DNA of 64,000 nucleotides, taken from the IMG/VR virus record IMGVR_UViG_3300035181_001974. One strand, written 5' to 3'. The translations under genes and the position numbers were made by a program. The DNA is from a virus. Each line of letters starts with the position of its first letter. Positions within the stretch are counted from its first letter, which is position 1. This document shows positions 1 to 64,000 of the stretch, piece by piece. The notes beneath the pieces are model-generated. The model ran no database searches and was not told where the DNA came from. It saw only the letters and a list, made by a program, of their open reading frames with translations.

Positions 1-713
1 CTGGTTCTGAGCTGTACCGAGAGTTTAGGCTCGTCAATTCGTTGATTAAGACGAAGGTGACGTCAGAGGCAGTCGCTGCTAACATCCTGAACGAGGCGCG
101 CTCGGCGGCCCGATCTCACGACATCCAGACTCTGGACCGCGAGAAGTCGCTGCTCATCAAGCACATCAACTACTCGATCAAAGATGACAACTTCTATGAT
201 CAACAGATCAATGAGTACAGGATGTATGCCACCGTGCAGACGCTGCTCAATGATTGGCGATCGACCGACAAGGACTTGTCGAGGATGGCGACCTACGAGG
301 ACCAGTTGGTCCAGTGGTTGGTGTCTGAACGACCAGAGGCTGATGATCATGTCATCAGTGAAGAGTCTAACGGAACTGCTCGCCTGTTGATGAAGGTCAT
401 GACAAAGAAGTTGAACGAGAAGTACGCTGGTGTCCTGAACGATGATCAGAAGTCACTCGTCAAGGCGTATGTCTTTTCGGCCGCTCACGATGATCCGACC
501 GTCATTCACAAGAAACTGGCAGAGATCAAGTCTGACCTGTTGCAACGAATGGACGAGTACACTGCAGCAAACGCTAACAAGTACGTCAATGAAAAGCTGA
601 ACGAGGCCCGAGAGCGCCTGATCTCCGAGACCCTCGATGTGGTCAATGATGAGACAGTGACTCGCTTCATGCTTTACACCAAGTTGAGTACCGAACTAAA
701 CGGTGAGGAGTGA
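1..713 (+). CDS. Hypothetical protein, 5'-truncated at the window edge. The frame is open from base 3. It lies just upstream of the prohead protease, so it may be a portal or prohead-core gene.
   Basis: The reading frame is open from the window start to a TGA at 711-713. The track's 'M' at 42 is a TTG inside the ORF. Position relative to the gp21-like gene. Confidence 0.5.
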   Translation, partial: GSELYREFRLVNSLIKTKVTSEAVAANILNEARSAARSHDIQTLDREKSLLIKHINYSIKDDNFYDQQINEYRMYATVQTLLNDWRSTDKDLSRMATYEDQLVQWLVSERPEADDHVISEESNGTARLLMKVMTKKLNEKYAGVLNDDQKSLVKAYVFSAAHDDPTVIHKKLAEIKSDLLQRMDEYTAANANKYVNEKLNEARERLISETLDVVNDETVTRFMLYTKLSTELNGEE

Positions 714-717
714 TGTC

Positions 718-1365
718 ATGAGCAACCAGAGGCTACTGAATACCTACGACATCTTTGACTACAAGCTGGTCACCGAGGTCGTCAAGCCTGAGACCATTAC
801 TGAAGATTCTCAGGGCAACGCTGTCAAGGTGCCCGCTGTCAAGAAGATCCTGATGAAGGGAATCCTGCAGAAGGCAGACACCCTAAACCAGAACGGCCGA
901 ATCTATCCGCTCCGTGTGTTGGAGCGCGAGGTCAGGAACTACCAGAAGTTCATCATTGAGAATCGTGCTCTTGGTGAGCTCGATCACCCTGATTCCTCGG
1001 TCATCAACCTGAAGAACGTTTCCCACATTGTCCGTGAGGCCTACCTCGAGAACGGAACAGTGATGGGAACCGTCGAGATCCTGAATACCCCCTCGGGTCA
1101 GATCCTGCAGTCGTTGGCCGAGAGCAACGTCAAGTTGGGTATCTCCTCGCGGGGCGTGGGGTCAACTCGGAAGGATGGCGACTACTACGTGGTTCAGGAT
1201 GACTTTCAGTTGATCTGTTGGGACTACGTTTCTGAGCCTTCAACGCCTGGTGCCTTCATGATTCCAGAAGGTCGCCAGCTAAGCGATGGCGAGCTGAAGC
1301 GGATCTTCAACCGCAGCGACCGGATTGACCGGGTTCTAAACGACATCCTGTCGTACAAGAGGTAA
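718..1365 (+). CDS. Prohead core protease (T4 gp21 / peptidase U9-like)
   Basis: LGELDHP and SSRGVGS motifs typical of T4-type prohead proteases. Sits just upstream of the scaffold and gp23-like capsid genes. ATG at 718 is preceded by GAGGAG; the track start at 703 is a GTG. Confidence 0.7.
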   Translation: MSNQRLLNTYDIFDYKLVTEVVKPETITEDSQGNAVKVPAVKKILMKGILQKADTLNQNGRIYPLRVLEREVRNYQKFIIENRALGELDHPDSSVINLKNVSHIVREAYLENGTVMGTVEILNTPSGQILQSLAESNVKLGISSRGVGSTRKDGDYYVVQDDFQLICWDYVSEPSTPGAFMIPEGRQLSDGELKRIFNRSDRIDRVLNDILSYKR

Positions 1366-1371
1366 TGCAAG

Positions 1372-1776
1372 ATGAGTCTCAACAACCCCAAAGGTGGCAT
1401 TGGTTACGCAGGAGAGTTTCAGTCTTCTGCGCTGCCTTTTGTCACGTCGTCTGTCGCACCTCAGGCAACTTCGGGTTGTTTGAGGATTGACCTGCCCAAG
1501 ATCAGCAGGACGCTGACAGTTTCAAACCTGGACGGCACCAACAAGCTCCGCGTCGGTTTCACTCGTAACGGTATCCTGGGTAGCAACTACTACCTGGTGG
1601 GCCCCAATGCGACGGTGACGCTGGAACTTCGAGTGACAGCAGTCTATTTTGCTGGCGACTCCAGCTCGCCAGCCTTTGCGTTCTGTGGTGGCCTGACAAA
1701 TATCGATGCTGTCGAAATGCCGCAGTTGAGTGGCACTCTGGGTGACGGCTCGGCGGGCTGGCAGGGAGTCGGTTGA
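1372..1776 (+). CDS. Hypothetical protein (134 aa)
   Basis: ORF tightly packed between the protease and deformylase genes, same strand, GC-rich codon usage. Confidence 0.5.
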   Translation: MSLNNPKGGIGYAGEFQSSALPFVTSSVAPQATSGCLRIDLPKISRTLTVSNLDGTNKLRVGFTRNGILGSNYYLVGPNATVTLELRVTAVYFAGDSSSPAFAFCGGLTNIDAVEMPQLSGTLGDGSAGWQGVG

Positions 1777-1778
1777 TC

Positions 1779-2276
1779 ATGCAGGTCGTTCTCTTCCCCG
1801 ACCAGGGCTTGCAGGCGACCTGCGACCGTGTCGATGACTTTGGGCCCGAGCTCAAGATCCAACTCGAGAAGATGGCCGAGACCATGTACGCCTCACGCGG
1901 CGTTGGCCTAGCCGCTCCACAGGTTGGCATCAATCAACGTTTGATTGTTGTCGATCCGTCAGCAGGTGAACAAGCTTGTGAGATGATCTTCATGGTCAAT
2001 CCCGTGATTGTCTGGTCTTCCAAGGAAGTCGAGTTCGGGCCAGAGGGTTGCCTGTCGATTCCTGGAGTTGCTGTCAATGTTGCTCGTTCGACGGAGATTG
2101 AAATCGAGTACCAGGACGTCTCCGGGCAGACTCAACACGCCTTCCTCAACGGTTTCTTGGCGCGAATTGTGCAGCACGAGGTCGACCACCTAAATGGTGT
2201 CTTGATGCTCGATCGTGCCTCCCCAATGGAGCGCAGGATGGCCCACAAAAATCTTTCGAAAAAGGCGATGGGGTAA
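1779..2276 (+). CDS. def: Peptide deformylase
   Basis: All three catalytic motifs are present: GVGLAAPQVG (motif 1), EGCLSIPG (motif 2), HEVDHLNG (motif 3). The ATG at 1779 overlaps the upstream stop. Confidence 0.9.
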   Translation: MQVVLFPDQGLQATCDRVDDFGPELKIQLEKMAETMYASRGVGLAAPQVGINQRLIVVDPSAGEQACEMIFMVNPVIVWSSKEVEFGPEGCLSIPGVAVNVARSTEIEIEYQDVSGQTQHAFLNGFLARIVQHEVDHLNGVLMLDRASPMERRMAHKNLSKKAMG

Positions 2277-2278
2277 TC

Positions 2279-2752
2279 ATGTCTGGAACAGGCAAAATGT
2301 CACGTCAGCAACTGAAGGCAATCGTCAAAGAGTGCCTCGTTGAGATCTTGCAGGAAGGCCTGGGATCGGGTGCTGGCGCTTCGATGGGAATGACGCTGCC
2401 CGTCACTGAATCTCGCGCTCCTCAGCGTCCGGTCGCTCGAGGAAAGTCGCCGCTTGACATGCAGACATTGCCCAACGGGCGACGCCCGACTGAGGCACTG
2501 GCTCAGGCCATCAAAGCTGAGGCACGCGGCAACGCGCTGATGGCAGACATTCTGGCAGACACCGCCATGACGACCTTGCCCAAGATGTTGGGCGCCGGAG
2601 ACTCAGCGGCTCGTCCGTCTGAAGGCACCCAGTCCCGCGTCGTGCAGGAAGAAAAGTTCGTTGGCTCACCTGAAGAGGTTTTTGGTGAAGAGGCGGCGTC
2701 AAAGTGGGCCAACCTGGCTTTCATGGATGCACCGGCCAAGAAAACCGCGTAA
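2279..2752 (+). CDS. Small protein with a CTS-like N-terminus (family member 1)
   Basis: N-terminus M(SGTGK)MSRQQLKAIVKE resembles the MKITxxQLRxIIRE family; the rest is low-complexity. Confidence 0.5.
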   Translation: MSGTGKMSRQQLKAIVKECLVEILQEGLGSGAGASMGMTLPVTESRAPQRPVARGKSPLDMQTLPNGRRPTEALAQAIKAEARGNALMADILADTAMTTLPKMLGAGDSAARPSEGTQSRVVQEEKFVGSPEEVFGEEAASKWANLAFMDAPAKKTA

Positions 2753-2806
2753 TCGCGGGGTGATGCCTATTTAGACGTAGCACTAAACGCAGGAGAGGGT
2801 GCATAG

Positions 2807-3058
2807 ATGAAGCTCACGTCAAAGCTACTCAAGAAGATCATTGAAGAAGAAGTCGGTAAGTTCGGGGACATGGAAGACCCGGAGAAGCGCGCCAAGGACA
2901 CCGACGAGGTGGATGCGGACGAGTATGCTGACGCTCTTGAGAAGAAGATCGACTACGCCAAGGCGTTGAAGGTCGAAGAGTTGCGCCTTCGCGCTCGTCT
3001 CAACAAGATCGTCGAGACCAGGGCCCGGGTTATGAAGTCGATCCGTAAGGGCGTCTGA
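2807..3058 (+). CDS. Small acidic protein with a CTS-like N-terminus (family member 2)
   Basis: N-terminus MKLTSKLLKKIIEEE. Strong RBS AGGAGAGGG. Highly charged 83-aa product. Confidence 0.6.
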   Translation: MKLTSKLLKKIIEEEVGKFGDMEDPEKRAKDTDEVDADEYADALEKKIDYAKALKVEELRLRARLNKIVETRARVMKSIRKGV

Positions 3059-3073
3059 TCAAGGAGAACGAAG

Positions 3074-3637
3074 ATGCCTGCTGGTAAGGGAAAGTACACG
3101 ACATACGTTCCGCCGAAGTCACCGCGGAGGACGTTTTTTGAGAACCTCTTCAAGGGGGACTCGACGACGTCGCCACCGTTCTACGGCGTGGACCAGGCCG
3201 ACGCCTACAAGTACGCGGCCAAGGAGGGTAACGACATCCTCCGTGCTGCCGCTACTTCAGGCATTCAGGCTGGCGATGCGCAGCACTTCCCGGATGGTGT
3301 TGATTTCACCTACGGTGGCGCCAAGGCATCGATTCAGGCTCCTGACACATCGAAGGGTGCTGATGACGCTTGGGTCAACGCAGGAGATCCTGCGAACTCC
3401 TACGTTCCTGACCTATCATCTCCTGGGCCGGGCAAGACAGACGGCGTCGACAAGTCGGCAAATCCGAAGATCAAGTCTTCTGATGTTAAGCCCACCTACG
3501 TGCCCGGCGGACCGAACACGGGAACTCGTTCCCCGACGGCCACGAGTGGCAAGGTCCATGATGCGAATACCCTGGGCGACGCAGGCACCATCACATCTAT
3601 GCCAGATCCCAAGTCGGGTCTGGAACAGTTCAAGTGA
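3074..3637 (+). CDS. Hypothetical low-complexity protein (187 aa)
   Basis: AAGGAG RBS 7 nt upstream of the ATG. The overlapping alternative frame 3138..3686 is Arg/Ser-rich and looks spurious. Confidence 0.5.
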   Translation: MPAGKGKYTTYVPPKSPRRTFFENLFKGDSTTSPPFYGVDQADAYKYAAKEGNDILRAAATSGIQAGDAQHFPDGVDFTYGGAKASIQAPDTSKGADDAWVNAGDPANSYVPDLSSPGPGKTDGVDKSANPKIKSSDVKPTYVPGGPNTGTRSPTATSGKVHDANTLGDAGTITSMPDPKSGLEQFK

Positions 3638-3658
3638 TGTGAAACTGCATCACGGGAT

Positions 3659-3667
3659 GATACTTAC
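3659..3667 (+). promoter_or_regulatory. GATACTTAC motif 21 nt upstream of the scaffold gene (candidate late-promoter element)
   Basis: Member of a recurrent NATAYTTAS motif seen upstream of many structural genes. Confidence 0.25.
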
Positions 3668-3687
3668 TGCAGCAGGGAAACGGTAGC

Positions 3688-5691
3688 ATGTCAAAGCAGC
3701 TGTACGAAGAGGCTCTAGCAGATGCCAAGCGATTGAAGGAAGTCGCTGAGGATAATGCTAGGCGTACCCTGATCGAGGCAGTGACCCCGAGGATTCGGGA
3801 TCTGATCGAGAAGGAGCTCCTCAAGGAGCACGGTGATTTCGATGATGACGATGATGTCGAAGTCGTTGAAATCGTTTCAGGTGCTCCGGGCACCCCGGAC
3901 AAGCCGGGCGACTTGGTCACTGACACTGCTCCCGTCGGCGCGGTTCCTGCAGCCGGCGATGGTGGCACGGCGGCGGCTGCCATCTCAGTCCCTGATGCAG
4001 AAGGAAAGGTCACGCTCGACCTTGATGCGTTGGCGACAGACCCCATCGGTGCAGCCGTCCCTGCACCTGTCTTTGGGCAGCCTACGTCAGTCGATGGAGA
4101 TGAATACGAGCTTAGCCTTGAATCCGTGGAAGCCTTGACGCCGGTCGCCAAGGCAACCAAGTCAGGAATCATCAAGGAACTCGAAGCCGGTCTCTACCGG
4201 CTCGGTGAGCAACTGCAAGCATTCAAGGCCGCCCATAAGGTGGTCAAGGAGTCTCGTGGTTACTCAGAGCAAATCACTCATATGATTTCACGAGTGGAGA
4301 ATATGTATGACTACGTGCAGGAGGCGGTAACGGATCCCGCACGGAAGAGTTCATACGAAGCGAAACTCGAAACGTACTTCAAAGAACTCAGCAAGCTCCA
4401 GGAGCAGAAGATGTCGAAGAAGAGCCTCAAAGATTTGATGAATGAAGGCGATGTGACGCTGAAGCTCACTGGCCTGCCCGATGAGATTGACCTTGATTCG
4501 GTCGGTGTTGACTTGATCACTGGCGAAGACGAAGACGGCGAGGGCGGTGAAGATCTTGACCTCGGCGCCGGCGAAGAAGGCGGCGAAGAAGGCGATGAAG
4601 AGGGTGGCGAGGACATGGATCTTGGCGACCTCGACATGGGCGGTGAGGACCAGGGTCAGGATGACCAGATGGAGTCACGCCGGCTCAGCGACGACACGAT
4701 TGTCGAAATTGACGAGAGCATGCTCCGCCGTGAGATTGCTCGGATGAAGTCCCTCCGCGAGGATGCGGTCCCGTCCACCAAGGGCGCCGGCGTTGACGCA
4801 GTCATTGATCAGTTCGGCGGCGGCAAGTCGGAAGGCGATCCCTGGCTCGACGGTGAGGTCACCACGGAGTCCGATGAGGGTGACGAGGATGACGACCAGC
4901 TCGACGAGATCGATGGCGAACTGACGATGGATGAAGGCGACGACGACCAGGACGATGACCAGCTTGATGAGACGGACTTCGGAATGGATCAGGCCGAGGA
5001 TTCTCGTGAGGCGGGCGGCAATGTCGCTCCGGCTTCGATGGGTCCGGGCGCTGAGTCTGGCAAGGAATCGCGCGAGCCAGGTGCAACGATGGAGGCGCTG
5101 AAGCGTCGCGTCGGCTTCGAGAAGCGCCTGCAGGAGAGGATTAAGACCCGCGCTGCTGCCTTGAAGAAGGAAGCCACTCGTGCGACGGCAAAGAAGGATT
5201 CACGTAAGGTTGCTGCCCTAAAGAAGGAGCACGCTGCCCTGCACGGCCGCTTCACCGAGTCGGTGATGCGTGTCAAGAAGATGACGAAGACGCTGGCGGA
5301 AGTCGCGTCTCGCAATGGTGCTCGCCTGAATGGCAGCCCGATCCGGCCCGCGGAAGGAAAGGCCGACGCAAACCTCCGCAACAAGTTGGCAGAAACGAAT
5401 CTGTTCAACGCGAAGCTGGTCTTCACGAACAAGTTGCTCCAGAACGAGGCACTCTCGCGCAAGCAGAAGGCTGAGATCATCGAGCGGCTCGATGAGGCGA
5501 AGAGCCTCCGTGAGGCCAAGCTCATCTACGAGAGCCTGACCAAGACTTTGGCAGGCACTTCCCGTCCTCTGGTAGAGTCCGCCGGCCGCAAGGTCATCGG
5601 TTCGGCCTCACGGGCAACTCGCCCCGCCTCGACTAAGCTCGATGAGGGCTACGAGACGGATCGATGGGCACGCCTCGCTGGCATCAAGTGA
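3688..5691 (+). CDS. Prohead scaffolding protein, extremely acidic with coiled-coil segments
   Basis: 667 aa with long D/E/G tandem repeats and K/E-rich helical segments. Lies between the protease and major capsid genes, as T4 gp22 does. Confidence 0.65.
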   Translation: MSKQLYEEALADAKRLKEVAEDNARRTLIEAVTPRIRDLIEKELLKEHGDFDDDDDVEVVEIVSGAPGTPDKPGDLVTDTAPVGAVPAAGDGGTAAAAISVPDAEGKVTLDLDALATDPIGAAVPAPVFGQPTSVDGDEYELSLESVEALTPVAKATKSGIIKELEAGLYRLGEQLQAFKAAHKVVKESRGYSEQITHMISRVENMYDYVQEAVTDPARKSSYEAKLETYFKELSKLQEQKMSKKSLKDLMNEGDVTLKLTGLPDEIDLDSVGVDLITGEDEDGEGGEDLDLGAGEEGGEEGDEEGGEDMDLGDLDMGGEDQGQDDQMESRRLSDDTIVEIDESMLRREIARMKSLREDAVPSTKGAGVDAVIDQFGGGKSEGDPWLDGEVTTESDEGDEDDDQLDEIDGELTMDEGDDDQDDDQLDETDFGMDQAEDSREAGGNVAPASMGPGAESGKESREPGATMEALKRRVGFEKRLQERIKTRAAALKKEATRATAKKDSRKVAALKKEHAALHGRFTESVMRVKKMTKTLAEVASRNGARLNGSPIRPAEGKADANLRNKLAETNLFNAKLVFTNKLLQNEALSRKQKAEIIERLDEAKSLREAKLIYESLTKTLAGTSRPLVESAGRKVIGSASRATRPASTKLDEGYETDRWARLAGIK

Positions 5692-5741
5692 TTGGTGCAT
5701 GAACGATATCTGATCAACTGAAAGTCACGGAGAAAAAGACA

Positions 5742-7643
5742 ATGTCTTCAAAGTTTTTTACACTGGACCAGCTGGCCCAGGGCATCCGCGAGAAGCACGT
5801 CGGTGCTGAGCGTGCCCGTCTTGTTGAGAAGTGGAGCCGTACTGGCTTGCTCCGCGGTCTCGACGGTTTCAAGCGCGAGACGATGGCGCAGCTCCTGGAG
5901 AACCAGGCTGCCCAGGTCCTGAAGGAGTCGAACTCCCTGTCCACTGGCGGCGGCGCTGTCGCTTCCTCGGGTCAGATCCAGGGCTTCTCGAACATCGCCT
6001 TCCCGATCGTCCGCCGCGTCTTCGGTGGCCTCGTTGCAAACGAGCTTGTCTCGATTCAGCCGATGAGCCTACCGTCTGGTCTGATCTTCTATCTCGATTA
6101 CACCTACGGCTCGAACGTTGGTGGTGATGCTGGCTCGCAGCTTAGTAACTCCTCGGCCTACGAGACTTACCAGCGTGGCCAGTCGATCTACAACAACCCG
6201 ACCGGCAAGGGCATCCAGTCTGGATCACTCGCCACGGGTGGTATGTACGACCTGGTGAATGTCGGTTACTCGAAGGTGCACTCGGCCTCGCTGGGTGTCT
6301 CGGGTTCGAACCTCGACCTTGGCGCATGGACCGGTGCCAACAACGCTTGGGCCGCCGGCGGCATCGTGGCCTCGAGCACGGACTTCTCGGGCACCAACGC
6401 CCGCATGTTGCAGTTCGATCCGCAGGTTGAGGTCGACCTGGGCAGCAACCTCCTGGATGTAACCTTCGTCCACCTCTCGGTCGCGGCAATCGCAGCCCAG
6501 ATCCCGAAGGGTGACTTCCTTGCTCCGGAGCAGATCGCTCTCTTCGGCTTCCAGGCGAACAACGGCGCCGTTGAGTGGGGTGACTCCTACCAGTCGGGCA
6601 AGGGCCTGCTGAACCTCCGTCGTCTGAACAAGCGCGGTGACTGGAACGGCTCGGTCTTCACGCCGAACCCGCTGAATGGTTCGCACATTCAGTTCGTGCT
6701 GAAGCTGTCGAACGGCGGCTCGGTTCCAACGCTGAACACGGCGACGCAGAAGGTTTCGATGGCGATCGCCGACGCCCTCATGGTCGATGGTGGCTCGGGC
6801 GCGACCTTGACTGTTCCCTCCTTCGAGACGGACTTCTCGGTGACCCCGGCTCCGGCCATCCCCGAGATCGATATCAAGATCGAGTCGATCGCAATCACCG
6901 CGACAACCCGCAGGCTCCGCGCTCGCTGGTCGCCTGAACTCGCACAGGACCTCAACGCGTACCACTCGATGGACGCTGAGGTCGAGCTGACGAGCATCCT
7001 TTCGGAGCAGATCGCTCTCGAGATCGACCGCGAGATCTTGAATGATCTCGTCTCTCAGGCCAACGGCGCGAACTTCTTCTGGTCGCGTTCGCCGGGCCGC
7101 TTCGTGAACAAGCTGACGGGTGACCGTCAGCAGCTGGCGAGCTCCTTGAGTATCGGCCCGCAATTCACGGGCACGGTCCGCGAGTGGTACGAGACGTTGA
7201 TCGAGACGATCATCGACGTGGCGAACACCATTCACCGTAAGACCCTTCGCGGCTCGGCCAACTTTATGGTCACCGGCCCGGACGTCTGCACCATCCTCGA
7301 GGCTTCCACGCTGTACAAGCCGAAGTTCTCGATCGATGGCGAGGGACAGGTTGGCTCTCCGTTTACCATTGGTGCGGAAGCGATCGGCACGGTGTCCAAC
7401 CGCTTCACGGTCTACAAGGACCCGTACTTCCCCCGCAACAAGATCCTGATCGGCTACAAGGGCGGCAGCTATCTCGAGACGGGTTACGTGTACGCCCCGT
7501 ACGTGCCACTGATCGTCACCCCGACGATTTTTGCGCCGGAAGACTTCACGCCGCGCAAGGGTGTCATGACCCGATACGGCAAGAAGATGGTCCGCACGGA
7601 CTTCTACGGGACCGTCACAGTGTTGGACATGAACGTCATCTGA
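5742..7643 (+). CDS. Major capsid protein (T4 gp23-like)
   Basis: Blocks shared with T4 gp23: ...WSPELAQDLNAYHSMDAEVELTSILSEQIALEIDREI..., IGYKGGSYLETGYVYAPYV..., ...MTRYG.... Followed by a terminator. Confidence 0.9.
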   Translation: MSSKFFTLDQLAQGIREKHVGAERARLVEKWSRTGLLRGLDGFKRETMAQLLENQAAQVLKESNSLSTGGGAVASSGQIQGFSNIAFPIVRRVFGGLVANELVSIQPMSLPSGLIFYLDYTYGSNVGGDAGSQLSNSSAYETYQRGQSIYNNPTGKGIQSGSLATGGMYDLVNVGYSKVHSASLGVSGSNLDLGAWTGANNAWAAGGIVASSTDFSGTNARMLQFDPQVEVDLGSNLLDVTFVHLSVAAIAAQIPKGDFLAPEQIALFGFQANNGAVEWGDSYQSGKGLLNLRRLNKRGDWNGSVFTPNPLNGSHIQFVLKLSNGGSVPTLNTATQKVSMAIADALMVDGGSGATLTVPSFETDFSVTPAPAIPEIDIKIESIAITATTRRLRARWSPELAQDLNAYHSMDAEVELTSILSEQIALEIDREILNDLVSQANGANFFWSRSPGRFVNKLTGDRQQLASSLSIGPQFTGTVREWYETLIETIIDVANTIHRKTLRGSANFMVTGPDVCTILEASTLYKPKFSIDGEGQVGSPFTIGAEAIGTVSNRFTVYKDPYFPRNKILIGYKGGSYLETGYVYAPYVPLIVTPTIFAPEDFTPRKGVMTRYGKKMVRTDFYGTVTVLDMNVI

Positions 7644-7672
7644 CGTTCACTAGGGAAATCCTAAGGCTTGAG

Positions 7673-7701
7673 GGCCCGCAAACGCGGGCCTTCGCCTGTT
7701 T
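7673..7701 (+). terminator. Rho-independent terminator after the major capsid gene
   Basis: 7-bp GC stem GGCCCGC / GCGGGCC with an AAAC loop, followed by TTCGCCTGTTT. Confidence 0.6.
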
Positions 7702-7715
7702 AAGCACTAACGATT

Positions 7716-8183
7716 GTGTACAGTGCAATTGCTCAGGACGCTGGAATACGATTGAACTGTATGTGGCTATTCACGTTGGACGGTTTTTACAGTGCCGTTC
7801 AGGACAAAAAGGACGAGCGCATCATCTGGGTTCGCACACGAGTGCGAGAAGATTTGGTGCGTCTCATTGAGACCTACGAGGTCAATTCATCTCCGATTGA
7901 GGAGGACTGCGGCACGGACTACAAGTACCGCGTCGCCGTGTGGCGCGAGGAGTGGTCCCGAGTCGTTGCAGAGTGTGCTCTCGAAATCGACTACACAAAC
8001 TTCAAGGCTGAAGTCAAGGAAACCTTGGGCAAGGAACGTGCCGACATTCTCGGAAACGTCTGGTGGCAACTCTTCCAGTTGCAGCTCGACGAGGCCGCCA
8101 AGTACCTCTATGGCTTTATTAGAAGGCCCCTAGAAAAATCTTCTGATAATCGGACGGTGTCTAACCCTGGCCGAGATGTGTGA
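7716..8183 (+). CDS. Hypothetical protein (155 aa); start uncertain (GTG 7716 or ATG 7761)
   Basis: ORF only; no recognisable motif. Confidence 0.4.
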   Translation: MYSAIAQDAGIRLNCMWLFTLDGFYSAVQDKKDERIIWVRTRVREDLVRLIETYEVNSSPIEEDCGTDYKYRVAVWREEWSRVVAECALEIDYTNFKAEVKETLGKERADILGNVWWQLFQLQLDEAAKYLYGFIRRPLEKSSDNRTVSNPGRDV

Positions 8184-8291
8184 ATAAATGATCCAAAGAT
8201 CTGAAATGATTTTGTGACGTGTACATGATCCACTTGGGCGGGTAATGTTCTACTACGGGCACGGAATCAACCTGCCTAAGGAGATTATCCC

Positions 8292-8549
8292 ATGAGCCGA
8301 TCCAACATCTCGACGAACCGCAACGCACGCATCAACAGCCGTGAGGACCGCAAGGGCAACATCCGGACCGAGACCGTCCTTCGTGACGAAGGTGCAATGT
8401 TGTTCGCGGCGTCGACCAACCCTCGCACGAACGCGACGTCGGTCTTCATCGACTTCCCGGAAGGTGCGCTGCGGTTGACGGGTGCCGAGGCGCGCACCAT
8501 GTACCGCCTCCTGCACAAGCACTACAGCGCGACCAACAAGTCGCGCTAA
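8292..8549 (+). CDS. Hypothetical basic protein (85 aa)
   Basis: AAGGAG RBS. A GC hairpin (8575-8600) follows. Confidence 0.5.
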   Translation: MSRSNISTNRNARINSREDRKGNIRTETVLRDEGAMLFAASTNPRTNATSVFIDFPEGALRLTGAEARTMYRLLHKHYSATNKSR

Positions 8550-8621
8550 TCCCGTAAGGGAAGTGCATTGCTGCGGCCGGGTGCCTACGGGTTCCCGGCC
8601 TTGCGGCGTTGAGAGGCAAAC

Positions 8622-9221
8622 ATGAGACTGACTAAGGTAGAGGCGCTCTTTTTGGCGAAGGTACTGTTTCACTACGAACAGACACGGTCGCTGGTTGAAT
8701 CGTCAACGATTACCGAGCGTGTTCGCAATCTTCGTGGTCGGCTCAACGACTTTATCCTTGATGTTGAAGATGATGTTGACGAGTGCGACCACGAGTGCAG
8801 CGATGATTGTCACGTTTCCGAAGAGCGCGTGCGCCTGAAGTCCAAGCCAAATGGCAGCCTCATCATGGACGATGAGGATGAGGACGAGGTCTACGAAGAC
8901 GTCGCCAAAGAGGCGGAAGATGATAGTTCCCTGCCTAACGTGGAAGAGACGATCTCGGCATCCGTGCTGCATGCACTGCCGGTCGTCAAGACCGACAACT
9001 CTCAGTCACTCGAATTTGAACACGTGGAAGGCGACCAGGTCGATGTAGTGCTCGACGGTTACACCGAGTACGAGGACGTGGGCTTCGTTCGACGTCATGG
9101 GAGATCGATTGATCTCTACGTTAATCACGACTGGATCACAGTCAACGTTCCCAAGTTCCCGAAGCAGTGGACGAAGCTCCTGACTGTCGACACGACATAC
9201 AGGCTCCAGGGCCGGAGCTGA
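8622..9221 (+). CDS. Hypothetical acidic protein with a CDHECSDDCH metal-binding-like cluster
   Basis: ORF with GC-rich codon usage. Confidence 0.5.
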   Translation: MRLTKVEALFLAKVLFHYEQTRSLVESSTITERVRNLRGRLNDFILDVEDDVDECDHECSDDCHVSEERVRLKSKPNGSLIMDDEDEDEVYEDVAKEAEDDSSLPNVEETISASVLHALPVVKTDNSQSLEFEHVEGDQVDVVLDGYTEYEDVGFVRRHGRSIDLYVNHDWITVNVPKFPKQWTKLLTVDTTYRLQGRS

Positions 9222-9224
9222 TTA

Positions 9225-9602
9225 ATGAAGTTGAATATTCACCCGAAAGAGTTCCTGGCCTTGTACAACTTACTGGTCCGGGCACTTGAGAGCGAATTGT
9301 CGGTGGCGGTAGGCTCAGATGAAGCAGCCTTGCGTGAGATTCACAATCGTCTACGGGCCTACATCATCTCCTCGCTGACGAGATCAGGCGCTGGCCCAAC
9401 AGACGATGAACTTTTCGATAGCTGGGAAAAGGTCCAGAAGGAGAAGATTACAGAGCTGGAGAAGAAGAACGAGGACCTGCGGCAGATGGCCCGGCCCGAG
9501 AACTTCTTGACGTTGGACGATGACGACCTTGAGGCGGGAACTTACCCGCGCAAGGGCGGGCACCCCAAACCGCCCGGTGGAAAACCTCGCGGTAAGAAGT
9601 GA
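9225..9602 (+). CDS. Hypothetical protein (125 aa)
   Basis: ORF packed against the upstream gene. Confidence 0.45.
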   Translation: MKLNIHPKEFLALYNLLVRALESELSVAVGSDEAALREIHNRLRAYIISSLTRSGAGPTDDELFDSWEKVQKEKITELEKKNEDLRQMARPENFLTLDDDDLEAGTYPRKGGHPKPPGGKPRGKK

Positions 9603-9664
9603 CGCTGTGAGGCCATAATTACGGCCATCGATCTTTGACAACTGAGCTGTTCGGTCAAATGCAC

Positions 9665-10036
9665 GGGGGCGACTAGGCTTCGACGTGGCATTGAGACTGT
9701 AGACTGCAGGCACTGGTGCACGAGGGACCAGTTCAAAACCCATGTGACGTATAAACGCCAACGACAATGGTGTTGCTCCTCTCGCCCTCGCGGCCTGAGG
9801 AATGGGGTCCTGGCGCCTAGAAACAGAAAGCCAGGGAAAACGTCGGGGAACCGGACGTTAAGCGGAACACGTCAAAGCACTGGACGTAAAACGTAGTGTC
9901 GAGTTGGTGACCAGCTCGCTAAATTTCGCGTCGCTAGACCCGTCCGGAGGTTGAGCAACAAGACGGACCAAGCCTGTGGATGAGGTCCTCAGAGGATCTG
10001 TTACGGACCCCGGTTCGATTCCGGGCGCCTCCACCA
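9665..10036 (+). ncRNA. ssrA: tmRNA (ssrA), one-piece, about 372 nt, with encoded CCA
   Basis: 5' GGGGGCGACUAGGCUUCGACGUGG matches the tmRNA consensus GGGGCUGAU..GGAUUCGACGGG. 3' end has a T-arm CCCGG/UUCGAUU/CCGGG, acceptor CGCCUCC and ACCA. The acceptor helix GGGGGCG/CGCCUCC carries a G3-U wobble, the Ala identity element. Internal tag ORF 9757-9795 GCC AAC GAC AAT GGT GTT GCT CCT CTC GCC CTC GCG GCC TGA encodes ANDNGVAPLALAA. Confidence 0.85.
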
Positions 10037-10246
10037 TGTTCTATTTTGATCACCTCCACGGAAATGACGTGTAGTTATTGTCATGTGACGATGTGATGAA
10101 TGTGAACTTCTCTTTGAGACTTTTCAAGCTAAAGCTAACCACGTGAGGTGGCAACATAAGCCCCAAGCGTATTCAAAGAAGGCCTTGAAAAGATCAAAGA
10201 GAACGCTCGCGCCTCCACTGCAAAGAGGTGCGGTGAAAAGACGCTC

Positions 10247-10822
10247 GTGACCGAAGAGCGCACGTGTGAGTGTGGCACTACTTTTCAGGTGTTGTTTTCA
10301 CCGGAACGAAAAGTGTACGTCAAGAAAACATGTTCCAAGGCGTGTGCAGCTCGTCGTAAGTTCACGCAAGAATCAAGTGAGAAGAAAAGTAACTCAATGA
10401 AACAACGTCTTGCTCAAGACGTTGAGCTACGGCATCGATTTCTTTTATCGAGAGTTGATAATCGTCATTCTTCCTTAAAAGCAGAACGCGCCTTGGCAGA
10501 ACTGCTGAGGTCTCGAGGATTCAAGAGACACAAGCAGGTGTCCATCGACGGTGTAATGTTCGATGTTGACATTGTGTCTGACGACGGTAAAGTTTGGGTC
10601 GAATCTGACGGTGAATGGCACTTCAGACAGGTGCACGCAGGTCATGATTTCGAGACGATGCAATTCAGAGATTGACTTGAGGAACGTGAGGCAGTGAAAC
10701 GCGGCATCCTTCTAATTCGAGTCAACAATCAAGAACTAGAGCTTGACGAGCAGGTCAAGTTCATCGATGCCACGATGGCGGCGTGGGACAGAACGACGGG
10801 AAAGGTCGTTAAGTCCTACTAG
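10247..10822 (+). pseudogene. Homing-endonuclease-like gene (Cys-rich zinc ribbon plus DUF559/Vsr-like nuclease domain) interrupted by an in-frame TGA at 10673-10675
   Basis: GTG start. Nuclease motif ...FDVDIVSDDGKVWVESDGEWH.... After the in-frame TGA the frame continues LEEREAVKRGILLIRV..., the conserved C-terminal part of this domain. Sits in a lower-GC island next to the tmRNA. Confidence 0.55.
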
Positions 10823-11097
10823 AGAATCACAGTTACAAACTGAAAGACAACAAATGCCAAACAGACCAGTTGTTGGGATTGGCGCGGCCAGGCACTGGCA
10901 TTTGCATACGTCAAGGTAAAATCAGCAGGATTCAAGCTCCGTGTGTCCACGTTGGACCATGTGCCCGCTGGTCTCGGGAAATCGTCCGTGGAAGGAGACG
11001 TTCTCGTCGATGTTGTCGATGGAACAATGACGAGAAGGTATAGATCCCAGTCCCTCCGCGCACGAATGGTGTAAGACAACCAAGGAGAGGAAAGTCC

Positions 11098-11277
11098 ATG
11101 TCAGCAACGTCAGAACTGCTAGCCGAGCAGATCAGGGACCTTGAGACCCAGATCAACGAAAAGACCAACCGCGGAGAAAACGTGGTGGCCCTCAAGGAAC
11201 AGCGAAACCTTCTGTTGAAGGAGCTCGCTCGGGCAAATCAGGCACTCAACGAAGGTAAGGGCGTCCTGAAGGGTTGA
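11098..11277 (+). CDS. Small coiled-coil protein (59 aa)
   Basis: Strong RBS AAGGAGAGGAAAG. Heptad-like sequence. Absent from the track only because it is shorter than 60 aa. Confidence 0.45.
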   Translation: MSATSELLAEQIRDLETQINEKTNRGENVVALKEQRNLLLKELARANQALNEGKGVLKG

Positions 11278-11280
11278 ACC

Positions 11281-11505
11281 ATGGAAGTCCAGAAGATCGA
11301 CCTCTATGCACCGATCATGGCGGCCCGTAAGGGCCCGCCACCCATCGCCTTGCGCGTCGGCGTTCAACCCGCTGACGTTCACACCGTCGGTGGTCCACTC
11401 GTCTCATCGGTCAAAGCTGAGACCTACGTTTTGTTGTCTGCGCTGCCGGAAGAGCTACGTCGCCGCGTAGAGACCGCAGTCCAGGCGCTGATCGCGGGGC
11501 AGTGA
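11281..11505 (+). CDS. Hypothetical protein (74 aa)
   Basis: ORF; its start overlaps the upstream stop region. Confidence 0.4.
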   Translation: MEVQKIDLYAPIMAARKGPPPIALRVGVQPADVHTVGGPLVSSVKAETYVLLSALPEELRRRVETAVQALIAGQ

Positions 11506-11792
11506 TGGGTCACAACGACAAGAAGGCGAAGCGGGTCCAGATGTCACCATTGGTGATCACTGGGTTCATTAAGAAAGAAAATGGCACGTACGTGCGTGCC
11601 ACACGGATCTATACGCGTGAGTGTGTGCCTGATAAGCCTGGAGATTCTGACAGGCCTCCCGGCATCCTCGTCACCCTGCAACGCATGATCATTCATGGAC
11701 GCTATGTGCCTGTCAAACGCCGTGAGAAGCACCAATGCGTTTGGTTCGATCCCAATGACATTAGGCCAACGTATCTGAGGCGGGTGGCGTGA
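11502..11792 (+). CDS. Hypothetical protein (96 aa)
   Basis: ORF with 4-nt overlaps at both ends (ATGA junctions). Confidence 0.45.
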   Translation: MMGHNDKKAKRVQMSPLVITGFIKKENGTYVRATRIYTRECVPDKPGDSDRPPGILVTLQRMIIHGRYVPVKRREKHQCVWFDPNDIRPTYLRRVA

Positions 11793-12391
11793 TGGCATAT
11801 CACGGGTATCTGCCGATGATGAAGAACTTCATTCATCGGTTGCCTCATCCTCCGTTTGTCATCGAGATCGGTGTCGATCGTGGCGTCTCGTTGTTTCCTT
11901 TGGCAGCCTTCATGGCGCGGGCCAAGGAACAGTTCGTCATGGTCGGTGTGGATATTCTGGTCCAAGAGCAGGTCACCATCATGTCGAGGAACCTAGACTT
12001 GAGCCCAAACCAGCAACTGTTCCTCATTCAGGGCAACAGCCTCGATGTCTTGCCCAAGTTGGTCGCGCAAGGCATGAAGTTCGATCTAGTGCTGTTGGAC
12101 GGCGATCACAACTTCCACACTGTTCAACAGGAGCTGCTGCACCTCGAGGACCTGTGTCATCCACACTCTCTGGTCATCATTGACGATTACGAGGGTCGGT
12201 GGTCTGACAAGGACCTCTGGTATGCTGAGCGGCCTGATTACAAGGACGTCAAGGACGCGACTGCCAAGATCGAGACGGAGAAGCACGGCGTCAAGCCTGC
12301 CGTCGATGAGTTCCTTGCTGCGTATCCCGAGTGGAAGACGGCCCGTCCGCTGGCCGGCGAACCCATCCTGCTCACTCGAGTCAATATTTAG
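11789..12391 (+). CDS. Class I SAM-dependent methyltransferase (Methyltransf_24 / CmcI-TylF-like O-methyltransferase fold)
   Basis: VIEIGVDRGVS (motif I-like) and FDLVLLDGDHNFH (typical DGDH acidic motif). Confidence 0.6.
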   Translation: MMAYHGYLPMMKNFIHRLPHPPFVIEIGVDRGVSLFPLAAFMARAKEQFVMVGVDILVQEQVTIMSRNLDLSPNQQLFLIQGNSLDVLPKLVAQGMKFDLVLLDGDHNFHTVQQELLHLEDLCHPHSLVIIDDYEGRWSDKDLWYAERPDYKDVKDATAKIETEKHGVKPAVDEFLAAYPEWKTARPLAGEPILLTRVNI

Positions 12392-12428
12392 CTCCAGTGG
12401 AGCGCTGCCGCGCTTTTGAGGAGATAAC

Positions 12429-13034
12429 ATGAGTGATTTTAAGTTGGACCGCGCTGCGCTAGAAGAGACCCTCGCGATTATGGCGGCTGAAAGAAACGAC
12501 GAAATCGTTGACTATGCGCGTCGGAAGAACGCCGGCGTCGGAACTTCATTGAAGGGAACCGACGATATCGCGGCACATCTGGTCTATGATGACAAGATGC
12601 TGGCTGAGGTCACCAAAGACTGCGCTTTCAACGACCCGCGGATGCACATCGATTCCTCTTTCAAGAGCATAAAGGATTGGCAGGTGAAGTCGGGTGAATC
12701 ATTCCGCGAAATTCGTGAGGATATGCACCTGACACGGGCCGTGCTCGACGAGCTAGCCGACATTGCGCACCTTCAGAAGGTGCAGTCAGAGTTGTGCGGC
12801 AATCTGATGGCTGAGTCCCAAGCTCGTGCAGCTGACAAGTGCATTCTCTTCGTCAATGTCACAAATGAGGATCTCCGTGAAGCAGGCAAGCGCATCGTCA
12901 AGTGCAGCCGTCGGTGGATGGACGGCCATGGTGATGTTGAACCCGTCGACCTGACAGGTGCTTTCGAGGGGACTGAGCCGCTGCCAGAAGATGAACTGAC
13001 GCCCGCGGAAGTGTCTGGCGCTTTGGGTCTGTGA
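12429..13034 (+). CDS. Hypothetical protein (201 aa)
   Basis: ORF. Upstream AATATTTAG motif and RBS GAGGAG. Confidence 0.5.
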   Translation: MSDFKLDRAALEETLAIMAAERNDEIVDYARRKNAGVGTSLKGTDDIAAHLVYDDKMLAEVTKDCAFNDPRMHIDSSFKSIKDWQVKSGESFREIREDMHLTRAVLDELADIAHLQKVQSELCGNLMAESQARAADKCILFVNVTNEDLREAGKRIVKCSRRWMDGHGDVEPVDLTGAFEGTEPLPEDELTPAEVSGALGL

Positions 13035-13100
13035 TAGTTATGCAGCATGAACGTGCTGCAACAAGATAGAAACCTTGAGTTGCTGCCGTGAGGTAACCAG

Positions 13101-13322
13101 ATGACCCACGGAAAAAACAAGAAAAAGCAAGTGAGGTTGCCAGAAGGCGTCTTTTCATATCAACCTGGTCCATCGAGGACAGGCATGATGAAGTCAGGCG
13201 CTGAGGACGTAGATGACAGCGAAGAACTGCTGAGTGACTCAGACAATCTGACTGAGCAGGTCAGAATTTCGCGGTTACTACGTTGGATCGTCATCAAATC
13301 ATTTCTGACAGTCCCGCGGTGA
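13101..13322 (+). CDS. Hypothetical protein (73 aa)
   Basis: ORF only. Confidence 0.3.
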   Translation: MTHGKNKKKQVRLPEGVFSYQPGPSRTGMMKSGAEDVDDSEELLSDSDNLTEQVRISRLLRWIVIKSFLTVPR

Positions 13323-13383
13323 GTCCGTCGGCCCCGGTCGTTCACGACAGGGTATATTTTCACGTTAGCAGGGACTGTGAAGG

Positions 13384-13842
13384 ATGACGGCATATCGGGT
13401 AGTAGATGACCACAGCGAGCTAGGAGGTGTAGGGACACTTACTCACGATCAGCTCGATCAGGTCGTCAATACGACACCATGGGTCATTGTCTCAGGCGTT
13501 GCTGGAACGCAGCCCCCGAGCGCTCGCAGGCTGGTTCAGGGCCCGGGCGTGACAATCACGGACGGGGGACCGGGCGGCGACCTGGTCATCTCTGCCACCG
13601 GAATGTTGACCGGGTCCACCACGATGTGGATGGAGCGACCGGTCGGCCTCAACGACGGCGTCAATCGAGATTTTGCGCTATCATTTGCTCCGACTCCTGG
13701 TTCAGCCTTGATGTTCTTCTACAACGGCATCCTACAGGAACAAGGGTCTGATTCCGACTACGTGTTGGTCTCTGGGTCAATCGTTCACATGCTACATCCT
13801 TACAGGTCGGGTAGCAATTTTCGAGCGACGTATCCGTACTGA
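13384..13842 (+). CDS. Hypothetical protein (152 aa), possibly structural
   Basis: ORF; G/T/S-rich, beta-like composition. Confidence 0.45.
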   Translation: MTAYRVVDDHSELGGVGTLTHDQLDQVVNTTPWVIVSGVAGTQPPSARRLVQGPGVTITDGGPGGDLVISATGMLTGSTTMWMERPVGLNDGVNRDFALSFAPTPGSALMFFYNGILQEQGSDSDYVLVSGSIVHMLHPYRSGSNFRATYPY

Positions 13843-13903
13843 ACGTTCTGATTCTTCCTCATCGATATTTAGTCTCGACCTTAGGTCATAGGAGACGCAA
13901 CCG

Positions 13904-15532
13904 ATGAGGACGTTTGTCGATCAGCCAACCCAGATCTTCAATTCAGACACGTACAATGACGCGTTGTTGGTTGGCGACGGCCTGCAGACCGGTTCTCTCA
14001 GCCTTGAGGATGACCTCAATGCGTTGAGGACTCAGATCAGGCAGCTGTTGTGGGCCGGCATGACAGGCAGCTGGTACGACATGGTGACGCAGGTGTCGGG
14101 CGGTTACGGCATCGTGCCTGCCCGAGGCGTCAACACGTTGGGCAGCGATCTTGCCGATCTTGAACAGCACCGCTTCCTGTTCCGCCGCCAGAACCTCACG
14201 CAGGTCAACATTGCGACGGGTTCAAACTTTGCATTGCTGTCAGTGTCCCTAGGAACGGCACCCGCCAGCCCGGCAGTCGTCGGCCTGGAGCCATATGCCA
14301 CGGGTACGTTGGTTGCCCTCGCAGGAACCTACGGTGCATTTAGCATCGAACAGGTCTCTGGCTCGTCGGCAATCACTCCCAAGAACCTGGTTATCGTCCG
14401 CGACGCTTGGACGCACTCTACCTTGACCACCTCCTTGGGCGGCGGGCAGGAGATCTTCGGCCTGATGCAGGCTGAACCGGGCGTTGCCACAGGCAACACG
14501 TTCGATGATGTCAGCAACCGTACTCAGATCTCGTTCATCTACGAGAAGATGATCAACGGCACCTCGTCGCTGGCACCGGTCCCTGCCTCTGACATCGGCG
14601 GTCGGACGATCAACTACGCCTACATCAGCAGGACGGACCTCAAGGACCTGCCTGAGGATGCGTACCTCTCCAACAACATCTTCATCGACATTCCGCAACC
14701 AATTACGGGTGGTTCTGTGGTCACCCTGGCAGACATCACCCTGCAGAGGGCGATCGACAACCAGGGTGCGACTGTTGTCGTCGACACCACGGGCACCAAC
14801 ATTCAGCTGGCGGCAGGCACGTCCTGGACCTTTTTGAGCGGCACGCAGCAGATGTGGTCGCTCTTCGCAGGTCCGACGTATACAGAGATGATCGTCAGCG
14901 CCACTTTGGCAACGTTTGTCAATGACGCTGTCAGCTTCAAGAGCGGCATCACTGTTGGCACGGGTTCTAACAACCCGATCGACATCGGTGCCTCGAACCC
15001 AGGCGTCATCAGCAGCGCCCTGAGCCTGTTCCTGCAGCCCAGCGTCAACTTGTCACTGAACCCAGGCGGTAACCTGCAGTTCAATGACCAGTACGGCACC
15101 GGTGCGCTGTCATCGAGCATCAACTTCTCGAACAGCATTGCGGAGTGGGATCAGTTTGGTGCACTCTTCGGCGCGGGAACTTCGATTCTCGGCGCGTTTG
15201 ATGCCCTGTCGAGCTCGATCTACACGGCAGTCTCGGGTGCACTACACCGCAAGCGGGCGCAGGCTGGCACCACAGGTGCTCAGTTCATCAACCCGAACGT
15301 CAACGTGACCTATCCGACGAACCTGGACGCGCCGTTGCTCAGCTACGTGGGCAGGGACTTTGCCAAGGATCTCAACATCTACCTGAATGGTATTCTGTTG
15401 GTCCCAGGCACCTCGGCAGGCAATGCCAACGACGTCTACCCGGGCACTTCTGCGGCTACGGGCGACCTCAAGTTCCCGATGAAGATCAGAAGTGGCTCGG
15501 TCATCACCATGGAGGTCTTCACCGGCGGGTGA
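13904..15532 (+). CDS. Putative virion structural protein (542 aa)
   Basis: Large ORF at the head of the structural/fiber gene run. RBS AGGAGA. GATATTTAG motif upstream. Confidence 0.55.
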   Translation: MRTFVDQPTQIFNSDTYNDALLVGDGLQTGSLSLEDDLNALRTQIRQLLWAGMTGSWYDMVTQVSGGYGIVPARGVNTLGSDLADLEQHRFLFRRQNLTQVNIATGSNFALLSVSLGTAPASPAVVGLEPYATGTLVALAGTYGAFSIEQVSGSSAITPKNLVIVRDAWTHSTLTTSLGGGQEIFGLMQAEPGVATGNTFDDVSNRTQISFIYEKMINGTSSLAPVPASDIGGRTINYAYISRTDLKDLPEDAYLSNNIFIDIPQPITGGSVVTLADITLQRAIDNQGATVVVDTTGTNIQLAAGTSWTFLSGTQQMWSLFAGPTYTEMIVSATLATFVNDAVSFKSGITVGTGSNNPIDIGASNPGVISSALSLFLQPSVNLSLNPGGNLQFNDQYGTGALSSSINFSNSIAEWDQFGALFGAGTSILGAFDALSSSIYTAVSGALHRKRAQAGTTGAQFINPNVNVTYPTNLDAPLLSYVGRDFAKDLNIYLNGILLVPGTSAGNANDVYPGTSAATGDLKFPMKIRSGSVITMEVFTGG

Positions 15533-15579
15533 TGATCTCTCACAGTTAACGTGACACTCATGCTCGGTACAATCCGGGC

Positions 15580-16098
15580 ATGAGTGATTTTCACGAGGGT
15601 AGGGTCGCTGCGACGTTTTCGATGGGCAGCCGGCTGGAAAATGCCAAGGAAGTCTACGAAGAAGAAGTCAAGCAGTTCAACGCCATGAAGACAGCCTTCG
15701 GGATGGCGGGGGCCCGTCTCGAGGAGTACAGAGGCAAGATCAAGGAAGACGTCACCACGGGCAAGCTGCCCCTCAAGGAAGGCGAACACGCCTTGTCGTA
15801 CGTCTCTGCGTGCATTGAACTGGTGAAGCAGTTGTTCACCGACACTGAGGCCCGTAGGCTGGCGTCTCATGGAGCGGCAGAGGCAATGAAGAAAGCTGTT
15901 GCTGATGCGAAGGCGGTTTGGGACTCTGAACGAGCTAAGCTCGCGGAAGTCGCCCAGTATGAATCGCAGGTGCCGCAGAACCTGAAAGAGCGACCCGTGG
16001 GTTACCTGCCTGAAGATCATCCGCTTGAAGCTGAACGTGTCGAAGAAGAACAAGCGGCCCCCAGCAAGAAGCAACGGAAGACCAGACCCCAGAAGTGA
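15580..16098 (+). CDS. Hypothetical helical protein (172 aa)
   Basis: ORF; K/E/A-rich. Confidence 0.45.
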   Translation: MSDFHEGRVAATFSMGSRLENAKEVYEEEVKQFNAMKTAFGMAGARLEEYRGKIKEDVTTGKLPLKEGEHALSYVSACIELVKQLFTDTEARRLASHGAAEAMKKAVADAKAVWDSERAKLAEVAQYESQVPQNLKERPVGYLPEDHPLEAERVEEEQAAPSKKQRKTRPQK

Positions 16099-16113
16099 TA
16101 GTTATGCTGCGGA

Positions 16114-16602
16114 ATGGGCGGAATCTTCGGCGGCGGTCGCACACCTGACGACTTTCCTGGTGAGCGGATCGATGAATCGATCCAGCTGCTGCTCGTTTCT
16201 GCCTCATTGCCGTCGACTGACGGCGAGATCTATTACGTTTCCGGATCAGTCTCTGGCAGCGGCTTCTTCTTTCACGAGGAAGGCGTCATTCGCAGGTTGG
16301 GACTCGATGAGCCGACCCACGAGGCGTTGAATTCTCTGGCGCATGATAATGCAGCGAATGGTTATGAGGAGCTGCAGTACAACACCATCGGTCTGACCAA
16401 CCTCACCATTTGGACGGACATCGCTAAGACCCAAAAGCTGCAGGACTACACAGTAGTCTATGGCCCGAACTACAGGTTTATCAATGCTATGACCAGCAGC
16501 GCTTACAATCCTGACGGTTCGTTGAAGGCCCAGGTCATTGAAGTACCTACCTACGACAGCCGCCGTCGCATTATCACTGTGACGCGGACGCGGGTGCTCT
16601 AA
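16114..16602 (+). CDS. Putative structural protein (162 aa)
   Basis: ORF preceded by the GTGATAGTTATGC motif. Confidence 0.45.
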   Translation: MGGIFGGGRTPDDFPGERIDESIQLLLVSASLPSTDGEIYYVSGSVSGSGFFFHEEGVIRRLGLDEPTHEALNSLAHDNAANGYEELQYNTIGLTNLTIWTDIAKTQKLQDYTVVYGPNYRFINAMTSSAYNPDGSLKAQVIEVPTYDSRRRIITVTRTRVL

Positions 16603-17288
16603 TGATGCATGTAGTCCAGGTCGTCATTGACGACTCGTCGAATAAGACGATCACTGGGATCTGGGAGTTCGATCGGACCCTGGGTGGCGTGCTGATCATT
16701 CCTTCAGGATCATCTTTTCCGGTTGTCTCGCAGCCCGGAGAAATCTTCTGGAATACCGCGAACAACATCCTCTATCGCCGAGACGACACAAATTCGTACT
16801 GGACGCCTGTCTCGTCATCAATGCATGGAGGAGGCGATCCTAATGCTGCCTACGCGCTGATCACGTTGACGGGTTCTTTGCCGAATGCTCGTAAGTTGAC
16901 GGGCTCTGCAGGCATCGACGTCACTGATACGGGTCCTGGCGGGCAGTACATCTTCAGTCAGAACGTTGCGTATAACTCTGCTTCACACGCGGCGATCAGG
17001 CAGCTGATTCACCTCGCTGATGGAGGCGGTGGCCCATATGAGACGTTCGGAACTACTTATTGTGATACCGGACCACAACCATTCCCAACGTCATCTATTT
17101 GGTATGCTGACGTGGGCCGGACGAAGAAGATCACAGAACAAATCGTGTCATACAACGCCAACAAGACCTTCTCAACAGTGCAGTGGAAGGTCTATGCACC
17201 TGACGGCATCACGCTGTTGGCAACAGCGACTGACACGATTACTTACTCTGGGATCTTTGAGACTTCTCGAACAAGAGTCATCACCTAA
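16602..17288 (+). CDS. Putative structural or fiber protein (228 aa)
   Basis: ORF overlapping the upstream gene at an ATGA junction. Confidence 0.45.
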   Translation: MMHVVQVVIDDSSNKTITGIWEFDRTLGGVLIIPSGSSFPVVSQPGEIFWNTANNILYRRDDTNSYWTPVSSSMHGGGDPNAAYALITLTGSLPNARKLTGSAGIDVTDTGPGGQYIFSQNVAYNSASHAAIRQLIHLADGGGGPYETFGTTYCDTGPQPFPTSSIWYADVGRTKKITEQIVSYNANKTFSTVQWKVYAPDGITLLATATDTITYSGIFETSRTRVIT

Positions 17289-17300
17289 GAGGCCAACGAT

Positions 17301-18278
17301 ATGGGAGTCACCAATCCGCTAGCAATTCTGTACGATGTCAACGGCAACCCGATCGGCGTCCCAACAAATCCATTGGCCGTCCAGACCTCGGGATCTGTTT
17401 CAATCTCTGGCAACATTTCTGCTGTCGGTCCGGTTCAGTCTGGCTCAACCACTACAGGATTCCCGCAGTTGGTCGGTGGCGCTGACTCCGGCGGCATCCT
17501 TCGCGGTTTCTTGACTGACACCTCAGGCAAGTTGTTCGTCACTGCCCAAGGTCTTTCAGTCTACACACAAGGCATTCAGGGCGTTTCAGGAACTGTCGGC
17601 GTCTCTGGCGGCGTCTCTGTCTTCACTCAGGGAGCTCAGCAGGTCACTGGCTCCGTCGCTGTCTATACCCAAGGCGCTCAGCAGGTCTCAGGCTCTGTCA
17701 GCATCACTGGTGGAGTTTCAGTCTTCACGCAGGGTGCCCAGCAGGTCTCCGGCACTGTCACCGTCGTTGGTCAGAACCAGTCAGGCTCGACTGCTACGGG
17801 TAATCCGGTCCTCATTGCGGGTGCTGACTCCGGCGGCATCGTTCGTGGTCTATTGACGGATGCTTCCGGTCGCCAGGTCGTCGTTGGTCCCGTCCTGTCG
17901 GGTTCAACTGCTAATAACGCAGCGCCGGTCATCATCGGCGGCGTCGACCCGCTCGGTGTCGTCAGGACCTTGCGCACCACGCCGGCTGGCTACTTGGCAT
18001 CTGATCCGGTGGCAAACACATCAACTACTTTGAGCGTTGCGTCCTCCACGACCAACGTCACGCTGTTGGCTGCCAACGTCAACCGCATCGGTGCGACGAT
18101 TTTCAATGACAGCAACCAGACGTTGTACGTCAAGTTGGGAGCCACTGCCTCGAACACCAGCTACACGGTGCAGCTCACGGCCCGAGGCTACTACGAGATT
18201 CCGTTTGGCTACGTGGGCCAGATCGATGGTCTTTGGAACAGCACCAACGGTGCTGCTCGAGTCACCGAATTGACGTGA
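17301..18278 (+). CDS. Tail-fiber-like protein with tandem ~13-aa repeats (VxTQGAQQVSGSV)
   Basis: G/S/T/V-rich composition. At least five tandem 39-nt coding repeats between about 17555 and 17770. Confidence 0.55.
   Translation: MGVTNPLAILYDVNGNPIGVPTNPLAVQTSGSVSISGNISAVGPVQSGSTTTGFPQLVGGADSGGILRGFLTDTSGKLFVTAQGLSVYTQGIQGVSGTVGVSGGVSVFTQGAQQVTGSVAVYTQGAQQVSGSVSITGGVSVFTQGAQQVSGTVTVVGQNQSGSTATGNPVLIAGADSGGIVRGLLTDASGRQVVVGPVLSGSTANNAAPVIIGGVDPLGVVRTLRTTPAGYLASDPVANTSTTLSVASSTTNVTLLAANVNRIGATIFNDSNQTLYVKLGATASNTSYTVQLTARGYYEIPFGYVGQIDGLWNSTNGAARVTELT
17555..17770 (+). repeat. Tandem 39-nt coding repeats inside the fiber-like gene
   Basis: Recurring ...ACNCAAGGNGCNCAGCAGGTCNCNGGC... units encoding (V/Y)TQGAQQV(S/T)G(S/T)V. 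Confidence 0.6.
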
Positions 18279-18309
18279 TGATGAGTTGACATTGCTCAGA
18301 AAGTGAACG

Positions 18310-19620
18310 ATGCCGCTACAGAGCCCGGTACAGACAGACATCAACGGCAACCCAATCGGCACCTCGACGAACCCCGTCTCGGCGCAGGTCACGGGTTCGT
18401 TCAAGTCTACGCTGGCCGACTCATTCGGCAGCAACATCCGCGCCACTGTTGCAGATGAGCTCCGCGTTGCAGGCCTATACCTGCTTGCGGACCTCACCAA
18501 CAAGTATGAGCTCGACACTCGCCTCTGGGACGTGCTGACGGCGTCTGCGGGTTCTGTGACTCACGTTCCCGCAGAGTCAGCACTTCGTGTAGCTGTCGTC
18601 GGCACCTCTGGTTCATCTGCAACGTTGAGGACCAACACGTACTACAAGTACCAGGCAGGTTACACTCAGCTGATCGGAATGTCAGTTATCAATTCTGACA
18701 CCGGCCAGGCAGGCCAGCTCAGGGACTGGGGCTACGTAGATGACAACAACGGATTGTTCTTTCGTCTCAATGGTACGTCCTTCAACATCGTCGAGAGGTC
18801 TGACGCGACGGGTGTAGTCGTCGAGACCGTCATCTCGCAGAGTGCCTTCAGCAAGGACCCGGTCAATGGCTTTGGCGCCAGTGGTCTTAACCTCAATGTC
18901 TCGAAGGGCAACCTATACGAGATCGAGGTGCAGTGGTTCGGCGTCGGCACCACACGTTATTTCATTGATGACATCTTGGTCCACGAGTCGAAGCACGCCA
19001 ACACCCTGACGCTGCCATACATGCGTACGGCTAAGTTGCCAGTGCAGGCCAAGGTGACGAATCTTGTGTCGTCGTCTGCTGGTTATCTCGATCTGATCTG
19101 CGCTCGTGTGGCGGCACAGGCTCAGACTGTTGAACCTGCACACTGGGTCTATGGCGTGGGCAACACAAATTCGGTGTTGATCACTCAGGTTGAAGCCCCT
19201 GTCCTCTCGATCAGGCCCAAGTCAACGTACAACGGCATCACCAATCGCAGCATCATTCAACCCAAGTCGTTGTCAATCAGCACACAAGGTTATCCGATTG
19301 CCTTCCGCATCATCGCTAATCCCGTGTTGACGGGCGCTTCATTCAACTCTTCGGGCAATACCAGTTTGGTGGATTACGATGTTGCTGCCACTGGATTCAC
19401 CGGTGGCGAGGTCTTGTACCGCGGCGTCGTCAATTCTGACCTTGGCGTGGTGACAATTGACATGCAGAAGTTCTTCCAAGTGTACGGTCGAATCATGCGC
19501 AACGCAGGTTTCTTGGGCATAGGAGTAAACGCCAACGACATCTTGACAGTTGTGGCCTCGAACTTGGGCGCGGGCAAGACGCAGGTCAAGGCTGACATGA
19601 CCTGGTTGGAGATCAGATGA
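18310..19620 (+). CDS. Putative tail fiber or structural protein (436 aa)
   Basis: Large ORF in the structural run; its N-terminus NGNPIGTSTNPV mirrors the previous gene's NGNPIGVPTNPL. Confidence 0.5.
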   Translation: MPLQSPVQTDINGNPIGTSTNPVSAQVTGSFKSTLADSFGSNIRATVADELRVAGLYLLADLTNKYELDTRLWDVLTASAGSVTHVPAESALRVAVVGTSGSSATLRTNTYYKYQAGYTQLIGMSVINSDTGQAGQLRDWGYVDDNNGLFFRLNGTSFNIVERSDATGVVVETVISQSAFSKDPVNGFGASGLNLNVSKGNLYEIEVQWFGVGTTRYFIDDILVHESKHANTLTLPYMRTAKLPVQAKVTNLVSSSAGYLDLICARVAAQAQTVEPAHWVYGVGNTNSVLITQVEAPVLSIRPKSTYNGITNRSIIQPKSLSISTQGYPIAFRIIANPVLTGASFNSSGNTSLVDYDVAATGFTGGEVLYRGVVNSDLGVVTIDMQKFFQVYGRIMRNAGFLGIGVNANDILTVVASNLGAGKTQVKADMTWLEIR

Positions 19621-21467
19621 GCACCGTGAAGGTTGAACAGGTACTGCTTAACAGTACGATCACCTCCAATGGATCGTACGTCTTCCGCGCCGGACCGGCG
19701 GGTGAGGTCGTCCTTGTCTACAACATCACCGGTGCTGTGACTGGTACTGCGCCCATCCTTCAATTCACGTTGTCTGAAATCGATCCGTCAAATGAGACAA
19801 CCGTCATTGATAAAGTGGTCGCGTCTGCCGAGATCACCGCGACGGGCACGTCGGGGGCTGTGACACTGTTGTTGTCGATCACTCCGACGGTGCTCGTCAG
19901 CTGGACAGTCGCGGGATCTTCGCCTTCGTTCGGTGGCGTTAACCTGGTTGTGTTCTCAAAGGACGCCGGCGTCTCTCAGGCCGATGCTGAAGGCGGTAGC
20001 TATCCAGACCCAAAGAATCTTGACATAAGAGTTCCAGCACCTCTTCTGGTTGACTCGGGTGGATCACTTCGGACACGTGGTCCGATACTAACGGATGAAG
20101 GATCCTTCCGCGACAACTTCATCAGCTCGTTGACGTTGCCACTTAGTGGCACTGTCACGTTCACGTCGGGTTCAACTTACGTCAATGGCATCGGATCACT
20201 GTTCGCGCGTCAACTTGACACGCAGCAGTACATTAAGAGGACTGTTGATCCTGATTCTGCTTGGACATTGGTCAGATCAATCAGCAACGATACTCAACTA
20301 GAACTGGTCTCGCCGTATCCGGGCACCACTGGCAATGGTGGCATTTACTCACAATGGATGTTGATGTCGTCTTCGGGCGGTAGCATTGCCAATGTCAACT
20401 CAAACATGACATTGTCCAACAGTTTGGGCAATGGCGCCATTGTCGCAGCTAATCGATTCGTCGACTACGGGCCGCTGGTCATCAATACTCGTGTAGCATG
20501 TACTTCTCGTGTGCCGAACCAGACACCGTGGTTTGGTCTTGTTGAGATCGTTGACGTGCCTTTGTCGGCATCCGGTCAACGCGCGGTCGTTATTTTTGAT
20601 CCGACGTTGGGAAACACGCAGGTTGTCTTTCGCACCGCTGCCGGTAACAACGTTACGCAGAGCACCACGGTCACCCTACCTGGTTCTGCGTTGACAACAG
20701 CAATAAACCAGTACCTGATCACCACGACAGGCGCTACAGTCACGTTGTCGATCAACGGTGTCACGGTTGCACAGCACACCAATGCGATCCCGGATAACTA
20801 CGTTCCGTTGAATGTCTCATTTCAGGTTGAGAACGCCGCGGTTGTGGGTGCCTCAGCGGTCTTGACGTCTAATGCGATGTGGGTGAATGACCTCAATCGA
20901 ATCGAGGTCGCCAATAGTTTTCCAGGCGAACCTCTATTCGTTAGGTTGACAGGCGTTGCATCTGGCAGCATGGTCCCTCAGCCCATTGCGGGCAGATATG
21001 TGCCGCAGTATGGCCCATCTGGTGTAGTGCTGCCCATCACTCTGTCGAGCTTGGGCTCGTCAGCAGCCCGCCAGAGCGCTGCAGTCGATAACACTGTCAG
21101 CCTCTATGAGGACGTGCTGCTATTCATCAAGTTCACCACCGCGACGACAGCAGTTTCTACCACAGGATACGTCAACGTCTACGGCTATGGCACTGTCGAT
21201 GGTGTCACTTATCCTGAAGGCCTGTCTGGTGTCGACGGCGCGGCGACCTTGTCAACACCTCCTAATCTAGTCTTGTTGGCGCAGCTCACTGCTAACGCTA
21301 ACCTGAAGACCTACACTGCGGGACCCATTTCATTCTGTCGCAACTACGGCGTCGATCGCTTGCCTGCTAAGTGGGGCATTGTCATCGTCAATCAGTCTGG
21401 CGCTGCCTTGAACGCCACGGGTAGCTACGGCGTCACCTACCAGGGCGTGAACGGCCAGCTGACCTGA
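19617..21467 (+). CDS. Putative tail fiber or spike protein (616 aa)
   Basis: Large T/S/G/V-rich ORF with overlapping ATGA junctions. Confidence 0.5.
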   Translation: MSTVKVEQVLLNSTITSNGSYVFRAGPAGEVVLVYNITGAVTGTAPILQFTLSEIDPSNETTVIDKVVASAEITATGTSGAVTLLLSITPTVLVSWTVAGSSPSFGGVNLVVFSKDAGVSQADAEGGSYPDPKNLDIRVPAPLLVDSGGSLRTRGPILTDEGSFRDNFISSLTLPLSGTVTFTSGSTYVNGIGSLFARQLDTQQYIKRTVDPDSAWTLVRSISNDTQLELVSPYPGTTGNGGIYSQWMLMSSSGGSIANVNSNMTLSNSLGNGAIVAANRFVDYGPLVINTRVACTSRVPNQTPWFGLVEIVDVPLSASGQRAVVIFDPTLGNTQVVFRTAAGNNVTQSTTVTLPGSALTTAINQYLITTTGATVTLSINGVTVAQHTNAIPDNYVPLNVSFQVENAAVVGASAVLTSNAMWVNDLNRIEVANSFPGEPLFVRLTGVASGSMVPQPIAGRYVPQYGPSGVVLPITLSSLGSSAARQSAAVDNTVSLYEDVLLFIKFTTATTAVSTTGYVNVYGYGTVDGVTYPEGLSGVDGAATLSTPPNLVLLAQLTANANLKTYTAGPISFCRNYGVDRLPAKWGIVIVNQSGAALNATGSYGVTYQGVNGQLT

Positions 21468-22129
21468 TGTCTGTATTCATTCCGAACACAGCTTCGTCAC
21501 GGCTCAACGCGGCGTGGACTGGCGCTGCAACACAGGATTTGACGATTGCTTGTTGGATCTGGATTCCGCCTGTGGTGACGGCCAACTATCGAGTCATCGT
21601 TGGCATTTCTCCCAATATTGAACTCGAGACGGCGACTGACGGTCTGACGATTGACTTCGGTACCACGTCTGCGGACCACAACGGTCCGCTGCTGGCAGTG
21701 TCAACGTGGTATCACATCGTCATGACGATCAGAAATGCGTCGACGACTAGCCGACAGATCAAAGGATACGTCAACGGCAAGCAGGTCGTTGATGTGGCAG
21801 ACACGACAACGTTCGTAGCATACACAGGCCTCGTCGTCGGCAACCTGCAGTCTCTTCCCACGACACATTACTTCAATGGAAACATCAGAGATCTGAGGAT
21901 CTGGACTCGTGAACTGAATGCCCTCAACGTCCAGGCGGAATACTTGTCACCGGCCCCAGTCAACACCGAAGGATTGATCGTGTGGTCGCCGTTTGATGAC
22001 GACATTTACACTGATCGATCAGGCAATGGTCGCGTCTGGACGCCAACTGGATCACCGGTCCTGCAATTTGGCAGCATAGTGGCGCGCCCGGCTTACGTAG
22101 CTCGTCGATTGCCGATGTTCAACAAATAG
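21467..22129 (+). CDS. LamG-like (concanavalin-type) domain protein, likely a receptor-binding or fiber accessory protein
   Basis: ...GYVNGKQV... and NGNIRDLRIWTRELNALNV match the LamG_3 signature (G.ID(E/D)(V/L)RI(Y/W).RALS..E(I/V)). Confidence 0.5.
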   Translation: MSVFIPNTASSRLNAAWTGAATQDLTIACWIWIPPVVTANYRVIVGISPNIELETATDGLTIDFGTTSADHNGPLLAVSTWYHIVMTIRNASTTSRQIKGYVNGKQVVDVADTTTFVAYTGLVVGNLQSLPTTHYFNGNIRDLRIWTRELNALNVQAEYLSPAPVNTEGLIVWSPFDDDIYTDRSGNGRVWTPTGSPVLQFGSIVARPAYVARRLPMFNK

Positions 22130-22140
22130 GTAAGATCACC

Positions 22141-23460
22141 ATGGCACAGATCACAGTCCTCAACGTCAACAGTCAGAACGATGGTTCATTCTCTGTCGCC
22201 GGCGTCTTTTGGTTGACAGCGCCCACGAGCAACATCGTCCCGCTGCCCAAGTTTGAGAGCGCAGTCCACGGGATCACGGGCGATGAGGATCTGCTTCTGC
22301 GCCGCGGGCTCGTCATCGAGAAGCCTTTCACCTCAGGTCTGTTCCCGGCCGGAACCTCGACGGAGGACGTCCAAAGCACGCTCCAATCGATGTTTTCCGA
22401 AGCACAGCTCGAGGTCGAAGCTGTACCTACGTCTCCATTCGTCGGCATGCAGTACGACGGGTCGAGTTGGATCACGTCTTCTGTCAGTCCCGCGTGGATC
22501 GCTGCCCAGGTGCCTCCCAAGACTGCCTCTGGATCACCTTTGATGACCATTGCGCAGATGCAGACCGACGGCACTCCCATGGTCGCCTTGGCGCCGACCG
22601 TCGGATCTGAACTTGTCGTTGTGTCACACAATCTGTGCGACCCCTGCACCTGGTTCGGCGATTCCGTTCGAGTCAATGACGAGACGTTGGTCGATTCCGG
22701 CGATGGATTGACGTTCAATTCGGCTCACCCGTTCTGGATTGACATGACATCCGGGCGGATGCACAACGAGGACAAGTGGATTGCTAAGCAACAGGCTGCA
22801 AATCCTGGCGATCCACACGGCTACGGTGTGGTCGTTAAGGTCAGTGGTTCGCTCAAGACAATGCGTGAACCTCTCGAGACGTCAGGAGGAGATTACGAGG
22901 TGTTGTATGCCTCGGGCAGCGTCAGGTTCTTTTCGCCTCCCGTAAGCCCACCAGTCGTCAGTTACTCCTATCAGAATGGATCAACGTTCTACGTTCAACC
23001 AGATCCTGGCAATTTGCTGCGAATCATCAAGGCCGAGGTCGACGTGTCTACCGACAGCGTCATGACTGACACCGTCGAGTACAACATCTATGCATTGGTT
23101 GATGTGGTGGCGCCTCAGTTGGTCGCTGGTGGATTCGTTCCTTCTGGCACGAAGATCATGATTGATCAGATAGTCTACAAGCGCATGGGTCAGATCGTTG
23201 CTGAAGCCCAAGGCGCTTATCCACCGGTCACTGCTTTGGGCGCCAATTCCGCAGACCTCACGTTGTCTCTTGAGGAATTTCGCCAGAAGTCGAGGGGCAC
23301 TCAGGCGCCAGTTCAAGGACTTCCATTCAATTATGAGACGACTCGCGATTTGCTCTCGTCAGCCGGCGCCGAGATCAGGATCAAACTACGTCATGATCGA
23401 CCATTCGTTGGTAGCACGGTCACCATTGCCCTTTACAGCGTCACTAAGTCTGATGCCTGA
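22141..23460 (+). CDS. Putative structural protein (439 aa)
   Basis: ORF in the structural run. Confidence 0.45.
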   Translation: MAQITVLNVNSQNDGSFSVAGVFWLTAPTSNIVPLPKFESAVHGITGDEDLLLRRGLVIEKPFTSGLFPAGTSTEDVQSTLQSMFSEAQLEVEAVPTSPFVGMQYDGSSWITSSVSPAWIAAQVPPKTASGSPLMTIAQMQTDGTPMVALAPTVGSELVVVSHNLCDPCTWFGDSVRVNDETLVDSGDGLTFNSAHPFWIDMTSGRMHNEDKWIAKQQAANPGDPHGYGVVVKVSGSLKTMREPLETSGGDYEVLYASGSVRFFSPPVSPPVVSYSYQNGSTFYVQPDPGNLLRIIKAEVDVSTDSVMTDTVEYNIYALVDVVAPQLVAGGFVPSGTKIMIDQIVYKRMGQIVAEAQGAYPPVTALGANSADLTLSLEEFRQKSRGTQAPVQGLPFNYETTRDLLSSAGAEIRIKLRHDRPFVGSTVTIALYSVTKSDA

Positions 23461-23472
23461 AGATACTTAGCC

Positions 23473-24360
23473 ATGAAGGAGTTGGGCACCATGCGAGCAC
23501 TTGTTCTGAGTGGTGGAGGCGTCAAGGGTGCCTTTCAGGTGGGCGTCCTGAAGAAGTGGATGGGCGAACAAGGCATCGATTATGACATCATCTGTGGTGT
23601 TTCAGTCGGCGCCTTGAACACTGCTGGCATCGGCATGACGCCCAAGGGTTCGCCGAAGGAGGCGGTTGCCTGGTTGGAAAACTTCTGGCGGACGCAGGTC
23701 AATCAGAAGAACATCTACAAGCGCTGGTTCCCGTTTGGACGCTTGCACTCACTGTGGGAGAAGTCAGTTTATGATTCGTCTCCTCTGATCAAGCTTGTCA
23801 GCGATAATCTACATCTCGAGAAGGTTGCCTCCAACGGTCGCATGCTGGCGGTCGGAGCTGTCTCGTTGGACACTGGAGAACACAGGTTTACCCGCGAGAG
23901 TGATCCCAATTTTACGAAGTGGGTTCTAGCCTCGGCATCTTTTCCAGTTTTCTTGCAGCCCATTGAGATCGAAGGCCAGTTGTGGTCAGACGGCGGCATC
24001 AAGAACGTGACTCCTTTGGGCGAGGCAATTAGGCTCGGAGCAACTGAGATTGACGTCATCATGTGTACCAACATCGAGGAGATGACTCGATGGGATTCAA
24101 CATCGAAGCGCGCGGTTCCTGACGCAGTGACTCGCGCCGTCGACCTCATGTCTGACCAGATCATTAAGAATGACATTGAGATGTGTGGCCTAAAGAACGA
24201 TCTCTCGGTCATCGATCCACAGTACCGCAAGGTGACGGTGAGGGTCGTGATGCCTGACGCGCCGTTGGTCCAAGATTCACTGACGTTTTCACCCGAAATT
24301 GTGTCAGGCTTGATCGACAAGGGCTATGCCTTTGCTGATCGAGCGGTGATGTACCATTGA
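23473..24360 (+). CDS. Patatin-like phospholipase
   Basis: LSGGGVKGAFQVG (GGGxK/RG oxyanion motif), GVSVGALN (GxSxG nucleophile) and WSDGGIKN (DGG catalytic Asp). Confidence 0.75.
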   Translation: MKELGTMRALVLSGGGVKGAFQVGVLKKWMGEQGIDYDIICGVSVGALNTAGIGMTPKGSPKEAVAWLENFWRTQVNQKNIYKRWFPFGRLHSLWEKSVYDSSPLIKLVSDNLHLEKVASNGRMLAVGAVSLDTGEHRFTRESDPNFTKWVLASASFPVFLQPIEIEGQLWSDGGIKNVTPLGEAIRLGATEIDVIMCTNIEEMTRWDSTSKRAVPDAVTRAVDLMSDQIIKNDIEMCGLKNDLSVIDPQYRKVTVRVVMPDAPLVQDSLTFSPEIVSGLIDKGYAFADRAVMYH

Positions 24361-24366
24361 GGTGAC

Positions 24367-24849
24367 ATGCCGCTGCAGCAGCTACGAAATGCTAACTTCG
24401 GACGATTGAAGGCCGACGCCACGGGTTCTTCGGGCGTGGGTTACACCCTGTTGGACATCTCTGGTTCTGCGGTCATGCCACGGACAACGACAGGCGTCTA
24501 CCAGACGGCGCCCGGGATTTACGCTGCCTACATCACCTTTCCCGACAACTTTCGTGGTCAACTTCTGTGGGATACCGGCACCGCGTTCTTGACAGCATCG
24601 TACGCCACTGAGCAGTACAACGTTGAAGAAAACAACCCGAAGGTGGACGACACCCTGCGAGCCGTGCTGCCGCTGGCCGCGCAGATTCAGCAGTTGTACG
24701 ACATTCAATACGGTCGCTGGCGTATCACCAACAATCAGATGATCTTCTACAAGGAAGATAACGCTACCGAGGTTGCGAGGTTTGACCTCTACGATGATAC
24801 TGGCAATCCGTCGATGGACGCAGTGTTCGATCGTGTTCGGGTGCCATGA
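24367..24849 (+). CDS. Hypothetical protein (160 aa)
   Basis: ORF. Confidence 0.4.
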   Translation: MPLQQLRNANFGRLKADATGSSGVGYTLLDISGSAVMPRTTTGVYQTAPGIYAAYITFPDNFRGQLLWDTGTAFLTASYATEQYNVEENNPKVDDTLRAVLPLAAQIQQLYDIQYGRWRITNNQMIFYKEDNATEVARFDLYDDTGNPSMDAVFDRVRVP

Positions 24850-25199
24850 GGCCGATCAACCGCATCGTCACGCGAGGAATGGGATCTTCGCGTGGCCTTG
24901 CGGGCCGCGCCGGTCTCGTTACTCAGGGCTACGGCGGTCCTCTGCATGAAGTCCTGCGACGCATTGTCAGAATTGGACAGTCGGGTGCGAAGCGAGCGCT
25001 CCGCGAGTTGGATGAGGTTATCGTCTGGGCAAAGATGATTAGGTTGAACGACGAGCCGCCGCCTGCCAAGGTCGAGGGCTTCGTCAGAGTGCGAGTCAAT
25101 CGCGCCTCGAGCTATGCTGTCTCTCTGATTGAACACGTTTCAACGCGAGTTCGAAAAGCCTGGGAAGACATTCGGATCTCTATCAAGCGCCTGAAGTGA
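24846..25199 (+). CDS. Hypothetical protein (117 aa)
   Basis: ORF with an ATGA overlap. Confidence 0.4.
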   Translation: MRPINRIVTRGMGSSRGLAGRAGLVTQGYGGPLHEVLRRIVRIGQSGAKRALRELDEVIVWAKMIRLNDEPPPAKVEGFVRVRVNRASSYAVSLIEHVSTRVRKAWEDIRISIKRLK

Positions 25200-25202
25200 C
25201 CC

Positions 25203-25931
25203 GTGGGGGATACTTACGAGACGATGGAACCCCTCGTTGAAACAGTCGATCTCGACATGGAGGAGAGCAATGAGCTTGCCTTCAAGATCAAGGTGGAGGG
25301 CGCAGCACCCGCTCCGGCCAAAGTCAGGCTCGTCTGCGAGGGCGGTGAGATGGCCTACATGTTCAATGGGCACGGCACGGGCGAGGACGGTGTCGTCCAG
25401 TTCGTGTTGCCGCAGATGAAGGACAAGTTGGCTGAAGGGCTCTACCAGGCGCGAGTCGAAGTGTTGATTGAGAATCGCTACTTCGCGCCCGTTCATTTTC
25501 AGATCAACTTCAAGAAGGCCATCAAGGTCGTTGCTGAGTCGATCAATGTCGTTTCGCGGCACGCTAAGCCCGAGATCAAGGTCTCGGCGGCGCCGATCGT
25601 CGTCAACAAGCCCAAGACGTCTCCTCAGCCGATCGTCGTAGAAGAGGCGTCTAAGTCTAAGTCTGCGGTAAAGGCACCACCTGTCGCACCGGTGATTGCA
25701 CCGCCCCCACGGAGGCCACCGCCTGATCCGAAGCCCAAGACGCCTGACGTCAATGAGAACATGCCGGTTGCCAGAGATGCTGCTAGCATGACGCTCCGCG
25801 AGCGATATGAGCAGAAACAGCGTGACGAGCAACCTGTCGTGGTCGCCAAGAAGCATCCTGTCAAGCAGCAGGACGAGGAGAGCCTGATCAGGGAACTAGC
25901 ACGTAGCTTCATCCGCGACAAGCGTCGTTGA
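25203..25931 (+). CDS. Hypothetical protein with a Pro-rich C-terminal half; start uncertain (GTG 25203 or ATG 25224)
   Basis: ORF; PPxxP-rich segment. Confidence 0.4.
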   Translation: MGDTYETMEPLVETVDLDMEESNELAFKIKVEGAAPAPAKVRLVCEGGEMAYMFNGHGTGEDGVVQFVLPQMKDKLAEGLYQARVEVLIENRYFAPVHFQINFKKAIKVVAESINVVSRHAKPEIKVSAAPIVVNKPKTSPQPIVVEEASKSKSAVKAPPVAPVIAPPPRRPPPDPKPKTPDVNENMPVARDAASMTLRERYEQKQRDEQPVVVAKKHPVKQQDEESLIRELARSFIRDKRR

Positions 25932-25973
25932 TTCCTCGGTTGAAGCCTTCCATACTTACGATCGGAAGGTCAC

Positions 25974-27158
25974 ATGCCGAGCTTTGTGCAAACCCTGCGC
26001 CCGACGCCGTTCGGGTTCTTCGATTCCGACCTGCAGTTTCAGCAGGAAGCCGACTCGATGGTCACCTTCGTCAAGCGTAAGCTGGGCGACGATGTCCTGT
26101 CTGTCGAGCTGACATCCAAAGAGATCTGGGCGTGTTTCGAGGAAGCGTGCTGTGAGTACGCTCGAAAGATTCACGAGATGAAGATCCAATCTGAACTGGC
26201 CAACGTTTTGGGCATGCCCACGGGATCCGCCAGCGATCTGACGAACAAGTACCCATTTCAGACGTTGGAGTTCCTGATGCGTCAGGCCTCGCCATACTCG
26301 ACGTACGCGGGCATGGGAGGCAACTATGACGCGACTCTGGGTTACTTCGACCTGCAGCCCGGCCGTCAGGACTACAACATCTACACAGAGCTGAAGGACG
26401 CAGTCTCGGGTTCAGTCATTTACCAGAACATGACGACCAAGAGCCCGATCCGCGTGATCGATGTCTTTCACTTCGAGCCATATGCTGCTCAGCAGTTCTT
26501 GATGAACGCTAGCAACATTACCAACTTCTTGGCCACTGAGTTCAACTACGAGAGCTACGTTAACTCGACGATCTTCTACGTGCTGCCAGTGTTCGAGGAC
26601 GTGTTGAGGAGGGGCATGTTGAATATGGCCTCCCGCGTTCGTCGATCAAATTACAGTTATGAGATCTTGGGCAGCAACGTCAGGATTTATCCCACGCCGA
26701 CGACGGACCTTGACACTGGCCGCATGTACCTGAAAGTTCAGGCTGGCATGCTCGATCCGTTGAACCCGTCTGCTCTTCAAGGTCAAGATCAGTCGATCTA
26801 TGGTGTTTCGGGTCCGCAGAACGTGCCTCTTGGTAACATTCCATTTAGCAGCATCACGCAGCCGGGTCGCCAGTGGATCAGGCAATACACTCTGGCCTTG
26901 GCCCGTGAGATCTTGGGCCTCAACAGGTCAAAGTTTCAGGGGATTCCGATCCCAAACGCAGACCTGCAGTTGAACGGCGAGTCGCTGATCACTCAGGCGC
27001 GGGAAGACCGCGACAAGCTTCAGACTCAGCTCAAGGAGTTCTTGGACAACCTGACGAACGCTAAGCTGATGGAACAGCAGGCTAACGTTGCAGAGAACAT
27101 GCAGAAGATGTTGAAGTACATCCCAATGCCGCTCGGCAAGAGCATCGTGATCGGGTGA
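25974..27158 (+). CDS. Putative structural protein (394 aa)
   Basis: ORF with CATACTTAC motif upstream. Confidence 0.45.
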   Translation: MPSFVQTLRPTPFGFFDSDLQFQQEADSMVTFVKRKLGDDVLSVELTSKEIWACFEEACCEYARKIHEMKIQSELANVLGMPTGSASDLTNKYPFQTLEFLMRQASPYSTYAGMGGNYDATLGYFDLQPGRQDYNIYTELKDAVSGSVIYQNMTTKSPIRVIDVFHFEPYAAQQFLMNASNITNFLATEFNYESYVNSTIFYVLPVFEDVLRRGMLNMASRVRRSNYSYEILGSNVRIYPTPTTDLDTGRMYLKVQAGMLDPLNPSALQGQDQSIYGVSGPQNVPLGNIPFSSITQPGRQWIRQYTLALAREILGLNRSKFQGIPIPNADLQLNGESLITQAREDRDKLQTQLKEFLDNLTNAKLMEQQANVAENMQKMLKYIPMPLGKSIVIG

Positions 27159-27161
27159 ACC

Positions 27162-27833
27162 ATGAGTAGGTTGTACATCACGCCTCGAGAGCTGAACTTC
27201 ATCTCCGACATCACCAAGGAGTTCATCAAGGATGTTGTCGGTCAGAAGATCTTCTACTACCCGGTCTCTGAGCTCAAGACTAAGACGCATGCGGTCTACA
27301 ATGAGGCCATCAAGAAGGTGGTCGACAATCCAATCGCCATCGATGCGTTGGTGGACAACAACTTTCAGACAGACACCAAGATCGATCAGTTTGGCGTCGA
27401 TCCGCAGTACAAGATCGAGGTCTACGTCCAGCACCGTGATCTGGTTGAAAAGGGGATCAACGTCTCCCTGGGTGATTACTTTTCATTCTCGGACATCTTC
27501 TATGAGATTTCAGACCGCGTCTTCATGCGTAACATCTATGGCCTGCCCGAACACAAGGACGGCGTCAAGTTGACGGGAACTAAGGCCCGTGAGAGCTTGT
27601 TTAAGGCGTTGACCTTGGGACCGACGGACATTTCGAGGCCTGAGCCTGATGCAGTGCAGACGACCTTCGTGCAACAGCGCGGGCAGTCTGAAAACAAAGA
27701 GGGACCGACGGCTGATCGACGTGCATTGCAGGACAACGGAGTCCTAGAAAAGCCGCTGTCAGGCCCCCGTGAGGTGTCACCCAAAGGCGATCCTGACAAG
27801 GTGGGTTCTGCATTCTATGGTGAGGATGACTGA
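27162..27833 (+). CDS. Putative structural protein (223 aa)
   Basis: ORF. Confidence 0.45.
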   Translation: MSRLYITPRELNFISDITKEFIKDVVGQKIFYYPVSELKTKTHAVYNEAIKKVVDNPIAIDALVDNNFQTDTKIDQFGVDPQYKIEVYVQHRDLVEKGINVSLGDYFSFSDIFYEISDRVFMRNIYGLPEHKDGVKLTGTKARESLFKALTLGPTDISRPEPDAVQTTFVQQRGQSENKEGPTADRRALQDNGVLEKPLSGPREVSPKGDPDKVGSAFYGEDD

Positions 27834-29128
27834 TGCCCAATCGCTTCAATGCTAAGCCCCGCGAGAACTACGGAATCGCACCTTTGCCCACGGGTTATCC
27901 GCAGGGCGGGCCCGTCTCTGACCTCGTCATCCCTGCGGTGGGGCTGGAGGACGTCGACGTGGCGTTCTTCAACTTGTTCGACAAGGAGATTCCACTCGTG
28001 GCTGGCGGTGAAGATGGGACGGATATGAGAAAAGTCCCCGTCATCTTTGCTGGCGGCGAAAAGTGGGCCATGTTGAAGCGCAATCGACCGATCCGCGATA
28101 AGACCAATTCGCTTGTCTTGCCTTTGATCACCGTGGGTCGTCCCTCGATCGGTCAGAGTAGCGCTGATGACATTACGGGTCGTGGCATCAACCAGCGCAC
28201 CGGTGAGATCACGATTCGTAGAAAACTCGATAAATCGGACCGTGGCTACCAAAACTTGATCAACAGGATTTTTCTGAAGCACCAGCAGGGGCTCGCAGTT
28301 GGACCCAACGATGCCGACCTAGGCCAGTTGACGACCCTAAGGGAGATAGGCGAGCTGGCAGACGATGCGACAGTGAATGATGGCGGGTTTTTGGCGGCTG
28401 ATCGAACGAACAATGTCTATGAAACGCTTGTCATTCCGAGCCCACAGTTTGTGACCCTCAACTACGAGGTCATCGTCTGGACCCAGTACACTCATCATAT
28501 GAACCAGATCATTGAGACGTTGCTATCGTCCTTCCTACCACAGACCCAGGGTTGGCGACTCGATACGCCCAAGGGTTACTGGTTCGTGGCGACAGTCGCG
28601 GATGACCTTTACAATGCTGAGACGAACTTCGAAGACATGTCGCAAGGCGAGCGTCTCATCAAGTACAAGTTCAACGTCAAGGTGCCGGCGTACATCCTCG
28701 CAAGTTCAGCACCTGGCGTGCCGATTCCTGTCAAGCGCTATATCTCGGCGCCTGACATCAAGTTCGAGACCGGCATTACAGTGTCTGAAGAGTCTGGCGT
28801 GGCTGGAGTTGATGATCCGTTCTTGGGTGCTGATGATCCGACACTGCCACTGGCAGACGGGGAAGTCAGGAACCGCGACCAACGCCGCGATGGACGTGGT
28901 CGGTTGTACAGACAATCATCTGAGATCGACCCGAACGATCCCGCCTTGTCAGGACTTCCGCGCTCGCGCCCGACGAATCGTTACAAGAAGGTCACGGTCA
29001 TTGATCAGAACGGCCGTCCCGCGACGCGGTACGTGAGAATTTTGTCTACGACACCGTCAGTCGGTGAGACTGTCTATTCGCCCTCGAGTGATCTCGGCGG
29101 CCTTGCGATCGTGGTCATTGACGACTGA
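27833..29128 (+). CDS. Putative structural protein (431 aa) immediately upstream of the sheath genes
   Basis: ORF. Confidence 0.45.
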   Translation: MPNRFNAKPRENYGIAPLPTGYPQGGPVSDLVIPAVGLEDVDVAFFNLFDKEIPLVAGGEDGTDMRKVPVIFAGGEKWAMLKRNRPIRDKTNSLVLPLITVGRPSIGQSSADDITGRGINQRTGEITIRRKLDKSDRGYQNLINRIFLKHQQGLAVGPNDADLGQLTTLREIGELADDATVNDGGFLAADRTNNVYETLVIPSPQFVTLNYEVIVWTQYTHHMNQIIETLLSSFLPQTQGWRLDTPKGYWFVATVADDLYNAETNFEDMSQGERLIKYKFNVKVPAYILASSAPGVPIPVKRYISAPDIKFETGITVSEESGVAGVDDPFLGADDPTLPLADGEVRNRDQRRDGRGRLYRQSSEIDPNDPALSGLPRSRPTNRYKKVTVIDQNGRPATRYVRILSTTPSVGETVYSPSSDLGGLAIVVIDD

Positions 29129-29156
29129 CCGATGTTGGTTTTCGACACGAGCGCTT

Positions 29157-29165
29157 GATACTTAT
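29157..29165 (+). promoter_or_regulatory. GATACTTAT motif upstream of sheath gene 1
   Basis: Recurrent motif; see findings. Confidence 0.25.
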
Positions 29166-29198
29166 CATAGCGATTCCACACCGTAGAGGAGAACGGTA

Positions 29199-32100
29199 AT
29201 GCCCGAGCAGACTTTCAGGTCGCCCAACTTTTTCGAGCGCGAGATTGACATTTCGACCCCGACACCCGTCGGTCCGGTCGGAACGCCTGCCGGCGTTGTC
29301 GGCACCGCAAACAGGGGACCTGCGTTCGTCCCTGTCACGGTCGGGAACTTCGATCAGTTCATTGCCACATTCGGCAACCTTGATCCAAAGCTCTTTGGTC
29401 CGTATGCGGTCAACGAGTTTCTAAAGCATCGCAGCGCATTGACCTATCTCAGGGTCCTGGGCGCGGGTGCCAACGCAACGCAGTCAGACATCGCCAACAC
29501 GTTGCAGACGGGTCGAGTTCTCTCGGCTGGCATGCACCTGGATGGCACTCCGGCCGTTGACGACAAGCTGGGCCGCCACAACGGCGCAATCCAGTTCTTG
29601 GCAGCTCAGCACACCTTGCAGAGCGATGAGGCCTATGGAATCCCGATGTTCACGGACAACGATTCCTACTCGGGATCGACCGTCAACCTGGTCCGCGGCA
29701 TGGTGATGCTGCCGACCACCGCGCGCCTCATGGTCCTGGATGGCAACGGCACCGCCGTCGGCGCCTTCAACGGCAGCAACGTTGACTCGGCCTTGATGGT
29801 TGGTGGCAAGTTCAAACTCGCGATTTCTTCGACCTTGGGCAATGCCTTCTGGAACACGGATGGCAACCCGGGCGTCAGGATCTTCACGGCCTCACTTAAT
29901 CCGACGAGCCCAGACTACTTCGCCAAGATCTTGAACACGGATCCTGACAAGTTCGTCCAGGAGCAGCACCTGGTCTATGCAGACTTCCCGGTCGATGATG
30001 AGCTCGCCACTGCGACTGTGGTCGGCGTCCTCTCGGGCTCCAACAACACCAGCAGCACCTCGGGTGACAAGACCCTTCCGATGAGGAAGGTCTTTGGAGC
30101 CTTCGACACGCGTTACCGTGCACCGTCCACGACGTACTTCATCTCGCAGCCATTCGGCACGACAGAGTACGACCTCTTCAAGTTCGAGGCATTGGACGAC
30201 GGCGAATACGCCAACAACCTCTTCAAGATCGCCATCACGGACCTCAAGGCTTCGCTGGACGATTCCAACCCGTACGGCACCTTCACCGTCCAGATCCGCG
30301 ATTGGAACGACACGGACACCAATCCGTTGGTCCTGGAGATGTTCCCAGGCTGTTCACTGGATCCGATGTCAGATCACTACATCGGCAAGTTGATCGGCGA
30401 TCGCAAGGTCAGCTATAACTTTGACACGACGTTGGACTCTGAACGCCGCGTGGTCGCCACAGGCAAGTACCCGAACGTCTCGCAGTATGTCCGCGTTGTC
30501 ATCGCGGACCAGGTTGAGCGTGCTTTGGTGCCTCAGAAGTCGCTACCCTTCGGCTTCCGCGGCGCGGTGGTCCCGAAGACCAACGACCTGTTGACCGACG
30601 CTTCACCGTCTTCCGCCACTGCACGGTTGGCTGGCGTCCTGGGCGTGGGTTCCGCGTCTTCCCTGTCGGGTTCGATCATCCCGCCCGTTCCTTTCCGCAC
30701 CAAGGTGACGAAGGGCGATGCTCCGGCCGGCGCAGCCTGGCTTGGCCAGCCCGGTTCGACTGAGCTGACACTCAGCCAGTTCTACTGGGGCGTCAAGTTT
30801 GAGCGCAACACTCTGCCGCTCAATCCCAACCTCATCAACGACAAGAACGGTCTGCTCGAGTCGTACACCAAGTTCATGGGCATTCCTAAGTTGGACGCCT
30901 TGGTCTCTGGCTCGGGCGCAGACCAACTGAACAACAACAAGTTCACGTTGGCGAAGGTTGCACTGTCCAATGGTGCCCTGACTGACATCACCTCGTCGGT
31001 TCAGGATCACATGAAGGAAGCAGCTTACATCCGTAACGGCAAGCTCGACCTGACCAACTACACCATCAAGGATCCGGTCCTCGGACCGCGTGTCACATTG
31101 GCCACCTTGTTGGCTCAAGGCAGCGCCTCGGACTTCAATCGCTTTTCGCAGTTCACCAAGTTCATCACCTTCATGGCTGGTGGCTGGGACGGCGTCAATG
31201 TTCTCGACCGCGATGCGAGGAGGATGAATGACAAGGCCTCGTCCTTCGACGCTGGCGGCGGTGCTGCGGTCGGTTACTCGGCGCCTGGTCTGGGTTACAA
31301 CCCGACCGGGACGGGTCAGCAGAATGCGACGGTCGCTTCCTACAAGACGGCAATCGACATCATGACTGATCCTCTGGTCGTCAACACGAACATCCTGGCG
31401 TTGCCGGGCATCCGCGAGAGCTTTATCACAGAGTATGCCCTCAACAAGGTCCGCGACTACGGTCTGGCCTACTACGTGATGGACATCCCATCCTACGATG
31501 ATTCCTCGAACCGTCTGTACGATGACTCGGCAGCACGGCCCTCGATCGATCAGACGGCAAACCAGTTCGATGCTCGAGCGTTGGACAATAACTACGCTGG
31601 CACGTACTACCCGGACGTCTTCGTTGACGATGCGACCAACCGCCGCCGCGTCAAGGTTCCGGCCTCGGTCGCCGCCATGGGTGCCTTGGCCTTCAACGAT
31701 CGCGTTGCCTACCCATGGTTCGCGCCTGCCGGCTTCAACCGCGCAGCGCTGGACTTTGTCACCAACGTCAGCGTGCGTCTCAATGTGCCCGATCGTGACA
31801 GGCTCTACGATTCACGAATCAACCCGATCGCAACCTTCCCGAGGCTAGGCTTCGTCATCTATGGCCAGAAGACGTTGCAGATCAACAAGTCGGCACTCGA
31901 CAGGGTCAACGTCCGTCGCCTCCTCCTGGAGGTCAAGCGCATCATCATGGGTATCGCTCAGAAGCTGGTCTTTGAGCAGAACACCCCCGAGGTGCGTAAC
32001 AAGTTCGTGGCCGACGCAATCCTGCAACTAGGTCTAATTCAGTCCCAGGCTGGCGTGGAAGCGTTCCAAGTTATCATGAACGAGACGAACAACACGCAGG

Positions 32101-32213
32101 AAGACATCGACCTCAACCGCCTCCGCGGTCGGATCGTCGTGGTGCCGACGAGGGTCATCGAGTATATCGCGATCGACTTCATCATCACTAACAGCGGCGT
32201 CCAGTTCGTGTGA
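29199..32213 (+). CDS. Tail sheath protein, paralog 1 (1004 aa)
   Basis: N-terminus ...FRSPNFFEREIDISTP...GTANRGPAFVPV...FG matches the T4 gp18 N-terminal pattern (SPGIELKET...GKFQWGPAF...FG). C-terminus GQKTLQ...DRVNVRRLL...NETNNTQEDIDLNRLRG...V.P.R matches the sheath C-terminal domain. Confidence 0.85.
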   Translation: MPEQTFRSPNFFEREIDISTPTPVGPVGTPAGVVGTANRGPAFVPVTVGNFDQFIATFGNLDPKLFGPYAVNEFLKHRSALTYLRVLGAGANATQSDIANTLQTGRVLSAGMHLDGTPAVDDKLGRHNGAIQFLAAQHTLQSDEAYGIPMFTDNDSYSGSTVNLVRGMVMLPTTARLMVLDGNGTAVGAFNGSNVDSALMVGGKFKLAISSTLGNAFWNTDGNPGVRIFTASLNPTSPDYFAKILNTDPDKFVQEQHLVYADFPVDDELATATVVGVLSGSNNTSSTSGDKTLPMRKVFGAFDTRYRAPSTTYFISQPFGTTEYDLFKFEALDDGEYANNLFKIAITDLKASLDDSNPYGTFTVQIRDWNDTDTNPLVLEMFPGCSLDPMSDHYIGKLIGDRKVSYNFDTTLDSERRVVATGKYPNVSQYVRVVIADQVERALVPQKSLPFGFRGAVVPKTNDLLTDASPSSATARLAGVLGVGSASSLSGSIIPPVPFRTKVTKGDAPAGAAWLGQPGSTELTLSQFYWGVKFERNTLPLNPNLINDKNGLLESYTKFMGIPKLDALVSGSGADQLNNNKFTLAKVALSNGALTDITSSVQDHMKEAAYIRNGKLDLTNYTIKDPVLGPRVTLATLLAQGSASDFNRFSQFTKFITFMAGGWDGVNVLDRDARRMNDKASSFDAGGGAAVGYSAPGLGYNPTGTGQQNATVASYKTAIDIMTDPLVVNTNILALPGIRESFITEYALNKVRDYGLAYYVMDIPSYDDSSNRLYDDSAARPSIDQTANQFDARALDNNYAGTYYPDVFVDDATNRRRVKVPASVAAMGALAFNDRVAYPWFAPAGFNRAALDFVTNVSVRLNVPDRDRLYDSRINPIATFPRLGFVIYGQKTLQINKSALDRVNVRRLLLEVKRIIMGIAQKLVFEQNTPEVRNKFVADAILQLGLIQSQAGVEAFQVIMNETNNTQEDIDLNRLRGRIVVVPTRVIEYIAIDFIITNSGVQFV

Positions 32214-32235
32214 TGAACAAATCCGAACTGTGAAA

Positions 32236-32282
32236 TGCGGCCCTAACTAGCAGCTTGGCTCTAGTTTAGGGCCGCTTTCTTT
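32236..32282 (+). terminator. Rho-independent terminator between the two sheath genes
   Basis: Long hairpin GCGGCCCTAACTAG ... CTAGTTTAGGGCCGC followed by TTTCTTTCG. Confidence 0.6.
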
Positions 32283-32307
32283 CGCGGTATGGATTGCAAA
32301 ACGATCT

Positions 32308-32316
32308 GATACTTAC
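32308..32316 (+). promoter_or_regulatory. GATACTTAC motif upstream of sheath gene 2, downstream of the inter-sheath terminator
   Basis: Recurrent motif; a terminator followed by this motif suggests an independent transcription start. Confidence 0.3.
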
Positions 32317-32336
32317 AACGCAGAGGCTACGAGAAG

Positions 32337-35300
32337 ATGGCACAGCTAAAGTTCGGAAGCGCTGGCGTGACGGCAAGGGAAATCGATCTTTCGGGTCCAG
32401 TGACCCAGGAACCAGTCGGTGTTCCCGCAGGCGTTATTGGCACGGCAGTGAAAGGACCTGCATTCATCCCGGTCACCGTCGGCACGATCGATGACTTCTA
32501 CGCCAAGTTCGGTAAGACCGACGGCAAGAAGTTCGGCCCGTTGGCTGTCACTGAGTGGATGCGCAAGGCGCAGGCAGTGACCTATCTCAGGGTCCTGGGC
32601 GCAGGCGATGGCCGCACGCGGAATGATGACGGCTCGGTCAACGGCGCTGGTTTCACTGTCGGACAGCAGTTGCCGCGCGCCTCAGATGGCACGCTGGACG
32701 GTAACCCGTACGCCAATTCGGGCGCTTTGGGTTCTCCTCTGGGTCGAGCCTACTTCCTCGGCGCGTTCATGTCAGAGTCTGCTGGTTCGACTATCTTCTC
32801 GTCGGCCGGCATCCAAGGATTGGGTTCAACGACTCCCGGTGCAGACACTGCCGCGGTCATCGTTCGAGGCATGCTGATGGCCCCCTCGGGCGTTATCCTC
32901 CGCGTGTCTTCTTCGACAGCCGGTAACTCTTCAGCCCCTCCGTCGAACCTCGTTGCTACCGATGGCACCGCTCACGGTGGCTTGGTCGGCACCGTCGTCC
33001 TGATGGACGCAGGTGTCGCAAAGTCGGACTTCGTGCTGCTGTTGAACGGTCACCAGGGAACGGACCCGCTGTACCCGAACGTTATCACGGCTTCGTTCGA
33101 CATGACGAGCCCGAACTACTTTGCCAACGTCCTGAACACGGATCCCTACAAGATTCAGCAGGCTGGTCACTTCCTGTATGCATCCTGGGACGTTCACCCT
33201 GCTACTGCAGTGGTCACCGGCTCGGGCCTCGTTTCCGCGCTGTCAGGTGCAGGTGCGGCCACGGCGCCCAAACCGGGTGCTGAAACTGCTGTCTTCCTGA
33301 CGACAGCTTCTCTTGCACGCAACGTTGGTTCGAGCACGGTCCCGAACTACGAGGCCTTCACTGATCGTTTCAGCCACGCTAAGTCCCCGTGGATCATCTC
33401 GCAGAAGTTTGGTGGCTCGCCTTCCAATCTCTTCCGGTTGCATGCTCTGGATGCCGGCGCCAATGTCTCGACGCTATACAAGATCTCGATCGAGAACATC
33501 ACCCCGTCGACGGACCCAGCCAACAAGTTTGGTTCCTTCGACCTGGTTCTCCGCGACTGGAACGACCGCGATGCTGCTCAGCAGCCGCTGGAACAGTTCC
33601 GCGGCGTCAACTTGGATCCGAGCTCGGATCGCTACATCGCCAAGATTGTCGGCGATGCTCACGTGTTCTTCGACTTCGACCGCGCCGAGCCGGCCCAGAA
33701 GATCGTCTTCGACGGCAACTACCCGGCACAGTCGAACCTCGTCCGCGTCGAGGTCGATCTTGGGGTTGAGAACGGCACCGTCGATCCGACGGCACTGCCC
33801 ATGGGCTTCCGCGGCGTCGAGCACCTCGTCACCTCTGGCTCTGCTCCTCTGACAAGCGTCACTGACGGCAGCTTGACTGCGGCCACCTACCTGAAGCGCG
33901 CAATCGAGCCGCCGCTGCCGATGCGTTCCAACATCACCGCAGGTTCTGGCGCCAAGGTCCAAGTCAACCCATTGCTCTACTGGGGCGTCCAGTTCGAGCA
34001 CGTGGCCAGCCTGGCGACTCCGAATGCATCGACCTTGAAGAACGCTTCGTTGAAGTCGTTTGCCAAGTACTTCCCGGACTTCTCGGAGATCAACCAGAAC
34101 GTGTCTGTCGGTGACAACACCGGCGCGGTCGACACCGGCGCGTGGGGCATCATTGATGCCGACAGGTTCTGCAACAACCTGTTCACCCTCGAGAACCTGC
34201 AGGTCGTCACGGCATCCACGACGTTGGCTGACCCGACGCAGTGGGTCTCAGCACAGTACGTGCGTGGTGGTGCGATCACGGCTAACGATGCCAACAAGAC
34301 GCGGGCCTTCAAGACAGACGATCTCGTCCAGGCCAACCGTCGGTTCGCCAAGTTCAGCTTCCTATTGCAAGGCGGCTTCGACGGAATCCTACTGTTCGAC
34401 AAGGACTCAGCAGAGATCAACAACGCAGCCATCACGGCTGACATGAACGCCACCAACCGTGGCAGGGACCAGGGCTCAAACGTCCGGACCTACGCCAAGG
34501 CGCTGGAAATCATGAAGAACGTGGTGAACACAGACATCCAGTTGCTGGCGATCCCTGGCATCCGTCACCCGATCGTCACCAACGCAGCGGCTGACGCGGT
34601 CAAGGAACGGTTTGATGCTCTCTACATCATGGACATCGAGCAGTTCGACAACACTGACACTGAGGTCTTCACTGATTCGCAGCTGCCGTCTGTCACCTAC
34701 ACCGCCAACTCGTTCGCCAACCGCGCGATGGACAACAACTTCGCCGCTGCCTACTTCCCAGACGTGGTGATGCCGGATCCTAACACCAAGACCAACGTCG
34801 TCGCGCCACCTTCTGTCGCGGTCCTCGGCGCCCTGGCCTTGAATGATGCGGTCGGTCACCCCTGGTTTGCTCCAGCCGGTGTCACCCGCGGTGCGTTGCC
34901 GACTGTCCTCGAGGCCCGTGTTCAGCTGTCGAAGCCTAACATGGACGCACTCTACGATGTCGCCATCAACCCATTGGTCGCCTTCCCGGGAACTGCCGTC
35001 GGTGGCACCAACCCGAAGGGCGGCGTGGTGGTTTGGGGTCAGAAGACCCTGCAGGCCGCGGCCTCGGCTCTCGATCGCGTCAACGTTCGCAGGTTGCTGA
35101 TCGAGATCCGCCGCCAGGTCCGCGACATCTCGCAGACGATCATTTTCGAGCCCAACAGGGCTGCCACCCTGGCCCGCTTCACGGCCGCGGTTACCCCGCG
35201 TCTGCAGCGCATCCAGGCTCAGGCGGGCCTCGAGCGGTTCAAGGTTATTATCGACTCCAGCACCACGACGCAGCAGGACATCGAGAACAACACGATCCGC

Positions 35301-35384
35301 GGTAAGATCTATGTCCAGCCGACCAAGTCGATCGAGTTCGTCTCCTTGGACTTCGTGGTCACCAACAACATCACCCAGCAGTGA
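32337..35384 (+). CDS. Tail sheath protein, paralog 2 (1015 aa)
   Basis: Same N-terminal (ITAREIDLSGP...GTAVKGPAFIPV...FG) and C-terminal (GQKTLQ...DRVNVRRLL...TTQQDIENNTIRG...V.P) sheath signatures as paralog 1. Both genes are preceded by GATACTTAC. Confidence 0.85.
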   Translation: MAQLKFGSAGVTAREIDLSGPVTQEPVGVPAGVIGTAVKGPAFIPVTVGTIDDFYAKFGKTDGKKFGPLAVTEWMRKAQAVTYLRVLGAGDGRTRNDDGSVNGAGFTVGQQLPRASDGTLDGNPYANSGALGSPLGRAYFLGAFMSESAGSTIFSSAGIQGLGSTTPGADTAAVIVRGMLMAPSGVILRVSSSTAGNSSAPPSNLVATDGTAHGGLVGTVVLMDAGVAKSDFVLLLNGHQGTDPLYPNVITASFDMTSPNYFANVLNTDPYKIQQAGHFLYASWDVHPATAVVTGSGLVSALSGAGAATAPKPGAETAVFLTTASLARNVGSSTVPNYEAFTDRFSHAKSPWIISQKFGGSPSNLFRLHALDAGANVSTLYKISIENITPSTDPANKFGSFDLVLRDWNDRDAAQQPLEQFRGVNLDPSSDRYIAKIVGDAHVFFDFDRAEPAQKIVFDGNYPAQSNLVRVEVDLGVENGTVDPTALPMGFRGVEHLVTSGSAPLTSVTDGSLTAATYLKRAIEPPLPMRSNITAGSGAKVQVNPLLYWGVQFEHVASLATPNASTLKNASLKSFAKYFPDFSEINQNVSVGDNTGAVDTGAWGIIDADRFCNNLFTLENLQVVTASTTLADPTQWVSAQYVRGGAITANDANKTRAFKTDDLVQANRRFAKFSFLLQGGFDGILLFDKDSAEINNAAITADMNATNRGRDQGSNVRTYAKALEIMKNVVNTDIQLLAIPGIRHPIVTNAAADAVKERFDALYIMDIEQFDNTDTEVFTDSQLPSVTYTANSFANRAMDNNFAAAYFPDVVMPDPNTKTNVVAPPSVAVLGALALNDAVGHPWFAPAGVTRGALPTVLEARVQLSKPNMDALYDVAINPLVAFPGTAVGGTNPKGGVVVWGQKTLQAAASALDRVNVRRLLIEIRRQVRDISQTIIFEPNRAATLARFTAAVTPRLQRIQAQAGLERFKVIIDSSTTTQQDIENNTIRGKIYVQPTKSIEFVSLDFVVTNNITQQ

Positions 35385-35397
35385 TTGAGAGCTGACA

Positions 35398-35610
35398 GTG
35401 AAGATCACTTCACAAAAGCTGCGTAAGATCATCAAGGAAGAAGCCGGCAGGGCTGAGTTGATCAGCACCCTGTCGGCCGCCTTCGCGGCCACGCTCAAGT
35501 CTCGCGTTTTGAACATGGTCAACAGGATGACGTTTGAGACTGCAGAAGCCCTGGGCGACGGGCCTTTCGAGCGTTCTCGATTTGAGGACATTGTCGCGCG
35601 CGCGCCCTGA
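35398..35610 (+). CDS. Small protein with a CTS-like N-terminus (family member 3), GTG start
   Basis: N-terminus VKITSQKLRKIIKEE. Confidence 0.45.
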   Translation: MKITSQKLRKIIKEEAGRAELISTLSAAFAATLKSRVLNMVNRMTFETAEALGDGPFERSRFEDIVARAP

Positions 35611-35636
35611 TGGTCAAATTCAGCGGGAAATAACAG

Positions 35637-35987
35637 ATGAAGATCACCCAAAAGCAGCTCCGTCAGATCATCCGTGAGACACTTGAAGAGCAGGAGCTCG
35701 ACGAGATCACGATGGAACAAGGCAAGGTCCAGGCTCCTCTGCAGGCGCTCCACGGGAGTCTATCGTCTGCTAAACAGGCGCTCGGCAAGGCGGGTGCCAA
35801 GAAGGCGATCTCTGAGTTGCTGCAGAATGCTGGCCCGGGCAGCGACGTCATGGACAAGGCGCAGAAGCTATTGAGGGCAATCACTCAGATCGAGTCCAAC
35901 ATCGATGCTGTGATGAAGTGGCTTGGCAATCCCCAAAGCACGGCCTTGACGAAGGATCCTTGGGCCCATGTTGGTAAGCACGGCTGA
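35637..35987 (+). CDS. Small protein with a CTS-like N-terminus (family member 4)
   Basis: N-terminus MKITQKQLRQIIRET. Confidence 0.55.
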   Translation: MKITQKQLRQIIRETLEEQELDEITMEQGKVQAPLQALHGSLSSAKQALGKAGAKKAISELLQNAGPGSDVMDKAQKLLRAITQIESNIDAVMKWLGNPQSTALTKDPWAHVGKHG

Positions 35988-36217
35988 TGCGACTCATTTC
36001 TCCGAATAGGCTCCGCGAGCTGATCAGAGAGGCAGCATTGCAGCTGCGTGATGAGGGGTTCGTGCCCACTGAGGTCGTACCGCTCGCTGAGTCTGTGTCC
36101 GACCCGCGTGTATCTCGCATTACCGAACAGGAGCTACACCGTCTAGTAAAAGAAGAATTTTCGAGGGCCATTCTTGGGTCTCAAGTCGGGCTTCTGAAGC
36201 CGAGCAAGAGCGGTTGA
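35987..36217 (+). CDS. Small protein with a CTS-like N-terminus (family member 5)
   Basis: N-terminus MRLISPNRLRELIREA. Confidence 0.5.
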   Translation: MRLISPNRLRELIREAALQLRDEGFVPTEVVPLAESVSDPRVSRITEQELHRLVKEEFSRAILGSQVGLLKPSKSG

Positions 36218-36218
36218 G

Positions 36219-36350
36219 ATGAAGGCAACCATTGGACAGATCAGAAGGATCATTCGCGAAAAACTTGAGGCCGGTCGACAGGACTTTGCCGGCGCCCTCG
36301 ATGCCGTGATGGACAATGTCACAGGCAGCTTGAGATCGCTCACCAGCTAG
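36219..36350 (+). CDS. Small protein with a CTS-like N-terminus (family member 6, 43 aa)
   Basis: N-terminus MKATIGQIRRIIREK. Missing from the track because it is shorter than 60 aa. Confidence 0.4.
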   Translation: MKATIGQIRRIIREKLEAGRQDFAGALDAVMDNVTGSLRSLTS

Positions 36351-36504
36351 CACCTGAAGGCGCGGCCCGTGTTGTCATCATGTGTCTACACAGCGACCCA
36401 TTCAACAAGACGGCAGAAGTTCGTGGTTGTGTTTCCAAGCTGAAGGCGACGTCCAAAAGAACGAGTCGCGCACTCTACGTCATAGAGGATGAATTGACAA
36501 GGTC

Positions 36505-36514
36505 GAATATTTAG
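36505..36514 (+). promoter_or_regulatory. GAATATTTAG motif upstream of the tail tube gene
   Basis: Variant of the recurrent motif (also at 12382-12391 and 13863-13872). Confidence 0.2.
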
Positions 36515-36535
36515 AGTTGGTGACAGGAGAATACC

Positions 36536-37027
36536 ATGCCAGCTGAGACACTTGACGTTACATCGATGCTGCCCAACAAGTTCGAGCCGAAGCGCAAGAA
36601 CCGTTGGGTCCTCATGATCGAAGGCCTCGACGCCTACATCATCAAGACGACCTCACGACCGACGGTGGCCACCGAAGAGGTCGAGATTCCATTCATCAAT
36701 TCACGCCGCTACCTGGCCGGCAAGACGACGTTCAACACCATTCCGGTGACGTTGCACGATCCGATTGCACCGTCCGGCGCGCAGCAGGTGATGGAGTGGA
36801 TCCGTACGTGCTACGAGAGCGTCTCGGGCCGTGCTGGTTACGCTGACTTCTACAAGCGTGACGTCCAGTTGAAGCTGCTGGATCCCGTGGGCACCGTCGT
36901 GGAACTTTGGGACATCAAGGGTGCATTCTGCACCGAGGTCAACTTCGGTGAACTGACGTATGAAGACGGCGGCCCGGCTGAGATCAGCCTAACACTGCGC
37001 TTCGACAACGCGTGCCTGCAATTCTAA
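36536..37027 (+). CDS. Tail tube protein
   Basis: 163 aa. Lies immediately downstream of the sheath genes. Strong RBS GGAGA. Size and composition fit tube proteins. Confidence 0.6.
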   Translation: MPAETLDVTSMLPNKFEPKRKNRWVLMIEGLDAYIIKTTSRPTVATEEVEIPFINSRRYLAGKTTFNTIPVTLHDPIAPSGAQQVMEWIRTCYESVSGRAGYADFYKRDVQLKLLDPVGTVVELWDIKGAFCTEVNFGELTYEDGGPAEISLTLRFDNACLQF

Positions 37028-37084
37028 ATCGCTTTCGACTTCTGTCGAAGATACAGGTTATGGGTCCATGGTACAATGCTGCCG

Positions 37085-37225
37085 ATGGACCCTTCCTCGT
37101 TTAAGTGTCCTAAGTGCGCGGATTATGAAATCGACAACCTCGATTCACTTCGAATCCATTGCCAAAAGAAACACAAACTTACGTCGCGTGATCTTTATGT
37201 TGCTCTCTTTTGCAAGAACGTGTAG
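37085..37225 (+). CDS. Mini-ORF (46 aa) with a C2H2-type zinc-finger-like motif
   Basis: MDPSSFKCPKCADYEIDNLDSLRIHCQKKHKL... gives C-x2-C-x13-H-x4-H. Lies in a lower-GC island. No clear RBS. Confidence 0.25.
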   Translation: MDPSSFKCPKCADYEIDNLDSLRIHCQKKHKLTSRDLYVALFCKNV

Positions 37226-37585
37226 CCAGAGTGCGCTTGTGGGTGCGGTCAAATTCCTAAATTCTGGACGTTGCAGACCGGTTTCGCTAAGTATGTCCAT
37301 GGTCATCATTCACGAGTGAAGAATAATTGGGGGCACAACCAAGGAACGCTTTGTGGAGGTTCTCCAGAAAGCCCGGGAGATCTTGGGCGATGTGACGGAA
37401 GACTTCGTAACCCATCAAGCTTACGTCCATTGGGTTGCTGATTATCATGCTGCCCATGAGGTCTCCGGCATCGTCCTGAGTTCCGACTGTCATGAGCTGG
37501 CACATCACCATAGTTAAAGACATCAGGGATCGTCGATTCTCCTGTCACCGCAAAGGCGACGATCTTTCTGGCGAGGGCTCCTATA

Positions 37586-37891
37586 TTGGGGGCCTTCGTG
37601 CTATTTACGATCATGCTGCGCTTCAGACACCTCATCAAGGCACTGGTCAAGGAACACCTCGCGAGCGTACCGCGGAAGATGCCTTACGATGAGATGGCAC
37701 CAATCCTCGACGATCTAGCCGTGCGATACCAGTCGGGTGAACTGTCACAGCACGAGTACGACAGGGAGTATGAGGAAGTCCTGCGGGCCTCTGGTTGGTC
37801 GCCCCTCGAGTTTGAGCAGGAAATTGACAGGCGGTGGGACTTTGTCGACCAGCTCAAGGCCGTCCCGCCAAAGGTACGTTACCGCAACTGA
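37586..37891 (+). CDS. Hypothetical protein (101 aa)
   Basis: ORF with a plausible hydrophobic N-terminus. Confidence 0.4.
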   Translation: MGAFVLFTIMLRFRHLIKALVKEHLASVPRKMPYDEMAPILDDLAVRYQSGELSQHEYDREYEEVLRASGWSPLEFEQEIDRRWDFVDQLKAVPPKVRYRN

Positions 37892-37916
37892 CCGTATGTA
37901 AGCCCGCGGGCGGGAG

Positions 37917-38261
37917 GTGTACCATGAACTCATGGATCAAGGTCGAGCAGAGCTGCACGGCATGGGGAGCCTGAAAATGCCAACTTGGGTTAAAAGGCAC
38001 ATCGGGCCGACACCTCAAGAGGTGGCAGGAAAAATCATCAGATACTTCCACAAGGTATCCCGCCCCGTCTATTTGGGTGAAATCTCGCTCGAGATCGGCT
38101 TCAATCTTCCTCGAACTGAGTCATACGTTGACGACCTGGTCCACGAGGGCCTCATTCGCCGGGCGACCAAAGAAGAGATTGCGAGGGTCGATGGAGTGAC
38201 GGGCGCCAACGTCTTTGTCTTGATCGGTCCGTCGTCCGTCAAATTGGCTCACATGCCATAG
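37917..38261 (+). CDS. Hypothetical protein, possible winged-helix; start uncertain
   Basis: ORF; GGGAGGTG sits just upstream. Confidence 0.4.
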   Translation: MYHELMDQGRAELHGMGSLKMPTWVKRHIGPTPQEVAGKIIRYFHKVSRPVYLGEISLEIGFNLPRTESYVDDLVHEGLIRRATKEEIARVDGVTGANVFVLIGPSSVKLAHMP

Positions 38262-38337
38262 ACGGCCGACACGTGTGCCAGGTCCCTATTTACGCAGTGG
38301 TGACAGGAGGGTAAGATCACCACACAAGGGACCACAA

Positions 38338-39201
38338 ATGTCAGAACAGCGTGAACAGCGAAACGAAATCTTCAAGGGCGCCGCCGGCGTTGATCCTCGG
38401 ATTCCCCAGACAACGACACAGGCTCAGGCTAAACAAGACTTTGGCCTAGAGATCCCAGTCGAGACCGTCCCGCTGCCGTCAAACGGCGCGACCTACCCCG
38501 TTGATTCTCCATTGCACGGTCTTGAGACTGTCGAGATTCGTGCCATGACGGCCCGTGAGGAGGACATCCTGACGAGCAAGGCTCTGTTGAAGAAGGGCAC
38601 CGTCATCACGGAACTGATCAAGTCGTGCTTGATCGACAAGCGCATCGATCCCCGTGATCTGTTGATCGGTGACCGCAATGCGCTGATGGTTGCCGTCCGC
38701 ATCACCGGTTACGGTGCTGAATACGACGCCGAGATCGAGTGTCCGGAGTGTCAGACCAAGGCACCTCACCAGTTCAACTTGGCGGCGCTGCCTCTACGTC
38801 GTCTAGAGATCGAACCCGTTGCCGAAGGCATGAATCTCTTCGAGTTCACGTTGCCCTACAGCAAGAAGACTGTTCGTTTCCGCTTCCTGTCAGGCCGCGA
38901 TGAGGAAGAGATGCTGTCGACTGCTGAGAAGCAGAAGAAGTTGGGCCTGTCGACCGAGGCCGGCGTGACGACGAACTTGCTGTACAGCATTGTTTCGATC
39001 GACGGAGTCGAAGACCGCGCCAAGATCGCGGCCTTCGTTCGCATGATGCCGGCTCGTGATTCGCTAGCACTGCGTAACTACATTCGCGACAATGAACCTG
39101 GCATCGTGATGAAGCAGGAGACCTCGTGTCCTTCGTGCGGTCACTCCGAGGAGGTCGGGATGCCGCTGGGTGTGACGTTTCTTTGGCCTGCAGCCAAGTG
39201 A
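38338..39201 (+). CDS. Hypothetical protein with two CxxC pairs (CPEC...CPSC), putative zinc-binding
   Basis: ATG 38338 preceded by RBS GGAGGG. CTATTTAC motif upstream. Confidence 0.55.
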   Translation: MSEQREQRNEIFKGAAGVDPRIPQTTTQAQAKQDFGLEIPVETVPLPSNGATYPVDSPLHGLETVEIRAMTAREEDILTSKALLKKGTVITELIKSCLIDKRIDPRDLLIGDRNALMVAVRITGYGAEYDAEIECPECQTKAPHQFNLAALPLRRLEIEPVAEGMNLFEFTLPYSKKTVRFRFLSGRDEEEMLSTAEKQKKLGLSTEAGVTTNLLYSIVSIDGVEDRAKIAAFVRMMPARDSLALRNYIRDNEPGIVMKQETSCPSCGHSEEVGMPLGVTFLWPAAK

Positions 39202-39232
39202 CAAAGTCCAGCTCATCCTAGAGCCGACGTTC

Positions 39233-39463
39233 TTGTTGATGTACTACGGGGGCTTCCTCTATCGGGAGGTCTATGACCTCCCGGTGGCGTACAAGCGCTG
39301 GTTCATCGAGAGGATCGTCAAAGAGTTGAACAAGGGGAACACAGACGGCAGCGACAACCCGCAACCGTTGACCAAGGCCTTGCATCAGAACACGCCTGAG
39401 ATCAGGTCAATGCAGAACAAGGCGCGAAGTCAGGTGCCCTCGAGACTGAGGCGATTCACCTGA
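39233..39463 (+). CDS. Hypothetical protein (76 aa)
   Basis: ORF. Confidence 0.35.
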   Translation: MLMYYGGFLYREVYDLPVAYKRWFIERIVKELNKGNTDGSDNPQPLTKALHQNTPEIRSMQNKARSQVPSRLRRFT

Positions 39464-39481
39464 ACGTGCCTACTTACAACC

Positions 39482-40195
39482 ATGCCGAAGGACAAGTGGA
39501 CATCTGCTGGCGGTGTGGTTCTTGACAACATGGAAGAGCCTTATCGGGTCTTCGTTTGTAAACCCTCAAACAACTACGGCCCTTGGTGCTTTCCCAAGGG
39601 CCGAGTTGACCCCGGCGAGGGAATCGAGGCAACGGCACTCCGCGAGGTCCAAGAAGAGGCCGGAGTTCCGGCTAAGTTGCTGCCGAATGGCAACTTGGGA
39701 ACAGGTATTGGATCGTACAGCATCACGCACTACTTCATGATGGTCAGGACGGGCCCGGTGGGAGGTCACGACTACGAGATGGAGGAAGTGCGCGCTGTCA
39801 CGTTTGAAGAGGCTGAACAGCTCTTTTTGAGCGAAGGCAACTCTCGCGATATTGGGATCCTAAATCGCGCTCGGGACTACCTAGCTAAGCACGCCCCCAA
39901 ATCCGTGACGATTGAATCAAAGCAGCCGATCAACGAACTTCACACCAACCTGCTTGGGAAGATCTTCTTCACCACGCTGGGCGCCTGGCTTGTCGGTAAG
40001 GCTGTCAACACTAAGATCCGCGGGACCGTCGAACAAGTACGCGCGGTCAGCAATGCAATGCTGGCTAGCCGAAACTTTCAGGAAGAACTACGCCGCCCAG
40101 GCGCCACCGTCGAGAGCGTGATGCAGAAGCTCGGCGTCAAGCACATGACAGCGTCTGAGTTCGAGCGCATTCTCGGCGTGCCTTGGCCCCTCTGA
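39482..40195 (+). CDS. Nudix hydrolase
   Basis: Nudix box GRVDPGEGIEATALREVQEEAGV (G-x5-E-x7-REUxEExGU). Confidence 0.8.
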   Translation: MPKDKWTSAGGVVLDNMEEPYRVFVCKPSNNYGPWCFPKGRVDPGEGIEATALREVQEEAGVPAKLLPNGNLGTGIGSYSITHYFMMVRTGPVGGHDYEMEEVRAVTFEEAEQLFLSEGNSRDIGILNRARDYLAKHAPKSVTIESKQPINELHTNLLGKIFFTTLGAWLVGKAVNTKIRGTVEQVRAVSNAMLASRNFQEELRRPGATVESVMQKLGVKHMTASEFERILGVPWPL

Positions 40196-40203
40196 GGTGA
40201 TCC

Positions 40204-43200
40204 ATGGCAGGGCCTATTGACAAAGAACAACTAGACATCGCGACAAAGATGGCGGCCCTGATGGACCGCATGGCCGCGGCGTCTAACAAGATCGACGATG
40301 CTCAGGCGACTCAGGTTGAGTCGATGAAGCAGCTCGCGGCGGCCATGGGCACGCTCGATGTCAGAGAGACTGTCAACCAGCTGAACCAGGTCACTCAGAG
40401 TCTCAAGATCCTGATTGACAAGATGGGTGATCTGTCCAAGACGCAGCAGGCGACCCTGGATGAACTGGGTAAGAAGGCGGCCACTGCTGGGACCTCCGTT
40501 CAGGCCTTGACTGGCCGCATGAAAGAAACGCAACAGGCCGCGCAGGGAGTCAACCAGACGAAAATGGATGATTTCTTGAGGGCCCTCGAGGAGCCCGGTG
40601 GGGTCTCCAAGTTGCTGCTCAAGCAGCTGCAGAAGTTGGGCGACTACCTGTCCAAGAAGTTCCCAACATCTTGGGCGATCTCGGCCGCCGCGATCTCGGG
40701 ATTCAAACAGGGCATCAAGAACGTCATGGCCATCGGCAAGGGCCTGATGGGCTTCTTGGGAGGCCTACTCGATTCGTTGGTTAACATCGCGGGCGCGATC
40801 ATCGCGATTCCATTCAAGATGTTCAAGGGCCTGGTCGACATCGCCAACAATGCGGCGGGCGGCTCTAATGAGCTGCTACAGGCCATCGAGAACATTCGTA
40901 AGGAGTTTGGAGCCCTCGATCAGACGGGGCCCAAGGCCATCTTTGCGATGGCAACAGAATTGAAGGGTTTCTCTGACACGGGCCTGTCAGCCTGGCGCGT
41001 CTTCGGCGACATGGCTCACCGCCTCGAGGAATTCCTGAAGCTGTCGCAGGAGATGGGCCCGACCTTTGAGAACTTCGCACAGGAGTTCCACGATAATGGT
41101 GGTGCCTTGCTGGCCTGGCAGAAAGGCCTCGGTCTCAGCGGCGAGATGATGGGAACCATCGGCGCTCGTGCCAAGATCTTTGGTACCACGATGGCAGACC
41201 AGTTGATGCCCATCCAGAAGCAGGCGATGGACCTGGGCAAGCAGTTTGGCATTGCTTCGAAGCACATCTCACGGGACATGGTCAAGGCCATGAACGACGT
41301 GAAGCACTTTGCGGGTGCCACCGTCAAGGAGATCGGTCAAGCATCGGTCTATGCCCGCAAGCTGGGCCTCGAGCTCGACAAGATCACCGGCATACTTGAT
41401 GCCTTCGAGACGTTCGACTCAGCGGCTGAAAATGCTGCCAAGCTGTCGCAAGCCTTTGGCATTTCCGTCGATGCTTTCAAGTTGATGGAGGCACAGGATC
41501 CCGCGACGCAGATCGAGATGCTCCGCAAGCAGTTCGCTGCCGCCGGTGTTGATGCATCCCAATTCAATCGTCAGCAGAAGAAGTTGTTGGCCTCGACCAC
41601 GGGCCTCGATGAGAAGACAGCGCAGATGGCCTTCTCGATGAAGAACCAAGGCGCGTCCCTGGATGACATCAAGAAGAAGAGCGAGCAGGCCGAGAAGAAG
41701 CAGTTGAGCCAGGCCGAAGCCATGGAGAAGTTGGCCGACTCGATTGAGCGCATCGTGATGGCAGGCGGCTCCAGCATGCAGGGGGGCTTCTTCGATAGAT
41801 TCTTCCATGGGTTCTTGGGTGGCATTCAGGCCTCCAAGGAGTTCCGTGATATCATCTGGAACATCAAACGTGGCATGTTGTTGGTCGAACAGGCTGGCGT
41901 CAGGCTAGGGAAGGCCTTCGTTGAGGCCTTCCCTGGCGTCAAGGATATTCTTGGTGGAATCGCGGAGCTCTTCAGTCCGAAGAAGTTCGGCGCACTGTTC
42001 AATGGAATCACTGATGAGCTGATCAAGTTCTTCAAGGGCTTCACCAAGGGCGAATACTCGTTCTCGAAGTTGATGGACAACCTCAAAGAGAAGTTCTTCG
42101 ATTTCTTCAACAAGAGTGAGGGCGCTGGCAAGCGGGTGCTCAACGGCTTCAAGGAGTTCTTCCTCACGATTAGCAAGATGCTGGGTGAGGCCATCAAGTG
42201 GATCTCCGACAAGATGAAGGACGTCATCGTCTGGATCACTGACGTCATCACGGGCAAGGTCGAGTTGGGCGTGCCCGGGGGCTCTGGCGCTTTGGGATTC
42301 CTGGGAGACCTGTTGGCACCCATCGCGGAAGGCCTAAAGCACGCGTGGAAGGTCCTAGCACCTGCAATTTGGGACCTGCTCAAAGTATTGGGTGGCAAGG
42401 TCCTTAACTTCCTCCAGAACACTGTTCTACCAGCCGTCAAGCCGTTCATTCCAATGTTGGCGGGAACGCTGTTTGGACCTGCACTGACGCGAGCCGCGCT
42501 GGCCGCATTGACCACCGCACTGGGTAAGGGCTTCATCGCAGGTGCGGGTGCTATCTTCAAGAAGTTCGGTCCGAAGATCGCGGAGGCAGCCGGCACAGTC
42601 AAGTCAGCGCCTGAGGCCCCAGGTTCACCGCTACCCAGCGCAGGCAAGTCAGAAGAGATCATCAAGGCCGGTCAGGCAGCTGAAAAAGGTGGCACTGGCA
42701 TCAACTGGGCCAAGGTCAAAACGTTCTTGTTGGCAGTTGCCGGCGTTATCCTCATCGGCATGGTCGCCGTCTTCGCCGCGATCATTCTCATTCGTAAGTT
42801 CAACATCAAAGACGCTGAATTGATCGAAGGCCTGAAGACAGTGGGCCTTGCTGCGTTGGCTATGGTTCCAGCAGCACTTGCGTTGAAGATCGTCTCGAAG
42901 GTCAATGTTGATGCCAACACGGGCAGCGGTCTGCTTGCGGTGGGTCTAGCTTTGCTTGCGATGGTTGGCATTATGGGCCTCGTCTATTTGGCTCTCAAGG
43001 GCGTTGACATCAATCGCATGAAGAATGTCGTCGACGTCTTGTGGGAACTGTCGAAGGTGTTCCTGGCTGTCAGCCTCGTCACCCTCGCTGCCATGGGCAT
43101 CGGTGCTATCATCATGTCAACATCGGGCCTCGGCGCGATTGCGTTGGCCGCTGGCATGACAGCGTTGGTCGCGGCAGTAGCTGTCATGGGTGAAGCCGCT

Positions 43201-45246
43201 ATCGAGATCATGAAGAAGCTCAATGAGGTGCCAATGGGCCAGGGCTTCAAGGAGAAGGTCGACGCCTTCACCAAGATCATGGACTCGATCACCAACTTTG
43301 GCAAGAACATCGCTGCCATTTTGGAGGCCGTCAAGCCGTCGTTCATCACGTTGCTCAGTGGCAAGGATGACACCGTCGAGCGAATCCATAGCGTCACTGA
43401 GATGATGAAGGCGATGATCGGCCAACCTGGCGGGTCCGGCATCATCGGCATCATTGAGACGATCACCAAGACGTTGCAGGCTCTAGTCTCTGGCGGCCCT
43501 GAGATGCTCGAGGCTGCCAAGGCATTTGCTGAGATCTTGAACGCAATGGGCAGCCTGGCAAACGCCATGAAGCCACCTGACAAGCTGTTCGAGTCCGTCG
43601 ACAGCATGTGGACAACCGGCGAGGACGTGCACAAGGCCATCGATAAGGTGACGCAGTACGCAGGTGACACGGCAAAGAACGTTGAACGTCTGATTAACGT
43701 TTTCGTCGAAAAGGTCATGCCTCTCGTGCAAGGTGGACTCAACGAGAGTCAACTCAAGGCCTCGGCGGCTGTGGGTCAGTTGCTGGGTTCAGTGGTGTCA
43801 ATTGCACAGGCCATGTCACCTTCACCCAACGCCATCGAGGCGTTGAAGGATGTCACTGGTAACATCATTGCACACGGTGACGACAAGAACCTGAAGCCTG
43901 AAAACATGCAGGCCCTGGGTGCCTACGTTACTCAAATTTCTGACGGTTTGTCAAAGGTGATTCCTGCTATCATCAGTGCCATCGAACCCCTGCTGCAGAC
44001 AATGTCGAGTTGGCACTTTAGTGATTCTGACGCCGCTGCCACGAAGTTTATCGGCCCGCTGTTGCAGCAGATGTTCATCATGGTCCAGGCGATCACGGCG
44101 CAGAGCTCGCAACTAGCACAGGCCAAGGTGCCCAACCTCAACGTGGTTACTTTCATTGACAAGATTGGTGACATCGTTCCAAAGATCTTCACCTCGATCA
44201 ACGAGAAGATGCCCTTCCTGTTCGATAGCCTCAAAATGGGCATCGAAAATCTTCAGAAGGGTACCAAGCCCGAGTCCTTGAAACAAGGCATCGATGTCTT
44301 CAAGTCATTGATGGACATCGTAGGTATGATTCCCGGCATCATCACGTCATTGACGGGTGATGCCAAAGGCGGCGACATCCACGGCAAGGGCTTTGCCATG
44401 GCTGAAGTCATCAACGAAGTTGCTTGGTTCTTTGAGAAGATCTTCAAGAGCGGCGTCGGCGCCGGCATCGCGCCGATGGAGCTGATTTCTTACGTCTTGG
44501 GATTGCCCATCATCAAGACATTGGCAGGACAGAAGTCGGAAATCGATAGCCTAAAGTTGCTGTTCGGCCTCATTAATGATGTCATGAAGGTCATCAAGGA
44601 CGTCAACTCACTGGTGTCGGGCGGCACGCAGATCGCCGGCATTGGTTTCAAGATGGCACTCATCATGAATGAAATTGGTTGGTTCTTCGAGAAGATCACC
44701 AAGAGCGGCGTCGGACAAGGCGACGCCCCACTGAAGTTGATCTCCGATTCACTGGCTGATCCGATCATCGGCAAGATCGCTGGTCAGAAGGCAGCCCTCG
44801 AGAACCTCAAGAAGGCCTTTGGCAACTTCACAGACATTCTGAAGAGTGGTAGCGACCTTGAGGCCATCTCCAAGAGCATGACGAAGGACGGCATCGGCAC
44901 CGCGTTGATTGCAATCAACGACATGGTCACTAAGGCCCAGAGTCTGAATGATGCCTTGGGCAAGCTCCCGGATTTGAAGTTGGACGCCAAGTTGAAGACG
45001 CTAGCCAACGGCATGGGTTTGGGCGGCAAGTTCAATTACGAGATCAAGGCGAAAGACGTCGTCATCAACATGACCGTCAAGATCGAGATGAGTGCTTCTG
45101 ACGTTGAGAAAGCGATCGTCCTGCGTAAGGACTCGGTCATCAGGGACCGCATCAACTTTGCGACGGGCTCGCCCGACAAGACTGCTTCGACCACACTGCC
45201 CGATACAGCAACGGGTTACACGTATACTCCCGTGACGGCCAAGTGA
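40204..45246 (+). CDS. Tail tape measure protein (1680 aa)
   Basis: Very long helical protein with a central block of hydrophobic transmembrane segments and internal ~60-aa tandem repeats (...WFFEKI(F/T)KSGVG...). Lies downstream of the tube. Confidence 0.8.
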   Translation: MAGPIDKEQLDIATKMAALMDRMAAASNKIDDAQATQVESMKQLAAAMGTLDVRETVNQLNQVTQSLKILIDKMGDLSKTQQATLDELGKKAATAGTSVQALTGRMKETQQAAQGVNQTKMDDFLRALEEPGGVSKLLLKQLQKLGDYLSKKFPTSWAISAAAISGFKQGIKNVMAIGKGLMGFLGGLLDSLVNIAGAIIAIPFKMFKGLVDIANNAAGGSNELLQAIENIRKEFGALDQTGPKAIFAMATELKGFSDTGLSAWRVFGDMAHRLEEFLKLSQEMGPTFENFAQEFHDNGGALLAWQKGLGLSGEMMGTIGARAKIFGTTMADQLMPIQKQAMDLGKQFGIASKHISRDMVKAMNDVKHFAGATVKEIGQASVYARKLGLELDKITGILDAFETFDSAAENAAKLSQAFGISVDAFKLMEAQDPATQIEMLRKQFAAAGVDASQFNRQQKKLLASTTGLDEKTAQMAFSMKNQGASLDDIKKKSEQAEKKQLSQAEAMEKLADSIERIVMAGGSSMQGGFFDRFFHGFLGGIQASKEFRDIIWNIKRGMLLVEQAGVRLGKAFVEAFPGVKDILGGIAELFSPKKFGALFNGITDELIKFFKGFTKGEYSFSKLMDNLKEKFFDFFNKSEGAGKRVLNGFKEFFLTISKMLGEAIKWISDKMKDVIVWITDVITGKVELGVPGGSGALGFLGDLLAPIAEGLKHAWKVLAPAIWDLLKVLGGKVLNFLQNTVLPAVKPFIPMLAGTLFGPALTRAALAALTTALGKGFIAGAGAIFKKFGPKIAEAAGTVKSAPEAPGSPLPSAGKSEEIIKAGQAAEKGGTGINWAKVKTFLLAVAGVILIGMVAVFAAIILIRKFNIKDAELIEGLKTVGLAALAMVPAALALKIVSKVNVDANTGSGLLAVGLALLAMVGIMGLVYLALKGVDINRMKNVVDVLWELSKVFLAVSLVTLAAMGIGAIIMSTSGLGAIALAAGMTALVAAVAVMGEAAIEIMKKLNEVPMGQGFKEKVDAFTKIMDSITNFGKNIAAILEAVKPSFITLLSGKDDTVERIHSVTEMMKAMIGQPGGSGIIGIIETITKTLQALVSGGPEMLEAAKAFAEILNAMGSLANAMKPPDKLFESVDSMWTTGEDVHKAIDKVTQYAGDTAKNVERLINVFVEKVMPLVQGGLNESQLKASAAVGQLLGSVVSIAQAMSPSPNAIEALKDVTGNIIAHGDDKNLKPENMQALGAYVTQISDGLSKVIPAIISAIEPLLQTMSSWHFSDSDAAATKFIGPLLQQMFIMVQAITAQSSQLAQAKVPNLNVVTFIDKIGDIVPKIFTSINEKMPFLFDSLKMGIENLQKGTKPESLKQGIDVFKSLMDIVGMIPGIITSLTGDAKGGDIHGKGFAMAEVINEVAWFFEKIFKSGVGAGIAPMELISYVLGLPIIKTLAGQKSEIDSLKLLFGLINDVMKVIKDVNSLVSGGTQIAGIGFKMALIMNEIGWFFEKITKSGVGQGDAPLKLISDSLADPIIGKIAGQKAALENLKKAFGNFTDILKSGSDLEAISKSMTKDGIGTALIAINDMVTKAQSLNDALGKLPDLKLDAKLKTLANGMGLGGKFNYEIKAKDVVINMTVKIEMSASDVEKAIVLRKDSVIRDRINFATGSPDKTASTTLPDTATGYTYTPVTAK

Positions 45247-45249
45247 TGA

Positions 45250-45275
45250 CCCACGAATAATCGTGGGAATTGTGG
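45250..45275 (+). terminator. Hairpin, possibly a terminator, after the tape measure gene
   Basis: CCCACGA-ATAA-TCGTGGG 7-bp stem followed by an A/T-rich stretch. Confidence 0.35.
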
Positions 45276-45289
45276 AGTAGGATATTGCC

Positions 45290-45550
45290 ATGCGCACGAA
45301 GCAGCAAATTCGAGACTTGCTAGTCAACGATCCTCTCTATCGGCGAGCGATCCTCGCGGGCACTGAAGAGGATCGCAAGAAGATCCAGGCGATGTTGGAA
45401 CCGTTGTTCGTCAACCTGATTTCGCAGATGGACGAATTTGCCGAGAAAGTCGTAGCCGACCCAGAGGCGTGTGCCGAACTGATCAGGGGTCTCACCGGAG
45501 ACAGGGAAGTAGTTAACAGTGAGAGCGCGACTTCGGGCTCCACAGGGTAG
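45290..45550 (+). CDS. Hypothetical protein (86 aa)
   Basis: ORF. Confidence 0.4.
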   Translation: MRTKQQIRDLLVNDPLYRRAILAGTEEDRKKIQAMLEPLFVNLISQMDEFAEKVVADPEACAELIRGLTGDREVVNSESATSGSTG

Positions 45551-45552
45551 AG

Positions 45553-48500
45553 ATGGGCACCAACACAGGCACTCCTGGATTCGACATTGACGGTCAGTCG
45601 TACACCTACGATGTTGGCGACCCGAGTGCACCGCCTGCGCCTGGTTACCCGCTGACGACAGACAAAGGCGACTTGACGGTTGACAAGAACGACCCGCCCA
45701 AGAAGGACCTCAGCAACACCACCAAGAAGACGCTGGCAGACTACTTGGGTAAGAAGACGCAGATCAACTACTACCCCGTCGATGGCACGGCATCTGATGC
45801 CAGTACTTCCGCGCCTAACAATCAGACGCCCGCTATTCCAGCGCCCGATCACACCACCGAAAATTCTACCTTCTTCACGAAAGGCAAGAGCATCATCGGC
45901 GGCACTTCATCCACATCAAATTTGAAGGGATGGATGACGGGCGCGCAAACTGACGATAAGAAGTACACCGCGCCTGATCCGGCGATCGTCAAGCTCAAGA
46001 AAGGCAAAGAGTTGGGCTCGCCGCCCGATGCGATTGACGGCAATCATTTGCTGCCCGACGTGCCCGACGGGTCAGTCGACGGCACGACGGTCGGCAACTA
46101 CACCAAGTCTGTGTTGGCCAACAATCGCTTTACGTCTGACGCTCCCTATGGGGCCAGTGATAATCCGACATTGTACTCACCCAAGTTTGGTCGATTTTCG
46201 ACCAAACGAATGGCACAGGTCGGCGTTGCCTTGTCGGTGCGTGCATCCCGCGAGCTGAACTCCGCAAAGGAAGGTCTGAATCCCAGCTCCGGCGGCATGG
46301 AAGCCAAGGCGATCTTGCCGTCATTCAACCAACTGGGAACGACCAAGATTGACCTGTCGATGTTGGAGGCGCAAGACGTCCTCCGGACCATCAGCGCTGA
46401 CGAGATTCCCGACCAAGGCCTGGTGTCGATCGCCAATGGCTCGTGGGGATCTATGAACAACACATACGATACCTACTCAGGAATCACGTCATTGGGCATG
46501 ATCGCCCTGTCGACTGCCTTGACAGCAGGAGTTCAGTTGCTGTTCGAGGGCCTGGCCTCATTGTTGTCATTGATCAAAGGAACGCCAGAAGACAAGAAGA
46601 CGAGAGACGGTCGCTTCATCTTGGGATCTTCAACAAAGGCTAAGCTGGCTGATCCCAATGCATTCCCACCGAACTTTCCGTTGGACATCGGCGCCCTCTT
46701 GGGAATCAGGCCCACATTGCATAGGTTTTCGGACTGCCTCAAGGTCGGGACGCTGGCATTCTTTGGCATTTCTAGTGATGGCACCGCTGGTGCCCTGGTC
46801 ACGATCGATGCCACAGCCATCACGTCTGCGCCGGGCTACAACTCTGTCGTTGCACGTGCTGTCATCCGTTCAATCTCTAGCATCATCGAGTCAATCAAGA
46901 AGATCTTTCAGAGCAACAACCTGGTGTCTGGCGTTAAGAACCTGCTGTCGATGCTCGATGTGTTGAGGCATTCAAAGTTGGTCTCAGCCTTGAACGTGTT
47001 TTCAACGTTGGGCGACAAGATCTTGACCGACAGTGACTTTGACAACATCAGCGCCCCGGGTGAGCCCGTCAGGCGCTCGAGCATCGACAAGCTGCCCGAT
47101 GACGTTCCGTCAAATGTCATCGGCAAGAACCGAATGGGCGATGGCAAGAATCTCAAGCTGGCGTGGAGCTCTAACAGAGCACCTGCGTTGTACCTGCTGC
47201 CGAATGCCACGCTAGCGCTGCAGGCCACGACTGATAACTTGGGTAGCTTCCAATCAGGCATTGCCTCAGAAGACGCAGACACTCGAGCGCAGTACTACCT
47301 GTTGTCGAACGATGCCAGCAAGAAGAACGGCAATCGTATCCCGGTCGGCAAGGGCTCTGATAACGACAACGATGTCACGTTGCGGAACATGGAACGTGCT
47401 CTCGATGCTGAGTACATCCCGTTCTATTTTCACGATGTGAGGACCAACGAGATTATTGCCTTCCACGCCTTCCTGTCGTCATTGTCTGACGATTACACGG
47501 CCAACTATGAATCATCTGATGGCTTCGGGCGTGTAGAGCCCGTCAAGATCTACAAGAGCACCGTCCGCAAGATCGGCCTCAGCTTCTACGTGGCCGCCAC
47601 GAGCCCGGCTGATTTCAAGGACATGTGGGTCAAAATCAACAAGCTGACGACTCTCATCTATCCACAGTACAGCGAAGGTCGTTGGTTGTCAGACAAGGAC
47701 AACAACTACGCCTTCACCCAACCGTTTAGCCAGATGATTGCAGCATCACCGTTGGTTCGATTGAGGCTGGGCAACCTGTTGTCGACCAACTACTCACGAT
47801 TCGCGTTGGCCAGGCTCTTTGGAGCCACGTTGGGTGGTGATTCGGTGGCACAGTTCGGTGATAGTTCTGGCCTTGACTTTGATGCAGGTAACCAGTTTAA
47901 GGTACCGCCGGAGATCATCAAGTCACGAACCACGCCGTCAGAAAAGACTTGGTTCGTGACTCCGGGTCAGATCTACGATTCCGCGTCCGACGCAGGCAAG
48001 AGCAATCCGCTGCCTAGCAATCAGGTGCCGTCGGCCCCTCGGTGGAAGGTCGATGCCTATGCTGACATGATTCCTGTCAATGTTGTCTCAACGACAGACG
48101 ATGCAGATGTTGTAGCAGTCCAGGTCAAGATGCCCGACGCTGCGTTCTTCAACTCGCAAGGAATCACTGATCCTGCTCGACAGGCCGCGCTTACTCGGGC
48201 CATCACAAATTTGTACAATAATGACAAAGATCCTCTGAACAAGATCATCAATCAGAAGTTCCTCGTCAAGTCTTCGGAATTGCGTCCGACGCAGAGCACA
48301 TTGAAGGCAATCAACCAGGCTTCAGGCGCCAAGGTCACATCGCTCGATTCGTTGAGCAACTTCCTTGATCCTGAGAAGAACGCACTTGTCAAGTCGTTCA
48401 AGTCAGCAGGCGGCCGGGGCTTGGCGGGTTTCATCGATTCCATGAACTTTGACTGGTACGACAAGGTCAATTGGGACGACAGGCCTGGTCACAAGGCACC

Positions 48501-48639
48501 GATGATGTGCAAGGTCACCATCTCATTCACGCCCATCCACGACATCTCGCCTGGTCTCGATTCGCAGGGGTACAATCGGGCTCCCATTTATCCGGTGGGT
48601 TACTTTGCTCCATCGACTGATACTGACGACAAGAAGTGA
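45553..48639 (+). CDS. Large tail/baseplate protein (1028 aa), possibly a distal-tail or gpD/DNA-circulation-like protein
   Basis: Lies directly after the tape measure. Large T/S/G-rich ORF. Confidence 0.5.
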   Translation: MGTNTGTPGFDIDGQSYTYDVGDPSAPPAPGYPLTTDKGDLTVDKNDPPKKDLSNTTKKTLADYLGKKTQINYYPVDGTASDASTSAPNNQTPAIPAPDHTTENSTFFTKGKSIIGGTSSTSNLKGWMTGAQTDDKKYTAPDPAIVKLKKGKELGSPPDAIDGNHLLPDVPDGSVDGTTVGNYTKSVLANNRFTSDAPYGASDNPTLYSPKFGRFSTKRMAQVGVALSVRASRELNSAKEGLNPSSGGMEAKAILPSFNQLGTTKIDLSMLEAQDVLRTISADEIPDQGLVSIANGSWGSMNNTYDTYSGITSLGMIALSTALTAGVQLLFEGLASLLSLIKGTPEDKKTRDGRFILGSSTKAKLADPNAFPPNFPLDIGALLGIRPTLHRFSDCLKVGTLAFFGISSDGTAGALVTIDATAITSAPGYNSVVARAVIRSISSIIESIKKIFQSNNLVSGVKNLLSMLDVLRHSKLVSALNVFSTLGDKILTDSDFDNISAPGEPVRRSSIDKLPDDVPSNVIGKNRMGDGKNLKLAWSSNRAPALYLLPNATLALQATTDNLGSFQSGIASEDADTRAQYYLLSNDASKKNGNRIPVGKGSDNDNDVTLRNMERALDAEYIPFYFHDVRTNEIIAFHAFLSSLSDDYTANYESSDGFGRVEPVKIYKSTVRKIGLSFYVAATSPADFKDMWVKINKLTTLIYPQYSEGRWLSDKDNNYAFTQPFSQMIAASPLVRLRLGNLLSTNYSRFALARLFGATLGGDSVAQFGDSSGLDFDAGNQFKVPPEIIKSRTTPSEKTWFVTPGQIYDSASDAGKSNPLPSNQVPSAPRWKVDAYADMIPVNVVSTTDDADVVAVQVKMPDAAFFNSQGITDPARQAALTRAITNLYNNDKDPLNKIINQKFLVKSSELRPTQSTLKAINQASGAKVTSLDSLSNFLDPEKNALVKSFKSAGGRGLAGFIDSMNFDWYDKVNWDDRPGHKAPMMCKVTISFTPIHDISPGLDSQGYNRAPIYPVGYFAPSTDTDDKK

Positions 48640-48642
48640 GCC

Positions 48643-48936
48643 ATGGCAGCATCTCGATACGCTCGCACACCCATCCTTGATTTTGGTCGACAGTACGGTA
48701 CGACTGAGTCGATCAATAACCTGCGTGCTGCGATCAAGGCAGGCACGGTGCCGACCAAGACCCTGTTGCTACGCGGTGTCGAGCGACTTGATACGCTGGC
48801 CGGAACTATCTACGGCGACTCACGGTACTGGTGGGTCTTGGCTGCTGCCAGCGACATTGGCTGGGGAATGCAGGTTCCCGCTGGGACCGTCATCCGGATC
48901 CCGGATCTAGGCGCTGTCGTAGGAATCACGGGGTGA
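48643..48936 (+). CDS. LysM-like tail protein (P2 gpX-like 'tail protein X')
   Basis: ...LDTLAGTIYGDSRYWWVLAAASDIGWGMQVPAGTVIRIPDL matches the LysM/Phage_tail_X signature. Confidence 0.7.
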   Translation: MAASRYARTPILDFGRQYGTTESINNLRAAIKAGTVPTKTLLLRGVERLDTLAGTIYGDSRYWWVLAAASDIGWGMQVPAGTVIRIPDLGAVVGITG

Positions 48937-48939
48937 TGC

Positions 48940-51900
48940 ATGACAGGTGATTTTGGTAGCCTCGAGAGTATCTTTCAAATGCTGCAGCCCGCAGATCTGT
49001 TGGCTGCGCAGAAGGTCAGTCTAGGTAGTGATGCCACGAACCGTAATTCTGTCCTACGTCAGCTGCAAAGGCTGATGCTCGAAGGTGGCAATGGTGGCGT
49101 CTATGATGCTGCCACGATGTTGGCCAAAATGCAAGAACTGTCGACCAAGTCGACGGGTGCGGAAGACCTTAAGTTGTTCAATCGGTTGATCAACTTTTAC
49201 ACGACTGCAGGCGCTGGCAAGCTGTCGGACGTGACATATCCGTACATCTATCAAGACGCTGACGGTAAGACGGTCAAGGATGACATCAGCGTTGACAAGA
49301 TCGTCGGATTTAAAGATCCCGACAAGATTCGCGGTGATCGCGATTTGAGCATCTTCGTCTCGCGGTCGCCCTTCATCACGCCAATGGCCCGTGATGCGCA
49401 GAAGGTCGAACTGTTCTTGAATTTCCTGCCGACGACGGTGATCTCGCGGTGCGTTCCGTACCTAGAGCTCGAGTTTGAGTTCGACCGCGGTATCAGTAAA
49501 GGCGACGACAAGGCCTTGACGTTGACCACCGCTGGCATGCTCAAGTTCCTATTGGGCGGCGACAAGCTACAGGCTGACACGCCTAACGCGGCAATGTTCG
49601 GCGCTAGGACGACGGTCGGCGAGGACAAAGACTCACAGCGCATGAAGTCGACGGCGGGAATGGAACTGTTCACAGCTCCTCAGACGTTGATCAACATGGA
49701 CCCGGTGACCGCCAAGCAAGGCAAGCGCTACGTTGACGTCATCGATCCAACACGGCCTTTTGCGTCCCTGGAGAACGTCACCATCAACGTGGCACCCACC
49801 GTGGGCATCATGTCCTACAAGAAGGCCACGGCGGTCATCAAGCTGCACGATCGCTCTAGGCTAGCTGAGTTGGCCGACCTGATTCAGCCCACGACCTACA
49901 CACGCACCACAGTGTGGCTGACGTACGGCTGGCGACATCCATACGAGCCAGCATCTGACACAAAGTCGACGCAGACGTACGCTGACTTCATCAACAACAA
50001 CATGTTGATCCGCGAGGCGTACGGCGTCATGAACGCAGGCTTTGCGTTCGACCAGGTCGGTCAAGTGACGATCACCTTGGAGTTGTTCACCAAGTCAGTC
50101 TCTGAGATGCGCGACATCAAGGTCACTGATGATCCAGAGGAAGGTTTCAAGCAGATCTCGCAGAAGATTGAGGACCTTGCTCGACAGATCGGTGAACTTC
50201 GCCGTGCCTACAACCTCAATCCACCTACTGGTCTCAACAAGGAGATCCGCGGGTTCATGGTCCTCGATACCGCTGAACAAGGCGGATTTCCAAATCTGAA
50301 GCCCAACGAGGTGTTGGACGCGATCACTGCGCTCGAGACGGCACTGCGAAACTCAGGCAAGATTGGCGCAGGTACATCAGATCCATTGATCGCCAAGCTG
50401 AAGCAACTGTACGCTTCAGCGGGCGGTGCCAATAAGGACGTCTTTGATTACCAGCAGCAGTACAAGAACATTGCGTCTTCATACGTAGCGCGGAAGTTTG
50501 AGGAACTGTCGAGGGGGCCAGATCCATTCTTGCCTTTCAGGGTCAAGGATGACAAGCGTAAGGCTGAGGCGGGACCCGATGATTCGCATCCGCTGCTGAA
50601 GGAGATGGAGACGTACCTGAAATCAGATCCCTTGAGCGACGATCTGAAGAAGGACGGCCTGAAGAAAGGCTACTGCTCGTTCGGCAAGCTCTTCAGCGTC
50701 TTTATGGGCCCGGCCTTGTTCACCGTCAAGAGCGTCGACGAATTTCAACTGTTGTTCTACACCTTGAACGACAAGTGCGGTCCGGCCTCAGCCATCAGCA
50801 TCGCCGAGTTTCCAATCGACCTTCCCGTCTTTTTGCGACAGTACAAGGAAGTTATCGAATCCCGTGGCACCACGACGATGACGATTGAACAGTTTGTCAA
50901 GTTGGCCATCGACGCTCAGCTGCAGGATCCTCGCGCCATCGGGTATGGATTCAAGTCAGCGCAGGTCTTCAAACCTTGGGATCCTAAAGGCCGCGATCCA
51001 GCATTCAAGGACAATGCAACGGCATCACAGTACGACCAGTTGATCTGGTCGGTCAACGGCCAGCGCGGCGCATTTCAGATGCCACAGATCGAGGTCTACA
51101 TTGAGACGACGCACGCCAAGGCGTCATCTAGTGATGCCACCAAGGACGTGCCGACTGACCTACTGCGTTACTACGAGGGTTCACCGTCAAAGCCGGGCTC
51201 AGCGGGTTTCTCAAAGATCAAGAAGATCGTCCGCGTTCACATCTATGACAAGACCGTTAACCCGTACCGCGCTGCCGGCGCGCTGCTGCGGGCCGACACG
51301 CCTTTGGGCTCTGCCTCGTCGATCTATGAAGTCGATGCAAATTCCTGGGTTAAGGCATACCACGGGGATGACGAGAAGACGGTCACCACGGCGGGACCGC
51401 TGAAGACCAAGATTGCATCTAAGACTGCGACAGCGAGCGACTCAAATGACAGCCCGATTCACGTGAAGCTGATCGAGGTCACTGAGGTCTCTAGCAACCA
51501 GAGCATCAAGCACCTGGTCTCCAAGATGGTGCCCAGCCTCGTCTATGGCATGAATGCCTCGGGAATCATCGATGCATCGGTTCAGACGAAGCACGATGCT
51601 AACCTGACCGCAGCGCAGCTGTTGGGCCTCAATTCGGGCAAGAAGGTCCAGGCGACTCCACAGGGCGGCGGCATGGGTGGACTGCCTTTGAAGGTGATTC
51701 CTGCAGCATTGACGCTGCGGACGATAGGTTGTCCGTTGTTGAACTACTCGCAACTGTTCTTTATTGACTTCAACACCGGCACCACGTTGGACAACATCTA
51801 CGGCATCTCTGGTTTGACGCACACTCTGGCACCGGGCAAGTTCGAATCGAGCCTAACAATGGCCTTCTATGATGCCTATGGCAAATATGAAGGCGCGCCG

Positions 51901-51948
51901 CAGCTCGTTGACAAGATTAAGTCACATCCCTTGGTCCTCGATAAGTGA
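48940..51948 (+). CDS. Large baseplate/tail protein (1002 aa)
   Basis: ATGA-coupled to the protein X-like gene. Large ORF. Confidence 0.5.
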   Translation: MTGDFGSLESIFQMLQPADLLAAQKVSLGSDATNRNSVLRQLQRLMLEGGNGGVYDAATMLAKMQELSTKSTGAEDLKLFNRLINFYTTAGAGKLSDVTYPYIYQDADGKTVKDDISVDKIVGFKDPDKIRGDRDLSIFVSRSPFITPMARDAQKVELFLNFLPTTVISRCVPYLELEFEFDRGISKGDDKALTLTTAGMLKFLLGGDKLQADTPNAAMFGARTTVGEDKDSQRMKSTAGMELFTAPQTLINMDPVTAKQGKRYVDVIDPTRPFASLENVTINVAPTVGIMSYKKATAVIKLHDRSRLAELADLIQPTTYTRTTVWLTYGWRHPYEPASDTKSTQTYADFINNNMLIREAYGVMNAGFAFDQVGQVTITLELFTKSVSEMRDIKVTDDPEEGFKQISQKIEDLARQIGELRRAYNLNPPTGLNKEIRGFMVLDTAEQGGFPNLKPNEVLDAITALETALRNSGKIGAGTSDPLIAKLKQLYASAGGANKDVFDYQQQYKNIASSYVARKFEELSRGPDPFLPFRVKDDKRKAEAGPDDSHPLLKEMETYLKSDPLSDDLKKDGLKKGYCSFGKLFSVFMGPALFTVKSVDEFQLLFYTLNDKCGPASAISIAEFPIDLPVFLRQYKEVIESRGTTTMTIEQFVKLAIDAQLQDPRAIGYGFKSAQVFKPWDPKGRDPAFKDNATASQYDQLIWSVNGQRGAFQMPQIEVYIETTHAKASSSDATKDVPTDLLRYYEGSPSKPGSAGFSKIKKIVRVHIYDKTVNPYRAAGALLRADTPLGSASSIYEVDANSWVKAYHGDDEKTVTTAGPLKTKIASKTATASDSNDSPIHVKLIEVTEVSSNQSIKHLVSKMVPSLVYGMNASGIIDASVQTKHDANLTAAQLLGLNSGKKVQATPQGGGMGGLPLKVIPAALTLRTIGCPLLNYSQLFFIDFNTGTTLDNIYGISGLTHTLAPGKFESSLTMAFYDAYGKYEGAPQLVDKIKSHPLVLDK

Positions 51949-51980
51949 CCGTGTAATCGTGGCCTTTTGCGAGTTACGAT

Positions 51981-53207
51981 TTGCTCGTGACAGAACCTTT
52001 TTGCATTGACTCGCGGTTGATGGGCACGGAACGTCACCTGTACGTCGACACGGGTTACCGCTGGGTCGACGATGTGCCTTTGGGCGTCTGGCACCTGTCG
52101 GGCCAGGTGAAGCTGCGTTCTGACAGGTGCCTGGACACTGTGATGCGTCTAGCGGGCAAGGAGATTTCCTCTCGACCACCCGAGAGATTCATCAATGCAA
52201 TGAACCTGTTGATGTCGGGTTCTAACGTGCAGCCGCCGTGGTCACAGGTGATGCCAGAAAGGGAACACCGCGGCCTCGTAAAAAGCCTCATAAATGAGGC
52301 CACTGTTGCCTTGGACACCCTATCACGAGATTATTACGTGAACACGTGGGTTCCCCAATCGGCCGTCCTCAGGTCGTTGCAACCTGCACGTGTTGACAAG
52401 GCTCGGTACCTAGAGCTGCGGGCGTCCGCGGGAAACAATGCTAAGGTGATTGAGAGCTTTCAACCTGACAGCGACGGCATGGCAACCATCGTTGACTATG
52501 ATCGCTTCGGAACACGCACTGGGCGCTTGACGACCGCAAGCGGGCCCGCGATCCTTAGCTTGAAGCGAGAGTTCCGCGACATGGTAGTACCCGTCGAGGA
52601 AGGTGGTGCCATTGCCTACGTTGACTTCGCGGCATTGGAGGCCCGTGTCCTGCTGTACGAGGCCGGTGGTCGTTGCGAAGACGCTGACATGTACACGTTC
52701 ATTTCCCGTGAGTTGTTTGCTGGGACCGCCTCACGGAACGCCATCAAGCAGGCCGTTATCTCTGAGCTCTACGGATCTGGCAAGCATTCATTGGGTGAGG
52801 TGCTCGGGATCGAAGGCAAGGAACTCAACGACTTCGTTGGCAAGGTCAAGCGATTCTTTCGTACCAAGGAACTGTTGAAGCGTGTCAAGGACGAGTTCAT
52901 CAAGACAGGCCACGTCACCAATCGCTATGGCAGGTCGCTGTTGATCGAGGAACCGCTTGATCACATCCTCATCAATACGTATGCCCAGTCGACCGGTGTT
53001 GACGTTAGCCTCCTCGGGTTTTCAGAGCTCGTCAACCAGTTCTCGGGATTGCCCGGCGTCAGGCCCATCTTTGTGCTGCACGATGCGCTACTGCTCGATG
53101 TGGCGCCTGATTGCATTGACATCGTCAAATCAATTGACAAGGTGCGAGTTCCGGGCTACGTCAATTATTTTCCATTGAAGTGCGAGTTCATTACTTGTAC
53201 ACGGTGA
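51981..53207 (+). CDS. Family A DNA polymerase, polymerase domain only (408 aa, no 3'-5' exonuclease domain)
   Basis: TGRLTTASGPAILSL matches the pre-motif-A signature TGRLSS.PNLQN. DFAALEARVL is motif A. RNAIKQAVISELYG is motif B. VLHDALLL is motif C with Ala in place of the usual Glu. Confidence 0.75.
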   Translation: MLVTEPFCIDSRLMGTERHLYVDTGYRWVDDVPLGVWHLSGQVKLRSDRCLDTVMRLAGKEISSRPPERFINAMNLLMSGSNVQPPWSQVMPEREHRGLVKSLINEATVALDTLSRDYYVNTWVPQSAVLRSLQPARVDKARYLELRASAGNNAKVIESFQPDSDGMATIVDYDRFGTRTGRLTTASGPAILSLKREFRDMVVPVEEGGAIAYVDFAALEARVLLYEAGGRCEDADMYTFISRELFAGTASRNAIKQAVISELYGSGKHSLGEVLGIEGKELNDFVGKVKRFFRTKELLKRVKDEFIKTGHVTNRYGRSLLIEEPLDHILINTYAQSTGVDVSLLGFSELVNQFSGLPGVRPIFVLHDALLLDVAPDCIDIVKSIDKVRVPGYVNYFPLKCEFITCTR

Positions 53208-53229
53208 ACGTGAAGGGTACGATTCTTAC

Positions 53230-53817
53230 ATGTCGCTGACAGCAGAAGAGATTGAGAAGAGCTTCAACAAGTACCGCGCATTGTGCGAAAAGCTCGGCCC
53301 GCGCTCCACTGATGCCCTAGCCTTGGTTGACGGCCTGGGTGAGCGCCTAGCACTGTGTCCTGCCTCGGGTAAGAAGGATTATCACAACGCCTTTCCGGGC
53401 GGGTTGGTGGACCATTCGTTGCGCGTCCTTGGCAATGCCATGACGTATGTGAAGTCGATGGGGTGGACGGTCCCGAAGGACTCGCTCATCATCAGCTGCC
53501 TTTTCCACGATCTGGGCAAGGTCGGCGACCATGAGAAGGACTACTACGTCCTTGCCGAAGACTGGCAGGCGAAGCGCGGTGAGCTCTATTCGTACAACCG
53601 CGAGATCGATCACATGTCGGTGCCTCATCGCGGCGTCTTCCTCTGCAATCACTACGGTCTGAAGTTGACGCGGGATGAGACGCTGGCCATCCTCTTGAAC
53701 GACGGTTGGGTCGTCGAAGAGAACAAACAGTACTGCCTCAAGGAACCGTTGCTGGCTCACGTTGTCATGACCGCAGACTACGTCTCGACGATGCAGGAGA
53801 AGGGTCGCTTTCCCTGA
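53230..53817 (+). CDS. HD-domain phosphohydrolase
   Basis: H..FPGGLVDHSL ... LFHDLGK (HD motif). Confidence 0.65.
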   Translation: MSLTAEEIEKSFNKYRALCEKLGPRSTDALALVDGLGERLALCPASGKKDYHNAFPGGLVDHSLRVLGNAMTYVKSMGWTVPKDSLIISCLFHDLGKVGDHEKDYYVLAEDWQAKRGELYSYNREIDHMSVPHRGVFLCNHYGLKLTRDETLAILLNDGWVVEENKQYCLKEPLLAHVVMTADYVSTMQEKGRFP

Positions 53818-53876
53818 AAAGTGACCCGCTGCGTCGCTGAGTTCAACAAATCCGGCTCGTGGTCATACTTATTAGT

Positions 53877-54119
53877 ATGGGCAAGACATTGCTCGTGCGG
53901 TATGTTAGGATGGTCCTCGAGTCGGCCAGGGATGCTCGCGTTCCAAACCAGCTCATTGAACCGGACACGGGATCGGAAGACGGAAAGAAGCGTGATGAGG
54001 TTGAAGACGTCAATGAGTTTTCGGGTGTTGGAGCCGTCGCTGGGTACACCGCGCCGCTGGGTGCGAACCCTGACGCCATGGGTCGCAGGAAGAACGCCGG
54101 CAAAAAGCGCCGGAAGTGA
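53877..54119 (+). CDS. Hypothetical small basic protein
   Basis: Charged ORF. The alternative overlapping frame 53821..54192 is Ser/Arg-rich and was rejected. Confidence 0.3.
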   Translation: MGKTLLVRYVRMVLESARDARVPNQLIEPDTGSEDGKKRDEVEDVNEFSGVGAVAGYTAPLGANPDAMGRRKNAGKKRRK

Positions 54120-54275
54120 CAGCGCTCCACCGACGAAATCTGGCCACCACATCGATTGTGATGGTAGGACGTTTTGTCTCTTGAACTTGTGAAAGCTTGA
54201 TCTGTAAGATGGTATGAGCCGCATGGTGCGGTCCATTCCGTCGATTCATGGAATACGGAAAAGGTAGAGGAAATC

Positions 54276-55178
54276 ATGGCAGTAGATCTCGAGGCGATTC
54301 GTCGCCGCATGGCAGAACTCAATGGCACGAAGAAGACGTCGTCGGTCCAACTCTGGAAGCCGGGCGTCGGTGAGTACAGGATCCGTTGTCTTCCATGGAA
54401 GAACAACTCTTCAGAGAATCCGTTCATGGAGCGTTGGTTCTACTACATCGGCACCAACGCCGGCATTCTGTCTCCCAAGCAGTTCAACAAGCCCGATCCG
54501 ATTGACGATCTGATCAAGAAGCTCTTCAGCAGCGGTAAGCCTGACGACAGGCTCTTGGCAAAGAAGTTGCTCCCAAAGATGCGTGCCTATGCTCCGGTCA
54601 TCGTTCGCGGTCAGGAAGACAAGGGCGTGATGGTTTGGAGCTTCGGCAAGATCGTCTATCAGCAGCTACTGGGTTTTTTCCTCGATGAGGACTATGGCGA
54701 CATCCTGGACCCGAACGAAGGGTTCGACCTCAAGGTCGTTATCTCCCAGGCGCCTGGCAAGCAGTTCCAGGACACCGCCGTCTCTTGCAAGCCGAAGGCC
54801 AGCAAGCTGCATGATGATTCGAAGCAGGCGCAGTCCTGGCTCGACGCAGTCCCCAACCTTGATGACATGTATCGCCTGAAGTCCAAGGAAGAGATCGAGT
54901 CGATCCTTAGCACCTGGCTCTCGGGCGGCGAGAGCTCCTCGGGTGACGAGGGCACTCAGCGTGGTTCTGCCGCTCCTAAGGACCAGCTCGACGAGCTGGT
55001 GAAGGACGTGCGCGGCGCCAAAGCCCATGATGAACCTGCGGCTCCCAAGGCTGAGGCAGTGAAGCCGGCGAAGGCTTCGCCTCGCAAGCCCAAGGTTGAT
55101 GATGACGATGCTTCGGCCGCACCGGTGAAGAAGCAGACGCTTGACGAGGCGTTCGACGAGTTGATGGACAACGAATAA
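54276..55178 (+). CDS. Single-stranded DNA-binding protein (T4 gp32-like)
   Basis: MAELNGTKKTSS...IRCLPWKNN..ENPF parallels T4 gp32 AKLNGNKGFSS...IRFLPSKNDEQAPF. Acidic C-terminal tail DEAFDELMDNE. Confidence 0.75.
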   Translation: MAVDLEAIRRRMAELNGTKKTSSVQLWKPGVGEYRIRCLPWKNNSSENPFMERWFYYIGTNAGILSPKQFNKPDPIDDLIKKLFSSGKPDDRLLAKKLLPKMRAYAPVIVRGQEDKGVMVWSFGKIVYQQLLGFFLDEDYGDILDPNEGFDLKVVISQAPGKQFQDTAVSCKPKASKLHDDSKQAQSWLDAVPNLDDMYRLKSKEEIESILSTWLSGGESSSGDEGTQRGSAAPKDQLDELVKDVRGAKAHDEPAAPKAEAVKPAKASPRKPKVDDDDASAAPVKKQTLDEAFDELMDNE

Positions 55179-55188
55179 GTGAGGCGAC

Positions 55189-56433
55189 ATGGCGAGGGCA
55201 GCTAAGGCAGCCCCCAACGTCGATTCCGAGAAGACGTCTAAGAAGAAGCCGGGGGATGAGATCGATGATCTCACCTCCGACCTCATCAAGGCGCTCAACA
55301 AGGAGTTCGGCGTCCGGGTGGCGTACAATCTGAGTGAGGACGAAGCACCGACGGTTGTTAAGCGGTGGATCGACACAGGGTCGATCCAACTGAACTACGC
55401 GATTCGAAATGCTCTCGGGGGCGGTTATCCCGAGGGACGCATCATCGAGATCTCTGGCCTGCCTTCATCGGGCAAGTCACACCTTGCATACCATGCAGCA
55501 GCAGTCGTCCAGTCGATGGGCGGTCTCGTTGTTTACGTAGACACTGAGAACGCGACGCCGCTTGATAAGCTGCGGCACATGGGCATCAACGTGGCGAAGA
55601 AATTCGTCTATTGCGATACCCACTGCACCGAGGAGGTCTTCGCCATCGTGGAGTCCACGATCAACAAGGCGAAGCAGATCGTCGACAAAAACATCCCGAT
55701 CCTCGTGATTTGGGACTCCGTCGCTGCCACCTCGCCGAAGGCAGAGCTCGACGGCGACTACGACCAGAACACGGTCGGTCTGCAGGCCCGCGTCATCAGC
55801 AAGGGTATGCGCAAGATCACTGGCGTCATCGGTCAGAATAACGTGACGTTCATCTGCATCAACCAGCTCCGCGAAAAGATCGGGGTGATGCACGGTGATC
55901 CGATGACGACCCCGGGTGGCAAGGCCATTCCGTTCCACGCCTCGCTGCGGATTCGATTGGGCTCAGGCAGCCCCATCAAGGACAAGGCAGGCAACATCAT
56001 CGGCATTCACGTGACCGTCTCTATCAAGAAGAACAAGGTCGCGGCGCCTTTCCGAAAGTGTGAGTTCGACATTCACTTCGGCAAAGGCATTGTGGAACAC
56101 ACCTTCATCTTCGATGAGTGTCGCTCATGGTGCGATAAGAACAAGGTCTTTGCCGATTACACGGACTCCAAGGGGAACGTGAAGAAGGTGGAGATCAAGA
56201 TTTCAGGTACCCAGGCCTGGAAGGAACTGCTCGTCAGCGATGCTGAGACGGGTGAAGTCCTGATCGAGAAGAAGTTCTACAAGGACGACTTCGGTGATTT
56301 GATGAAGGACGAGGTCTTCAAGCCTTTCATCGACAAGGTCATTGACGCAGCATTGACCGTTCACGGTGGCGAGGTGGCGGGAGAAGGCGAAACGCCTGAC
56401 TCTGATGACGATGAGGTCGTGGGCGATGACTGA
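55189..56433 (+). CDS. RecA-family recombinase (UvsX-like)
   Basis: Walker A GLPSSGKSH, Walker B ILVIWDSVAA, and RecA-like core blocks. Confidence 0.75.
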   Translation: MARAAKAAPNVDSEKTSKKKPGDEIDDLTSDLIKALNKEFGVRVAYNLSEDEAPTVVKRWIDTGSIQLNYAIRNALGGGYPEGRIIEISGLPSSGKSHLAYHAAAVVQSMGGLVVYVDTENATPLDKLRHMGINVAKKFVYCDTHCTEEVFAIVESTINKAKQIVDKNIPILVIWDSVAATSPKAELDGDYDQNTVGLQARVISKGMRKITGVIGQNNVTFICINQLREKIGVMHGDPMTTPGGKAIPFHASLRIRLGSGSPIKDKAGNIIGIHVTVSIKKNKVAAPFRKCEFDIHFGKGIVEHTFIFDECRSWCDKNKVFADYTDSKGNVKKVEIKISGTQAWKELLVSDAETGEVLIEKKFYKDDFGDLMKDEVFKPFIDKVIDAALTVHGGEVAGEGETPDSDDDEVVGDD

Positions 56434-56875
56434 CAAGGACTACTTCGTCACCAAGGTCACCATCAAGTTTCGCGGTCCCAATGCGCCGGCCTATCAAACG
56501 GCCGGCGCGGCGGGCTGTGACATCATTGCTGACGAGGACAAGGAAGTCAGGGCGCATGGCCAGGCACTGATCTCGACGGGATTGTTCCTCGAAATTCCGC
56601 CTGGGTACGAGGGACAGGTTCGATCGCGGTCAGGTCTGGCTGCAAAGCATGGAATCTCCGTGTTGAACTCACCAGGAACCATTGATTCTGACTACCGAGG
56701 CGAGGTGAAGGTCATCCTGCGCAATTCTTCGAACACTCACTTCTATGTTCGAAAAGGCGACAGGATTGCCCAATTGGTGATTGCGCCAGTTATTCAGGCG
56801 GTCTTCGAGGGCTCGGAAGAGCTATCGTTGACTGATCGCGGACAGGGCGGCTTCGGTAGCACGGGGAGGCAGTGA
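56426..56875 (+). CDS. dut: dUTP diphosphatase
   Basis: GAAGCDI, RSGLAAKHG, GTIDSDYRGE, GDRIAQLV and RGQGGFGSTG match dUTPase motifs 1-5. The start overlaps the recombinase stop by 8 nt. Confidence 0.9.
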   Translation: MTDKDYFVTKVTIKFRGPNAPAYQTAGAAGCDIIADEDKEVRAHGQALISTGLFLEIPPGYEGQVRSRSGLAAKHGISVLNSPGTIDSDYRGEVKVILRNSSNTHFYVRKGDRIAQLVIAPVIQAVFEGSEELSLTDRGQGGFGSTGRQ

Positions 56876-56976
56876 CGGATGGACGTCAGGCTGCAGTGGA
56901 AGATTGATGACACGATAGCCTTGAGATTCAGCGACGTGACGTTTTACAGCGTCTCGTTCCCAGATCTCTGAAGCCA

Positions 56977-57838
56977 TCACATCACGGTATGCGTCGTGGT
57001 GTGTGTGGCCTCGTAGATCCGTGAGTTAAGGTGCCAATAGTTCCCATTGACTTCGATGAACGTCTTGATCGATGGGATGAAGATGTCGAAGACGTACGTG
57101 GTGTCATTGACAGTGAGCCAACGTGAGTGTTGAGCGTCTGGAAAGACGGTGAGCGCTTGATCGTAGATACGTTTTTCGAGCTTACTACGCATTACAGAAC
57201 CGTCGCCGTATGAAAATTTGCCATTTGCACACATGCGCTTGGTATTTTCACTATGTTTTTGACATTCATGTGCAGGAATGATGCGATCTAAGTGCGAGGG
57301 CTCACCACCCAGTTCAAAAAAGCGTTTTTGCTTTACGCATCTTTTGCCACGCCTCATCTGACATTTTCTTACCACGCATCGGTGTGTGTTCCTTCGTCTA
57401 CTCAGAATGACGCTGTGAATGAAACTGAAAGTAGCCGTTCTTACGCTTGGTTTGTACGGCCTTCTTCATAGCCTCAATGTGTTTTTCTTTCGACCAGGTG
57501 CCACGCTCGAAGCGTGTGCGTGATGCTTCGCTGATCTTAGCTTTTGTCTCTTCTAATCGTTTCTTTCCTCGATTTGCATCAGCGATTTTAGCGTTCCACT
57601 TCGGAGTTCGGTTTTGTTTGCGCCCACGCCGTTTGTCAGCAGATTTTACAGCACAACCGGCGATGATCTTCTGAGCATATGTCGTGTATTCCTCGCCCAG
57701 AGCGTTTTGAAGGGTAGCAGTGACCTTGTTCCGTGAGAGACCGTACTTTAGCATGAGCTCTGGGATGCTGGCGCCAGAACAGAACAAATTACGCATCTCA
57801 TTGATGTTCTCTGGCGGTATGACGATCTTGGTAGGCAT
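56977..57838 (-). pseudogene. Homing-endonuclease-like gene, frameshifted into two ORFs: an N-terminal NUMOD3-like DNA-binding part (57398-57838) and a C-terminal Cys-rich plus DUF559/Vsr-like nuclease part (56977-57375)
   Basis: GKKRLEETKAKISEA is a NUMOD3-like motif. ...YVFDIFIPSIKTFIEVNGNYWH is nuclease motif paralogous to the 10247 gene. The downstream frame stays open across the junction (57376-57450). The only minus-strand genes in the window, in a lower-GC island. Confidence 0.55.
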
Positions 57839-57872
57839 GGTATAGATCCTGTATTGGGTAGGCGGTATTGAA

Positions 57873-58850
57873 ATGCAAAATAACGTACAAAGACCTGTCC
57901 TTATTGTGGATAGTATGAACCTCTTCGTACGTAGCTACAGTGCGTACCCCTCGATGAGCGCCCATGGCTACCAAATGGGCGGTTGCATCGGATTCCTGAA
58001 GACGCTTCAACGTCTCGTCAACGAGATCGGACCTTCGGCGGTCTACATCGCTTGGGAGGGCGGAGGCTCACAGAGGCGTCGAGCCCTCTATTCCGAGTAC
58101 AAGCTCAACCGAAAACCCGGGAAGCTAAACCGCTTCTATGAGGACGACATCCCAGACACAGAAGAGAATCGTCAGCACCAGATCATCGCGTTGCTCGGCA
58201 TGCTGAAGTGTTGCCCGGTTTGTCAGATCTACGTTTCGGACTGTGAGGGTGACGATGTCATCGCCTACCTAGCTCGTGGTCCCTTCAAGGCTGTCCCCAA
58301 GGTCATCGCTTCCAGCGACAAGGACATGTACCAGTTGCTAGACGAGAACACTCGAGTCTACAATTTGCACAAGAAGACCTACATCGTCCCGGAAGACGTT
58401 GTCAAGGACTTCCGAGTGCAGCCTCACAACTTCGCCTTGGCCAAGGCACTGTGTGGTGACCCGAGCGACAACATTCCGGGCGTCAAAGGTTTAGGCTTCA
58501 AGACTGTCGCTCGCGTGCTGCCTTTCTTGTCTCTAGAAGAGGAAGTGTTGCTCGAGGACGTGCTCAAGTTTTGTCACTCTCATGCTGACGAGAGCGTGCT
58601 CTATCAACGTATCGTTGATCATGAGGAAGAGGTCAAGCGTAACTGGAAGTTGGTGTTCCTCGATGGTTCAATGCTATCAGCGCACCAGGCTTCGAAGGTT
58701 GACCACCTGATCAGTACATTTAGACCCCGCATCGATAGGATGGGGCTGATCAAGGCCCTTATCAAAGAGGGCGTCAATGACTTTGATGCAGAAGGTTTCT
58801 TCTACGCGTTCAACGGCATCGACAACCTAGGCAACAAATCAGAGGAATGA
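57873..58850 (+). CDS. 5'-3' exonuclease / RNase H (FEN family, T4 rnh-like)
   Basis: LIVDSMNLFVRSY, SSDKDMYQLL and GDPSDNIPGVKGLGFKTVARVL (helix-3-turn-helix region). Confidence 0.8.
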   Translation: MQNNVQRPVLIVDSMNLFVRSYSAYPSMSAHGYQMGGCIGFLKTLQRLVNEIGPSAVYIAWEGGGSQRRRALYSEYKLNRKPGKLNRFYEDDIPDTEENRQHQIIALLGMLKCCPVCQIYVSDCEGDDVIAYLARGPFKAVPKVIASSDKDMYQLLDENTRVYNLHKKTYIVPEDVVKDFRVQPHNFALAKALCGDPSDNIPGVKGLGFKTVARVLPFLSLEEEVLLEDVLKFCHSHADESVLYQRIVDHEEEVKRNWKLVFLDGSMLSAHQASKVDHLISTFRPRIDRMGLIKALIKEGVNDFDAEGFFYAFNGIDNLGNKSEE

Positions 58851-60310
58851 TGAGCGACGACAGGATCACCACCAAGGCAACATTCGGAACGTACGGAAAG
58901 TCATTTCAGGAGAAGTTCGTCCAGGCCTTGTTGGTCGACAGGCAGTTTGCCGAGCAGATGCTCGAGGTTTTTGACAATGGGTATCTAGAACTGAAGTACC
59001 TCGCCTTCTTGGCTGATCGTTATTTCGGTTACGCAAAGAAATACAAGGTCTTTCCGACCCTGCAACTACTCATCACCATCATCCGTGATGAGTTGAAGGT
59101 GGGCACAGACACGGTGCTCCGTGATCAGATCATCGACTACCTGCAGCGTATGCGGGCTAACCCTGACCCGGGTGACCTCCAGTACGTCAAGGAAAAGTCG
59201 CTGGACTTCTGTCGCAAGCAGGCCCTCAAGGCCGCGCTGGAGAGTGCGGTCGATGACATGCAGGCCGAGAAATACGAGTCAATTGTCGAAGGCATCAAGA
59301 AGGCAGTGATGGTGGGCACTGCCCCACAATTGGGCCATGATTTCTTTAATGACTTCGAGGCGCGCTTCACCCAACTTCAACGCAACTGCGTGGCCACGGG
59401 ACTAGACGAGCTCGACAAGAAGGACATTCTCAACGGTGGCCTGGGTAGCGGCGAGATCGGCGTCATCGTTGCTCCCACCGGCGTGGGCAAGAGCCACATG
59501 TTGACGTTCCTGGGCGCCAACGCACTGCGCAATCAGGTCGACGTTCTTCACTACACGTTTGAGCTCTCTGAGGCGGCCGTCGGCCGCCGCTATGATTCAA
59601 ACCTCTGTGACATCGACTCTAACCACGTCATTGACAACAAAGAGAAAGTCCTCGACAACTACAAAGGCATGAAGTTGGGTCGCCTCATCATCAAGGAGTT
59701 CCCGACCAACACGGCCAGTATCTACACCCTTCGCAATCACATCGAGCGGTTGGACGTCAAGGGCTTCAGGCCTGGCCTCATCATCATCGACTACGCTGAC
59801 ATCATGCGATCGACGCGGCAGTACGATTCGCTGCGTCATGAGTTGAAGCTGATCTACGAGGAACTTCGCGGTTTCTCAGCGGAGAAGAGCATCCCAATCT
59901 GGACCGCATCGCAGTCCAACAAGGAAGGCTCCAACAGCGACATTGTTGACCTTGGCAACATGAGTGAGGCCTATGGCAAGGCGATGGTCGCTGACGTGGT
60001 GTTGAGCATCTCGAGACGCGCTCACGAGAAGGCTACGGGATTTGGTCGCCTCTACGTCGCCAAGAACCGTGCGGGCCGTGATGGCCTCGTCTATTCGGTA
60101 AAAATCGATACCTCGAAAAGCAAGTTCGAGATCGTTGGCAACGCCGGTTCGTTGGACGCAGCCGTCAAGGAAGACGAGGATGAAGTGAAGCGCGCCCTTC
60201 GCGTGAAGTGGAAGGAGCTTCGCAATGACCCCCTGCTCGGCGACAAGATGAAAAAGTCCGGCTTTGGCGACGGAGGGAGCGAAGGTTCGGGCAGTTCAGG
60301 GCTGAGCTGA
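58847..60310 (+). CDS. DnaB-family replicative helicase (T4 gp41-like)
   Basis: Walker A VIVAPTGVGKSH, Walker B LIIIDYADIM, and H3 motif TASQSNKEG. Confidence 0.8.
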   Translation: MMSDDRITTKATFGTYGKSFQEKFVQALLVDRQFAEQMLEVFDNGYLELKYLAFLADRYFGYAKKYKVFPTLQLLITIIRDELKVGTDTVLRDQIIDYLQRMRANPDPGDLQYVKEKSLDFCRKQALKAALESAVDDMQAEKYESIVEGIKKAVMVGTAPQLGHDFFNDFEARFTQLQRNCVATGLDELDKKDILNGGLGSGEIGVIVAPTGVGKSHMLTFLGANALRNQVDVLHYTFELSEAAVGRRYDSNLCDIDSNHVIDNKEKVLDNYKGMKLGRLIIKEFPTNTASIYTLRNHIERLDVKGFRPGLIIIDYADIMRSTRQYDSLRHELKLIYEELRGFSAEKSIPIWTASQSNKEGSNSDIVDLGNMSEAYGKAMVADVVLSISRRAHEKATGFGRLYVAKNRAGRDGLVYSVKIDTSKSKFEIVGNAGSLDAAVKEDEDEVKRALRVKWKELRNDPLLGDKMKKSGFGDGGSEGSGSSGLS

Positions 60311-60392
60311 ATCTCGGTATAGTTATGTCTGCTCAATGGGCTGCTTCGCTTGGCCGGCGAAAACCATCTTCAATGCCATGGAGAATAACTGA

Positions 60393-63300
60393 ATGAGGAC
60401 TTTCACGTATCAGCACGTTCGCGATGCGTCGATCGAGTATTTTCGTGGAGATGAGCTGGCGGGTGAGGTCTTTGCAGGCAAGTATGCGCTGCAGGATCTT
60501 AAGGGAAACATTTACGAGGCTACCCCTGACGACATGCACCGGCGCGAGGCGCGGGAGTTTGCTCGCATCGAGACACGGTATCCGAACGCCATGTCAGAGC
60601 AAGAGATCTATGAGCTCTTCTCTTCATGGGACGTGGTCCCACAGGGATCACCCATGTCGGCAGTTGGCAATCCGTACCAGTTTCAGTCGTTGAGCAACTG
60701 CTTCGTTATCGAGAGCCCTTATGATTCCTATGGCGGCATCCTAAAGACTGACCAGGAACAGGCGCAGATCATGAAGCGTCGCGGCGGCGTGGGTTTTGAC
60801 ATCTCGACGATTCGCCCGAAGGGTATCGAGACTGCCAACGCTGCCCGCACCACCGATGGCCTGGGCATCTTCATGGAGCGCTACAGTAATACCTGTCGCG
60901 AGGTGGCCCAAGGCGGCCGCCGAGGCGCGCTGATGTTGACAGTGTCGGTGCACCACCCGGAGATTCGCACCTTCATCAACATCAAGAAGAACAAGAAGAA
61001 GGTCACGGGCGCCAACATATCGATTCGTTTGACAGACGAGTTCATGAACGCCGTTAAGGCGGGTACGCAGGTTCAACTGCGGTTTCCAGTTGACAAAGAC
61101 GTTCCTCACATCGTCGAGGAACAGGTAGACGCTCGCCAACTGTGGCATGAGATCATCCAGGCAGCATGGGAATCTGCTGAACCCGGTTTGCTGTTCTGGG
61201 ACACTGTCCTGCGCCGCGGGCCAGCAGATGCCTACGCTGCGTTTGGTTACGGCTCGACGAGCACCAACCCGTGCATTACGGGAGAAACTCTTATCGCCGT
61301 CGCTGACGGAAGGGGTTACGTGCCCATCAAGCAGCTAGCTGACGAAGGCAAGGACTTGCCGGTCTATTGTTACCAGGAGGCCACAGGAAAAATTGGCATC
61401 CGCCTGATGAGGAATCCTAGGCTTACCGGTAAGGGAGTTCCTGTGTTCAAGGTGACCATTGAGGGAGGTCACACTTTTAAGGCCACCGGAAACCACACGA
61501 TGATCATGCGTGACGGATCCCGGAAGCGAGTCGACGAGCTGTTGAATGGCGATCAACTTTGGGTTGCTCATAAAGTCGCTGGCAAGTTTGCTGAATATTC
61601 GGCGAAGATGAGCGAGAGCGTCGGTGGGGCCAACAATCCGCGTGCCTATGACAACGTCACCAATGATGACATCCGCCAACACGTGCTGGGGTTGACCCGG
61701 TCGCTCGGCCGCCGCGTTTCACTGAACGAGTGGTACGCTTACGCTAAACAACGGTCGCTGCCGATGTCGTTTTCGGCCTGGCGTCGCAGCGAGCTGGGAA
61801 GCTTCTACGACCTGTCGTGCTGGGCGGCTCGAGAGGTCGACATCTCAACACCAGAACTCGACACGAGGATTCAACGTACGTACGTTCAGGCCCTTGAAGA
61901 AGGTTATGATGTCGATGTGATCGACGGTGAGCTGTACGTCAACCGGACGTGTGAGTGGTGCAACGAAATGTTCGCGCTGCCGTACTGCCGACGTGAACAG
62001 GCATTCTGCTCACATTCGTGTTCCAACCTCTACGCAAACAGGAAGGCCAATAAGAACGTTGCACGGGCAGAGAACCTGAAGAAGCTTCACGCTGATCGTG
62101 CAGAAGTAACGCGAAAACAGCAACTTGACGCCTTTACCTCACTTAGGTTTACGTTGGGTAGAGAGCCCTTGGGAAGAGAGTGGGTTGCCGAATGTCGACG
62201 CTTGGATGTGCCGGCACGAATCGGTACCAAAAACGGTTTTGCGTCCTGGTCTGCCCTGAAAGAGGCCGCGGCATTGCACAATCACCGCGTGATCAGCGTT
62301 GAACCCGCGGGTGTCGAAGACGTGTACAACGGCACTGTCGACGGAGAGCACACACTGTGCATGTATGTTGGTGACGAAAAGCTTGTACAGTTCCAAAATC
62401 AAGCAAACGTAATAATCGCTAGCGAACAATGCGGTGAGATTACGCTGTCGCCTTACGATTCATGTCGTTTGCTTCTCGTCAACCTCGCTCGCTTCGTCAG
62501 AGATCCATTTACTCCTCACGCCAGTTTTGACTTCGTGCGCTTCAACGATGTTGTTAAGAAGGCGCAGAAGTTGATGGACGATCTCGTCGACCTGGAGCTC
62601 GAGGCCATTGATCGAATCATGCAGAAGATCGAGAATGACCCTGAGCCCGCTGACGTGAAGCGGCCCGAAATCGAGCTATGGACCAAGATCCGCAACACTG
62701 CAATCAATGGTCGTCGCACCGGCTTGGGCATCACTGCCTTGGGCGATGCCTTGGCCTACCTCAACATCAAGTACGGTTCGGACGAGTCTATCAACGTCAC
62801 TGAGCAGATCTATAAGGGCCTCGCGTTGGGTGCCTACCGCTCGACTGTTGAGATGGCACGTGATCGTGGTCCCTTCCCGATTTTTTCCCACAAGGTGGAA
62901 GAGGGACATCCTTTCATTGAACAAGTGATGGACGCTGATCATGAGCTCCGTGATCAGTATCGTCTCTATGGACGTCGCAACATCGCCTTGACGACGACAG
63001 CGCCAGCTGGCTCTGTCTCCATCTTGACCCAGACTACATCTGGCTGCGAGCCCGCCTTCCTCCTGAGCTACAAGCGAAGGAAGAAGATCAATCCGAATGA
63101 CTTGGATGCTCGTGTCGACTTCGTTGACGCCATGGGCGACAAGTGGCAGGAGTACACGGTCTATCACCACGGATTCAAGAAGTGGATGGACGTCACTGGT
63201 GAGACCGACGTGGAAAAGTCGCCTTACTTCGGTGCCACGTCGAATGACATCGACTGGGTCAAGAAGATCGACGTCCAGGCCGCAGCTCAGAAGTGGGTCT

Positions 63301-64000
63301 GTCACTCCATCTCGAACACCACCAACATTCCGAGTGACACGCCGGTCGATGTGGTGAAGCAGATCTACATGCGCGGTTGGGAGACTGGTTGCAAGGGCGT
63401 CACCATCTATCGAGATGGTTCTCGTGATGGCGTCCTCATCAAGGACGAGAAGAAGACAGCGGCGGACCAACCCAAGAATATCGCCGAGTCTCACTCTCTG
63501 AAGCGTCCGAAGGAGCTGGAGTGTGACATTCACCACGTTTCGATCAAGGGTGAGAAGTACCTGGTCTTCGTGGGCCTCATGAACGGCAAGCCTTACGAGC
63601 TGTTCGCCGGACTGTCAGAACAGGTTGAAGTCCCGAGGAAGGCCAAGAAGGGCGTCCTCATCAAGAACGGCAAGAACGCTGACGGGGTGTCCACGTACAA
63701 CCTCCGCGTCGACCTGGACGACAATTTCCTTCTCTATAAGGACATTGTCAACCTCTTCGACAATCCGTTGTACGGAGCGCACACTCGAACCTTGTCGATG
63801 ACACTTCGACATGGAGTACCAGTTCACCTTGTCGTCGAGCAGCTCCGCAAGGACAAGCACAGCGATCTGTTCTCGTTCTCGACGGTTATCGCGCGAACGT
63901 TGAGCAAGCACTACATCGTGGATGGGACCAAGGCAACGCAGGAAAAGTGTTGCCCGATCTGTGCCTCGACGTCGCTCGCCTATCAGCAGGGATGCGTTAC
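60393..64000 (+). CDS. Ribonucleotide reductase, class II (NrdJ-like), interrupted by an intein; 3'-truncated at the window end
   Basis: N-terminal region ...GEVFAGKYALQD.... Active-site motif TNP|C...|CGEITLSPYDSC(R/N)L is split by a 386-aa insertion. The frame stays open to base 64000. Confidence 0.75.
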   Translation, partial: MRTFTYQHVRDASIEYFRGDELAGEVFAGKYALQDLKGNIYEATPDDMHRREAREFARIETRYPNAMSEQEIYELFSSWDVVPQGSPMSAVGNPYQFQSLSNCFVIESPYDSYGGILKTDQEQAQIMKRRGGVGFDISTIRPKGIETANAARTTDGLGIFMERYSNTCREVAQGGRRGALMLTVSVHHPEIRTFINIKKNKKKVTGANISIRLTDEFMNAVKAGTQVQLRFPVDKDVPHIVEEQVDARQLWHEIIQAAWESAEPGLLFWDTVLRRGPADAYAAFGYGSTSTNPCITGETLIAVADGRGYVPIKQLADEGKDLPVYCYQEATGKIGIRLMRNPRLTGKGVPVFKVTIEGGHTFKATGNHTMIMRDGSRKRVDELLNGDQLWVAHKVAGKFAEYSAKMSESVGGANNPRAYDNVTNDDIRQHVLGLTRSLGRRVSLNEWYAYAKQRSLPMSFSAWRRSELGSFYDLSCWAAREVDISTPELDTRIQRTYVQALEEGYDVDVIDGELYVNRTCEWCNEMFALPYCRREQAFCSHSCSNLYANRKANKNVARAENLKKLHADRAEVTRKQQLDAFTSLRFTLGREPLGREWVAECRRLDVPARIGTKNGFASWSALKEAAALHNHRVISVEPAGVEDVYNGTVDGEHTLCMYVGDEKLVQFQNQANVIIASEQCGEITLSPYDSCRLLLVNLARFVRDPFTPHASFDFVRFNDVVKKAQKLMDDLVDLELEAIDRIMQKIENDPEPADVKRPEIELWTKIRNTAINGRRTGLGITALGDALAYLNIKYGSDESINVTEQIYKGLALGAYRSTVEMARDRGPFPIFSHKVEEGHPFIEQVMDADHELRDQYRLYGRRNIALTTTAPAGSVSILTQTTSGCEPAFLLSYKRRKKINPNDLDARVDFVDAMGDKWQEYTVYHHGFKKWMDVTGETDVEKSPYFGATSNDIDWVKKIDVQAAAQKWVCHSISNTTNIPSDTPVDVVKQIYMRGWETGCKGVTIYRDGSRDGVLIKDEKKTAADQPKNIAESHSLKRPKELECDIHHVSIKGEKYLVFVGLMNGKPYELFAGLSEQVEVPRKAKKGVLIKNGKNADGVSTYNLRVDLDDNFLLYKDIVNLFDNPLYGAHTRTLSMTLRHGVPVHLVVEQLRKDKHSDLFSFSTVIARTLSKHYIVDGTKATQEKCCPICASTSLAYQQGCV
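61272..62429 (+). mobile_element. Intein (386 aa) inserted at the NPC/GEI radical-Cys motif of the RNR
   Basis: Block A CITGETLIAVADG. Block B GHTFKATGNHTMIM. Block F ...VEDVYNGTVDGEHTL.... A Cys-rich CEWC...C..C...C central domain. Ends ...IIASEQ before the extein Cys, i.e. a C-terminal Gln variant. Confidence 0.7.

What the first reader, a model, noticed from the sequence alone, without database searches (positions are those of the whole stretch)
2279..36350. Family of six small proteins sharing a T4 capsid-targeting-sequence-like N-terminus that ends in the prohead-protease cleavage motif I-x-E
Six ORFs begin with closely related 12-15-residue leaders: MKLTSKLLKKIIEE (2807), MSRQQLKAIVKE (2279), VKITSQKLRKIIKE (35398), MKITQKQLRQIIRE (35637), MRLISPNRLRELIRE (35987) and MKATIGQIRRIIRE (36219). 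In T4, internal proteins IPI-III and Alt carry a ~10-aa N-terminal capsid-targeting sequence (MKTYQEFIAE) that ends in the gp21 cleavage site (L/I)-x-E. The window encodes a gp21-type protease at 718-1365. Its substrates, the gp23-like capsid protein and the scaffold, have GIRE/LIE sites near their N-termini. These small proteins are therefore candidates for packaged, proteolytically processed internal proteins that may be ejected into the host as anti-defence effectors. Four of them sit, unusually, between the sheath and tube genes.
Basis: partly seen in the sequence, partly recalled or inferred. Interest (0 to 1): 0.7.

Follow-up and report, generated by a model that had tools for sequence, protein, structure and literature searches.

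The report
Shared capsid-targeting-like leader on phage proteins
A distant, uncultured relative of phage T4 puts the same 14-residue N-terminal tag on many unrelated small proteins; the tag looks like T4's signal for loading proteins into the capsid and clipping them there, and it marks over 10,000 protein clusters in environmental phages, though packaging and cleavage are untested.

Summary
All six ORFs exist. A profile of the leader (consensus MKITKRQLRRIIKE|E) scores four of them at 21-29 bits, the 2279 ORF at 14.7 and the 35987 ORF at only 8.6. None of 61,868 shuffled N-termini exceeds 10.1 bits.

The same leader heads 384 distinct proteins in 151 of the 200 sequences held. Their remaining sequence falls into 269 unrelated clusters. 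Conservation stops right after Glu14. A profile search finds 10,362 protein clusters, all metagenomic, with no Pfam, NCBIfam or literature record.

The leader genes sit beside T4-type protease, portal, terminase, capsid and tube genes. The pattern hydrophobic-x-x-hydrophobic-hydrophobic-x-Glu matches the residues that drive targeting and processing in T4's capsid-targeting sequence. It also matches the clade's predicted capsid maturation site ([VL]L[KR]E|S/A).

Best reading (about 0.55): a prohead-targeting propeptide removed by the S77 protease. Packaging, cleavage, ejection and anti-defence roles are untested.

Corrections: ORF 36219-36350 is the 5' piece of a frameshifted ~98-aa gene. The position next to the tube gene is typical of this clade, not unusual. 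The cultured Flavobacterium phage immuto carries a 12-residue variant and offers a test system.

The parts
2279..2752 (+). Member A (157 aa, or 151 aa from Met at nt 2297). The leader is MSRQQLKAIVKE|C. It is a conserved orthologue family next to the prohead protease.
   Evidence: 14.7 bits. Homologues: L135 'MAKVKRSVLKQLIKECLVEIL', Mel-JY01 'YQKIVQEVVREVIAEN', immuto gp072 'MKKSQIVKAVQEVLEE'.
2807..3058 (+). Member B (83 aa). The leader is MKLTSKLLKKIIEE|E.
   Evidence: 21.4 bits. No Pfam, PHROG or NCBIfam family.
35398..35610 (+). Member C (70 aa, GTG start). The leader is MKITSQKLRKIIKE|E. It starts 13 nt after the stop of the second sheath gene.
   Evidence: 28.7 bits.
35637..35987 (+). 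Member D (116 aa). The leader is MKITQKQLRQIIRE|T. The cargo is predicted to be a three-helix bundle.
   Evidence: 27.5 bits. Only 4 full-length homologues in 5.8 billion proteins. In the AF2 model the leader is a low-confidence helix (residues 5-15), followed by a flexible stretch (18-29) and a bundle at 30-100 with pLDDT 71-87.
35987..36217 (+). Member E (76 aa). The leader is MRLISPNRLRELIRE|A, the weakest match, with a one-residue insertion. A second leader-like copy, SRITEQELHRLVKEE, lies at residues 44-58.
   Evidence: 8.6 bits for the N-terminal copy, 13.3 bits for the internal copy.
36219..36514 (+). It belongs to a conserved ~100-aa family found immediately upstream of the tube gene.
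   Evidence: tblastn with L049, L013 and L001 homologues in two frames. (identical in 4 independent assemblies). (25.9 bits).
37613..37891 (+). Possible seventh member G (92 aa). It has a 14-residue N-terminal extension MLRFRHLIKALVKE|H on a conserved domain. In more distant homologues the protein starts without this extension.
   Evidence: 16.6 bits. The start codon is uncertain: the longest ORF starts at 37586.
703..1365 (+). Prohead protease of the T4 gp21 type (Peptidase_S77). It is the presumed processing enzyme.
   Evidence: E 6.2e-25. (30% identity to T4 gp21, with ALGELDHP His and GISSRG Ser aligned to T4 His85 and Ser140).
3688..5691 (+). Presumed scaffold (T4 gp22 position). It is 667 aa, extremely acidic (net charge -57, pI 4.5) and carries 26 [LIV]-x-E sites. 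It is the presumed docking partner of the cationic leader.
   Evidence: It lies between the protease and the capsid gene. Its C-terminus is conserved in L104, L120 and L135. There is no family hit, so the assignment is an inference.
5742..7643 (+). Major capsid protein (Gp23 family). It has a leader-like N-terminus (FTLDQLAQGIRE|K) and a predicted maturation site VLKE62|SNS.
   Evidence: Gp23, E 1e-74. (the site [VL]L[KR]E|[SA] is conserved in clade capsid proteins). (this region aligns with T4 gp23 around FLTE65|A, offset by about 6 residues).

Best explanation
The 14-residue N-terminus (consensus M-K-I-T-K-R-Q-L-R-R-I-I-K-E) is most likely a capsid-targeting propeptide of the T4 type. Proposed steps:
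1. The genes are expressed with the structural genes.
2. The cationic amphipathic leader helix docks the attached protein onto the very acidic scaffold core of the assembling prohead.
3. The S77 (gp21-type) prohead protease cuts after Glu14 (P4-P1 = I-I-K/R-E). This frees the cargo inside the capsid, and the leader peptide is lost.
4. The freed cargo stays with the DNA as an internal protein and may enter the host at infection.

Shown: the leader exists; it is fixed at the N-terminus; it is under protein-level selection; it is attached to hundreds of unrelated cargos; it is encoded beside T4-type head genes; the protease with an intact catalytic His and Ser is present.

Inferred: docking to the scaffold, cleavage at Glu14, retention in the virion, ejection, and any effector role.

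Members with conserved cargo and fixed positions (the 2279 family beside the protease, the 36219 family beside the tube) may instead be prohead-core or assembly components, as T4 gp67 and gp68 are.
For: 1. Non-random and N-terminal. 445 N-terminal HMM hits of at least 18 bits against 0 of 61,868 shuffled decoys at or above 12 bits. The Met-to-Leu8 distance is exact in 76 of 90 cases.
2. Sharp boundary. Information is 2-4 bits per position up to Glu14, 1.5 bits at position 15, then at most 0.6.
3. Cleavage-site fit. Glu14 in 376 of 384, Asp in 1 of 384, Ile12 in 367 of 384. T4 gp21 cuts after Glu in I/L-x-E, and Asp at P1 blocks processing of the T4 CTS (PMC9026906; PMC12991175). The clade's capsid proteins keep [VL]L[KR]E|[SA] where T4 gp23 has FLTE|A.
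4. Same pattern as T4 leaders. IPII/IPIII MKTYQEFIAE|A, gp24 MAKINELLRE|S and Alt MELITELFDE|D all read hydrophobic-x-x-hydrophobic-hydrophobic-x-E. T4 residues 4 and 7 (targeting) and 8 and 10 (processing) map to Leu8, Ile11, Ile12 and Glu14.
5. Modular cargo. 384 proteins fall into 269 cargo clusters, 221 of them singletons. Only a few match any Pfam family (AAA_33/Zeta_toxin, FliG_C and some DUFs).
6. Genomic association. Of 119 loci found by the leader DNA pattern alone, 17 carry the S77 protease. About 12 of these have a leader ORF directly adjacent on the same strand. In other loci the commonest neighbours are T4-type portal (15) and terminase (14). L135 has 5 leader ORFs right after the capsid gene.
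7. Tight operon packing with the sheath, protease and scaffold genes in the window.
8. The protease has its catalytic His and Ser.
9. Protein-level selection: synonymous codon differences at conserved residues.
10. The AF2 model places the leader as a separate low-confidence helix joined by a flexible linker to a folded bundle.
11. A diverged homologue, P0004, shifts the Glu by one position but keeps L-I-E|S.
Against: - There are no proteomic or biochemical data for this clade. Every database member found is metagenomic.
- [LI]-x-E is a low-information motif.
- Similarity to the T4 CTS is a pattern, not a significant alignment. The leader is strongly cationic (mean +3.2), whereas the T4 CTS is not.
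- P1' is mostly Glu (276 of 384), while the capsid site has Ser or Ala.
- Some leader genes lie near replication or metabolic genes (DNA polymerase III alpha, RNR, primase) and near tail genes. This would also be true of T4 ipI-III and alt.
- Many database proteins carry 2-4 leader copies in one ORF with the internal Met kept. A strictly N-terminal signal would not predict this, although a polyprotein cut at each site would allow it.
- Cargo is mostly acidic (median pI 4.85), whereas my recollection is that T4 IPII and IPIII are basic (not checked here).
- The AF2 model has only moderate confidence (mean pLDDT 67.6).
Confidence: 0.55

Rival explanations
1. The leader is a shared amphipathic helix for another common interaction, such as binding nucleic acid, the inner membrane, a chaperone or a host factor. 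It is not cleaved and has nothing to do with capsid loading.
For: The helix is strongly cationic and amphipathic: six Lys/Arg residues and a hydrophobic face formed by Met1, Thr4, Leu8, Ile11 and Ile12 (sequence). Some leader genes sit in non-structural neighbourhoods. Internal copies occur within single ORFs.
Against: A generic binding helix does not explain the near-absolute Glu (never Asp) at the exact end of the conserved block, or the fixed distance from Met. It does not explain the match to the capsid maturation site. It does not explain the repeated direct adjacency to the prohead protease, portal, terminase and capsid genes.
Confidence: 0.2
2. The proteins are prohead-core or scaffold accessory proteins (the role of T4 gp67 and gp68). 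They are targeted to the core and then degraded or expelled at maturation. They are not retained or ejected cargo.
For: Leader ORFs very often occupy the position directly upstream or downstream of the protease gene, as genes 67 and 68 do in T4. The 2279 family is conserved beside the protease in L135, Mel-JY01 and immuto. T4 gp67 contains an internal ...IDLIKEE... stretch.
Against: The cargo is extremely diverse and turns over fast (221 singleton clusters). There are up to 12 copies per locus, and some carry enzyme-like domains such as AAA_33 kinase-like. Essential assembly parts would not be expected to behave this way. No sequence similarity to gp67 or gp68 was detected.
Confidence: 0.12
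3. This is an ordinary paralogous family. Tandem duplication, followed by fast divergence of everything except the N-terminus (or homogenisation by gene conversion), produced the pattern. The N-terminus is not a targeting signal.
For: The genes lie in tandem arrays with near-identical leaders (L059, L065, L077). Some cargo clusters are related to one another.
Against: Cargo lengths range from 33 to 467 aa. Predicted folds and domains differ, and there are 269 unlinked clusters. Codons differ at conserved residues, which argues against recent conversion. In the 37613 family the leader looks like an added extension. The leader is conserved across phages whose terminases are only 43-46% identical.
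Confidence: 0.08
4. The conserved element acts at the RNA or DNA level, as a translation-initiation enhancer or a recombination cassette. The peptide is incidental.
For: The element always lies at the very start of the ORFs. Tandem arrays could exchange cassettes through a shared 5' end.
Against: In the window, leader pairs are only 53-67% identical at the nucleotide level, with synonymous differences at conserved residues. The conserved unit is defined in amino acids and ends at a codon boundary. Internal copies exist.
Confidence: 0.03

Closest known systems
T4 capsid-targeting sequence (CTS) of internal proteins IPI, IPII, IPIII and Alt, and the gp24 propeptide
   Same: Both are short N-terminal leaders (10-19 aa in T4, 12-14 aa here) shared by otherwise unrelated proteins. 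Both end in the gp21-type site (I/L)-x-E. Both show the same hydrophobic-x-x-hydrophobic-hydrophobic-x-E pattern. In both cases the phage has a gp21-type protease, an acidic scaffold and a Gp23 capsid protein, and the cargo is hypervariable.
   Different: There is no significant sequence similarity to MKTYQEFIAE. The leader here is four residues longer and strongly cationic. The cargo is mostly acidic and unrelated to IPI-III or Alt. The family is far larger (up to 12 per locus, over 10,000 clusters in databases). Many genes lie inside the head and tail modules. Packaging and cleavage have not been shown.
T4 prohead core proteins gp67 and gp68
   Same: They are small proteins encoded directly beside the gene 21 protease, incorporated into the scaffold core and processed by gp21. 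Leader ORFs often occupy the equivalent position.
   Different: No detectable homology. gp67 and gp68 are single conserved genes, not a hypervariable multi-copy family. Their cleavage sites are not at a shared N-terminal leader.
Propeptides of phiKZ, 201phi2-1 and SPN3US ejection / inner-body proteins
   Same: These head proteins of jumbo phages carry N-terminal propeptides removed by a gp21-related protease after Glu. The paralogues gp53 and gp54 of SPN3US share an identical 15-residue N-terminus (PMC5694885).
   Different: Those propeptides are mostly over 100 residues, and the motif is (S/A/G)-x-E. The phages are chimalliviruses, not T4-type. There is no common leader across many families.
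Encapsulin cargo-loading peptides
   Same: A short conserved terminal peptide directs unrelated cargo into an HK97-fold shell (own knowledge, not tested here).
   Different: They are usually C-terminal, are not removed by a protease, and occur in bacterial nanocompartments rather than virions.

Membership tests
T4-type CTS-bearing internal head proteins | A short N-terminal propeptide conserved among proteins whose mature parts are unrelated | tested here: met
   A 14-aa leader is followed by a collapse of conservation after Glu14. 384 proteins fall into 269 cargo clusters.
T4-type CTS-bearing internal head proteins | The propeptide ends in the prohead-protease site (I/L)-x-E | tested here: met
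   Glu14 in 376 of 384. Ile, Leu or Val at P3 in 384 of 384 (Ile in 367). The T4 rule is taken from PMC9026906 and PMC12991175.
T4-type CTS-bearing internal head proteins | The genome encodes a gp21-type (S77) protease, a scaffold core and a Gp23 capsid protein | tested here: met
   The scaffold is assigned by position and composition only.
T4-type CTS-bearing internal head proteins | Sequence homology of the leader to the T4 CTS (MKTYQEFIAE) | tested here: inconclusive
   Only a shared hydrophobic/Glu pattern is seen. The leader HMM gives no hit above 7 bits in the two T4 stretches scanned, which include genes 18-24, alt and ipI-III. The peptides are too short for a significance test.
T4-type CTS-bearing internal head proteins | Mature part homologous to IPI, IPII, IPIII or Alt | tested here: not met
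   No Pfam, PHROG or NCBIfam match to any internal-protein or ADP-ribosyltransferase family.
T4-type CTS-bearing internal head proteins | Physical presence in the virion with the leader removed | not testable with these tools
   This needs virion proteomics. No cultured member with proteomic data was found.
T4-type CTS-bearing internal head proteins | Ejection into the host with the DNA, or an anti-restriction / anti-defence activity | not testable with these tools
   No homology to known anti-defence proteins. The function is untested.
T4 prohead core proteins gp67/gp68 | Sequence homology to gp67 or gp68 | tested here: not met
   No family hit for the 42-713, 2279-2752 or 2807-3058 products.
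T4 prohead core proteins gp67/gp68 | A small gene directly adjacent to the prohead protease gene in the head module | tested here: met
   In the window, 2279 and 2807 lie between the protease and the scaffold. About 12 of the 17 protease-bearing loci have a directly adjacent leader ORF.

The most novel reading that the evidence does not exclude
The leader is a portable capsid-loading and delivery tag used by a very large, almost entirely uncultured branch of T4-like phages. This branch includes jumbo and 'huge' phages; its nearest cultured relatives are Flavobacterium phage immuto and Microcystis phage Mel-JY01. On this reading the more than 10,000 leader-bearing protein clusters form a sequence-readable catalogue of proteins packed into capsids and injected into hosts. 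That would be a phage counterpart of a secretion signal, marking a huge and fast-evolving repertoire of effectors, including kinase-like enzymes and multi-unit polyproteins cut at each leader.
Probability: 0.3. Interest if true: 0.8.

Novelty: new variant of a known kind. Interest (0 to 1): 0.62.

Why it matters
If the leader works as inferred, one 14-residue motif would predict from sequence alone which proteins of thousands of uncultured aquatic phages are packed into the capsid and could be delivered into the host. At present that takes virion proteomics phage by phage. It would extend the T4 capsid-targeting principle, so far described mainly in T-even phages, to a distant and much larger branch of the superfamily. 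It would supply thousands of candidate early-acting effectors for anti-defence screens. It would also provide a second, different targeting tag for loading foreign proteins into phage capsids. The cultured Flavobacterium phage immuto carries a short variant of the leader, so the idea can be tested directly.

Tried and rejected
- Megablast of the first 12 kb against GenBank phages found nothing.
- tblastn with a 22-aa consensus leader against GenBank phages returned only LR756508 at E=6. My estimate is that a leader-only match cannot reach the E-value limit in a database of this size.
- Full-text search for six leader strings found 0 papers. Searches for 'capsid targeting' with cyanophage, metagenome or T4-like terms found nothing describing this motif.
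- Pfam, PHROGs and NCBIfam on the window proteins gave only sub-threshold hits (DEK_C, DUF5760, RelB-like) confined to the leader helix. I rejected these as helix-composition matches.
I re-ran it with 40 columns.
- The T4 late-promoter consensus TATAAATA is absent from the window. The sigma-70 and terminator scan was uninformative.
- The PDB sequence search with the 2279 protein gave no hit.
- The candidate eighth member at 39284 was rejected. The motif is internal to a conserved small ORF family.
- Mel-JY01's head module has no clear MKIT-type leader, only the protease-adjacent 2279-family homologue.
- I did not run a fold search on the AF2 model, because matches to a three-helix bundle at pLDDT 68 would mean little.

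Full report
**Observation**

ORF listing confirms all six ORFs and their N-termini. The strict core motif [LIVM][RK][RKEAQ][LIV][IV][KRE]E occurs eight times in the six-frame translation of the 64-kb window. Six of those are the named N-termini.

I built a profile from relatives' leaders. It scores the window members at 28.7 (35398), 27.5 (35637), 25.9 (36219), 21.4 (2807), 14.7 (2279) and 8.6 bits (35987). Shuffling residues 2-22 of 61,868 candidate N-termini gave no score above 10.1 bits. The 35987 member therefore rests on its place in the array, not on its own score.

Identical residues in different copies often use different codons, such as CGT/AGA/AGG for Arg and CTC/CTG/CTA for Leu. Conservation is therefore at the protein level.

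**Context in the window**

The window is a distant T4-type structural region.
- Peptidase_S77 protease at 703-1365 (E 6e-25), with T4 catalytic His85 and Ser140 conserved (residue numbers from PMC12991175).
- A peptide deformylase, a Gp23 capsid protein, two ~1000-aa sheath paralogues, a gp19 tube, a gp15-like protein and a T4 baseplate protein.
- No close GenBank phage. The nearest capsid and terminase relatives are an uncultured 484-kb phage (LR756508), Flavobacterium phage immuto and Microcystis phage Mel-JY01.
- The exact 35637 product occurs on contigs up to 309 kb.

Two members lie between the protease and the presumed scaffold. Four lie between the second sheath gene and the tube. Intergenic gaps are 0-54 nt, so they are most likely co-transcribed with the structural genes.

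**Relatives**

The tube protein has more than 570 relatives in IMG/VR, and I fetched 80 loci. Thirty-four of them contain leader ORFs, 91 in total, all on the tube strand. The consensus is MKITKRQLRRIIKEE.

Across the 200 sequences held:
- 445 N-terminal hits of at least 18 bits, giving 384 distinct proteins (median 109 aa, range 33-467).
- The sequence after residue 16 falls into 269 BLASTP clusters, 221 of them singletons.
- Only a handful of 112 cargo representatives match any Pfam family: AAA_33/Zeta_toxin-like, FliG_C, DUF6321, DUF6745. A few match unannotated PHROGs.

A 40-column profile reaches E 1e-8 in a 5.8-billion-protein database. A full HMMER scan of 1.84 billion cluster representatives finds 10,362 proteins at E of 0.001 or better. 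All named sources are metagenomes or MAGs. No Pfam or NCBIfam family and no paper describes the motif.

**Anatomy of the leader**

The distance from Met1 to Leu8 is exact in 76 of 90 regex-ascertained cases. Information content is 2-4 bits per position through Glu14. It falls to 1.5 bits at position 15 (Glu or Ala) and to 0.6 or less afterwards.

I also used an anchor that does not constrain the core: a start codon followed by [KR][ILVM][TS]. This gave Leu8 in 81 of 99, Ile12 in 71 of 99 and Glu14 in 70 of 99. Most exceptions are spurious ORFs.

In the full set, position 14 is Glu in 376 of 384 and Asp in 1. Position 12 is Ile in 367 of 384. One caveat applies: at least one copy in each pattern-found locus was selected on these residues.

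The leader carries a mean net charge of +3.2. The cargo is mostly acidic (median pI 4.85). The presumed scaffold has net charge -57.

**Comparison with T4**

I read the T4 sequences from NC_000866:
- IPII and IPIII: MKTYQEFIAE|A
- gp24: MAKINELLRE|S
- Alt: MELITELFDE|D
- IPI: ...STITE|A
- gp23: ...FLTE|AEIGG

All end in hydrophobic-x-x-hydrophobic-hydrophobic-x-Glu, or at least (I/L)-x-Glu. A review of the T4 work reports that CTS residues 4 and 7 carry targeting and residues 8 and 10 carry processing. It also reports that Asp at position 10 blocks cleavage but not targeting (PMC9026906). These four positions correspond to Leu8, Ile11, Ile12 and Glu14, the most conserved positions here. The near-total exclusion of Asp at position 14 fits a protease P1 requirement.

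Capsid proteins of this clade conserve [VL]L[KR]E|[SA] at about residue 62 (window: VLKE|SNS). This lies in the segment that aligns with the T4 gp23 cleavage region, offset by about six residues. The site shares the hydrophobic P4, Leu/Ile P3, basic P2 and Glu P1 of the leader. The window capsid protein also begins with a leader-like FTLDQLAQGIRE, but this is only partly conserved in relatives.

**Genomic association**

Among the 119 loci found only through the leader pattern, 17 encode a homologue of the window's protease. This is the most frequent shared protein. In about 12 of the 17, a leader ORF lies directly next to the protease gene on the same strand. That is the position of genes 67 and 68 in T4.
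- L120 has the protease flanked by four leader ORFs.
- L135 has five directly after the capsid gene.
- In loci that share nothing with the window, the commonest large neighbours are T4-type portal (15) and terminase (14).

Every recognisable context is a T4-type phage. Some loci also carry replication or metabolic genes nearby.

**Cultured relatives**

Phage immuto carries a shorter, 12-residue version:
- gp080 MKKSQLRQIIKE|A (252 aa, 21.8 bits)
- gp094 MKKSQLREIIRKE
- gp095 MKKSELVKLIKE|E
- gp114 MKLDLLKKLIKE|A
- gp072 MKKSQIVKAVQE|V (73 aa, between portal and protease)

Leader length thus runs 10 (T4), 12 (immuto) and 14 (this clade). No virion proteomics for immuto or Mel-JY01 was found. 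The huge phage LR756508 has a tandem array of four.

**Structure**

AlphaFold2 on the 35637 product, with four aligned sequences, gives mean pLDDT 67.6. Residues 5-15 form a low-confidence leader helix, residues 18-29 a disordered stretch, and residues 30-100 a three-helix bundle with pLDDT 71-87. This fits a detachable leader but is weak evidence. A diverged homologue, P0004, shifts the Glu by one residue yet keeps L-I-E|S.

**Interpretation**

The best-supported mechanism is a T4-type capsid-targeting propeptide removed by the S77 protease (confidence about 0.55). The steps after gene expression are all inferred: docking to the acidic core, cleavage at Glu14, retention and ejection. An anti-defence role is pure conjecture.

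Rivals:
- A generic amphipathic interaction helix that is not cleaved (0.2).
- Core or scaffold accessory proteins that are degraded rather than retained (0.12). This is most plausible for the conserved 2279 and 36219 families.
- Plain paralogy (0.08).
- An RNA- or DNA-level element (0.03).

The main points against the preferred reading:
- No proteomic data.
- The low information content of (I/L)-x-E.
- The cationic character of the leader and the Glu at P1', both unlike T4.
- Database proteins with 2-4 leader copies in one ORF, each internal copy keeping its Met. These could be polyproteins, recent fusions or gene-calling artefacts.

1. The 43-aa ORF at 36219 is the 5' fragment of a frameshifted ~98-aa gene that ends at 36514. 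The sequence is identical in four independent assemblies.
2. The 2279 leader is internal by six residues if the first ATG is used.
3. The position between sheath and tube is the rule in this clade, not an oddity.
4. A possible seventh member starts at 37613.
5. The likely capsid maturation site is VLKE62|S rather than GIRE17.

**Verdict**

This is a real, very widespread and apparently undescribed N-terminal leader family. It is best read as a new variant of the T4 capsid-targeting and processing signal. It is testable in a cultured phage. Interest 0.62.

Noticed in passing
window 36219-36514: The tube-adjacent leader gene is frameshifted near nt 36330. The 43-aa ORF and the following 44-aa ORF (36380-36514) together match full-length ~100-aa homologues. 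The sequence is identical in four independent assemblies, so this is a real pseudogene or a programmed shift, not an assembly error.
   Followed up: yes
window 36116-36160 (residues 44-58 of the 35987 ORF): A second, internal leader-like copy (SRITEQELHRLVKEE, 13.3 bits) lies inside member E. A GTG at 36095 could start a separate 40-aa product.
   Followed up: partly
P0130-P0154; L016:2042-2767; L144:4014-4706: Many database proteins carry 2-4 leader-plus-cargo units in one ORF, and each internal leader keeps its Met. They could be polyproteins cut at each leader, recent gene fusions, or read-through or merged gene calls.
   Followed up: partly
window 1773-2276: A peptide deformylase gene (Pep_deformylase, E 1.7e-48) sits inside the head module, between the protease and the first leader gene. 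It overlaps or abuts its neighbours.
   Followed up: no
window 29199-32213 and 32337-35384: Two tandem sheath paralogues of about 1000 aa each. T4, immuto and Mel-JY01 each have a single sheath gene in the stretches examined.
   Followed up: no
window about 39200-39480 (motif at 39284): A small ORF with YKRWFIERIVKELNK...SRALHQNTPDVR...PSRLRRFT is conserved in more than 45 related loci, between the baseplate-like gene and the NUDIX gene. Its function is unknown. It mimics the leader core but is not N-terminal.
   Followed up: partly
window 3688-5691: The presumed scaffold is unusually long (667 aa) and acidic (net -57), with long Asp/Glu/Gly tracts. Only its N- and C-terminal ends are conserved in relatives.
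   Followed up: partly
L207 (NC_055915) 1189-1947, 11356-11577; L208 19525-19944, 40294-41359: The cultured Flavobacterium phage immuto has five or six proteins with a shorter 12-residue variant of the leader (MKKSQLRQIIKE). All are annotated as hypothetical.
   Followed up: yes
related loci (five members of alignment A2): Tubulin/FtsZ-family genes, and also PrkA/SpoVR/DUF444, DNA polymerase III alpha and Volactin genes, occur within a few kb of leader arrays in related contigs.
   Followed up: no
window 37076-37225: A 49-aa ORF just downstream of the tube gene has a C-x2-C ... H-x4-H spacing (FKCPKCADYEIDNLDSLRIHCQKKH), which resembles a C2H2 zinc finger.
   Followed up: no
P0001 (= window 35637-35987): JGI names this protein 'seryl-tRNA synthetase'. 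No Pfam, PHROG or NCBIfam search here supports that name; my guess is that it comes from helical or coiled-coil similarity.
   Followed up: no

Follow-up and report, generated by a model that had tools for sequence, protein, structure and literature searches.

We identified a complete one-piece tmRNA gene (ssrA) of 372 nt, including its encoded CCA, at positions 9665-10036 on the plus strand of the window, i.e. the whole 64 kb stretch of viral DNA analysed; the parts of the gene and the motifs right next to it that are described below are on the same strand. An earlier note made from the letters alone had read a complete one-piece tmRNA here and suggested ARAGORN and the RF00023 covariance model as checks. 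ARAGORN called the gene at these coordinates with the tag ANDNGVAPLALAA* and found no other tRNA-like gene in the window. Rfam RF00023 returned the same coordinates with a full-length match (model positions 1-374 of 374) of 93.1 bits (gathering threshold 47, E = 5.9e-35), with low posterior values and a poor fit across the post-tag pseudoknot region. The 5' end reads GGGGGCGACTAGGCTTCGACGTGG, in line with the bacterial-type end claimed before, and no riboswitch or further Rfam element was found attached to the tmRNA by Rfam. Together with the homologues recovered by nhmmer, these results confirm that 9665-10036 is a complete one-piece tmRNA carried by a phage, with G3.U as its alanine identity pair and a tag that ends in ...ALAA.

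Phage genes lie on both sides of the tmRNA gene. Upstream are a prohead protease (703-1365) and the Gp23 capsid gene (5742-7643), and downstream follow a virion protein (18310-19620), two sheath genes (29199-35384), tail tube, baseplate, UvsX, and DnaB; the tmRNA gene thus lies among the late/structural genes of a T4-like myovirus. The source is a jumbo phage, because the same capsid protein is also present on contigs of 0.2-1 Mb, from samples SRR11727740 and JGI 3300036715. The ORFs adjoining the tmRNA gene had no Pfam or PHROG match, and a Pfam scan found no integrase or recombinase domain among the window ORFs. A peptide deformylase that had been placed at 1779-2276 was confirmed at 1773-2276 (PF01327, E = 1.7e-48), and a functional link between it and the tmRNA is plausible as a proposal. 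SmpB was not detected in the window by tblastn with the E. coli protein as query (100% identical to many IMG/VR copies), or when 49 further ORFs were scanned with Pfam, and 146 viral loci, related and other, also lacked it; host SmpB would therefore be needed, unless smpB lies elsewhere in the phage genome beyond the 64 kb window. A scan of IMG/VR for SmpB gave no hits other than copies of the E. coli type at prophage edges and is uninformative for this phage family.

About 31 distinct homologues of the tmRNA were recovered from related IMG/VR contigs (nhmmer, 117-312 bits), where they lie in synteny, 2-7.6 kb downstream of the capsid gene. The set was assembled by a two-anchor pattern scan of IMG/VR, Rfam, and nhmmer. 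ARAGORN alone missed many of them, including the nearest relative, and overlooks roughly a third of this phage tmRNA family, a share that annotators should expect to lose if they rely on this program only. Among the 27 capsid relatives whose contigs extend far enough downstream, nine have the tmRNA, so the gene is dispensable for the lineage. The 50,697 deposited phage records showed no DNA similarity to the locus (megablast of 25 kb, blastn of the tmRNA region), and LR756508.1, a huge phage and the nearest deposited capsid relative, has no tmRNA within 20 kb of its capsid gene.

The two ends of the RNA form a tRNA-like domain. The acceptor stem has seven pairs between the 5' strand GGGGGCG (9665-9671) and the 3' strand CGCCTCC (10026-10032), followed by the discriminator A (10033) and CCA (10034-10036), and it covaries in the 31 relatives, so the ends do not fail to pair as they might in a degenerate remnant. 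G3 (9667) faces T10030, the equivalent of U70, which is the G3-U wobble noted earlier. This position is GU in 28 of 31 relatives, as tallied by alignment columns, automatic re-registration of the stem being confounded by an upstream T able to pair with the discriminator; the other acceptor pairs covary (GC/UA/AU/CG). In two relatives (L017, L121) the acceptor pair seems shifted to G4.U69. Most relatives lack the encoded CCA. The T arm (CCCGG-TTCGATT-CCGGG, 10009-10025), which with the acceptor and ACCA (10033-10036) completes the tRNA-like 3' end described before, is 96% paired with compensatory changes at four of five pairs. The D-loop analogue ACTAGGCTTCGAC (9672-9684) contains GG and the motif TTCGAC, which is invariant in the 31 sequences. 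Helix 2 is formed by a 5' strand at 9684-9711 (H2a 9684-9690, H2c 9697-9704, H2d 9705-9711) and a 3' strand at 9972-10005 that includes the conserved AAGCCTGTGGA. H2a and H2d are 96% and H2c 82% paired across the 31 sequences with many compensatory changes, and RNAalifold supported the helix 2, acceptor, and T-arm helices independently.

The tag frame runs from GCC at 9757 to TGA at 9796-9798 and encodes (A)NDNGVAPLALAA followed by the stop; the ARAGORN call bears out the internal frame with the classical ...ALAA end that had been read before. Upstream of the resume codon, the context TAAAC (9752-9756), whose loss would have pointed to a degenerate gene, is present and places an A at position -4 (9753). 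This A is kept in 30 of 31 relatives and a pyrimidine at -5 in all 31. The -4 A (A86 in E. coli) is established as setting the frame. Among the tags of the relatives ANDN is invariant, an in-frame stop is present in 30 of 31, and the LAA end is found in 23 of 31, the others having I/V/H variants. One relative (L139) encodes the identical peptide despite seven synonymous differences. The strongly kept degron-like C terminus and a peptide that stays the same despite synonymous substitutions show that selection acts on the tag itself, in addition to ribosome release. The stop codon lies in the 3' strand of a hairpin at 9777-9801 (113-117/133-137 and 120-122/128-130 in gene numbering), which is 74-90% paired with compensatory changes present.

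PK1 (9712-9746) sits just upstream of the resume codon, as in standard tmRNA, and consists of stem 1 (9712-9717/9727-9732) and a two-part stem 2 (9719-9722/9743-9746 and 9724-9726/9739-9741). It is 85-90% paired with compensatory changes such as GGG/CCC to GAG/CUC, and its core GGTGCACGAGGG is almost invariant. After the tag, PK2 (9804-9835; stems 9804-9806/9816-9818 and 9809-9814/9830-9835) encloses the A-rich loop GAAACAGAA; its stems are 90% and 97% paired (n = 31). In the second stem, which RNAalifold also recovered, each of the five well-aligned pairs shows double changes. PK3 is small (9841-9865; 9841-9844/9854-9857 and 9851-9853/9863-9865) and 100% paired in the nine window-like sequences, with the variants CGUC/GACG, CGCC/GGCG, CGAC/GUCG, and UGUC/GACA; its weaker signal in the 31-sequence alignment is due to differences among sub-lineages. 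PK4, likewise small (9870-9899; 9870-9873/9883-9886 and 9877-9881/9895-9899), is 100% paired with compensatory changes in the nine and 74-77% paired in the 31 sequences. The small PK5 (9900-9935; 9900-9903/9915-9918 and 9906-9911/9930-9935) is 69% and 81% paired (n = 9); its compensatory changes include GGUGAC/GUCACU to GGUAAC/GUUACU, and it is the least secure of the five post-tag pseudoknots. PK6, also small (9937-9968; 9937-9940/9949-9952 and 9942-9946/9964-9968), has stems 96% and 87% paired (n = 31) with double changes at nine of nine pairs, its first stem being found by RNAalifold as well.

Across the post-tag region (9804-9968), the pseudoknots are 90.1% paired in the nine window-like sequences versus 30-42% when the model is slid, with compensatory changes in nine of ten helices. 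The architecture is thus apparently PK1 plus five small H-type pseudoknots after the tag, a count that belongs to our model; of the PK1-PK4 fold expected by the earlier note, PK1 and the presence of downstream pseudoknots hold and the four-knot layout does not. For the whole RNA, a model of 99 pairs has 83.3% of cells paired in the 31 sequences, compared with 35-43% in slid controls, at a mean column identity of 61%. Its covariation score of 0.418 exceeds the 0.07-0.12 of slid models and was reached by none of 500 shuffles. An independent RNAalifold prediction gave 48 pairs, of which 35 show compensatory changes. A minimum free energy fold of the single sequence placed helix 2 wrongly and is uninformative for a pseudoknotted RNA. 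Because the structure covaries, G3.U70 and A(-4) are kept, and the tag frame is held through synonymous changes, the gene is read as functional and not a remnant, with charging, SmpB/EF-Tu binding, and trans-translation as predicted activities.

The upstream flank contains the motif TCTTTGACAA (9632-9641), and about 17 of the 31 relatives have it too, as YCTTTGACAA or CCTTGACAAYYTAG, at a distance of 24-31 nt upstream of G1. It includes the perfect TTGACA at 9635-9640 that had been taken for a -35-like hexamer; the position is right, and a simple scan called no canonical sigma-70 promoter on the 5' side of the tmRNA because no acceptable -10 follows at 16-18 nt. TTGACA alone means little, as there are 64 copies in the window with 41 expected. 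Within the longer motif it is probably meaningful because that motif is conserved upstream of the gene in the relatives, and a role as a -35-like promoter element of the tmRNA gene is predicted. With standard sigma-70 geometry, transcription would start at or inside the mature 5' end, because the motif is so close to G1 in the window. Exact matches to the extended motif in the window are the tmRNA site and one inside an ORF on the other strand; a use as general phage promoter was rejected, because no other intergenic site has the motif. On the 3' side, a T-rich tail TGTTCTATTTTGAT is followed by CACCTCCAC (together 10037-10059), and the terminator scan called no intrinsic terminator at the tmRNA 3' end. 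CACCTCCAC is a second 9-mer resembling the acceptor 3' strand (10051-10059, 14 nt downstream), and a similar duplicate occurs in two relatives (L108, L118).

The gene belongs to a kind already known from phages. The earlier remark that tmRNA genes are rare there is fair, with about 2.3% of phage genomes carrying one (PMC9004378), although they are already documented, including in huge phages (PMC7162821). Further examples are the mycobacteriophage Bxz1 group and Bacillus phage G (PMC4131195), Melnitz and pelagimyophages (PMC9004378), Sphingobium phage Lacusarx (PMC5648845), and the Sinorhizobium jumbo phage AP-J-162 (PMC11242549). The window tmRNA adds a member that is well conserved in its phage family. 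Like these it is a complete ssrA on a large phage bearing translation genes, and it is patchy in its own group, as is the 'common but not defining' tmRNA of Melnitz-like phages; the Melnitz and pelagiphage genes are two-piece, whereas the window gene is one-piece. With standard bacterial tmRNA of the E. coli type it shares the full-length covariance model match, G3.U70, T arm, ACCA, helix 2, PK1 upstream of an alanine resume codon, A(-4), the ALAA tag, a stop codon within a hairpin, and ring-closing pseudoknots. It differs in being phage-encoded and, in our model, in having five H-type knots of 25-36 nt after the tag instead of the usual three larger ones, the typical total for tmRNA being four (PMC11915505).

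In tag type and length, with an ANDN start and an AP-[LV]-ALAA end (ANDNRAPVALAA, ANDNYAPVALAA), the window gene resembles alphaproteobacterial tmRNA, with which it also shares an ordinary tRNA-like 3' end. Comparing the tag to infer the host clade, as had been proposed, points to Alphaproteobacteria (ANDNRAPVALAA) as candidate hosts, where the genes are two-piece: 98 of the sampled alphaproteobacterial genes with similar tags were called permuted by ARAGORN, in contrast to the unpermuted order of 5' acceptor, tag, and 3' acceptor in the window. Beyond the tag and 3' end there is nil similarity (≤27 bits, versus 117-312 bits within the phage family). The signature of the family, PK1-tag-PK2, is absent from 185,579 bacterial species genomes, and recent capture from a sequenced host lineage was rejected on this absence and on the limitation of tag-level matches to the tag and 3' end. 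The tag, being of alphaproteobacterial type, thus offers a hypothesis on the host of this uncultivated jumbo-phage family that can be tested.

Taken as a whole, the locus is best explained by a jumbo T4-like myovirus having a functional tmRNA gene of its own for ribosome rescue, which we consider probable; the same general role has been proposed for other phage tmRNAs (PMC7162821, PMC9004378). Within the late/structural block, transcription of the RNA would start at the conserved element that contains CTTGACAA or would come from the upstream ORFs by read-through. Host RNase P would cut at G1, the 3' end would be trimmed to the encoded CCA, and host alanyl-tRNA synthetase would charge the RNA via G3.U70. 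Together with host SmpB and EF-Tu, it would then enter ribosomes stalled on broken or stop-less mRNAs, where translation would resume on GCC 9757, add (A)NDNGVAPLALAA, and stop at UGA. This would free the ribosome and mark the truncated protein for ClpXP-type proteolysis via its C-terminal LAA. The benefit to the phage is likely extra rescue capacity under mRNA fragmentation and peak translation demand, which sequence alone does not separate from its rivals.

The strongest of these is counter-defence, in which the RNA mainly rescues ribosomes that stall when abortive-infection or toxin nucleases of the host cleave mRNA or tRNA, or replaces host tmRNA that has been shut off or degraded during infection. 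The molecular mechanism would be identical to that of the preferred explanation, and the selective reason alone differs. Accessory counter-defence genes typically show the kind of patchy presence seen here in close relatives (9/27). The tmRNA gene is also intact, is under selection, and forms its own distinct tmRNA lineage and not a recent host copy, given the lack of a bacterial signature and the low bacterial similarity. No defence or anti-defence gene was recognised alongside it, however, its neighbours being without Pfam or PHROG match, and the searched literature held no experiment tying a phage tmRNA to defence evasion; we regard this motive as unlikely. Still less probable is that the tag serves mainly to remodel the proteome, sending host or incomplete proteins to ClpXP for amino-acid recycling or sensing host physiology, with ribosome release secondary. 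This idea was raised for phage Melnitz (PMC9004378) and would fit the strongly kept LAA end and the peptide conserved through synonymous changes, but ordinary trans-translation predicts tag conservation equally, and tmRNA tags only at stalled ribosomes with an empty A site, so host proteins could not be selected by tmRNA alone.

A decoy that titrates SmpB and so inhibits host trans-translation has precedent in the TLD-only RNA of mycobacteriophage DS6A, for which this role was proposed (PMC4131195, PMC11915505), and agrees with the lack of a phage SmpB in the window. Both RNAs have a phage tRNA-like domain potentially binding SmpB, but a decoy needs that domain only, whereas the window gene has a complete mRNA-like domain in which PK1, resume context, tag frame, stop, and downstream pseudoknots are conserved with covariation, making this role very improbable. 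Least credible of all, and strongly disfavoured, is a passenger or relic without phage role, i.e. host DNA acquired by integration and excision at ssrA or an att fragment: tmRNA genes are common integration sites that leave fragments in prophages (PMC9004378, PMC11915505) and the 9-mer at 10051-10059 could be read in this way, but the gene has its full length, keeps its synteny, and covaries across sequences of only 61% mean column identity, its family signature occurs in no bacterial species genome, and the window has no integrase or recombinase domain and belongs to a T4-like phage with lytic-type replication genes.

Phage-borne tmRNAs are known and have never been accounted for by experiment. 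The locus adds a well-populated comparative set: about 31 distinct sequences that covary richly and differ in their tags, from a group in which close relatives naturally have or lack the gene. This set can be used to ask what a phage gains from its own ribosome-rescue RNA, whether the tag must match host protease adaptors, and how much structural variation trans-translation tolerates, both in the number of pseudoknots and in the T-loop/D-loop, which is non-canonical in some relatives. Joining these observations with ribosome rescue as the preferred function, we tentatively consider, as a possibility with the odds clearly against it, that an uncultivated jumbo-phage family keeps an ancient one-piece tmRNA lineage (six pseudoknots, alphaproteobacterial-style tag, no phage SmpB) while infecting Alphaproteobacteria with two-piece tmRNA. 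The structurally different rescue RNA would plug into host SmpB, AlaRS, and ClpXP, maybe to outlast shutdown or targeting of the host system, and the D-loop/T-loop contact would have been rewired in one sub-lineage. Across the relatives the D-loop GG co-varies with the T-loop type: the canonical form combines GG with UUCGAUU, and the sub-lineage of the nearest relative (L001, tmRNA at 15234-15604) combines AG with GGCAGUA, a form that is missed by ARAGORN and only just passes Rfam.

The earlier note had read a complete one-piece tmRNA (ssrA) at 9665–10036 on the plus strand, and ARAGORN, Rfam and direct reading all recovered it without correction. ARAGORN gave the tag as ANDNGVAPLALAA*, and RF00023 matched at identical coordinates (model positions 1–374 of 374, 93.1 bits, E 5.9e-35; gathering score 47). 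The tmRNA was the only tRNA-like gene found by ARAGORN in the 64 kb window, and RF00023 was the sole family above threshold in the Rfam scan. The sequence features described in that note were likewise in place, namely the 5' end GGGGGCGACTAGGCTTCGACGTGG, the tag frame GCC AAC GAC AAT GGT GTT GCT CCT CTC GCC CTC GCG GCC TGA at 9757–9798, the TTGACA hexamer at 9635–9640, the acceptor-stem wobble of G3 (9667) opposite T (10030), and the tRNA-like 3' end with T arm, acceptor strand and ACCA. The acceptor stem has seven pairs (9665–9671/10026–10032, plus strand) and is followed on the same strand by the discriminator A (10033) and an encoded CCA (10034–10036); the T arm is CCCGG-TTCGATT-CCGGG (10009–10025, plus strand). 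The CCA is absent in most relatives (e.g. the viral loci L005, L024, L016, and L034, ...CTCCACTGC), whose RNA would need a host CCA-adding enzyme.

The window has a G+C content of 55.7% and is coding nearly throughout, on the plus strand. Recognizable genes encode a T4-type prohead protease (703–1365), a peptide deformylase (1773–2276; PF01327, E 1.7e-48), a Gp23-type major capsid protein (5742–7643; E 1e-74), a virion structural protein (18310–19620), a patatin-like phospholipase among virion and tail genes (23473–24360; PF01734, E 3e-29), two adjacent tail-sheath paralogues (29199–32213 and 32337–35384; each about 1000 aa), a gp19-type tail tube (36536–37027), a T4 baseplate protein (38275–39201), a NUDIX protein (39482–40195), an HD protein (53230–53817), a UvsX-like recombinase (55189–56433), a 5'-3' exonuclease (57873–58850), and a DnaB-like helicase (58847–60310). 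As these are phage genes and no integrase or recombinase domain was found in a domain scan of the window's ORFs, the tmRNA is placed within the late/structural gene block of a T4-superfamily myovirus, and a position at a prophage–chromosome junction was rejected. In both sheath paralogues, the sheath-profile match is confined to the C-terminal third. Three very large ORFs of 1680, 1028, and 1002 aa (40204–45246, 45553–48639, and 48940–51948) had no PHROG match, and a 408-aa ORF (51981–53207) matches only positions 968–1198 of the 1445 in phrog_17 (DNA polymerase), so that the polymerase may be split or fragmented. Two small minus-strand ORFs (56977–57375 and 57398–57838; no Pfam match at E<0.01) break up the plus-strand replication block between UvsX and the exonuclease, a placement as with homing-endonuclease-type insertions.

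The source of the window is a jumbo phage: an identical capsid protein is recorded on six contigs, of which three belong to the 0.2–1 Mb class, and related IMG/VR contigs reach 278–394 kb. No DNA-level relatives were found among 50,697 deposited phage records, and the closest deposited capsid relative (48% identity) is encoded by a 484-kb uncultured huge phage, LR756508.1. Capsid relatives in IMG/VR number more than 560; of 60 scanned with ARAGORN, 12 had a same-strand tmRNA downstream of the capsid gene, and that of the nearest relative, the viral locus L001, was overlooked and then recovered by Rfam. Widening the set by a two-anchor motif scan and profile search yielded about 31 distinct homologues (117–312 bits, mean column identity 61%). 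The gene is common within the phage family and not universal, being present in 9 of the 27 capsid relatives that have at least 8 kb of downstream sequence, always 2–7.6 kb downstream.

A model-free search for covarying column pairs in these homologues returned seven helices, i.e. the acceptor stem, helices 2a and 2d, PK1 stem 1, the tag hairpin, a PK2 stem, and the T arm. When an explicit 99-pair model that includes the pseudoknots was counted on the 31-sequence alignment, standard pairs made up 83.3% of cells compared to 35–43% with the 3' partners slid by 1–3 columns, 80 pairs had both-sided changes, and the covariation score was 0.418 (slid controls 0.07–0.12); none of 500 shuffles reached the observed values. 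RNAalifold, which was blind to this model, predicted 48 pairs (35 with compensatory changes) and recovered the acceptor stem, helices 2a, 2c, and 2d, PK1 stem 1, and the T arm, plus one stem each of PK2 and the last pseudoknot. G3.U70 remains GU in 28 of the 31 sequences, with surrounding pairs that range over GC, CG, UA, and AU, the pattern expected under selection for alanine identity. In the viral loci L017 (11610–11966; acceptor stem GGGGCCG/CGGTCCC) and L121 (958–1333; GGGGGCG/CGCTCCC) the wobble seems to be at G4.U69, which would be unexpected for this identity.

The coding part of the RNA is, as judged by sequence comparison, likewise under selection. All 31 tags start with ANDN, 30 are closed by an in-frame stop in its customary position, and 30 sequences retain A at −4 relative to the resume codon. 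The tag ends in LAA in 23 sequences and in IAA, HAA, or LVA in the others except the stop-less L140, and the tag genes of the window and the viral locus L139 encode the same peptide with seven synonymous differences. Covarying helices, the kept G3.U70, and a conserved tag frame across 31 homologues exclude a degenerate remnant. In L140 (11979–12352) the tag stop TGA is changed to TTA, giving a predicted tag of 34 residues (ANDNGVAPFALAALGTGV...); this locus represents either a natural variant with an extended tag or a copy in decay.

In tmRNA numbering (position 1 is 9665 in the window), the model comprises the acceptor stem (1–7/362–368), helix 2 (20–26/335–341, 33–35/326–328, 38–40/321–323, and 41–47/308–314), PK1 (48–53/63–68, with 55–58/79–82 and 60–62/75–77), the resume codon (93–95), the tag hairpin (113–117/133–137 and 120–122/128–130), and the stop codon (132–134). 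The four pseudoknots (PK1–PK4) anticipated in the earlier note were found in kind and not in number, as the modelled region past the tag apparently folds into five small H-type pseudoknots rather than three (140–171, 177–201, 206–235, 236–271, and 273–304), for a total of six. In the nine sequences with a post-tag region like the window's, its ten helices are 90.1% paired (30–42% in slid controls), and nine of the helices have compensatory changes; the nine sequences are mutually related, and the pseudoknot model was built on the sequence of the window. Across all 31 sequences the first and last of the five have strong support, and the middle three are weaker because the sub-lineages diverged and align poorly; PK5 is the least secure. 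Since four pseudoknots in total are typical of tmRNAs (PMC11915505), six would be a structural variant and not a change of kind.

Eight relatives, and not the window, have a non-canonical T-loop (GGCAGUA, GGCAGCG, or GGCGGUA; canonical UUCGAUU): L001 (15234–15604), L140, L139, L084, L138, L093, L142/L145, and L102. All eight have AUAG instead of GG in the D-loop, GG being present in all 22 sequences with a canonical T-loop, and their acceptor stems covary normally. By the paired alteration, the D-loop/T-loop tertiary contact seems to have been rewired in a compensated way. ARAGORN detected none of the eight, and L001 only just passes Rfam, at 48.6 bits (gathering score 47).

A family signature of PK1 core, ANDN start, and PK2 loop GAAACAGAA had no match in 185,579 bacterial and archaeal species (one genome each), and recent capture of the gene from a sequenced lineage was therefore rejected. 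A tag-level pattern (GCC-AAC-GAY-AAY, 4–6 codons, A-[LVIMF]-A-A-stop) had at least 120 matches. Among the matches listed, all are tmRNA tags and nearly all of the named organisms belong to the Alphaproteobacteria (Rhodobacterales, Hyphomicrobiales, Acetobacterales, Rhodospirillales, Caulobacterales, Sphingomonadales), with ANDNRAPVALAA, ANDNYAPVAVAA, and ANDNYAPVALAA the commonest tags, close to the phage ANDNGVAPLALAA; ARAGORN classified 98 of these as permuted (two-piece) and one as standard. The latter, L152 (2705–3547; MAG 'Proteobacteria bacterium' SXOX01000045.1; tag ANDNVEHNLALAA), is, within the ANDN-tag sample, the sole bacterial tmRNA gene without permutation, and smpB immediately adjoins it. 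The phage RNA thus resembles alphaproteobacterial tmRNAs in tag style but is one-piece, whereas the sampled bacterial genes are mostly two-piece, and matches between its family profile and these genes are confined to the tag and 3' tRNA-like end (at most 27 bits), which indicates a separate one-piece lineage with an alphaproteobacterial-style tag. From the tag, whose ANDN codons were fixed by the search pattern, we consider the chances of an alphaproteobacterial host roughly even.

Phage context, covariation, and conserved tag bear out the reading as a phage tmRNA. Such genes are already documented, in eight mycobacteriophages, Bacillus phage G, and DS6A (PMC4131195), in huge phages (PMC7162821), in the alphaproteobacterial phages Lacusarx (PMC5648845) and AP-J-162 (PMC11242549), and in 402 of 18,146 phage genomes with 133 unique structures (PMC9004378). 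This locus adds another member; of interest are the family's size and diversity, the combination of a one-piece form with a tag of alphaproteobacterial type, an architecture of apparently six pseudoknots, and the sub-lineage with a seemingly rewired T-loop/D-loop. The best-supported interpretation is an ordinary trans-translation RNA that the phage would supply and that would work with host factors (putatively RNase P, AlaRS, SmpB, EF-Tu, and ClpXP), adding ribosome-rescue capacity during infection. Counter-defence and proteome recycling differ from this mainly in the selective reason for carrying the gene. Conservation of the mRNA-like domain and the lack of integration genes speak against two further readings, a decoy that titrates SmpB, as proposed for DS6A (PMC4131195), and a passenger relic. 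No SmpB-like segment or PF01668 domain was found in the window and no SmpB in 146 viral loci, and the only copies from an IMG/VR scan were of E. coli type, at prophage edges, and do not bear on this family. SmpB could be encoded elsewhere in the phage genome, which exceeds 200 kb, and has been reported from huge phages (PMC7162821).

TTGACA is part of a longer motif, TCTTTGACAA in the window (9632–9641) and CCTTGACAAYYTAG in many relatives, conserved 24–31 nt 5' of G1, the first mature nucleotide, in about 17 of 31 relatives. On its own, the hexamer has 64 copies in the window, mostly inside ORFs (41 ± 5 expected from dinucleotide-preserving shuffles). As the longer motif is conserved upstream and does not recur at other intergenic sites of the window, it is probably a gene-specific -35-like element. 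No acceptable -10 was found 16–18 nt downstream of TTGACA in the window; the motif lies so near G1 there that a promoter of standard geometry would have its start site at or inside the mature 5' end. A further group of relatives is without the motif and has the upstream ORF's stop codon within about 10 nt of G1, which would imply co-transcription and subsequent RNase P processing; the motif-bearing group would be transcribed from its own promoter.

GATCACCTCC is identical to the anti-Shine-Dalgarno end of 16S rRNA. Past the window's CCA (10037–10059) come a T-rich run, TGTTCTATTTTGAT, and, 14 nt from the CCA, a second acceptor-3'-strand-like 9-mer, CACCTCCAC (10051–10059), which matches the acceptor strands of relatives (CACCTCCAC) and not the window's own (GCGCCTCCAC). 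Similar duplicates occur in the viral loci L108 (ACACCTCCAC-TATTTTTG-ACACCTCCACCA) and L118, and that of the window could be a relic of recombinational 3'-end replacement.

Follow-up and report, generated by a model that had tools for sequence, protein, structure and literature searches.

A predicted stand-alone patatin-family lipid acyl hydrolase encoded beside the tail-fibre genes of an uncultured jumbo myovirus

An uncultured jumbo myovirus, a distant relative of T4 represented by a contig of at least 309 kb, encodes an intact patatin-fold enzyme with a Ser38-Asp167 dyad and a glycine-rich oxyanion loop. The assignment is solid on sequence grounds, and the product is predicted to be a catalytically competent lipid acyl hydrolase. 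Its gene lies within the window, by which we mean the whole 64,000-nucleotide stretch analysed here (IMG/VR record IMGVR_UViG_3300035181_001974), between the tail-fibre cluster and a block of neck and sheath genes. Carriage in the virion, assistance in lysis or some other role may each be its function, and the sequence somewhat weakens the case for the first. We tentatively propose, with low confidence, that the enzyme is a latent, soluble, non-virion lipase made late in infection that helps to break down the host envelope at release.

The patatin gene and its predicted product

The plus-strand open reading frame at 23473-24360 had been put forward in an initial annotation as a patatin-like phospholipase carrying all three catalytic signatures of the family, and our analysis confirms it as a genuine gene. 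The product matches Pfam Patatin (PF01734) with E=6.2e-31 and 108.5 bits, against a gathering cutoff of 27.7. All three signatures can be read directly in the sequence: a GGGVKG oxyanion-hole loop (23512-23529), a GVSVG nucleophile elbow (23596-23610) with the catalytic Ser codon at 23602-23604, and a DGG motif (23989-23997) whose catalytic Asp codon is 23989-23991. We place the start at the second ATG, giving a coding sequence at 23491-24360 of 289 aa that opens MRALVLSGGG. This position, and not 23473, is chosen because it is the start in every homologue and because an AAGGAG Shine-Dalgarno site (23476-23481) lies 9 nt 5′ of it; two independent gene calls also begin there, and the identical call was found in two Logan assemblies. 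The aligned homologues all begin MRAL or MKAL and are about 289 aa long. The six in-frame codons that follow the first ATG (MKELGT, 23473-23490) are missing from all of them and contain the AAGGAG sequence, and this segment is probably an untranslated leader holding the ribosome-binding site.

Residues are numbered from the Met at 23491. In an alignment of 24 sequences at 51-86% identity, G8, G9, G36, S38, G40, D167, G168 and G169 are invariant; the third glycine of the oxyanion loop is G or A, and K12 and G13 are conserved. The conservation of the catalytic Ser and Asp, on which the initial annotation had made its proposal depend, is thereby borne out. The sequence and structural hallmarks of the PNPLA superfamily are all present, namely G-G-x-[RK]-G, G-x-S-x-G and D-G-[AG], the profile score and the patatin alpha/beta fold, and no PHROGs family matched the protein. 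An AF2 model (pLDDT 79.6, pTM 0.82) matched CapV, PlpD and potato patatin in Foldseek searches with E values of 7e-12 to 7e-10. The Foldseek probability was 1.00 for patatin (1oxw/4pkb), PlpD and CapV, and TM scores to CapV, PlpD and Pat17 were 0.6-0.69.

Distribution, neighbourhood and the question of a partner

By its sequence, the gene belongs to a large and distinct clade of stand-alone patatins carried by viral contigs. Relatives were found on 148 IMG/VR contigs of up to 529 kb, and the 80 contigs examined span a GC content of 29-68%, a range over which the protein keeps a length of 284-296 aa; for the clade as a whole, contigs of 200-620 kb can be had. Nearly all of the 150 best representatives of 50%-identity clusters are full-length matches. 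Their lengths run from 175 to 365 aa, mostly 270-300, and the longer ones carry only low-complexity read-through tails. The patatin is under strong purifying selection, with dN/dS of about 0.03-0.10 where dS was measurable in a filtered set of pairs. A search of 185,579 species genomes gave at least 38% identity in just 4 MAG contigs and 33% or less in the rest. The binning of MAGs hints at hosts in Terriglobia, Gemmatimonadaceae, Ignavibacteria and Thioploca. The patatin gene had no match among GenBank phages at the DNA level and found only 10 records, at no more than 33% identity, at the protein level; the record 'Acinetobacter phage MD-2021a' among them looks like bacterial chromosome. The source phage has no known cultured relative, its best gp13 match among GenBank phages being only 30%. 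Its source samples include those behind Logan runs SRR11723144 and SRR11727740 and a JGI sample with the 309,433-bp contig. The patatin gene is accessory, present in some close relatives and absent from others, and it is missing at the equivalent junction in phages whose gp13 is 80-86% identical.

As the initial annotation had it, the gene sits between fibre and structural genes on one strand, and we find co-oriented virion genes on both sides. Upstream, all on the plus strand, lie a 616-aa fibre-like protein (19617-21467; PHROG tail fiber protein, E=7e-6, N-terminal region), a fibre-cluster protein with a Concanavalin-A/Laminin-G-like lectin domain (21467-22129; Pfam Laminin_G_3, E=1e-14; PHROG virion structural protein) and g439, a 439-aa jelly-roll protein of the same cluster (22141-23460). 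Downstream, g160 (24367-24849, plus strand) is the first gene of a conserved g160-g117-g242-gp13 block on the neck side. The gp13-like neck protein (25974-27158, plus strand) matches the PHROG head-tail adaptor family with E=1e-11, and its orthologues carry a precomputed Pfam Phage_T4_gp13 assignment; the downstream run continues with a gp15-like gene and two sheath genes. The syntenic order is fibre cluster, patatin, g160, g117, g242, gp13, gp14, gp15 and two sheath genes, in which the gp13-like gene marks the neck/sheath block of T4 type that lies beyond the patatin. The patatin closes the tail-fibre cluster on its 3′ side, both in the window and in the majority of the 82 related loci.

This placement supports the main rival to a late release function, an entry lipase borne on the particle, for example non-covalently on g439 or at the periphery of the neck or baseplate. 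Such an enzyme would locally hydrolyse outer- or inner-membrane lipids at adsorption or DNA delivery. We consider it a possible but rather doubtful reading. Position is no proof of a virion location, because a peptide deformylase (1773-2276) and a NUDIX hydrolase (39482-40195) also lie inside the structural run, as does a methyltransferase (11789-12391). The presence of these further soluble, non-structural enzymes counts against the entry reading and suits that of a late release enzyme. In a check for SGNH lipases, the window's open reading frame at 12429-13034 was considered as the counterpart of a weak GDSL-lipase frame in a related locus (L003) and was rejected on comparison.

The motif that the initial annotation had noted ahead of the gene is present as GATACTTAG (23462-23470, plus strand), a candidate late-promoter element. 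Its core, ATACTTA (23463-23469), falls in the 30-nt spacer past the stop codon of the upstream gene (23458-23460). Written in degenerate form as ATAYTTA, the core is present in 11 copies across the window, where 1.7 would be expected, and none of 100 shuffles reached that count. Eight of the copies lie 22-45 nt 5′ of starts, at 3688, 12429, 13904, 23491, 25974, 29199, 32337 and 36536. The element is common to the patatin, gp13 and both sheath genes, which fits late expression; its sharing with the sheath genes is also a point for a virion role. Upstream of the patatin it is kept only in the closest relatives, as ATACTTAC in L005 and as CTACTTA in L003 and L016. A scan of 13-30 kb for sigma-70 promoters and terminators gave no excess over shuffled sequence. 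In many loci the patatin and the gene upstream overlap, with a spacing of -1 or -4 nt.

The initial annotation had also suggested an effector comparable to those of anti-phage or toxin systems, with 24367-24849 as its immunity or partner gene. In this reading the patatin would be a CapV-like effector, a superinfection-exclusion toxin or a cyclic-nucleotide decoy. CapV and CapE are indeed among its best structural matches, and it gives weak matches to PADLOC phospholipase effector models and to the NCBIfam CBASS_lipase model (CapV, NF041079). The latter match reaches only 46 bits against a cutoff of 200 and covers residues 2-175, the catalytic half; the RssA-type patatin model NF007623 likewise gave 33.6 bits against a cutoff of 272. 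Searches with Pfam and PADLOC found no CD-NTase cyclase, sensor or other defence gene in the neighbourhood, and no cyclase was found among 150 downstream open reading frames of related loci. The proposal of a partner gene fails on distribution. The g160 gene adjoins the patatin in only 12 of 82 loci and is sometimes upstream of it instead. L005 has no g160 and places gp13 immediately after the patatin, and L086 and L093 keep g160 but have no patatin. Because of this failed co-distribution, g160 is not a dedicated patatin partner. It matched nothing in Pfam, PHROG, NCBIfam, PADLOC or PDB. A dedicated immunity gene of another family was rejected as well, since hhalign found no relationship (probability <1%) among the four families most often seen downstream (D1-D4). 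The invariance of the catalytic residues, and a likeness to CapV limited to the catalytic half, led us to reject a pure sponge or decoy of CBASS signalling. One natural in-frame patatin-g160 fusion (P0032) would fit a toxin with its partner and would fit a virion role too. The toxin and defence reading is largely refuted by distribution, and we regard it as very improbable.

Late release, entry or host remodelling

Four features of protein and genome lead us towards a late, soluble lipase. The first is that the patatin consists of the catalytic domain alone: its first catalytic beta-strand begins at residue 2, there is no conserved N-terminal and no C-terminal extension, and we found no signal peptide, transmembrane segment (maximum KD19 1.3), anchoring or adaptor domain or N-terminal targeting peptide. 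Judged by sequence only, it also lacks an N-terminal capsid-targeting sequence of the type that T4 IPI-III and Alt carry and that the prohead protease removes. Among the 150 best family representatives, none is fused to a structural domain such as a fibre or baseplate module. The attachment domain typical of virion-associated enzymes that degrade the envelope (tail lysins, depolymerases, GDPD-type baseplate enzymes) is absent. These properties argue for a soluble enzyme outside the virion and against entry from the particle. We also know of no patatin shown in any tailed-phage virion, a further point against entry. The second feature is that the gene is dispensable in the close relatives described above, and the third is the company of other soluble enzymes in the structural run. 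The fourth is location, since lysis genes are often found directly 3′ of tail-fibre genes, as with T4 t after gene 38 and T7 17.5 after gene 17. In addition, patatin-based lysis has already been proposed for phage WO (PMC9203015, PMC3173496).

According to this proposal, the gene would be transcribed late, driven by the promoter-like ATAYTTA element or coupled to the fibre gene that precedes it. Its product, which we infer to be soluble and cytoplasmic, would hydrolyse the acyl esters of glycerolipids in the host membranes. It would stay latent and would not be part of the virion. As infection ends, it would weaken the envelope of the host by attacking the inner membrane from the cytoplasmic side, or the outer membrane after escaping through holin lesions. 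The role is modelled on those proposed for mycobacteriophage LysB and the phage WO patatin, and amounts to CapV-like chemistry on the phage's own schedule.

Several observations weigh against late release. No holin-like, endolysin or spanin-like gene was found adjoining the patatin; Pfam families of lysozymes, amidases and holins were absent from 150 open reading frames (three genes downstream of the patatin in each of about 50 loci) and from the 39 remaining frames of the window, and a hydrophobicity scan of the window found no small transmembrane frame near the patatin. A cytoplasmic phospholipase made throughout late infection must stay latent, and we identified neither an activator nor an inhibitor. 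The relationship with g439 is a further consideration. Members of the g439 family (U1), the commonest upstream neighbour, form a conserved pair with the patatin at 34 of the 82 loci. The stop codon of the one gene frequently overlaps the start of the other, and in some loci a homing endonuclease separates the pair. The fibre clusters in L093 and L095 lack all three of the lectin-domain gene, g439 and the patatin. Across the family, the N-terminus of g439 is variable and sometimes tail-fibre-like, and the C-terminal jelly-roll is conserved. All of this speaks for entry, and the pairing, the joint absence and the g160 fusion suit a virion role at least as well as release. On the other side, 48 of the 82 loci have no g439-family gene near the patatin. 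None of the remaining upstream families (U2-U7) is related to g439. They comprise a GIY-YIG homing endonuclease, an oxidoreductase and three kinds of protein without a Pfam match, which by eye look like a glycosidase, a beta-helix spike and a lipoprotein.

The g439 pairing invites a more specific form of the entry reading, which we think unlikely: an accessory 'lipase fibre' cassette, gained and lost among many jumbo myoviruses of very different hosts, in which the C-terminal jelly-roll of g439 would hold the patatin non-covalently for local hydrolysis of membrane lipids at adsorption or genome delivery. If true, tailed phages would gain their first example of an entry enzyme that hydrolyses lipids, functionally comparable to the parvovirus VP1u phospholipase A2.

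The stand-alone, soluble and accessory nature of the enzyme would also suit an auxiliary function in metabolism or host remodelling. It might supply energy or feed lipid turnover by freeing fatty acids or lysolipids in the course of a long jumbo-phage infection, or it might clear receptor-bearing debris and vesicles after lysis and so spare the progeny dead-end adsorption. Some loci have metabolic-type neighbours, including a GFO/IDH/MocA oxidoreductase, a GDP-mannose dehydratase/epimerase and an aminotransferase, and linkage to receptor-binding genes would suit the clearing of debris. However, the viral loci hold no linked genes for fatty-acid utilisation, the steady placement in a late structural operon is atypical for early or middle takeover genes, and we know of no direct precedent for debris clearing by lipases. 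Phage patatin-like phospholipases (PLPs) have been treated as auxiliary metabolic genes in megaphage and virome studies (PMC9723777, PMC9469726). Overall, a metabolic or remodelling role strikes us as improbable.

Significance and comparison with known systems

Tailed phages are thought to breach envelopes by means of peptidoglycan hydrolases, holins, spanins and polysaccharide depolymerases. To our knowledge, lipid-hydrolysing enzymes of phages are essentially limited to mycobacteriophage LysB and to proposals such as that for phage WO. This patatin recurs on well over 100 uncultured viral contigs, many of them from jumbo phages; it invariably consists of the catalytic domain alone, and its gene usually closes a host-recognition cluster. 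The pattern points to a widespread and unstudied hydrolysis of phospholipids in phage infection. Being small, soluble and easily expressed, the protein lends itself to a direct test of its role. Because its chemistry is shared with the host CBASS effector CapV, how the phage keeps the enzyme latent becomes a further question. Were it to turn out an ordinary accessory enzyme of lysis or metabolism, the result would still help to annotate a large family of proteins now labelled 'hypothetical' or 'NTE family'.

Among characterized enzymes, the CBASS patatin effectors CapV and CapE share the fold and the catalytic apparatus. CapV gave the top Foldseek matches in the PDB (8zr9 and 9jeh, E ~1e-11) and the second-best PDB sequence-profile match (E=1.7e-8), and it shares the lack of a signal with the phage enzyme, which is presumably cytoplasmic too; both might attack the inner membrane from within. 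In contrast to CapV, the window patatin is encoded by a phage and not in a host defence island, has no adjacent CD-NTase, and is 289 aa long versus about 340-360 aa. PlpD of Pseudomonas aeruginosa (type Vd) is the best profile match among solved structures (5fqu, E=5e-15), with 22-26% identity in structural alignment and a compact bacterial-type patatin domain; PlpD adds POTRA and beta-barrel secretion domains, whereas the phage protein is a catalytic domain with no export signal.

In phage WO of Wolbachia, the patatin gp45 lies beside the tail or tail-fibre module, is under purifying selection and has been proposed to act in exit or entry (PMC3173496, PMC9203015). The adjacency to a tail module and the purifying selection recur here; WO is a small temperate phage whose patatin occurs with a holin-like single-TM protein and an ankyrin protein (PMC9203015), and we found neither family among the patatin neighbours. 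The marine megaphage Mar_Mega_1/LR745206 encodes a PLP, and PLPs of viromes have been flagged as auxiliary metabolic genes (PMC9723777, PMC9469726). What they have in common with our system is the carrier, a very large uncultured phage, and they were published as metabolic or virulence genes without an analysis of context. The megaphage records LR756508.1 and LR756504.1 show only about 25-27% identity to the window patatin, and no fibre or neck gene homologous to those of the window turned up within 9 kb of the LR756508.1 patatin. Rhodothermus phage RM378, a cultured far-T4-like myovirus, encodes a stand-alone patatin annotated as a 'hypothetical protein' (Rm378p022; 27% identity over 92% of the query). 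It falls outside the clade defined by at least 38% identity and has replication genes (DNA polymerase, helicase, RNR) as its neighbours rather than a fibre/neck block. The top structural match among viral models is a 321-aa entry that is possibly Rm378p022. Finally, mycobacteriophage LysB is an accessory soluble lipid esterase that breaches the outer lipid layer late, at lysis. It differs from the patatin in having a cutinase-like alpha/beta-hydrolase fold and in belonging to a lysis cassette with LysA and a holin, of which the window has no equivalent, yet it provides the functional model for the late release role that we tentatively propose.

An intact patatin gene and its viral relatives

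The open reading frame at 23473-24360 (+) is real, and its Pfam match makes the predicted product unambiguously a patatin (PF01734 over residues 10-186, E=6.2e-31; 108.5 bits, where the gathering score is 27.7). The frame stands as initially annotated, but its start at 23473 does not. Homologues all begin with MRAL or MKAL and are ∼289 aa long, the second ATG is the start in the gene calls of two independent assemblies, and an AAGGAG sequence (23476-23481) lies 9 nt 5′ of the ATG at 23491; the coding sequence is therefore 23491-24360. Direct reading of the sequence found the three catalytic signatures where they had been reported on this strand: GGGVKG in the oxyanion loop (23512-23529), GVSVG (23596-23610, Ser codon 23602-23604) and DGG (23989-23997, Asp codon 23989-23991). 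Twenty-three homologues (51-86% identity) were aligned with the protein. Counting the Met at 23491 as residue 1, G8, G9, G36, S38, G40, D167, G168 and G169 are invariant, catalytic Ser and Asp included, and the third Gly of the oxyanion loop is G or A. An AlphaFold2 model built on this alignment (pLDDT 79.6, pTM 0.82) resembles CapV, PlpD, potato patatin and CapE (Foldseek probability 1.0, TM 0.6-0.69), and a sequence-profile search of solved structures returned only PlpD (E=5e-15) and CapV (E=2e-8) as relatives. The protein fell below the NCBIfam equivalog cutoffs for the CBASS lipase (46 vs 200 bits) and RssA (33.6 vs 272 bits), and it matched no PHROGs family.

In a set of 5.8 billion proteins the patatin has >2,000 matches at E<=1e-5, the best 120 of which are all at least 51% identical and ∼289 aa long. 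Scanned in full with HMMER, 1.84 billion representatives yielded 886 clusters at E<=1e-30. The top 150 of these score at least 230 bits, are nearly all full-length matches, and are mostly 270-300 aa. Relatives are encoded on 148 IMG/VR contigs, and the 80 that were kept reach 529 kb, with locus GC of 29-68%. When one genome from each of 185,579 species was compared, only four MAG contigs, assigned to Thioploca, Terriglobia, Ignavibacteria and Gemmatimonadaceae and probably representing binned phage, reached at least 38% identity, and all other matches were at most 33% identical; the clade is thus distinct from bacterial patatins. For pairs with 71-94% protein identity, dS is at least 0.9, at or close to saturation of synonymous sites, and dN/dS, where computable, is 0.03-0.10, with one pair at 0.23, which indicates strong purifying selection. 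One locus, L033, carries tandem paralogues (10001-10828 and 10865-11722), the second 43% identical to the window protein. A patatin-like phospholipase annotated in 'Acinetobacter phage MD-2021a' (CAKLQH020000002.1 / CAKLQF020000003.1, locus L247) is flanked by fadJ, thiolase, secA and MFS transporter genes, and that region looks like bacterial chromosome, not phage.

The phage and its late-promoter-like motif

PHROG and Pfam matches assign the window to a distant T4-type myovirus. They include a prohead protease (Peptidase_S77), the major head protein (5742-7643), fibre-like genes (19617-23460), gp13-like neck (25974-27158) and gp15-like (27833-29128) proteins, two ∼1000-aa sheath paralogues (29199-32213 and 32337-35384), a gp19 tail tube (36536-37027), a baseplate hub (38275-39201), a UvsX-like recombinase (55189-56433) and a DnaB-like helicase (58847-60310). 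A 309,433-bp JGI contig encodes a protein 100% identical to the last fibre-cluster protein (g439, 439 aa), and the virus is therefore a jumbo phage. No cultured relative was found among GenBank phages, where the major capsid protein matches uncultured LR756508.1 best, at 48%, and gp13 reaches at most 30%. The 633-aa major head protein strongly matches the T4-type capsid PHROG over its C-terminal ∼270 residues only, so that it carries a large N-terminal extension.

The 30-nt spacer between the g439 stop codon and the patatin gene contains GATACTTAG at 23462-23470. The window contains 11 copies of the motif's core, ATAYTTA, where 1.7 would be expected, and none of 100 shuffles gave as many; ten copies (3660, 12384, 13865, 23463, 25210, 25952, 29158, 32309, 36507 and 53865, all +) are on the coding strand, and one is at 37288 (-). 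Eight copies precede late or structural genes, 22-45 nt 5′ of the start codon: the ORFs at 3688, 12429 and 13904, the patatin, gp13, both sheath genes and the gp19 tube. The T4 late promoter is TATAAATA, and by analogy ATAYTTA may serve this phage lineage as a late promoter. It precedes the patatin in the closest relatives only, and elsewhere the patatin is coupled to its upstream gene. In the related locus L001 it is also found 5′ of the sheath genes, and in L001 and L003 5′ of g542 homologues. The tandem sheath pair, each member of which is preceded by ATACTTA in the window, is likewise present in both.

An accessory gene at the end of the fibre cluster

L001 and L003 (contigs of 357 and 324 kb), the nearest relatives, share the window's gene order: fibre cluster, patatin, g160 (the ORF at 24367-24849), ORFs of ∼120 and ∼220 aa, gp13, gp14, gp15 and two sheath genes. 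The gp13-sheath block lies within 10 kb 3′ of the patatin in 17 of 82 patatin-anchored loci; in the others, fibre cluster and patatin are placed elsewhere in the genome. In almost all of the 82, mid-to-large ORFs on the same strand run up to the patatin from upstream, often overlapping it by 1 or 4 nt. The g439 family supplies the patatin's commonest upstream gene: in 34 loci an HMM of the family matches the adjacent upstream gene or the one beyond a GIY-YIG homing endonuclease, and the same HMM matched none of 79 gp13-anchored loci. The patatin gene is tied to the far end of the host-recognition/fibre cluster, within late operons.

Homing endonucleases (GIY-YIG/NUMOD3 and HNH) are often inserted beside the patatin. 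GIY-YIG genes lie immediately upstream in 11 loci (L043, L049-L056, L068 and L083), in four of which (L043, L051, L052 and L056) they separate it from a g439-family gene, and eight HNH genes from several loci are among 150 downstream ORFs. In L001 (8750-9937), L006 and L007, the gene immediately upstream encodes an N-terminus, MKKLWSLLATVVLVASCAG, with a lipoprotein signal peptide and lipobox; this putative phage lipoprotein beside fibre genes is reminiscent of Llp and Cor, which are receptor-blocking lipoproteins.

The patatin is an accessory gene. Among the gp13-anchored loci, 51 have 3.5 kb or more of sequence upstream of gp13, and only 3 of these carry the patatin there; in most of them the fibre cluster is simply elsewhere. 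In L086 and L093 (gp13 86% and 80% identical) the neck-side block from g160 through g117 and g242 to gp13 is kept, with neither patatin nor g439 between it and the preceding genes, yet the patatin is present in the more distant L005 (76%) and L001 (71%); loss or relocation is the simplest reading of these patatin-free junctions.

The initial annotation had suggested that g160 might encode a partner or immunity protein. The evidence speaks against a dedicated partner: g160 adjoins the patatin in only 12 of 82 loci, it is kept where the patatin is absent, and the four main downstream-neighbour families, a ∼110-aa beta protein (24 loci), g160 (11), a protein with IPT/TIG-like repeats (11) and a Zn-finger-like protein (6), are mutually unrelated by hhalign. 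In L009 and L010 g160 lies upstream of the patatin, and in L005 it is absent and gp13 follows directly. No match to g160 was found in Pfam, PHROGs, NCBIfam, PADLOC or the PDB, and the best reading is that it opens the neck-side block. The two ORFs share a frame and are 6 nt apart (24358-24369), and one protein, P0032 (441 aa, from a single 5.7-kb metagenome contig), is an in-frame fusion of their homologues; this lone case may reflect genuine read-through, or else an error of assembly or sequencing. A toxin or defence effector working with a partner ranks last among four models and is very improbable.

Possible roles and precedents

A Ser-Asp patatin would most plausibly hydrolyse acyl esters of membrane glycerolipids. 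A virion-borne entry lipase, as initially suggested, for which the g439-patatin pairing is the chief support, ranks second and is somewhat doubtful. Four observations argue against virion targeting. In the conserved protein the first catalytic beta-strand begins already at residue 2, and nothing extends beyond the domain's final helix and strand; hydrophobic segments are absent (maximum Kyte-Doolittle mean over 19 residues 1.3), and no added domain occurs in the best 150 representatives, the few longer ones having low-complexity read-through tails. The structural run also holds a peptide deformylase in the head module (1773-2276; EGCxS/HExxH motifs, Pfam E=1.7e-48), a Methyltransf_24/CmcI-like methyltransferase 5′ of the fibre cluster (11789-12391) and a NUDIX hydrolase (39482-40195) between the baseplate hub and a 1680-aa ORF. 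These enzymes are surely not virion parts, so a place among virion genes carries little evidential weight here. The 1680-aa ORF itself (40204-45246) has no PHROG match; its seven hydrophobic segments cluster at residues 833-998, and it is probably a tape-measure or ejected membrane-inserting protein, and a more conventional candidate for inner-membrane penetration than the patatin.

The gene neighbourhood argues against a classical lysis cassette around the patatin. Pfam searches of 150 ORFs, three genes 3′ of the patatin in ∼50 non-redundant loci, found no lysozyme, amidase, peptidase or holin family, and the window has no recognisable endolysin and no small transmembrane ORF near the patatin. 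The downstream matches were mainly HNH/GIY-YIG homing endonucleases, the second L033 patatin and assorted sugar-metabolism enzymes. A metabolic or debris-clearing role ranks third and seems rather unlikely.

What emerges is an intact, constrained and soluble patatin-fold hydrolase. We tentatively rank first, as a possibility short of an even chance, a soluble, late, envelope-breaching accessory enzyme, because of its bare domain, its dispensability, its position after the tail fibres, and the precedents of LysB, the mycobacteriophage lipolytic lysis enzyme, and phage WO. The canonical position of lysis genes in T4 and T7 is likewise after the tail fibre. Any model has to account for a cytoplasmic lipase that is made late yet does not kill the cell prematurely; latency is the likely explanation, since other bacterial patatins require activators (cGAMP for CapV, the CBASS effector, ubiquitin for ExoU and Rab5 for VipD). 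The order of the four models is weakly determined.

Earlier reports describe patatins in several phages. The phage WO patatin was proposed to act in entry or exit or in a lytic cassette (PMC3173496, PMC9203015), patatin-like genes were described as Burkholderia prophage morons (PMC2920897) and in Arctic lake viromes (PMC9469726), and the patatin-like phospholipase (PLP) of marine megaphage Mar_Mega_1 was called the first in a phage and treated as an AMG (PMC9723777). Two jumbo-phage reviews make no mention of a phage-encoded phospholipase (PMC7824862, PMC13282480), and none of these papers describes this clade, its fibre-cluster linkage or an experimental test. The enzyme family and the occurrence of PLPs in phages were thus already known, and what is new is the size, conservation and positional pattern of a jumbo-phage patatin clade.
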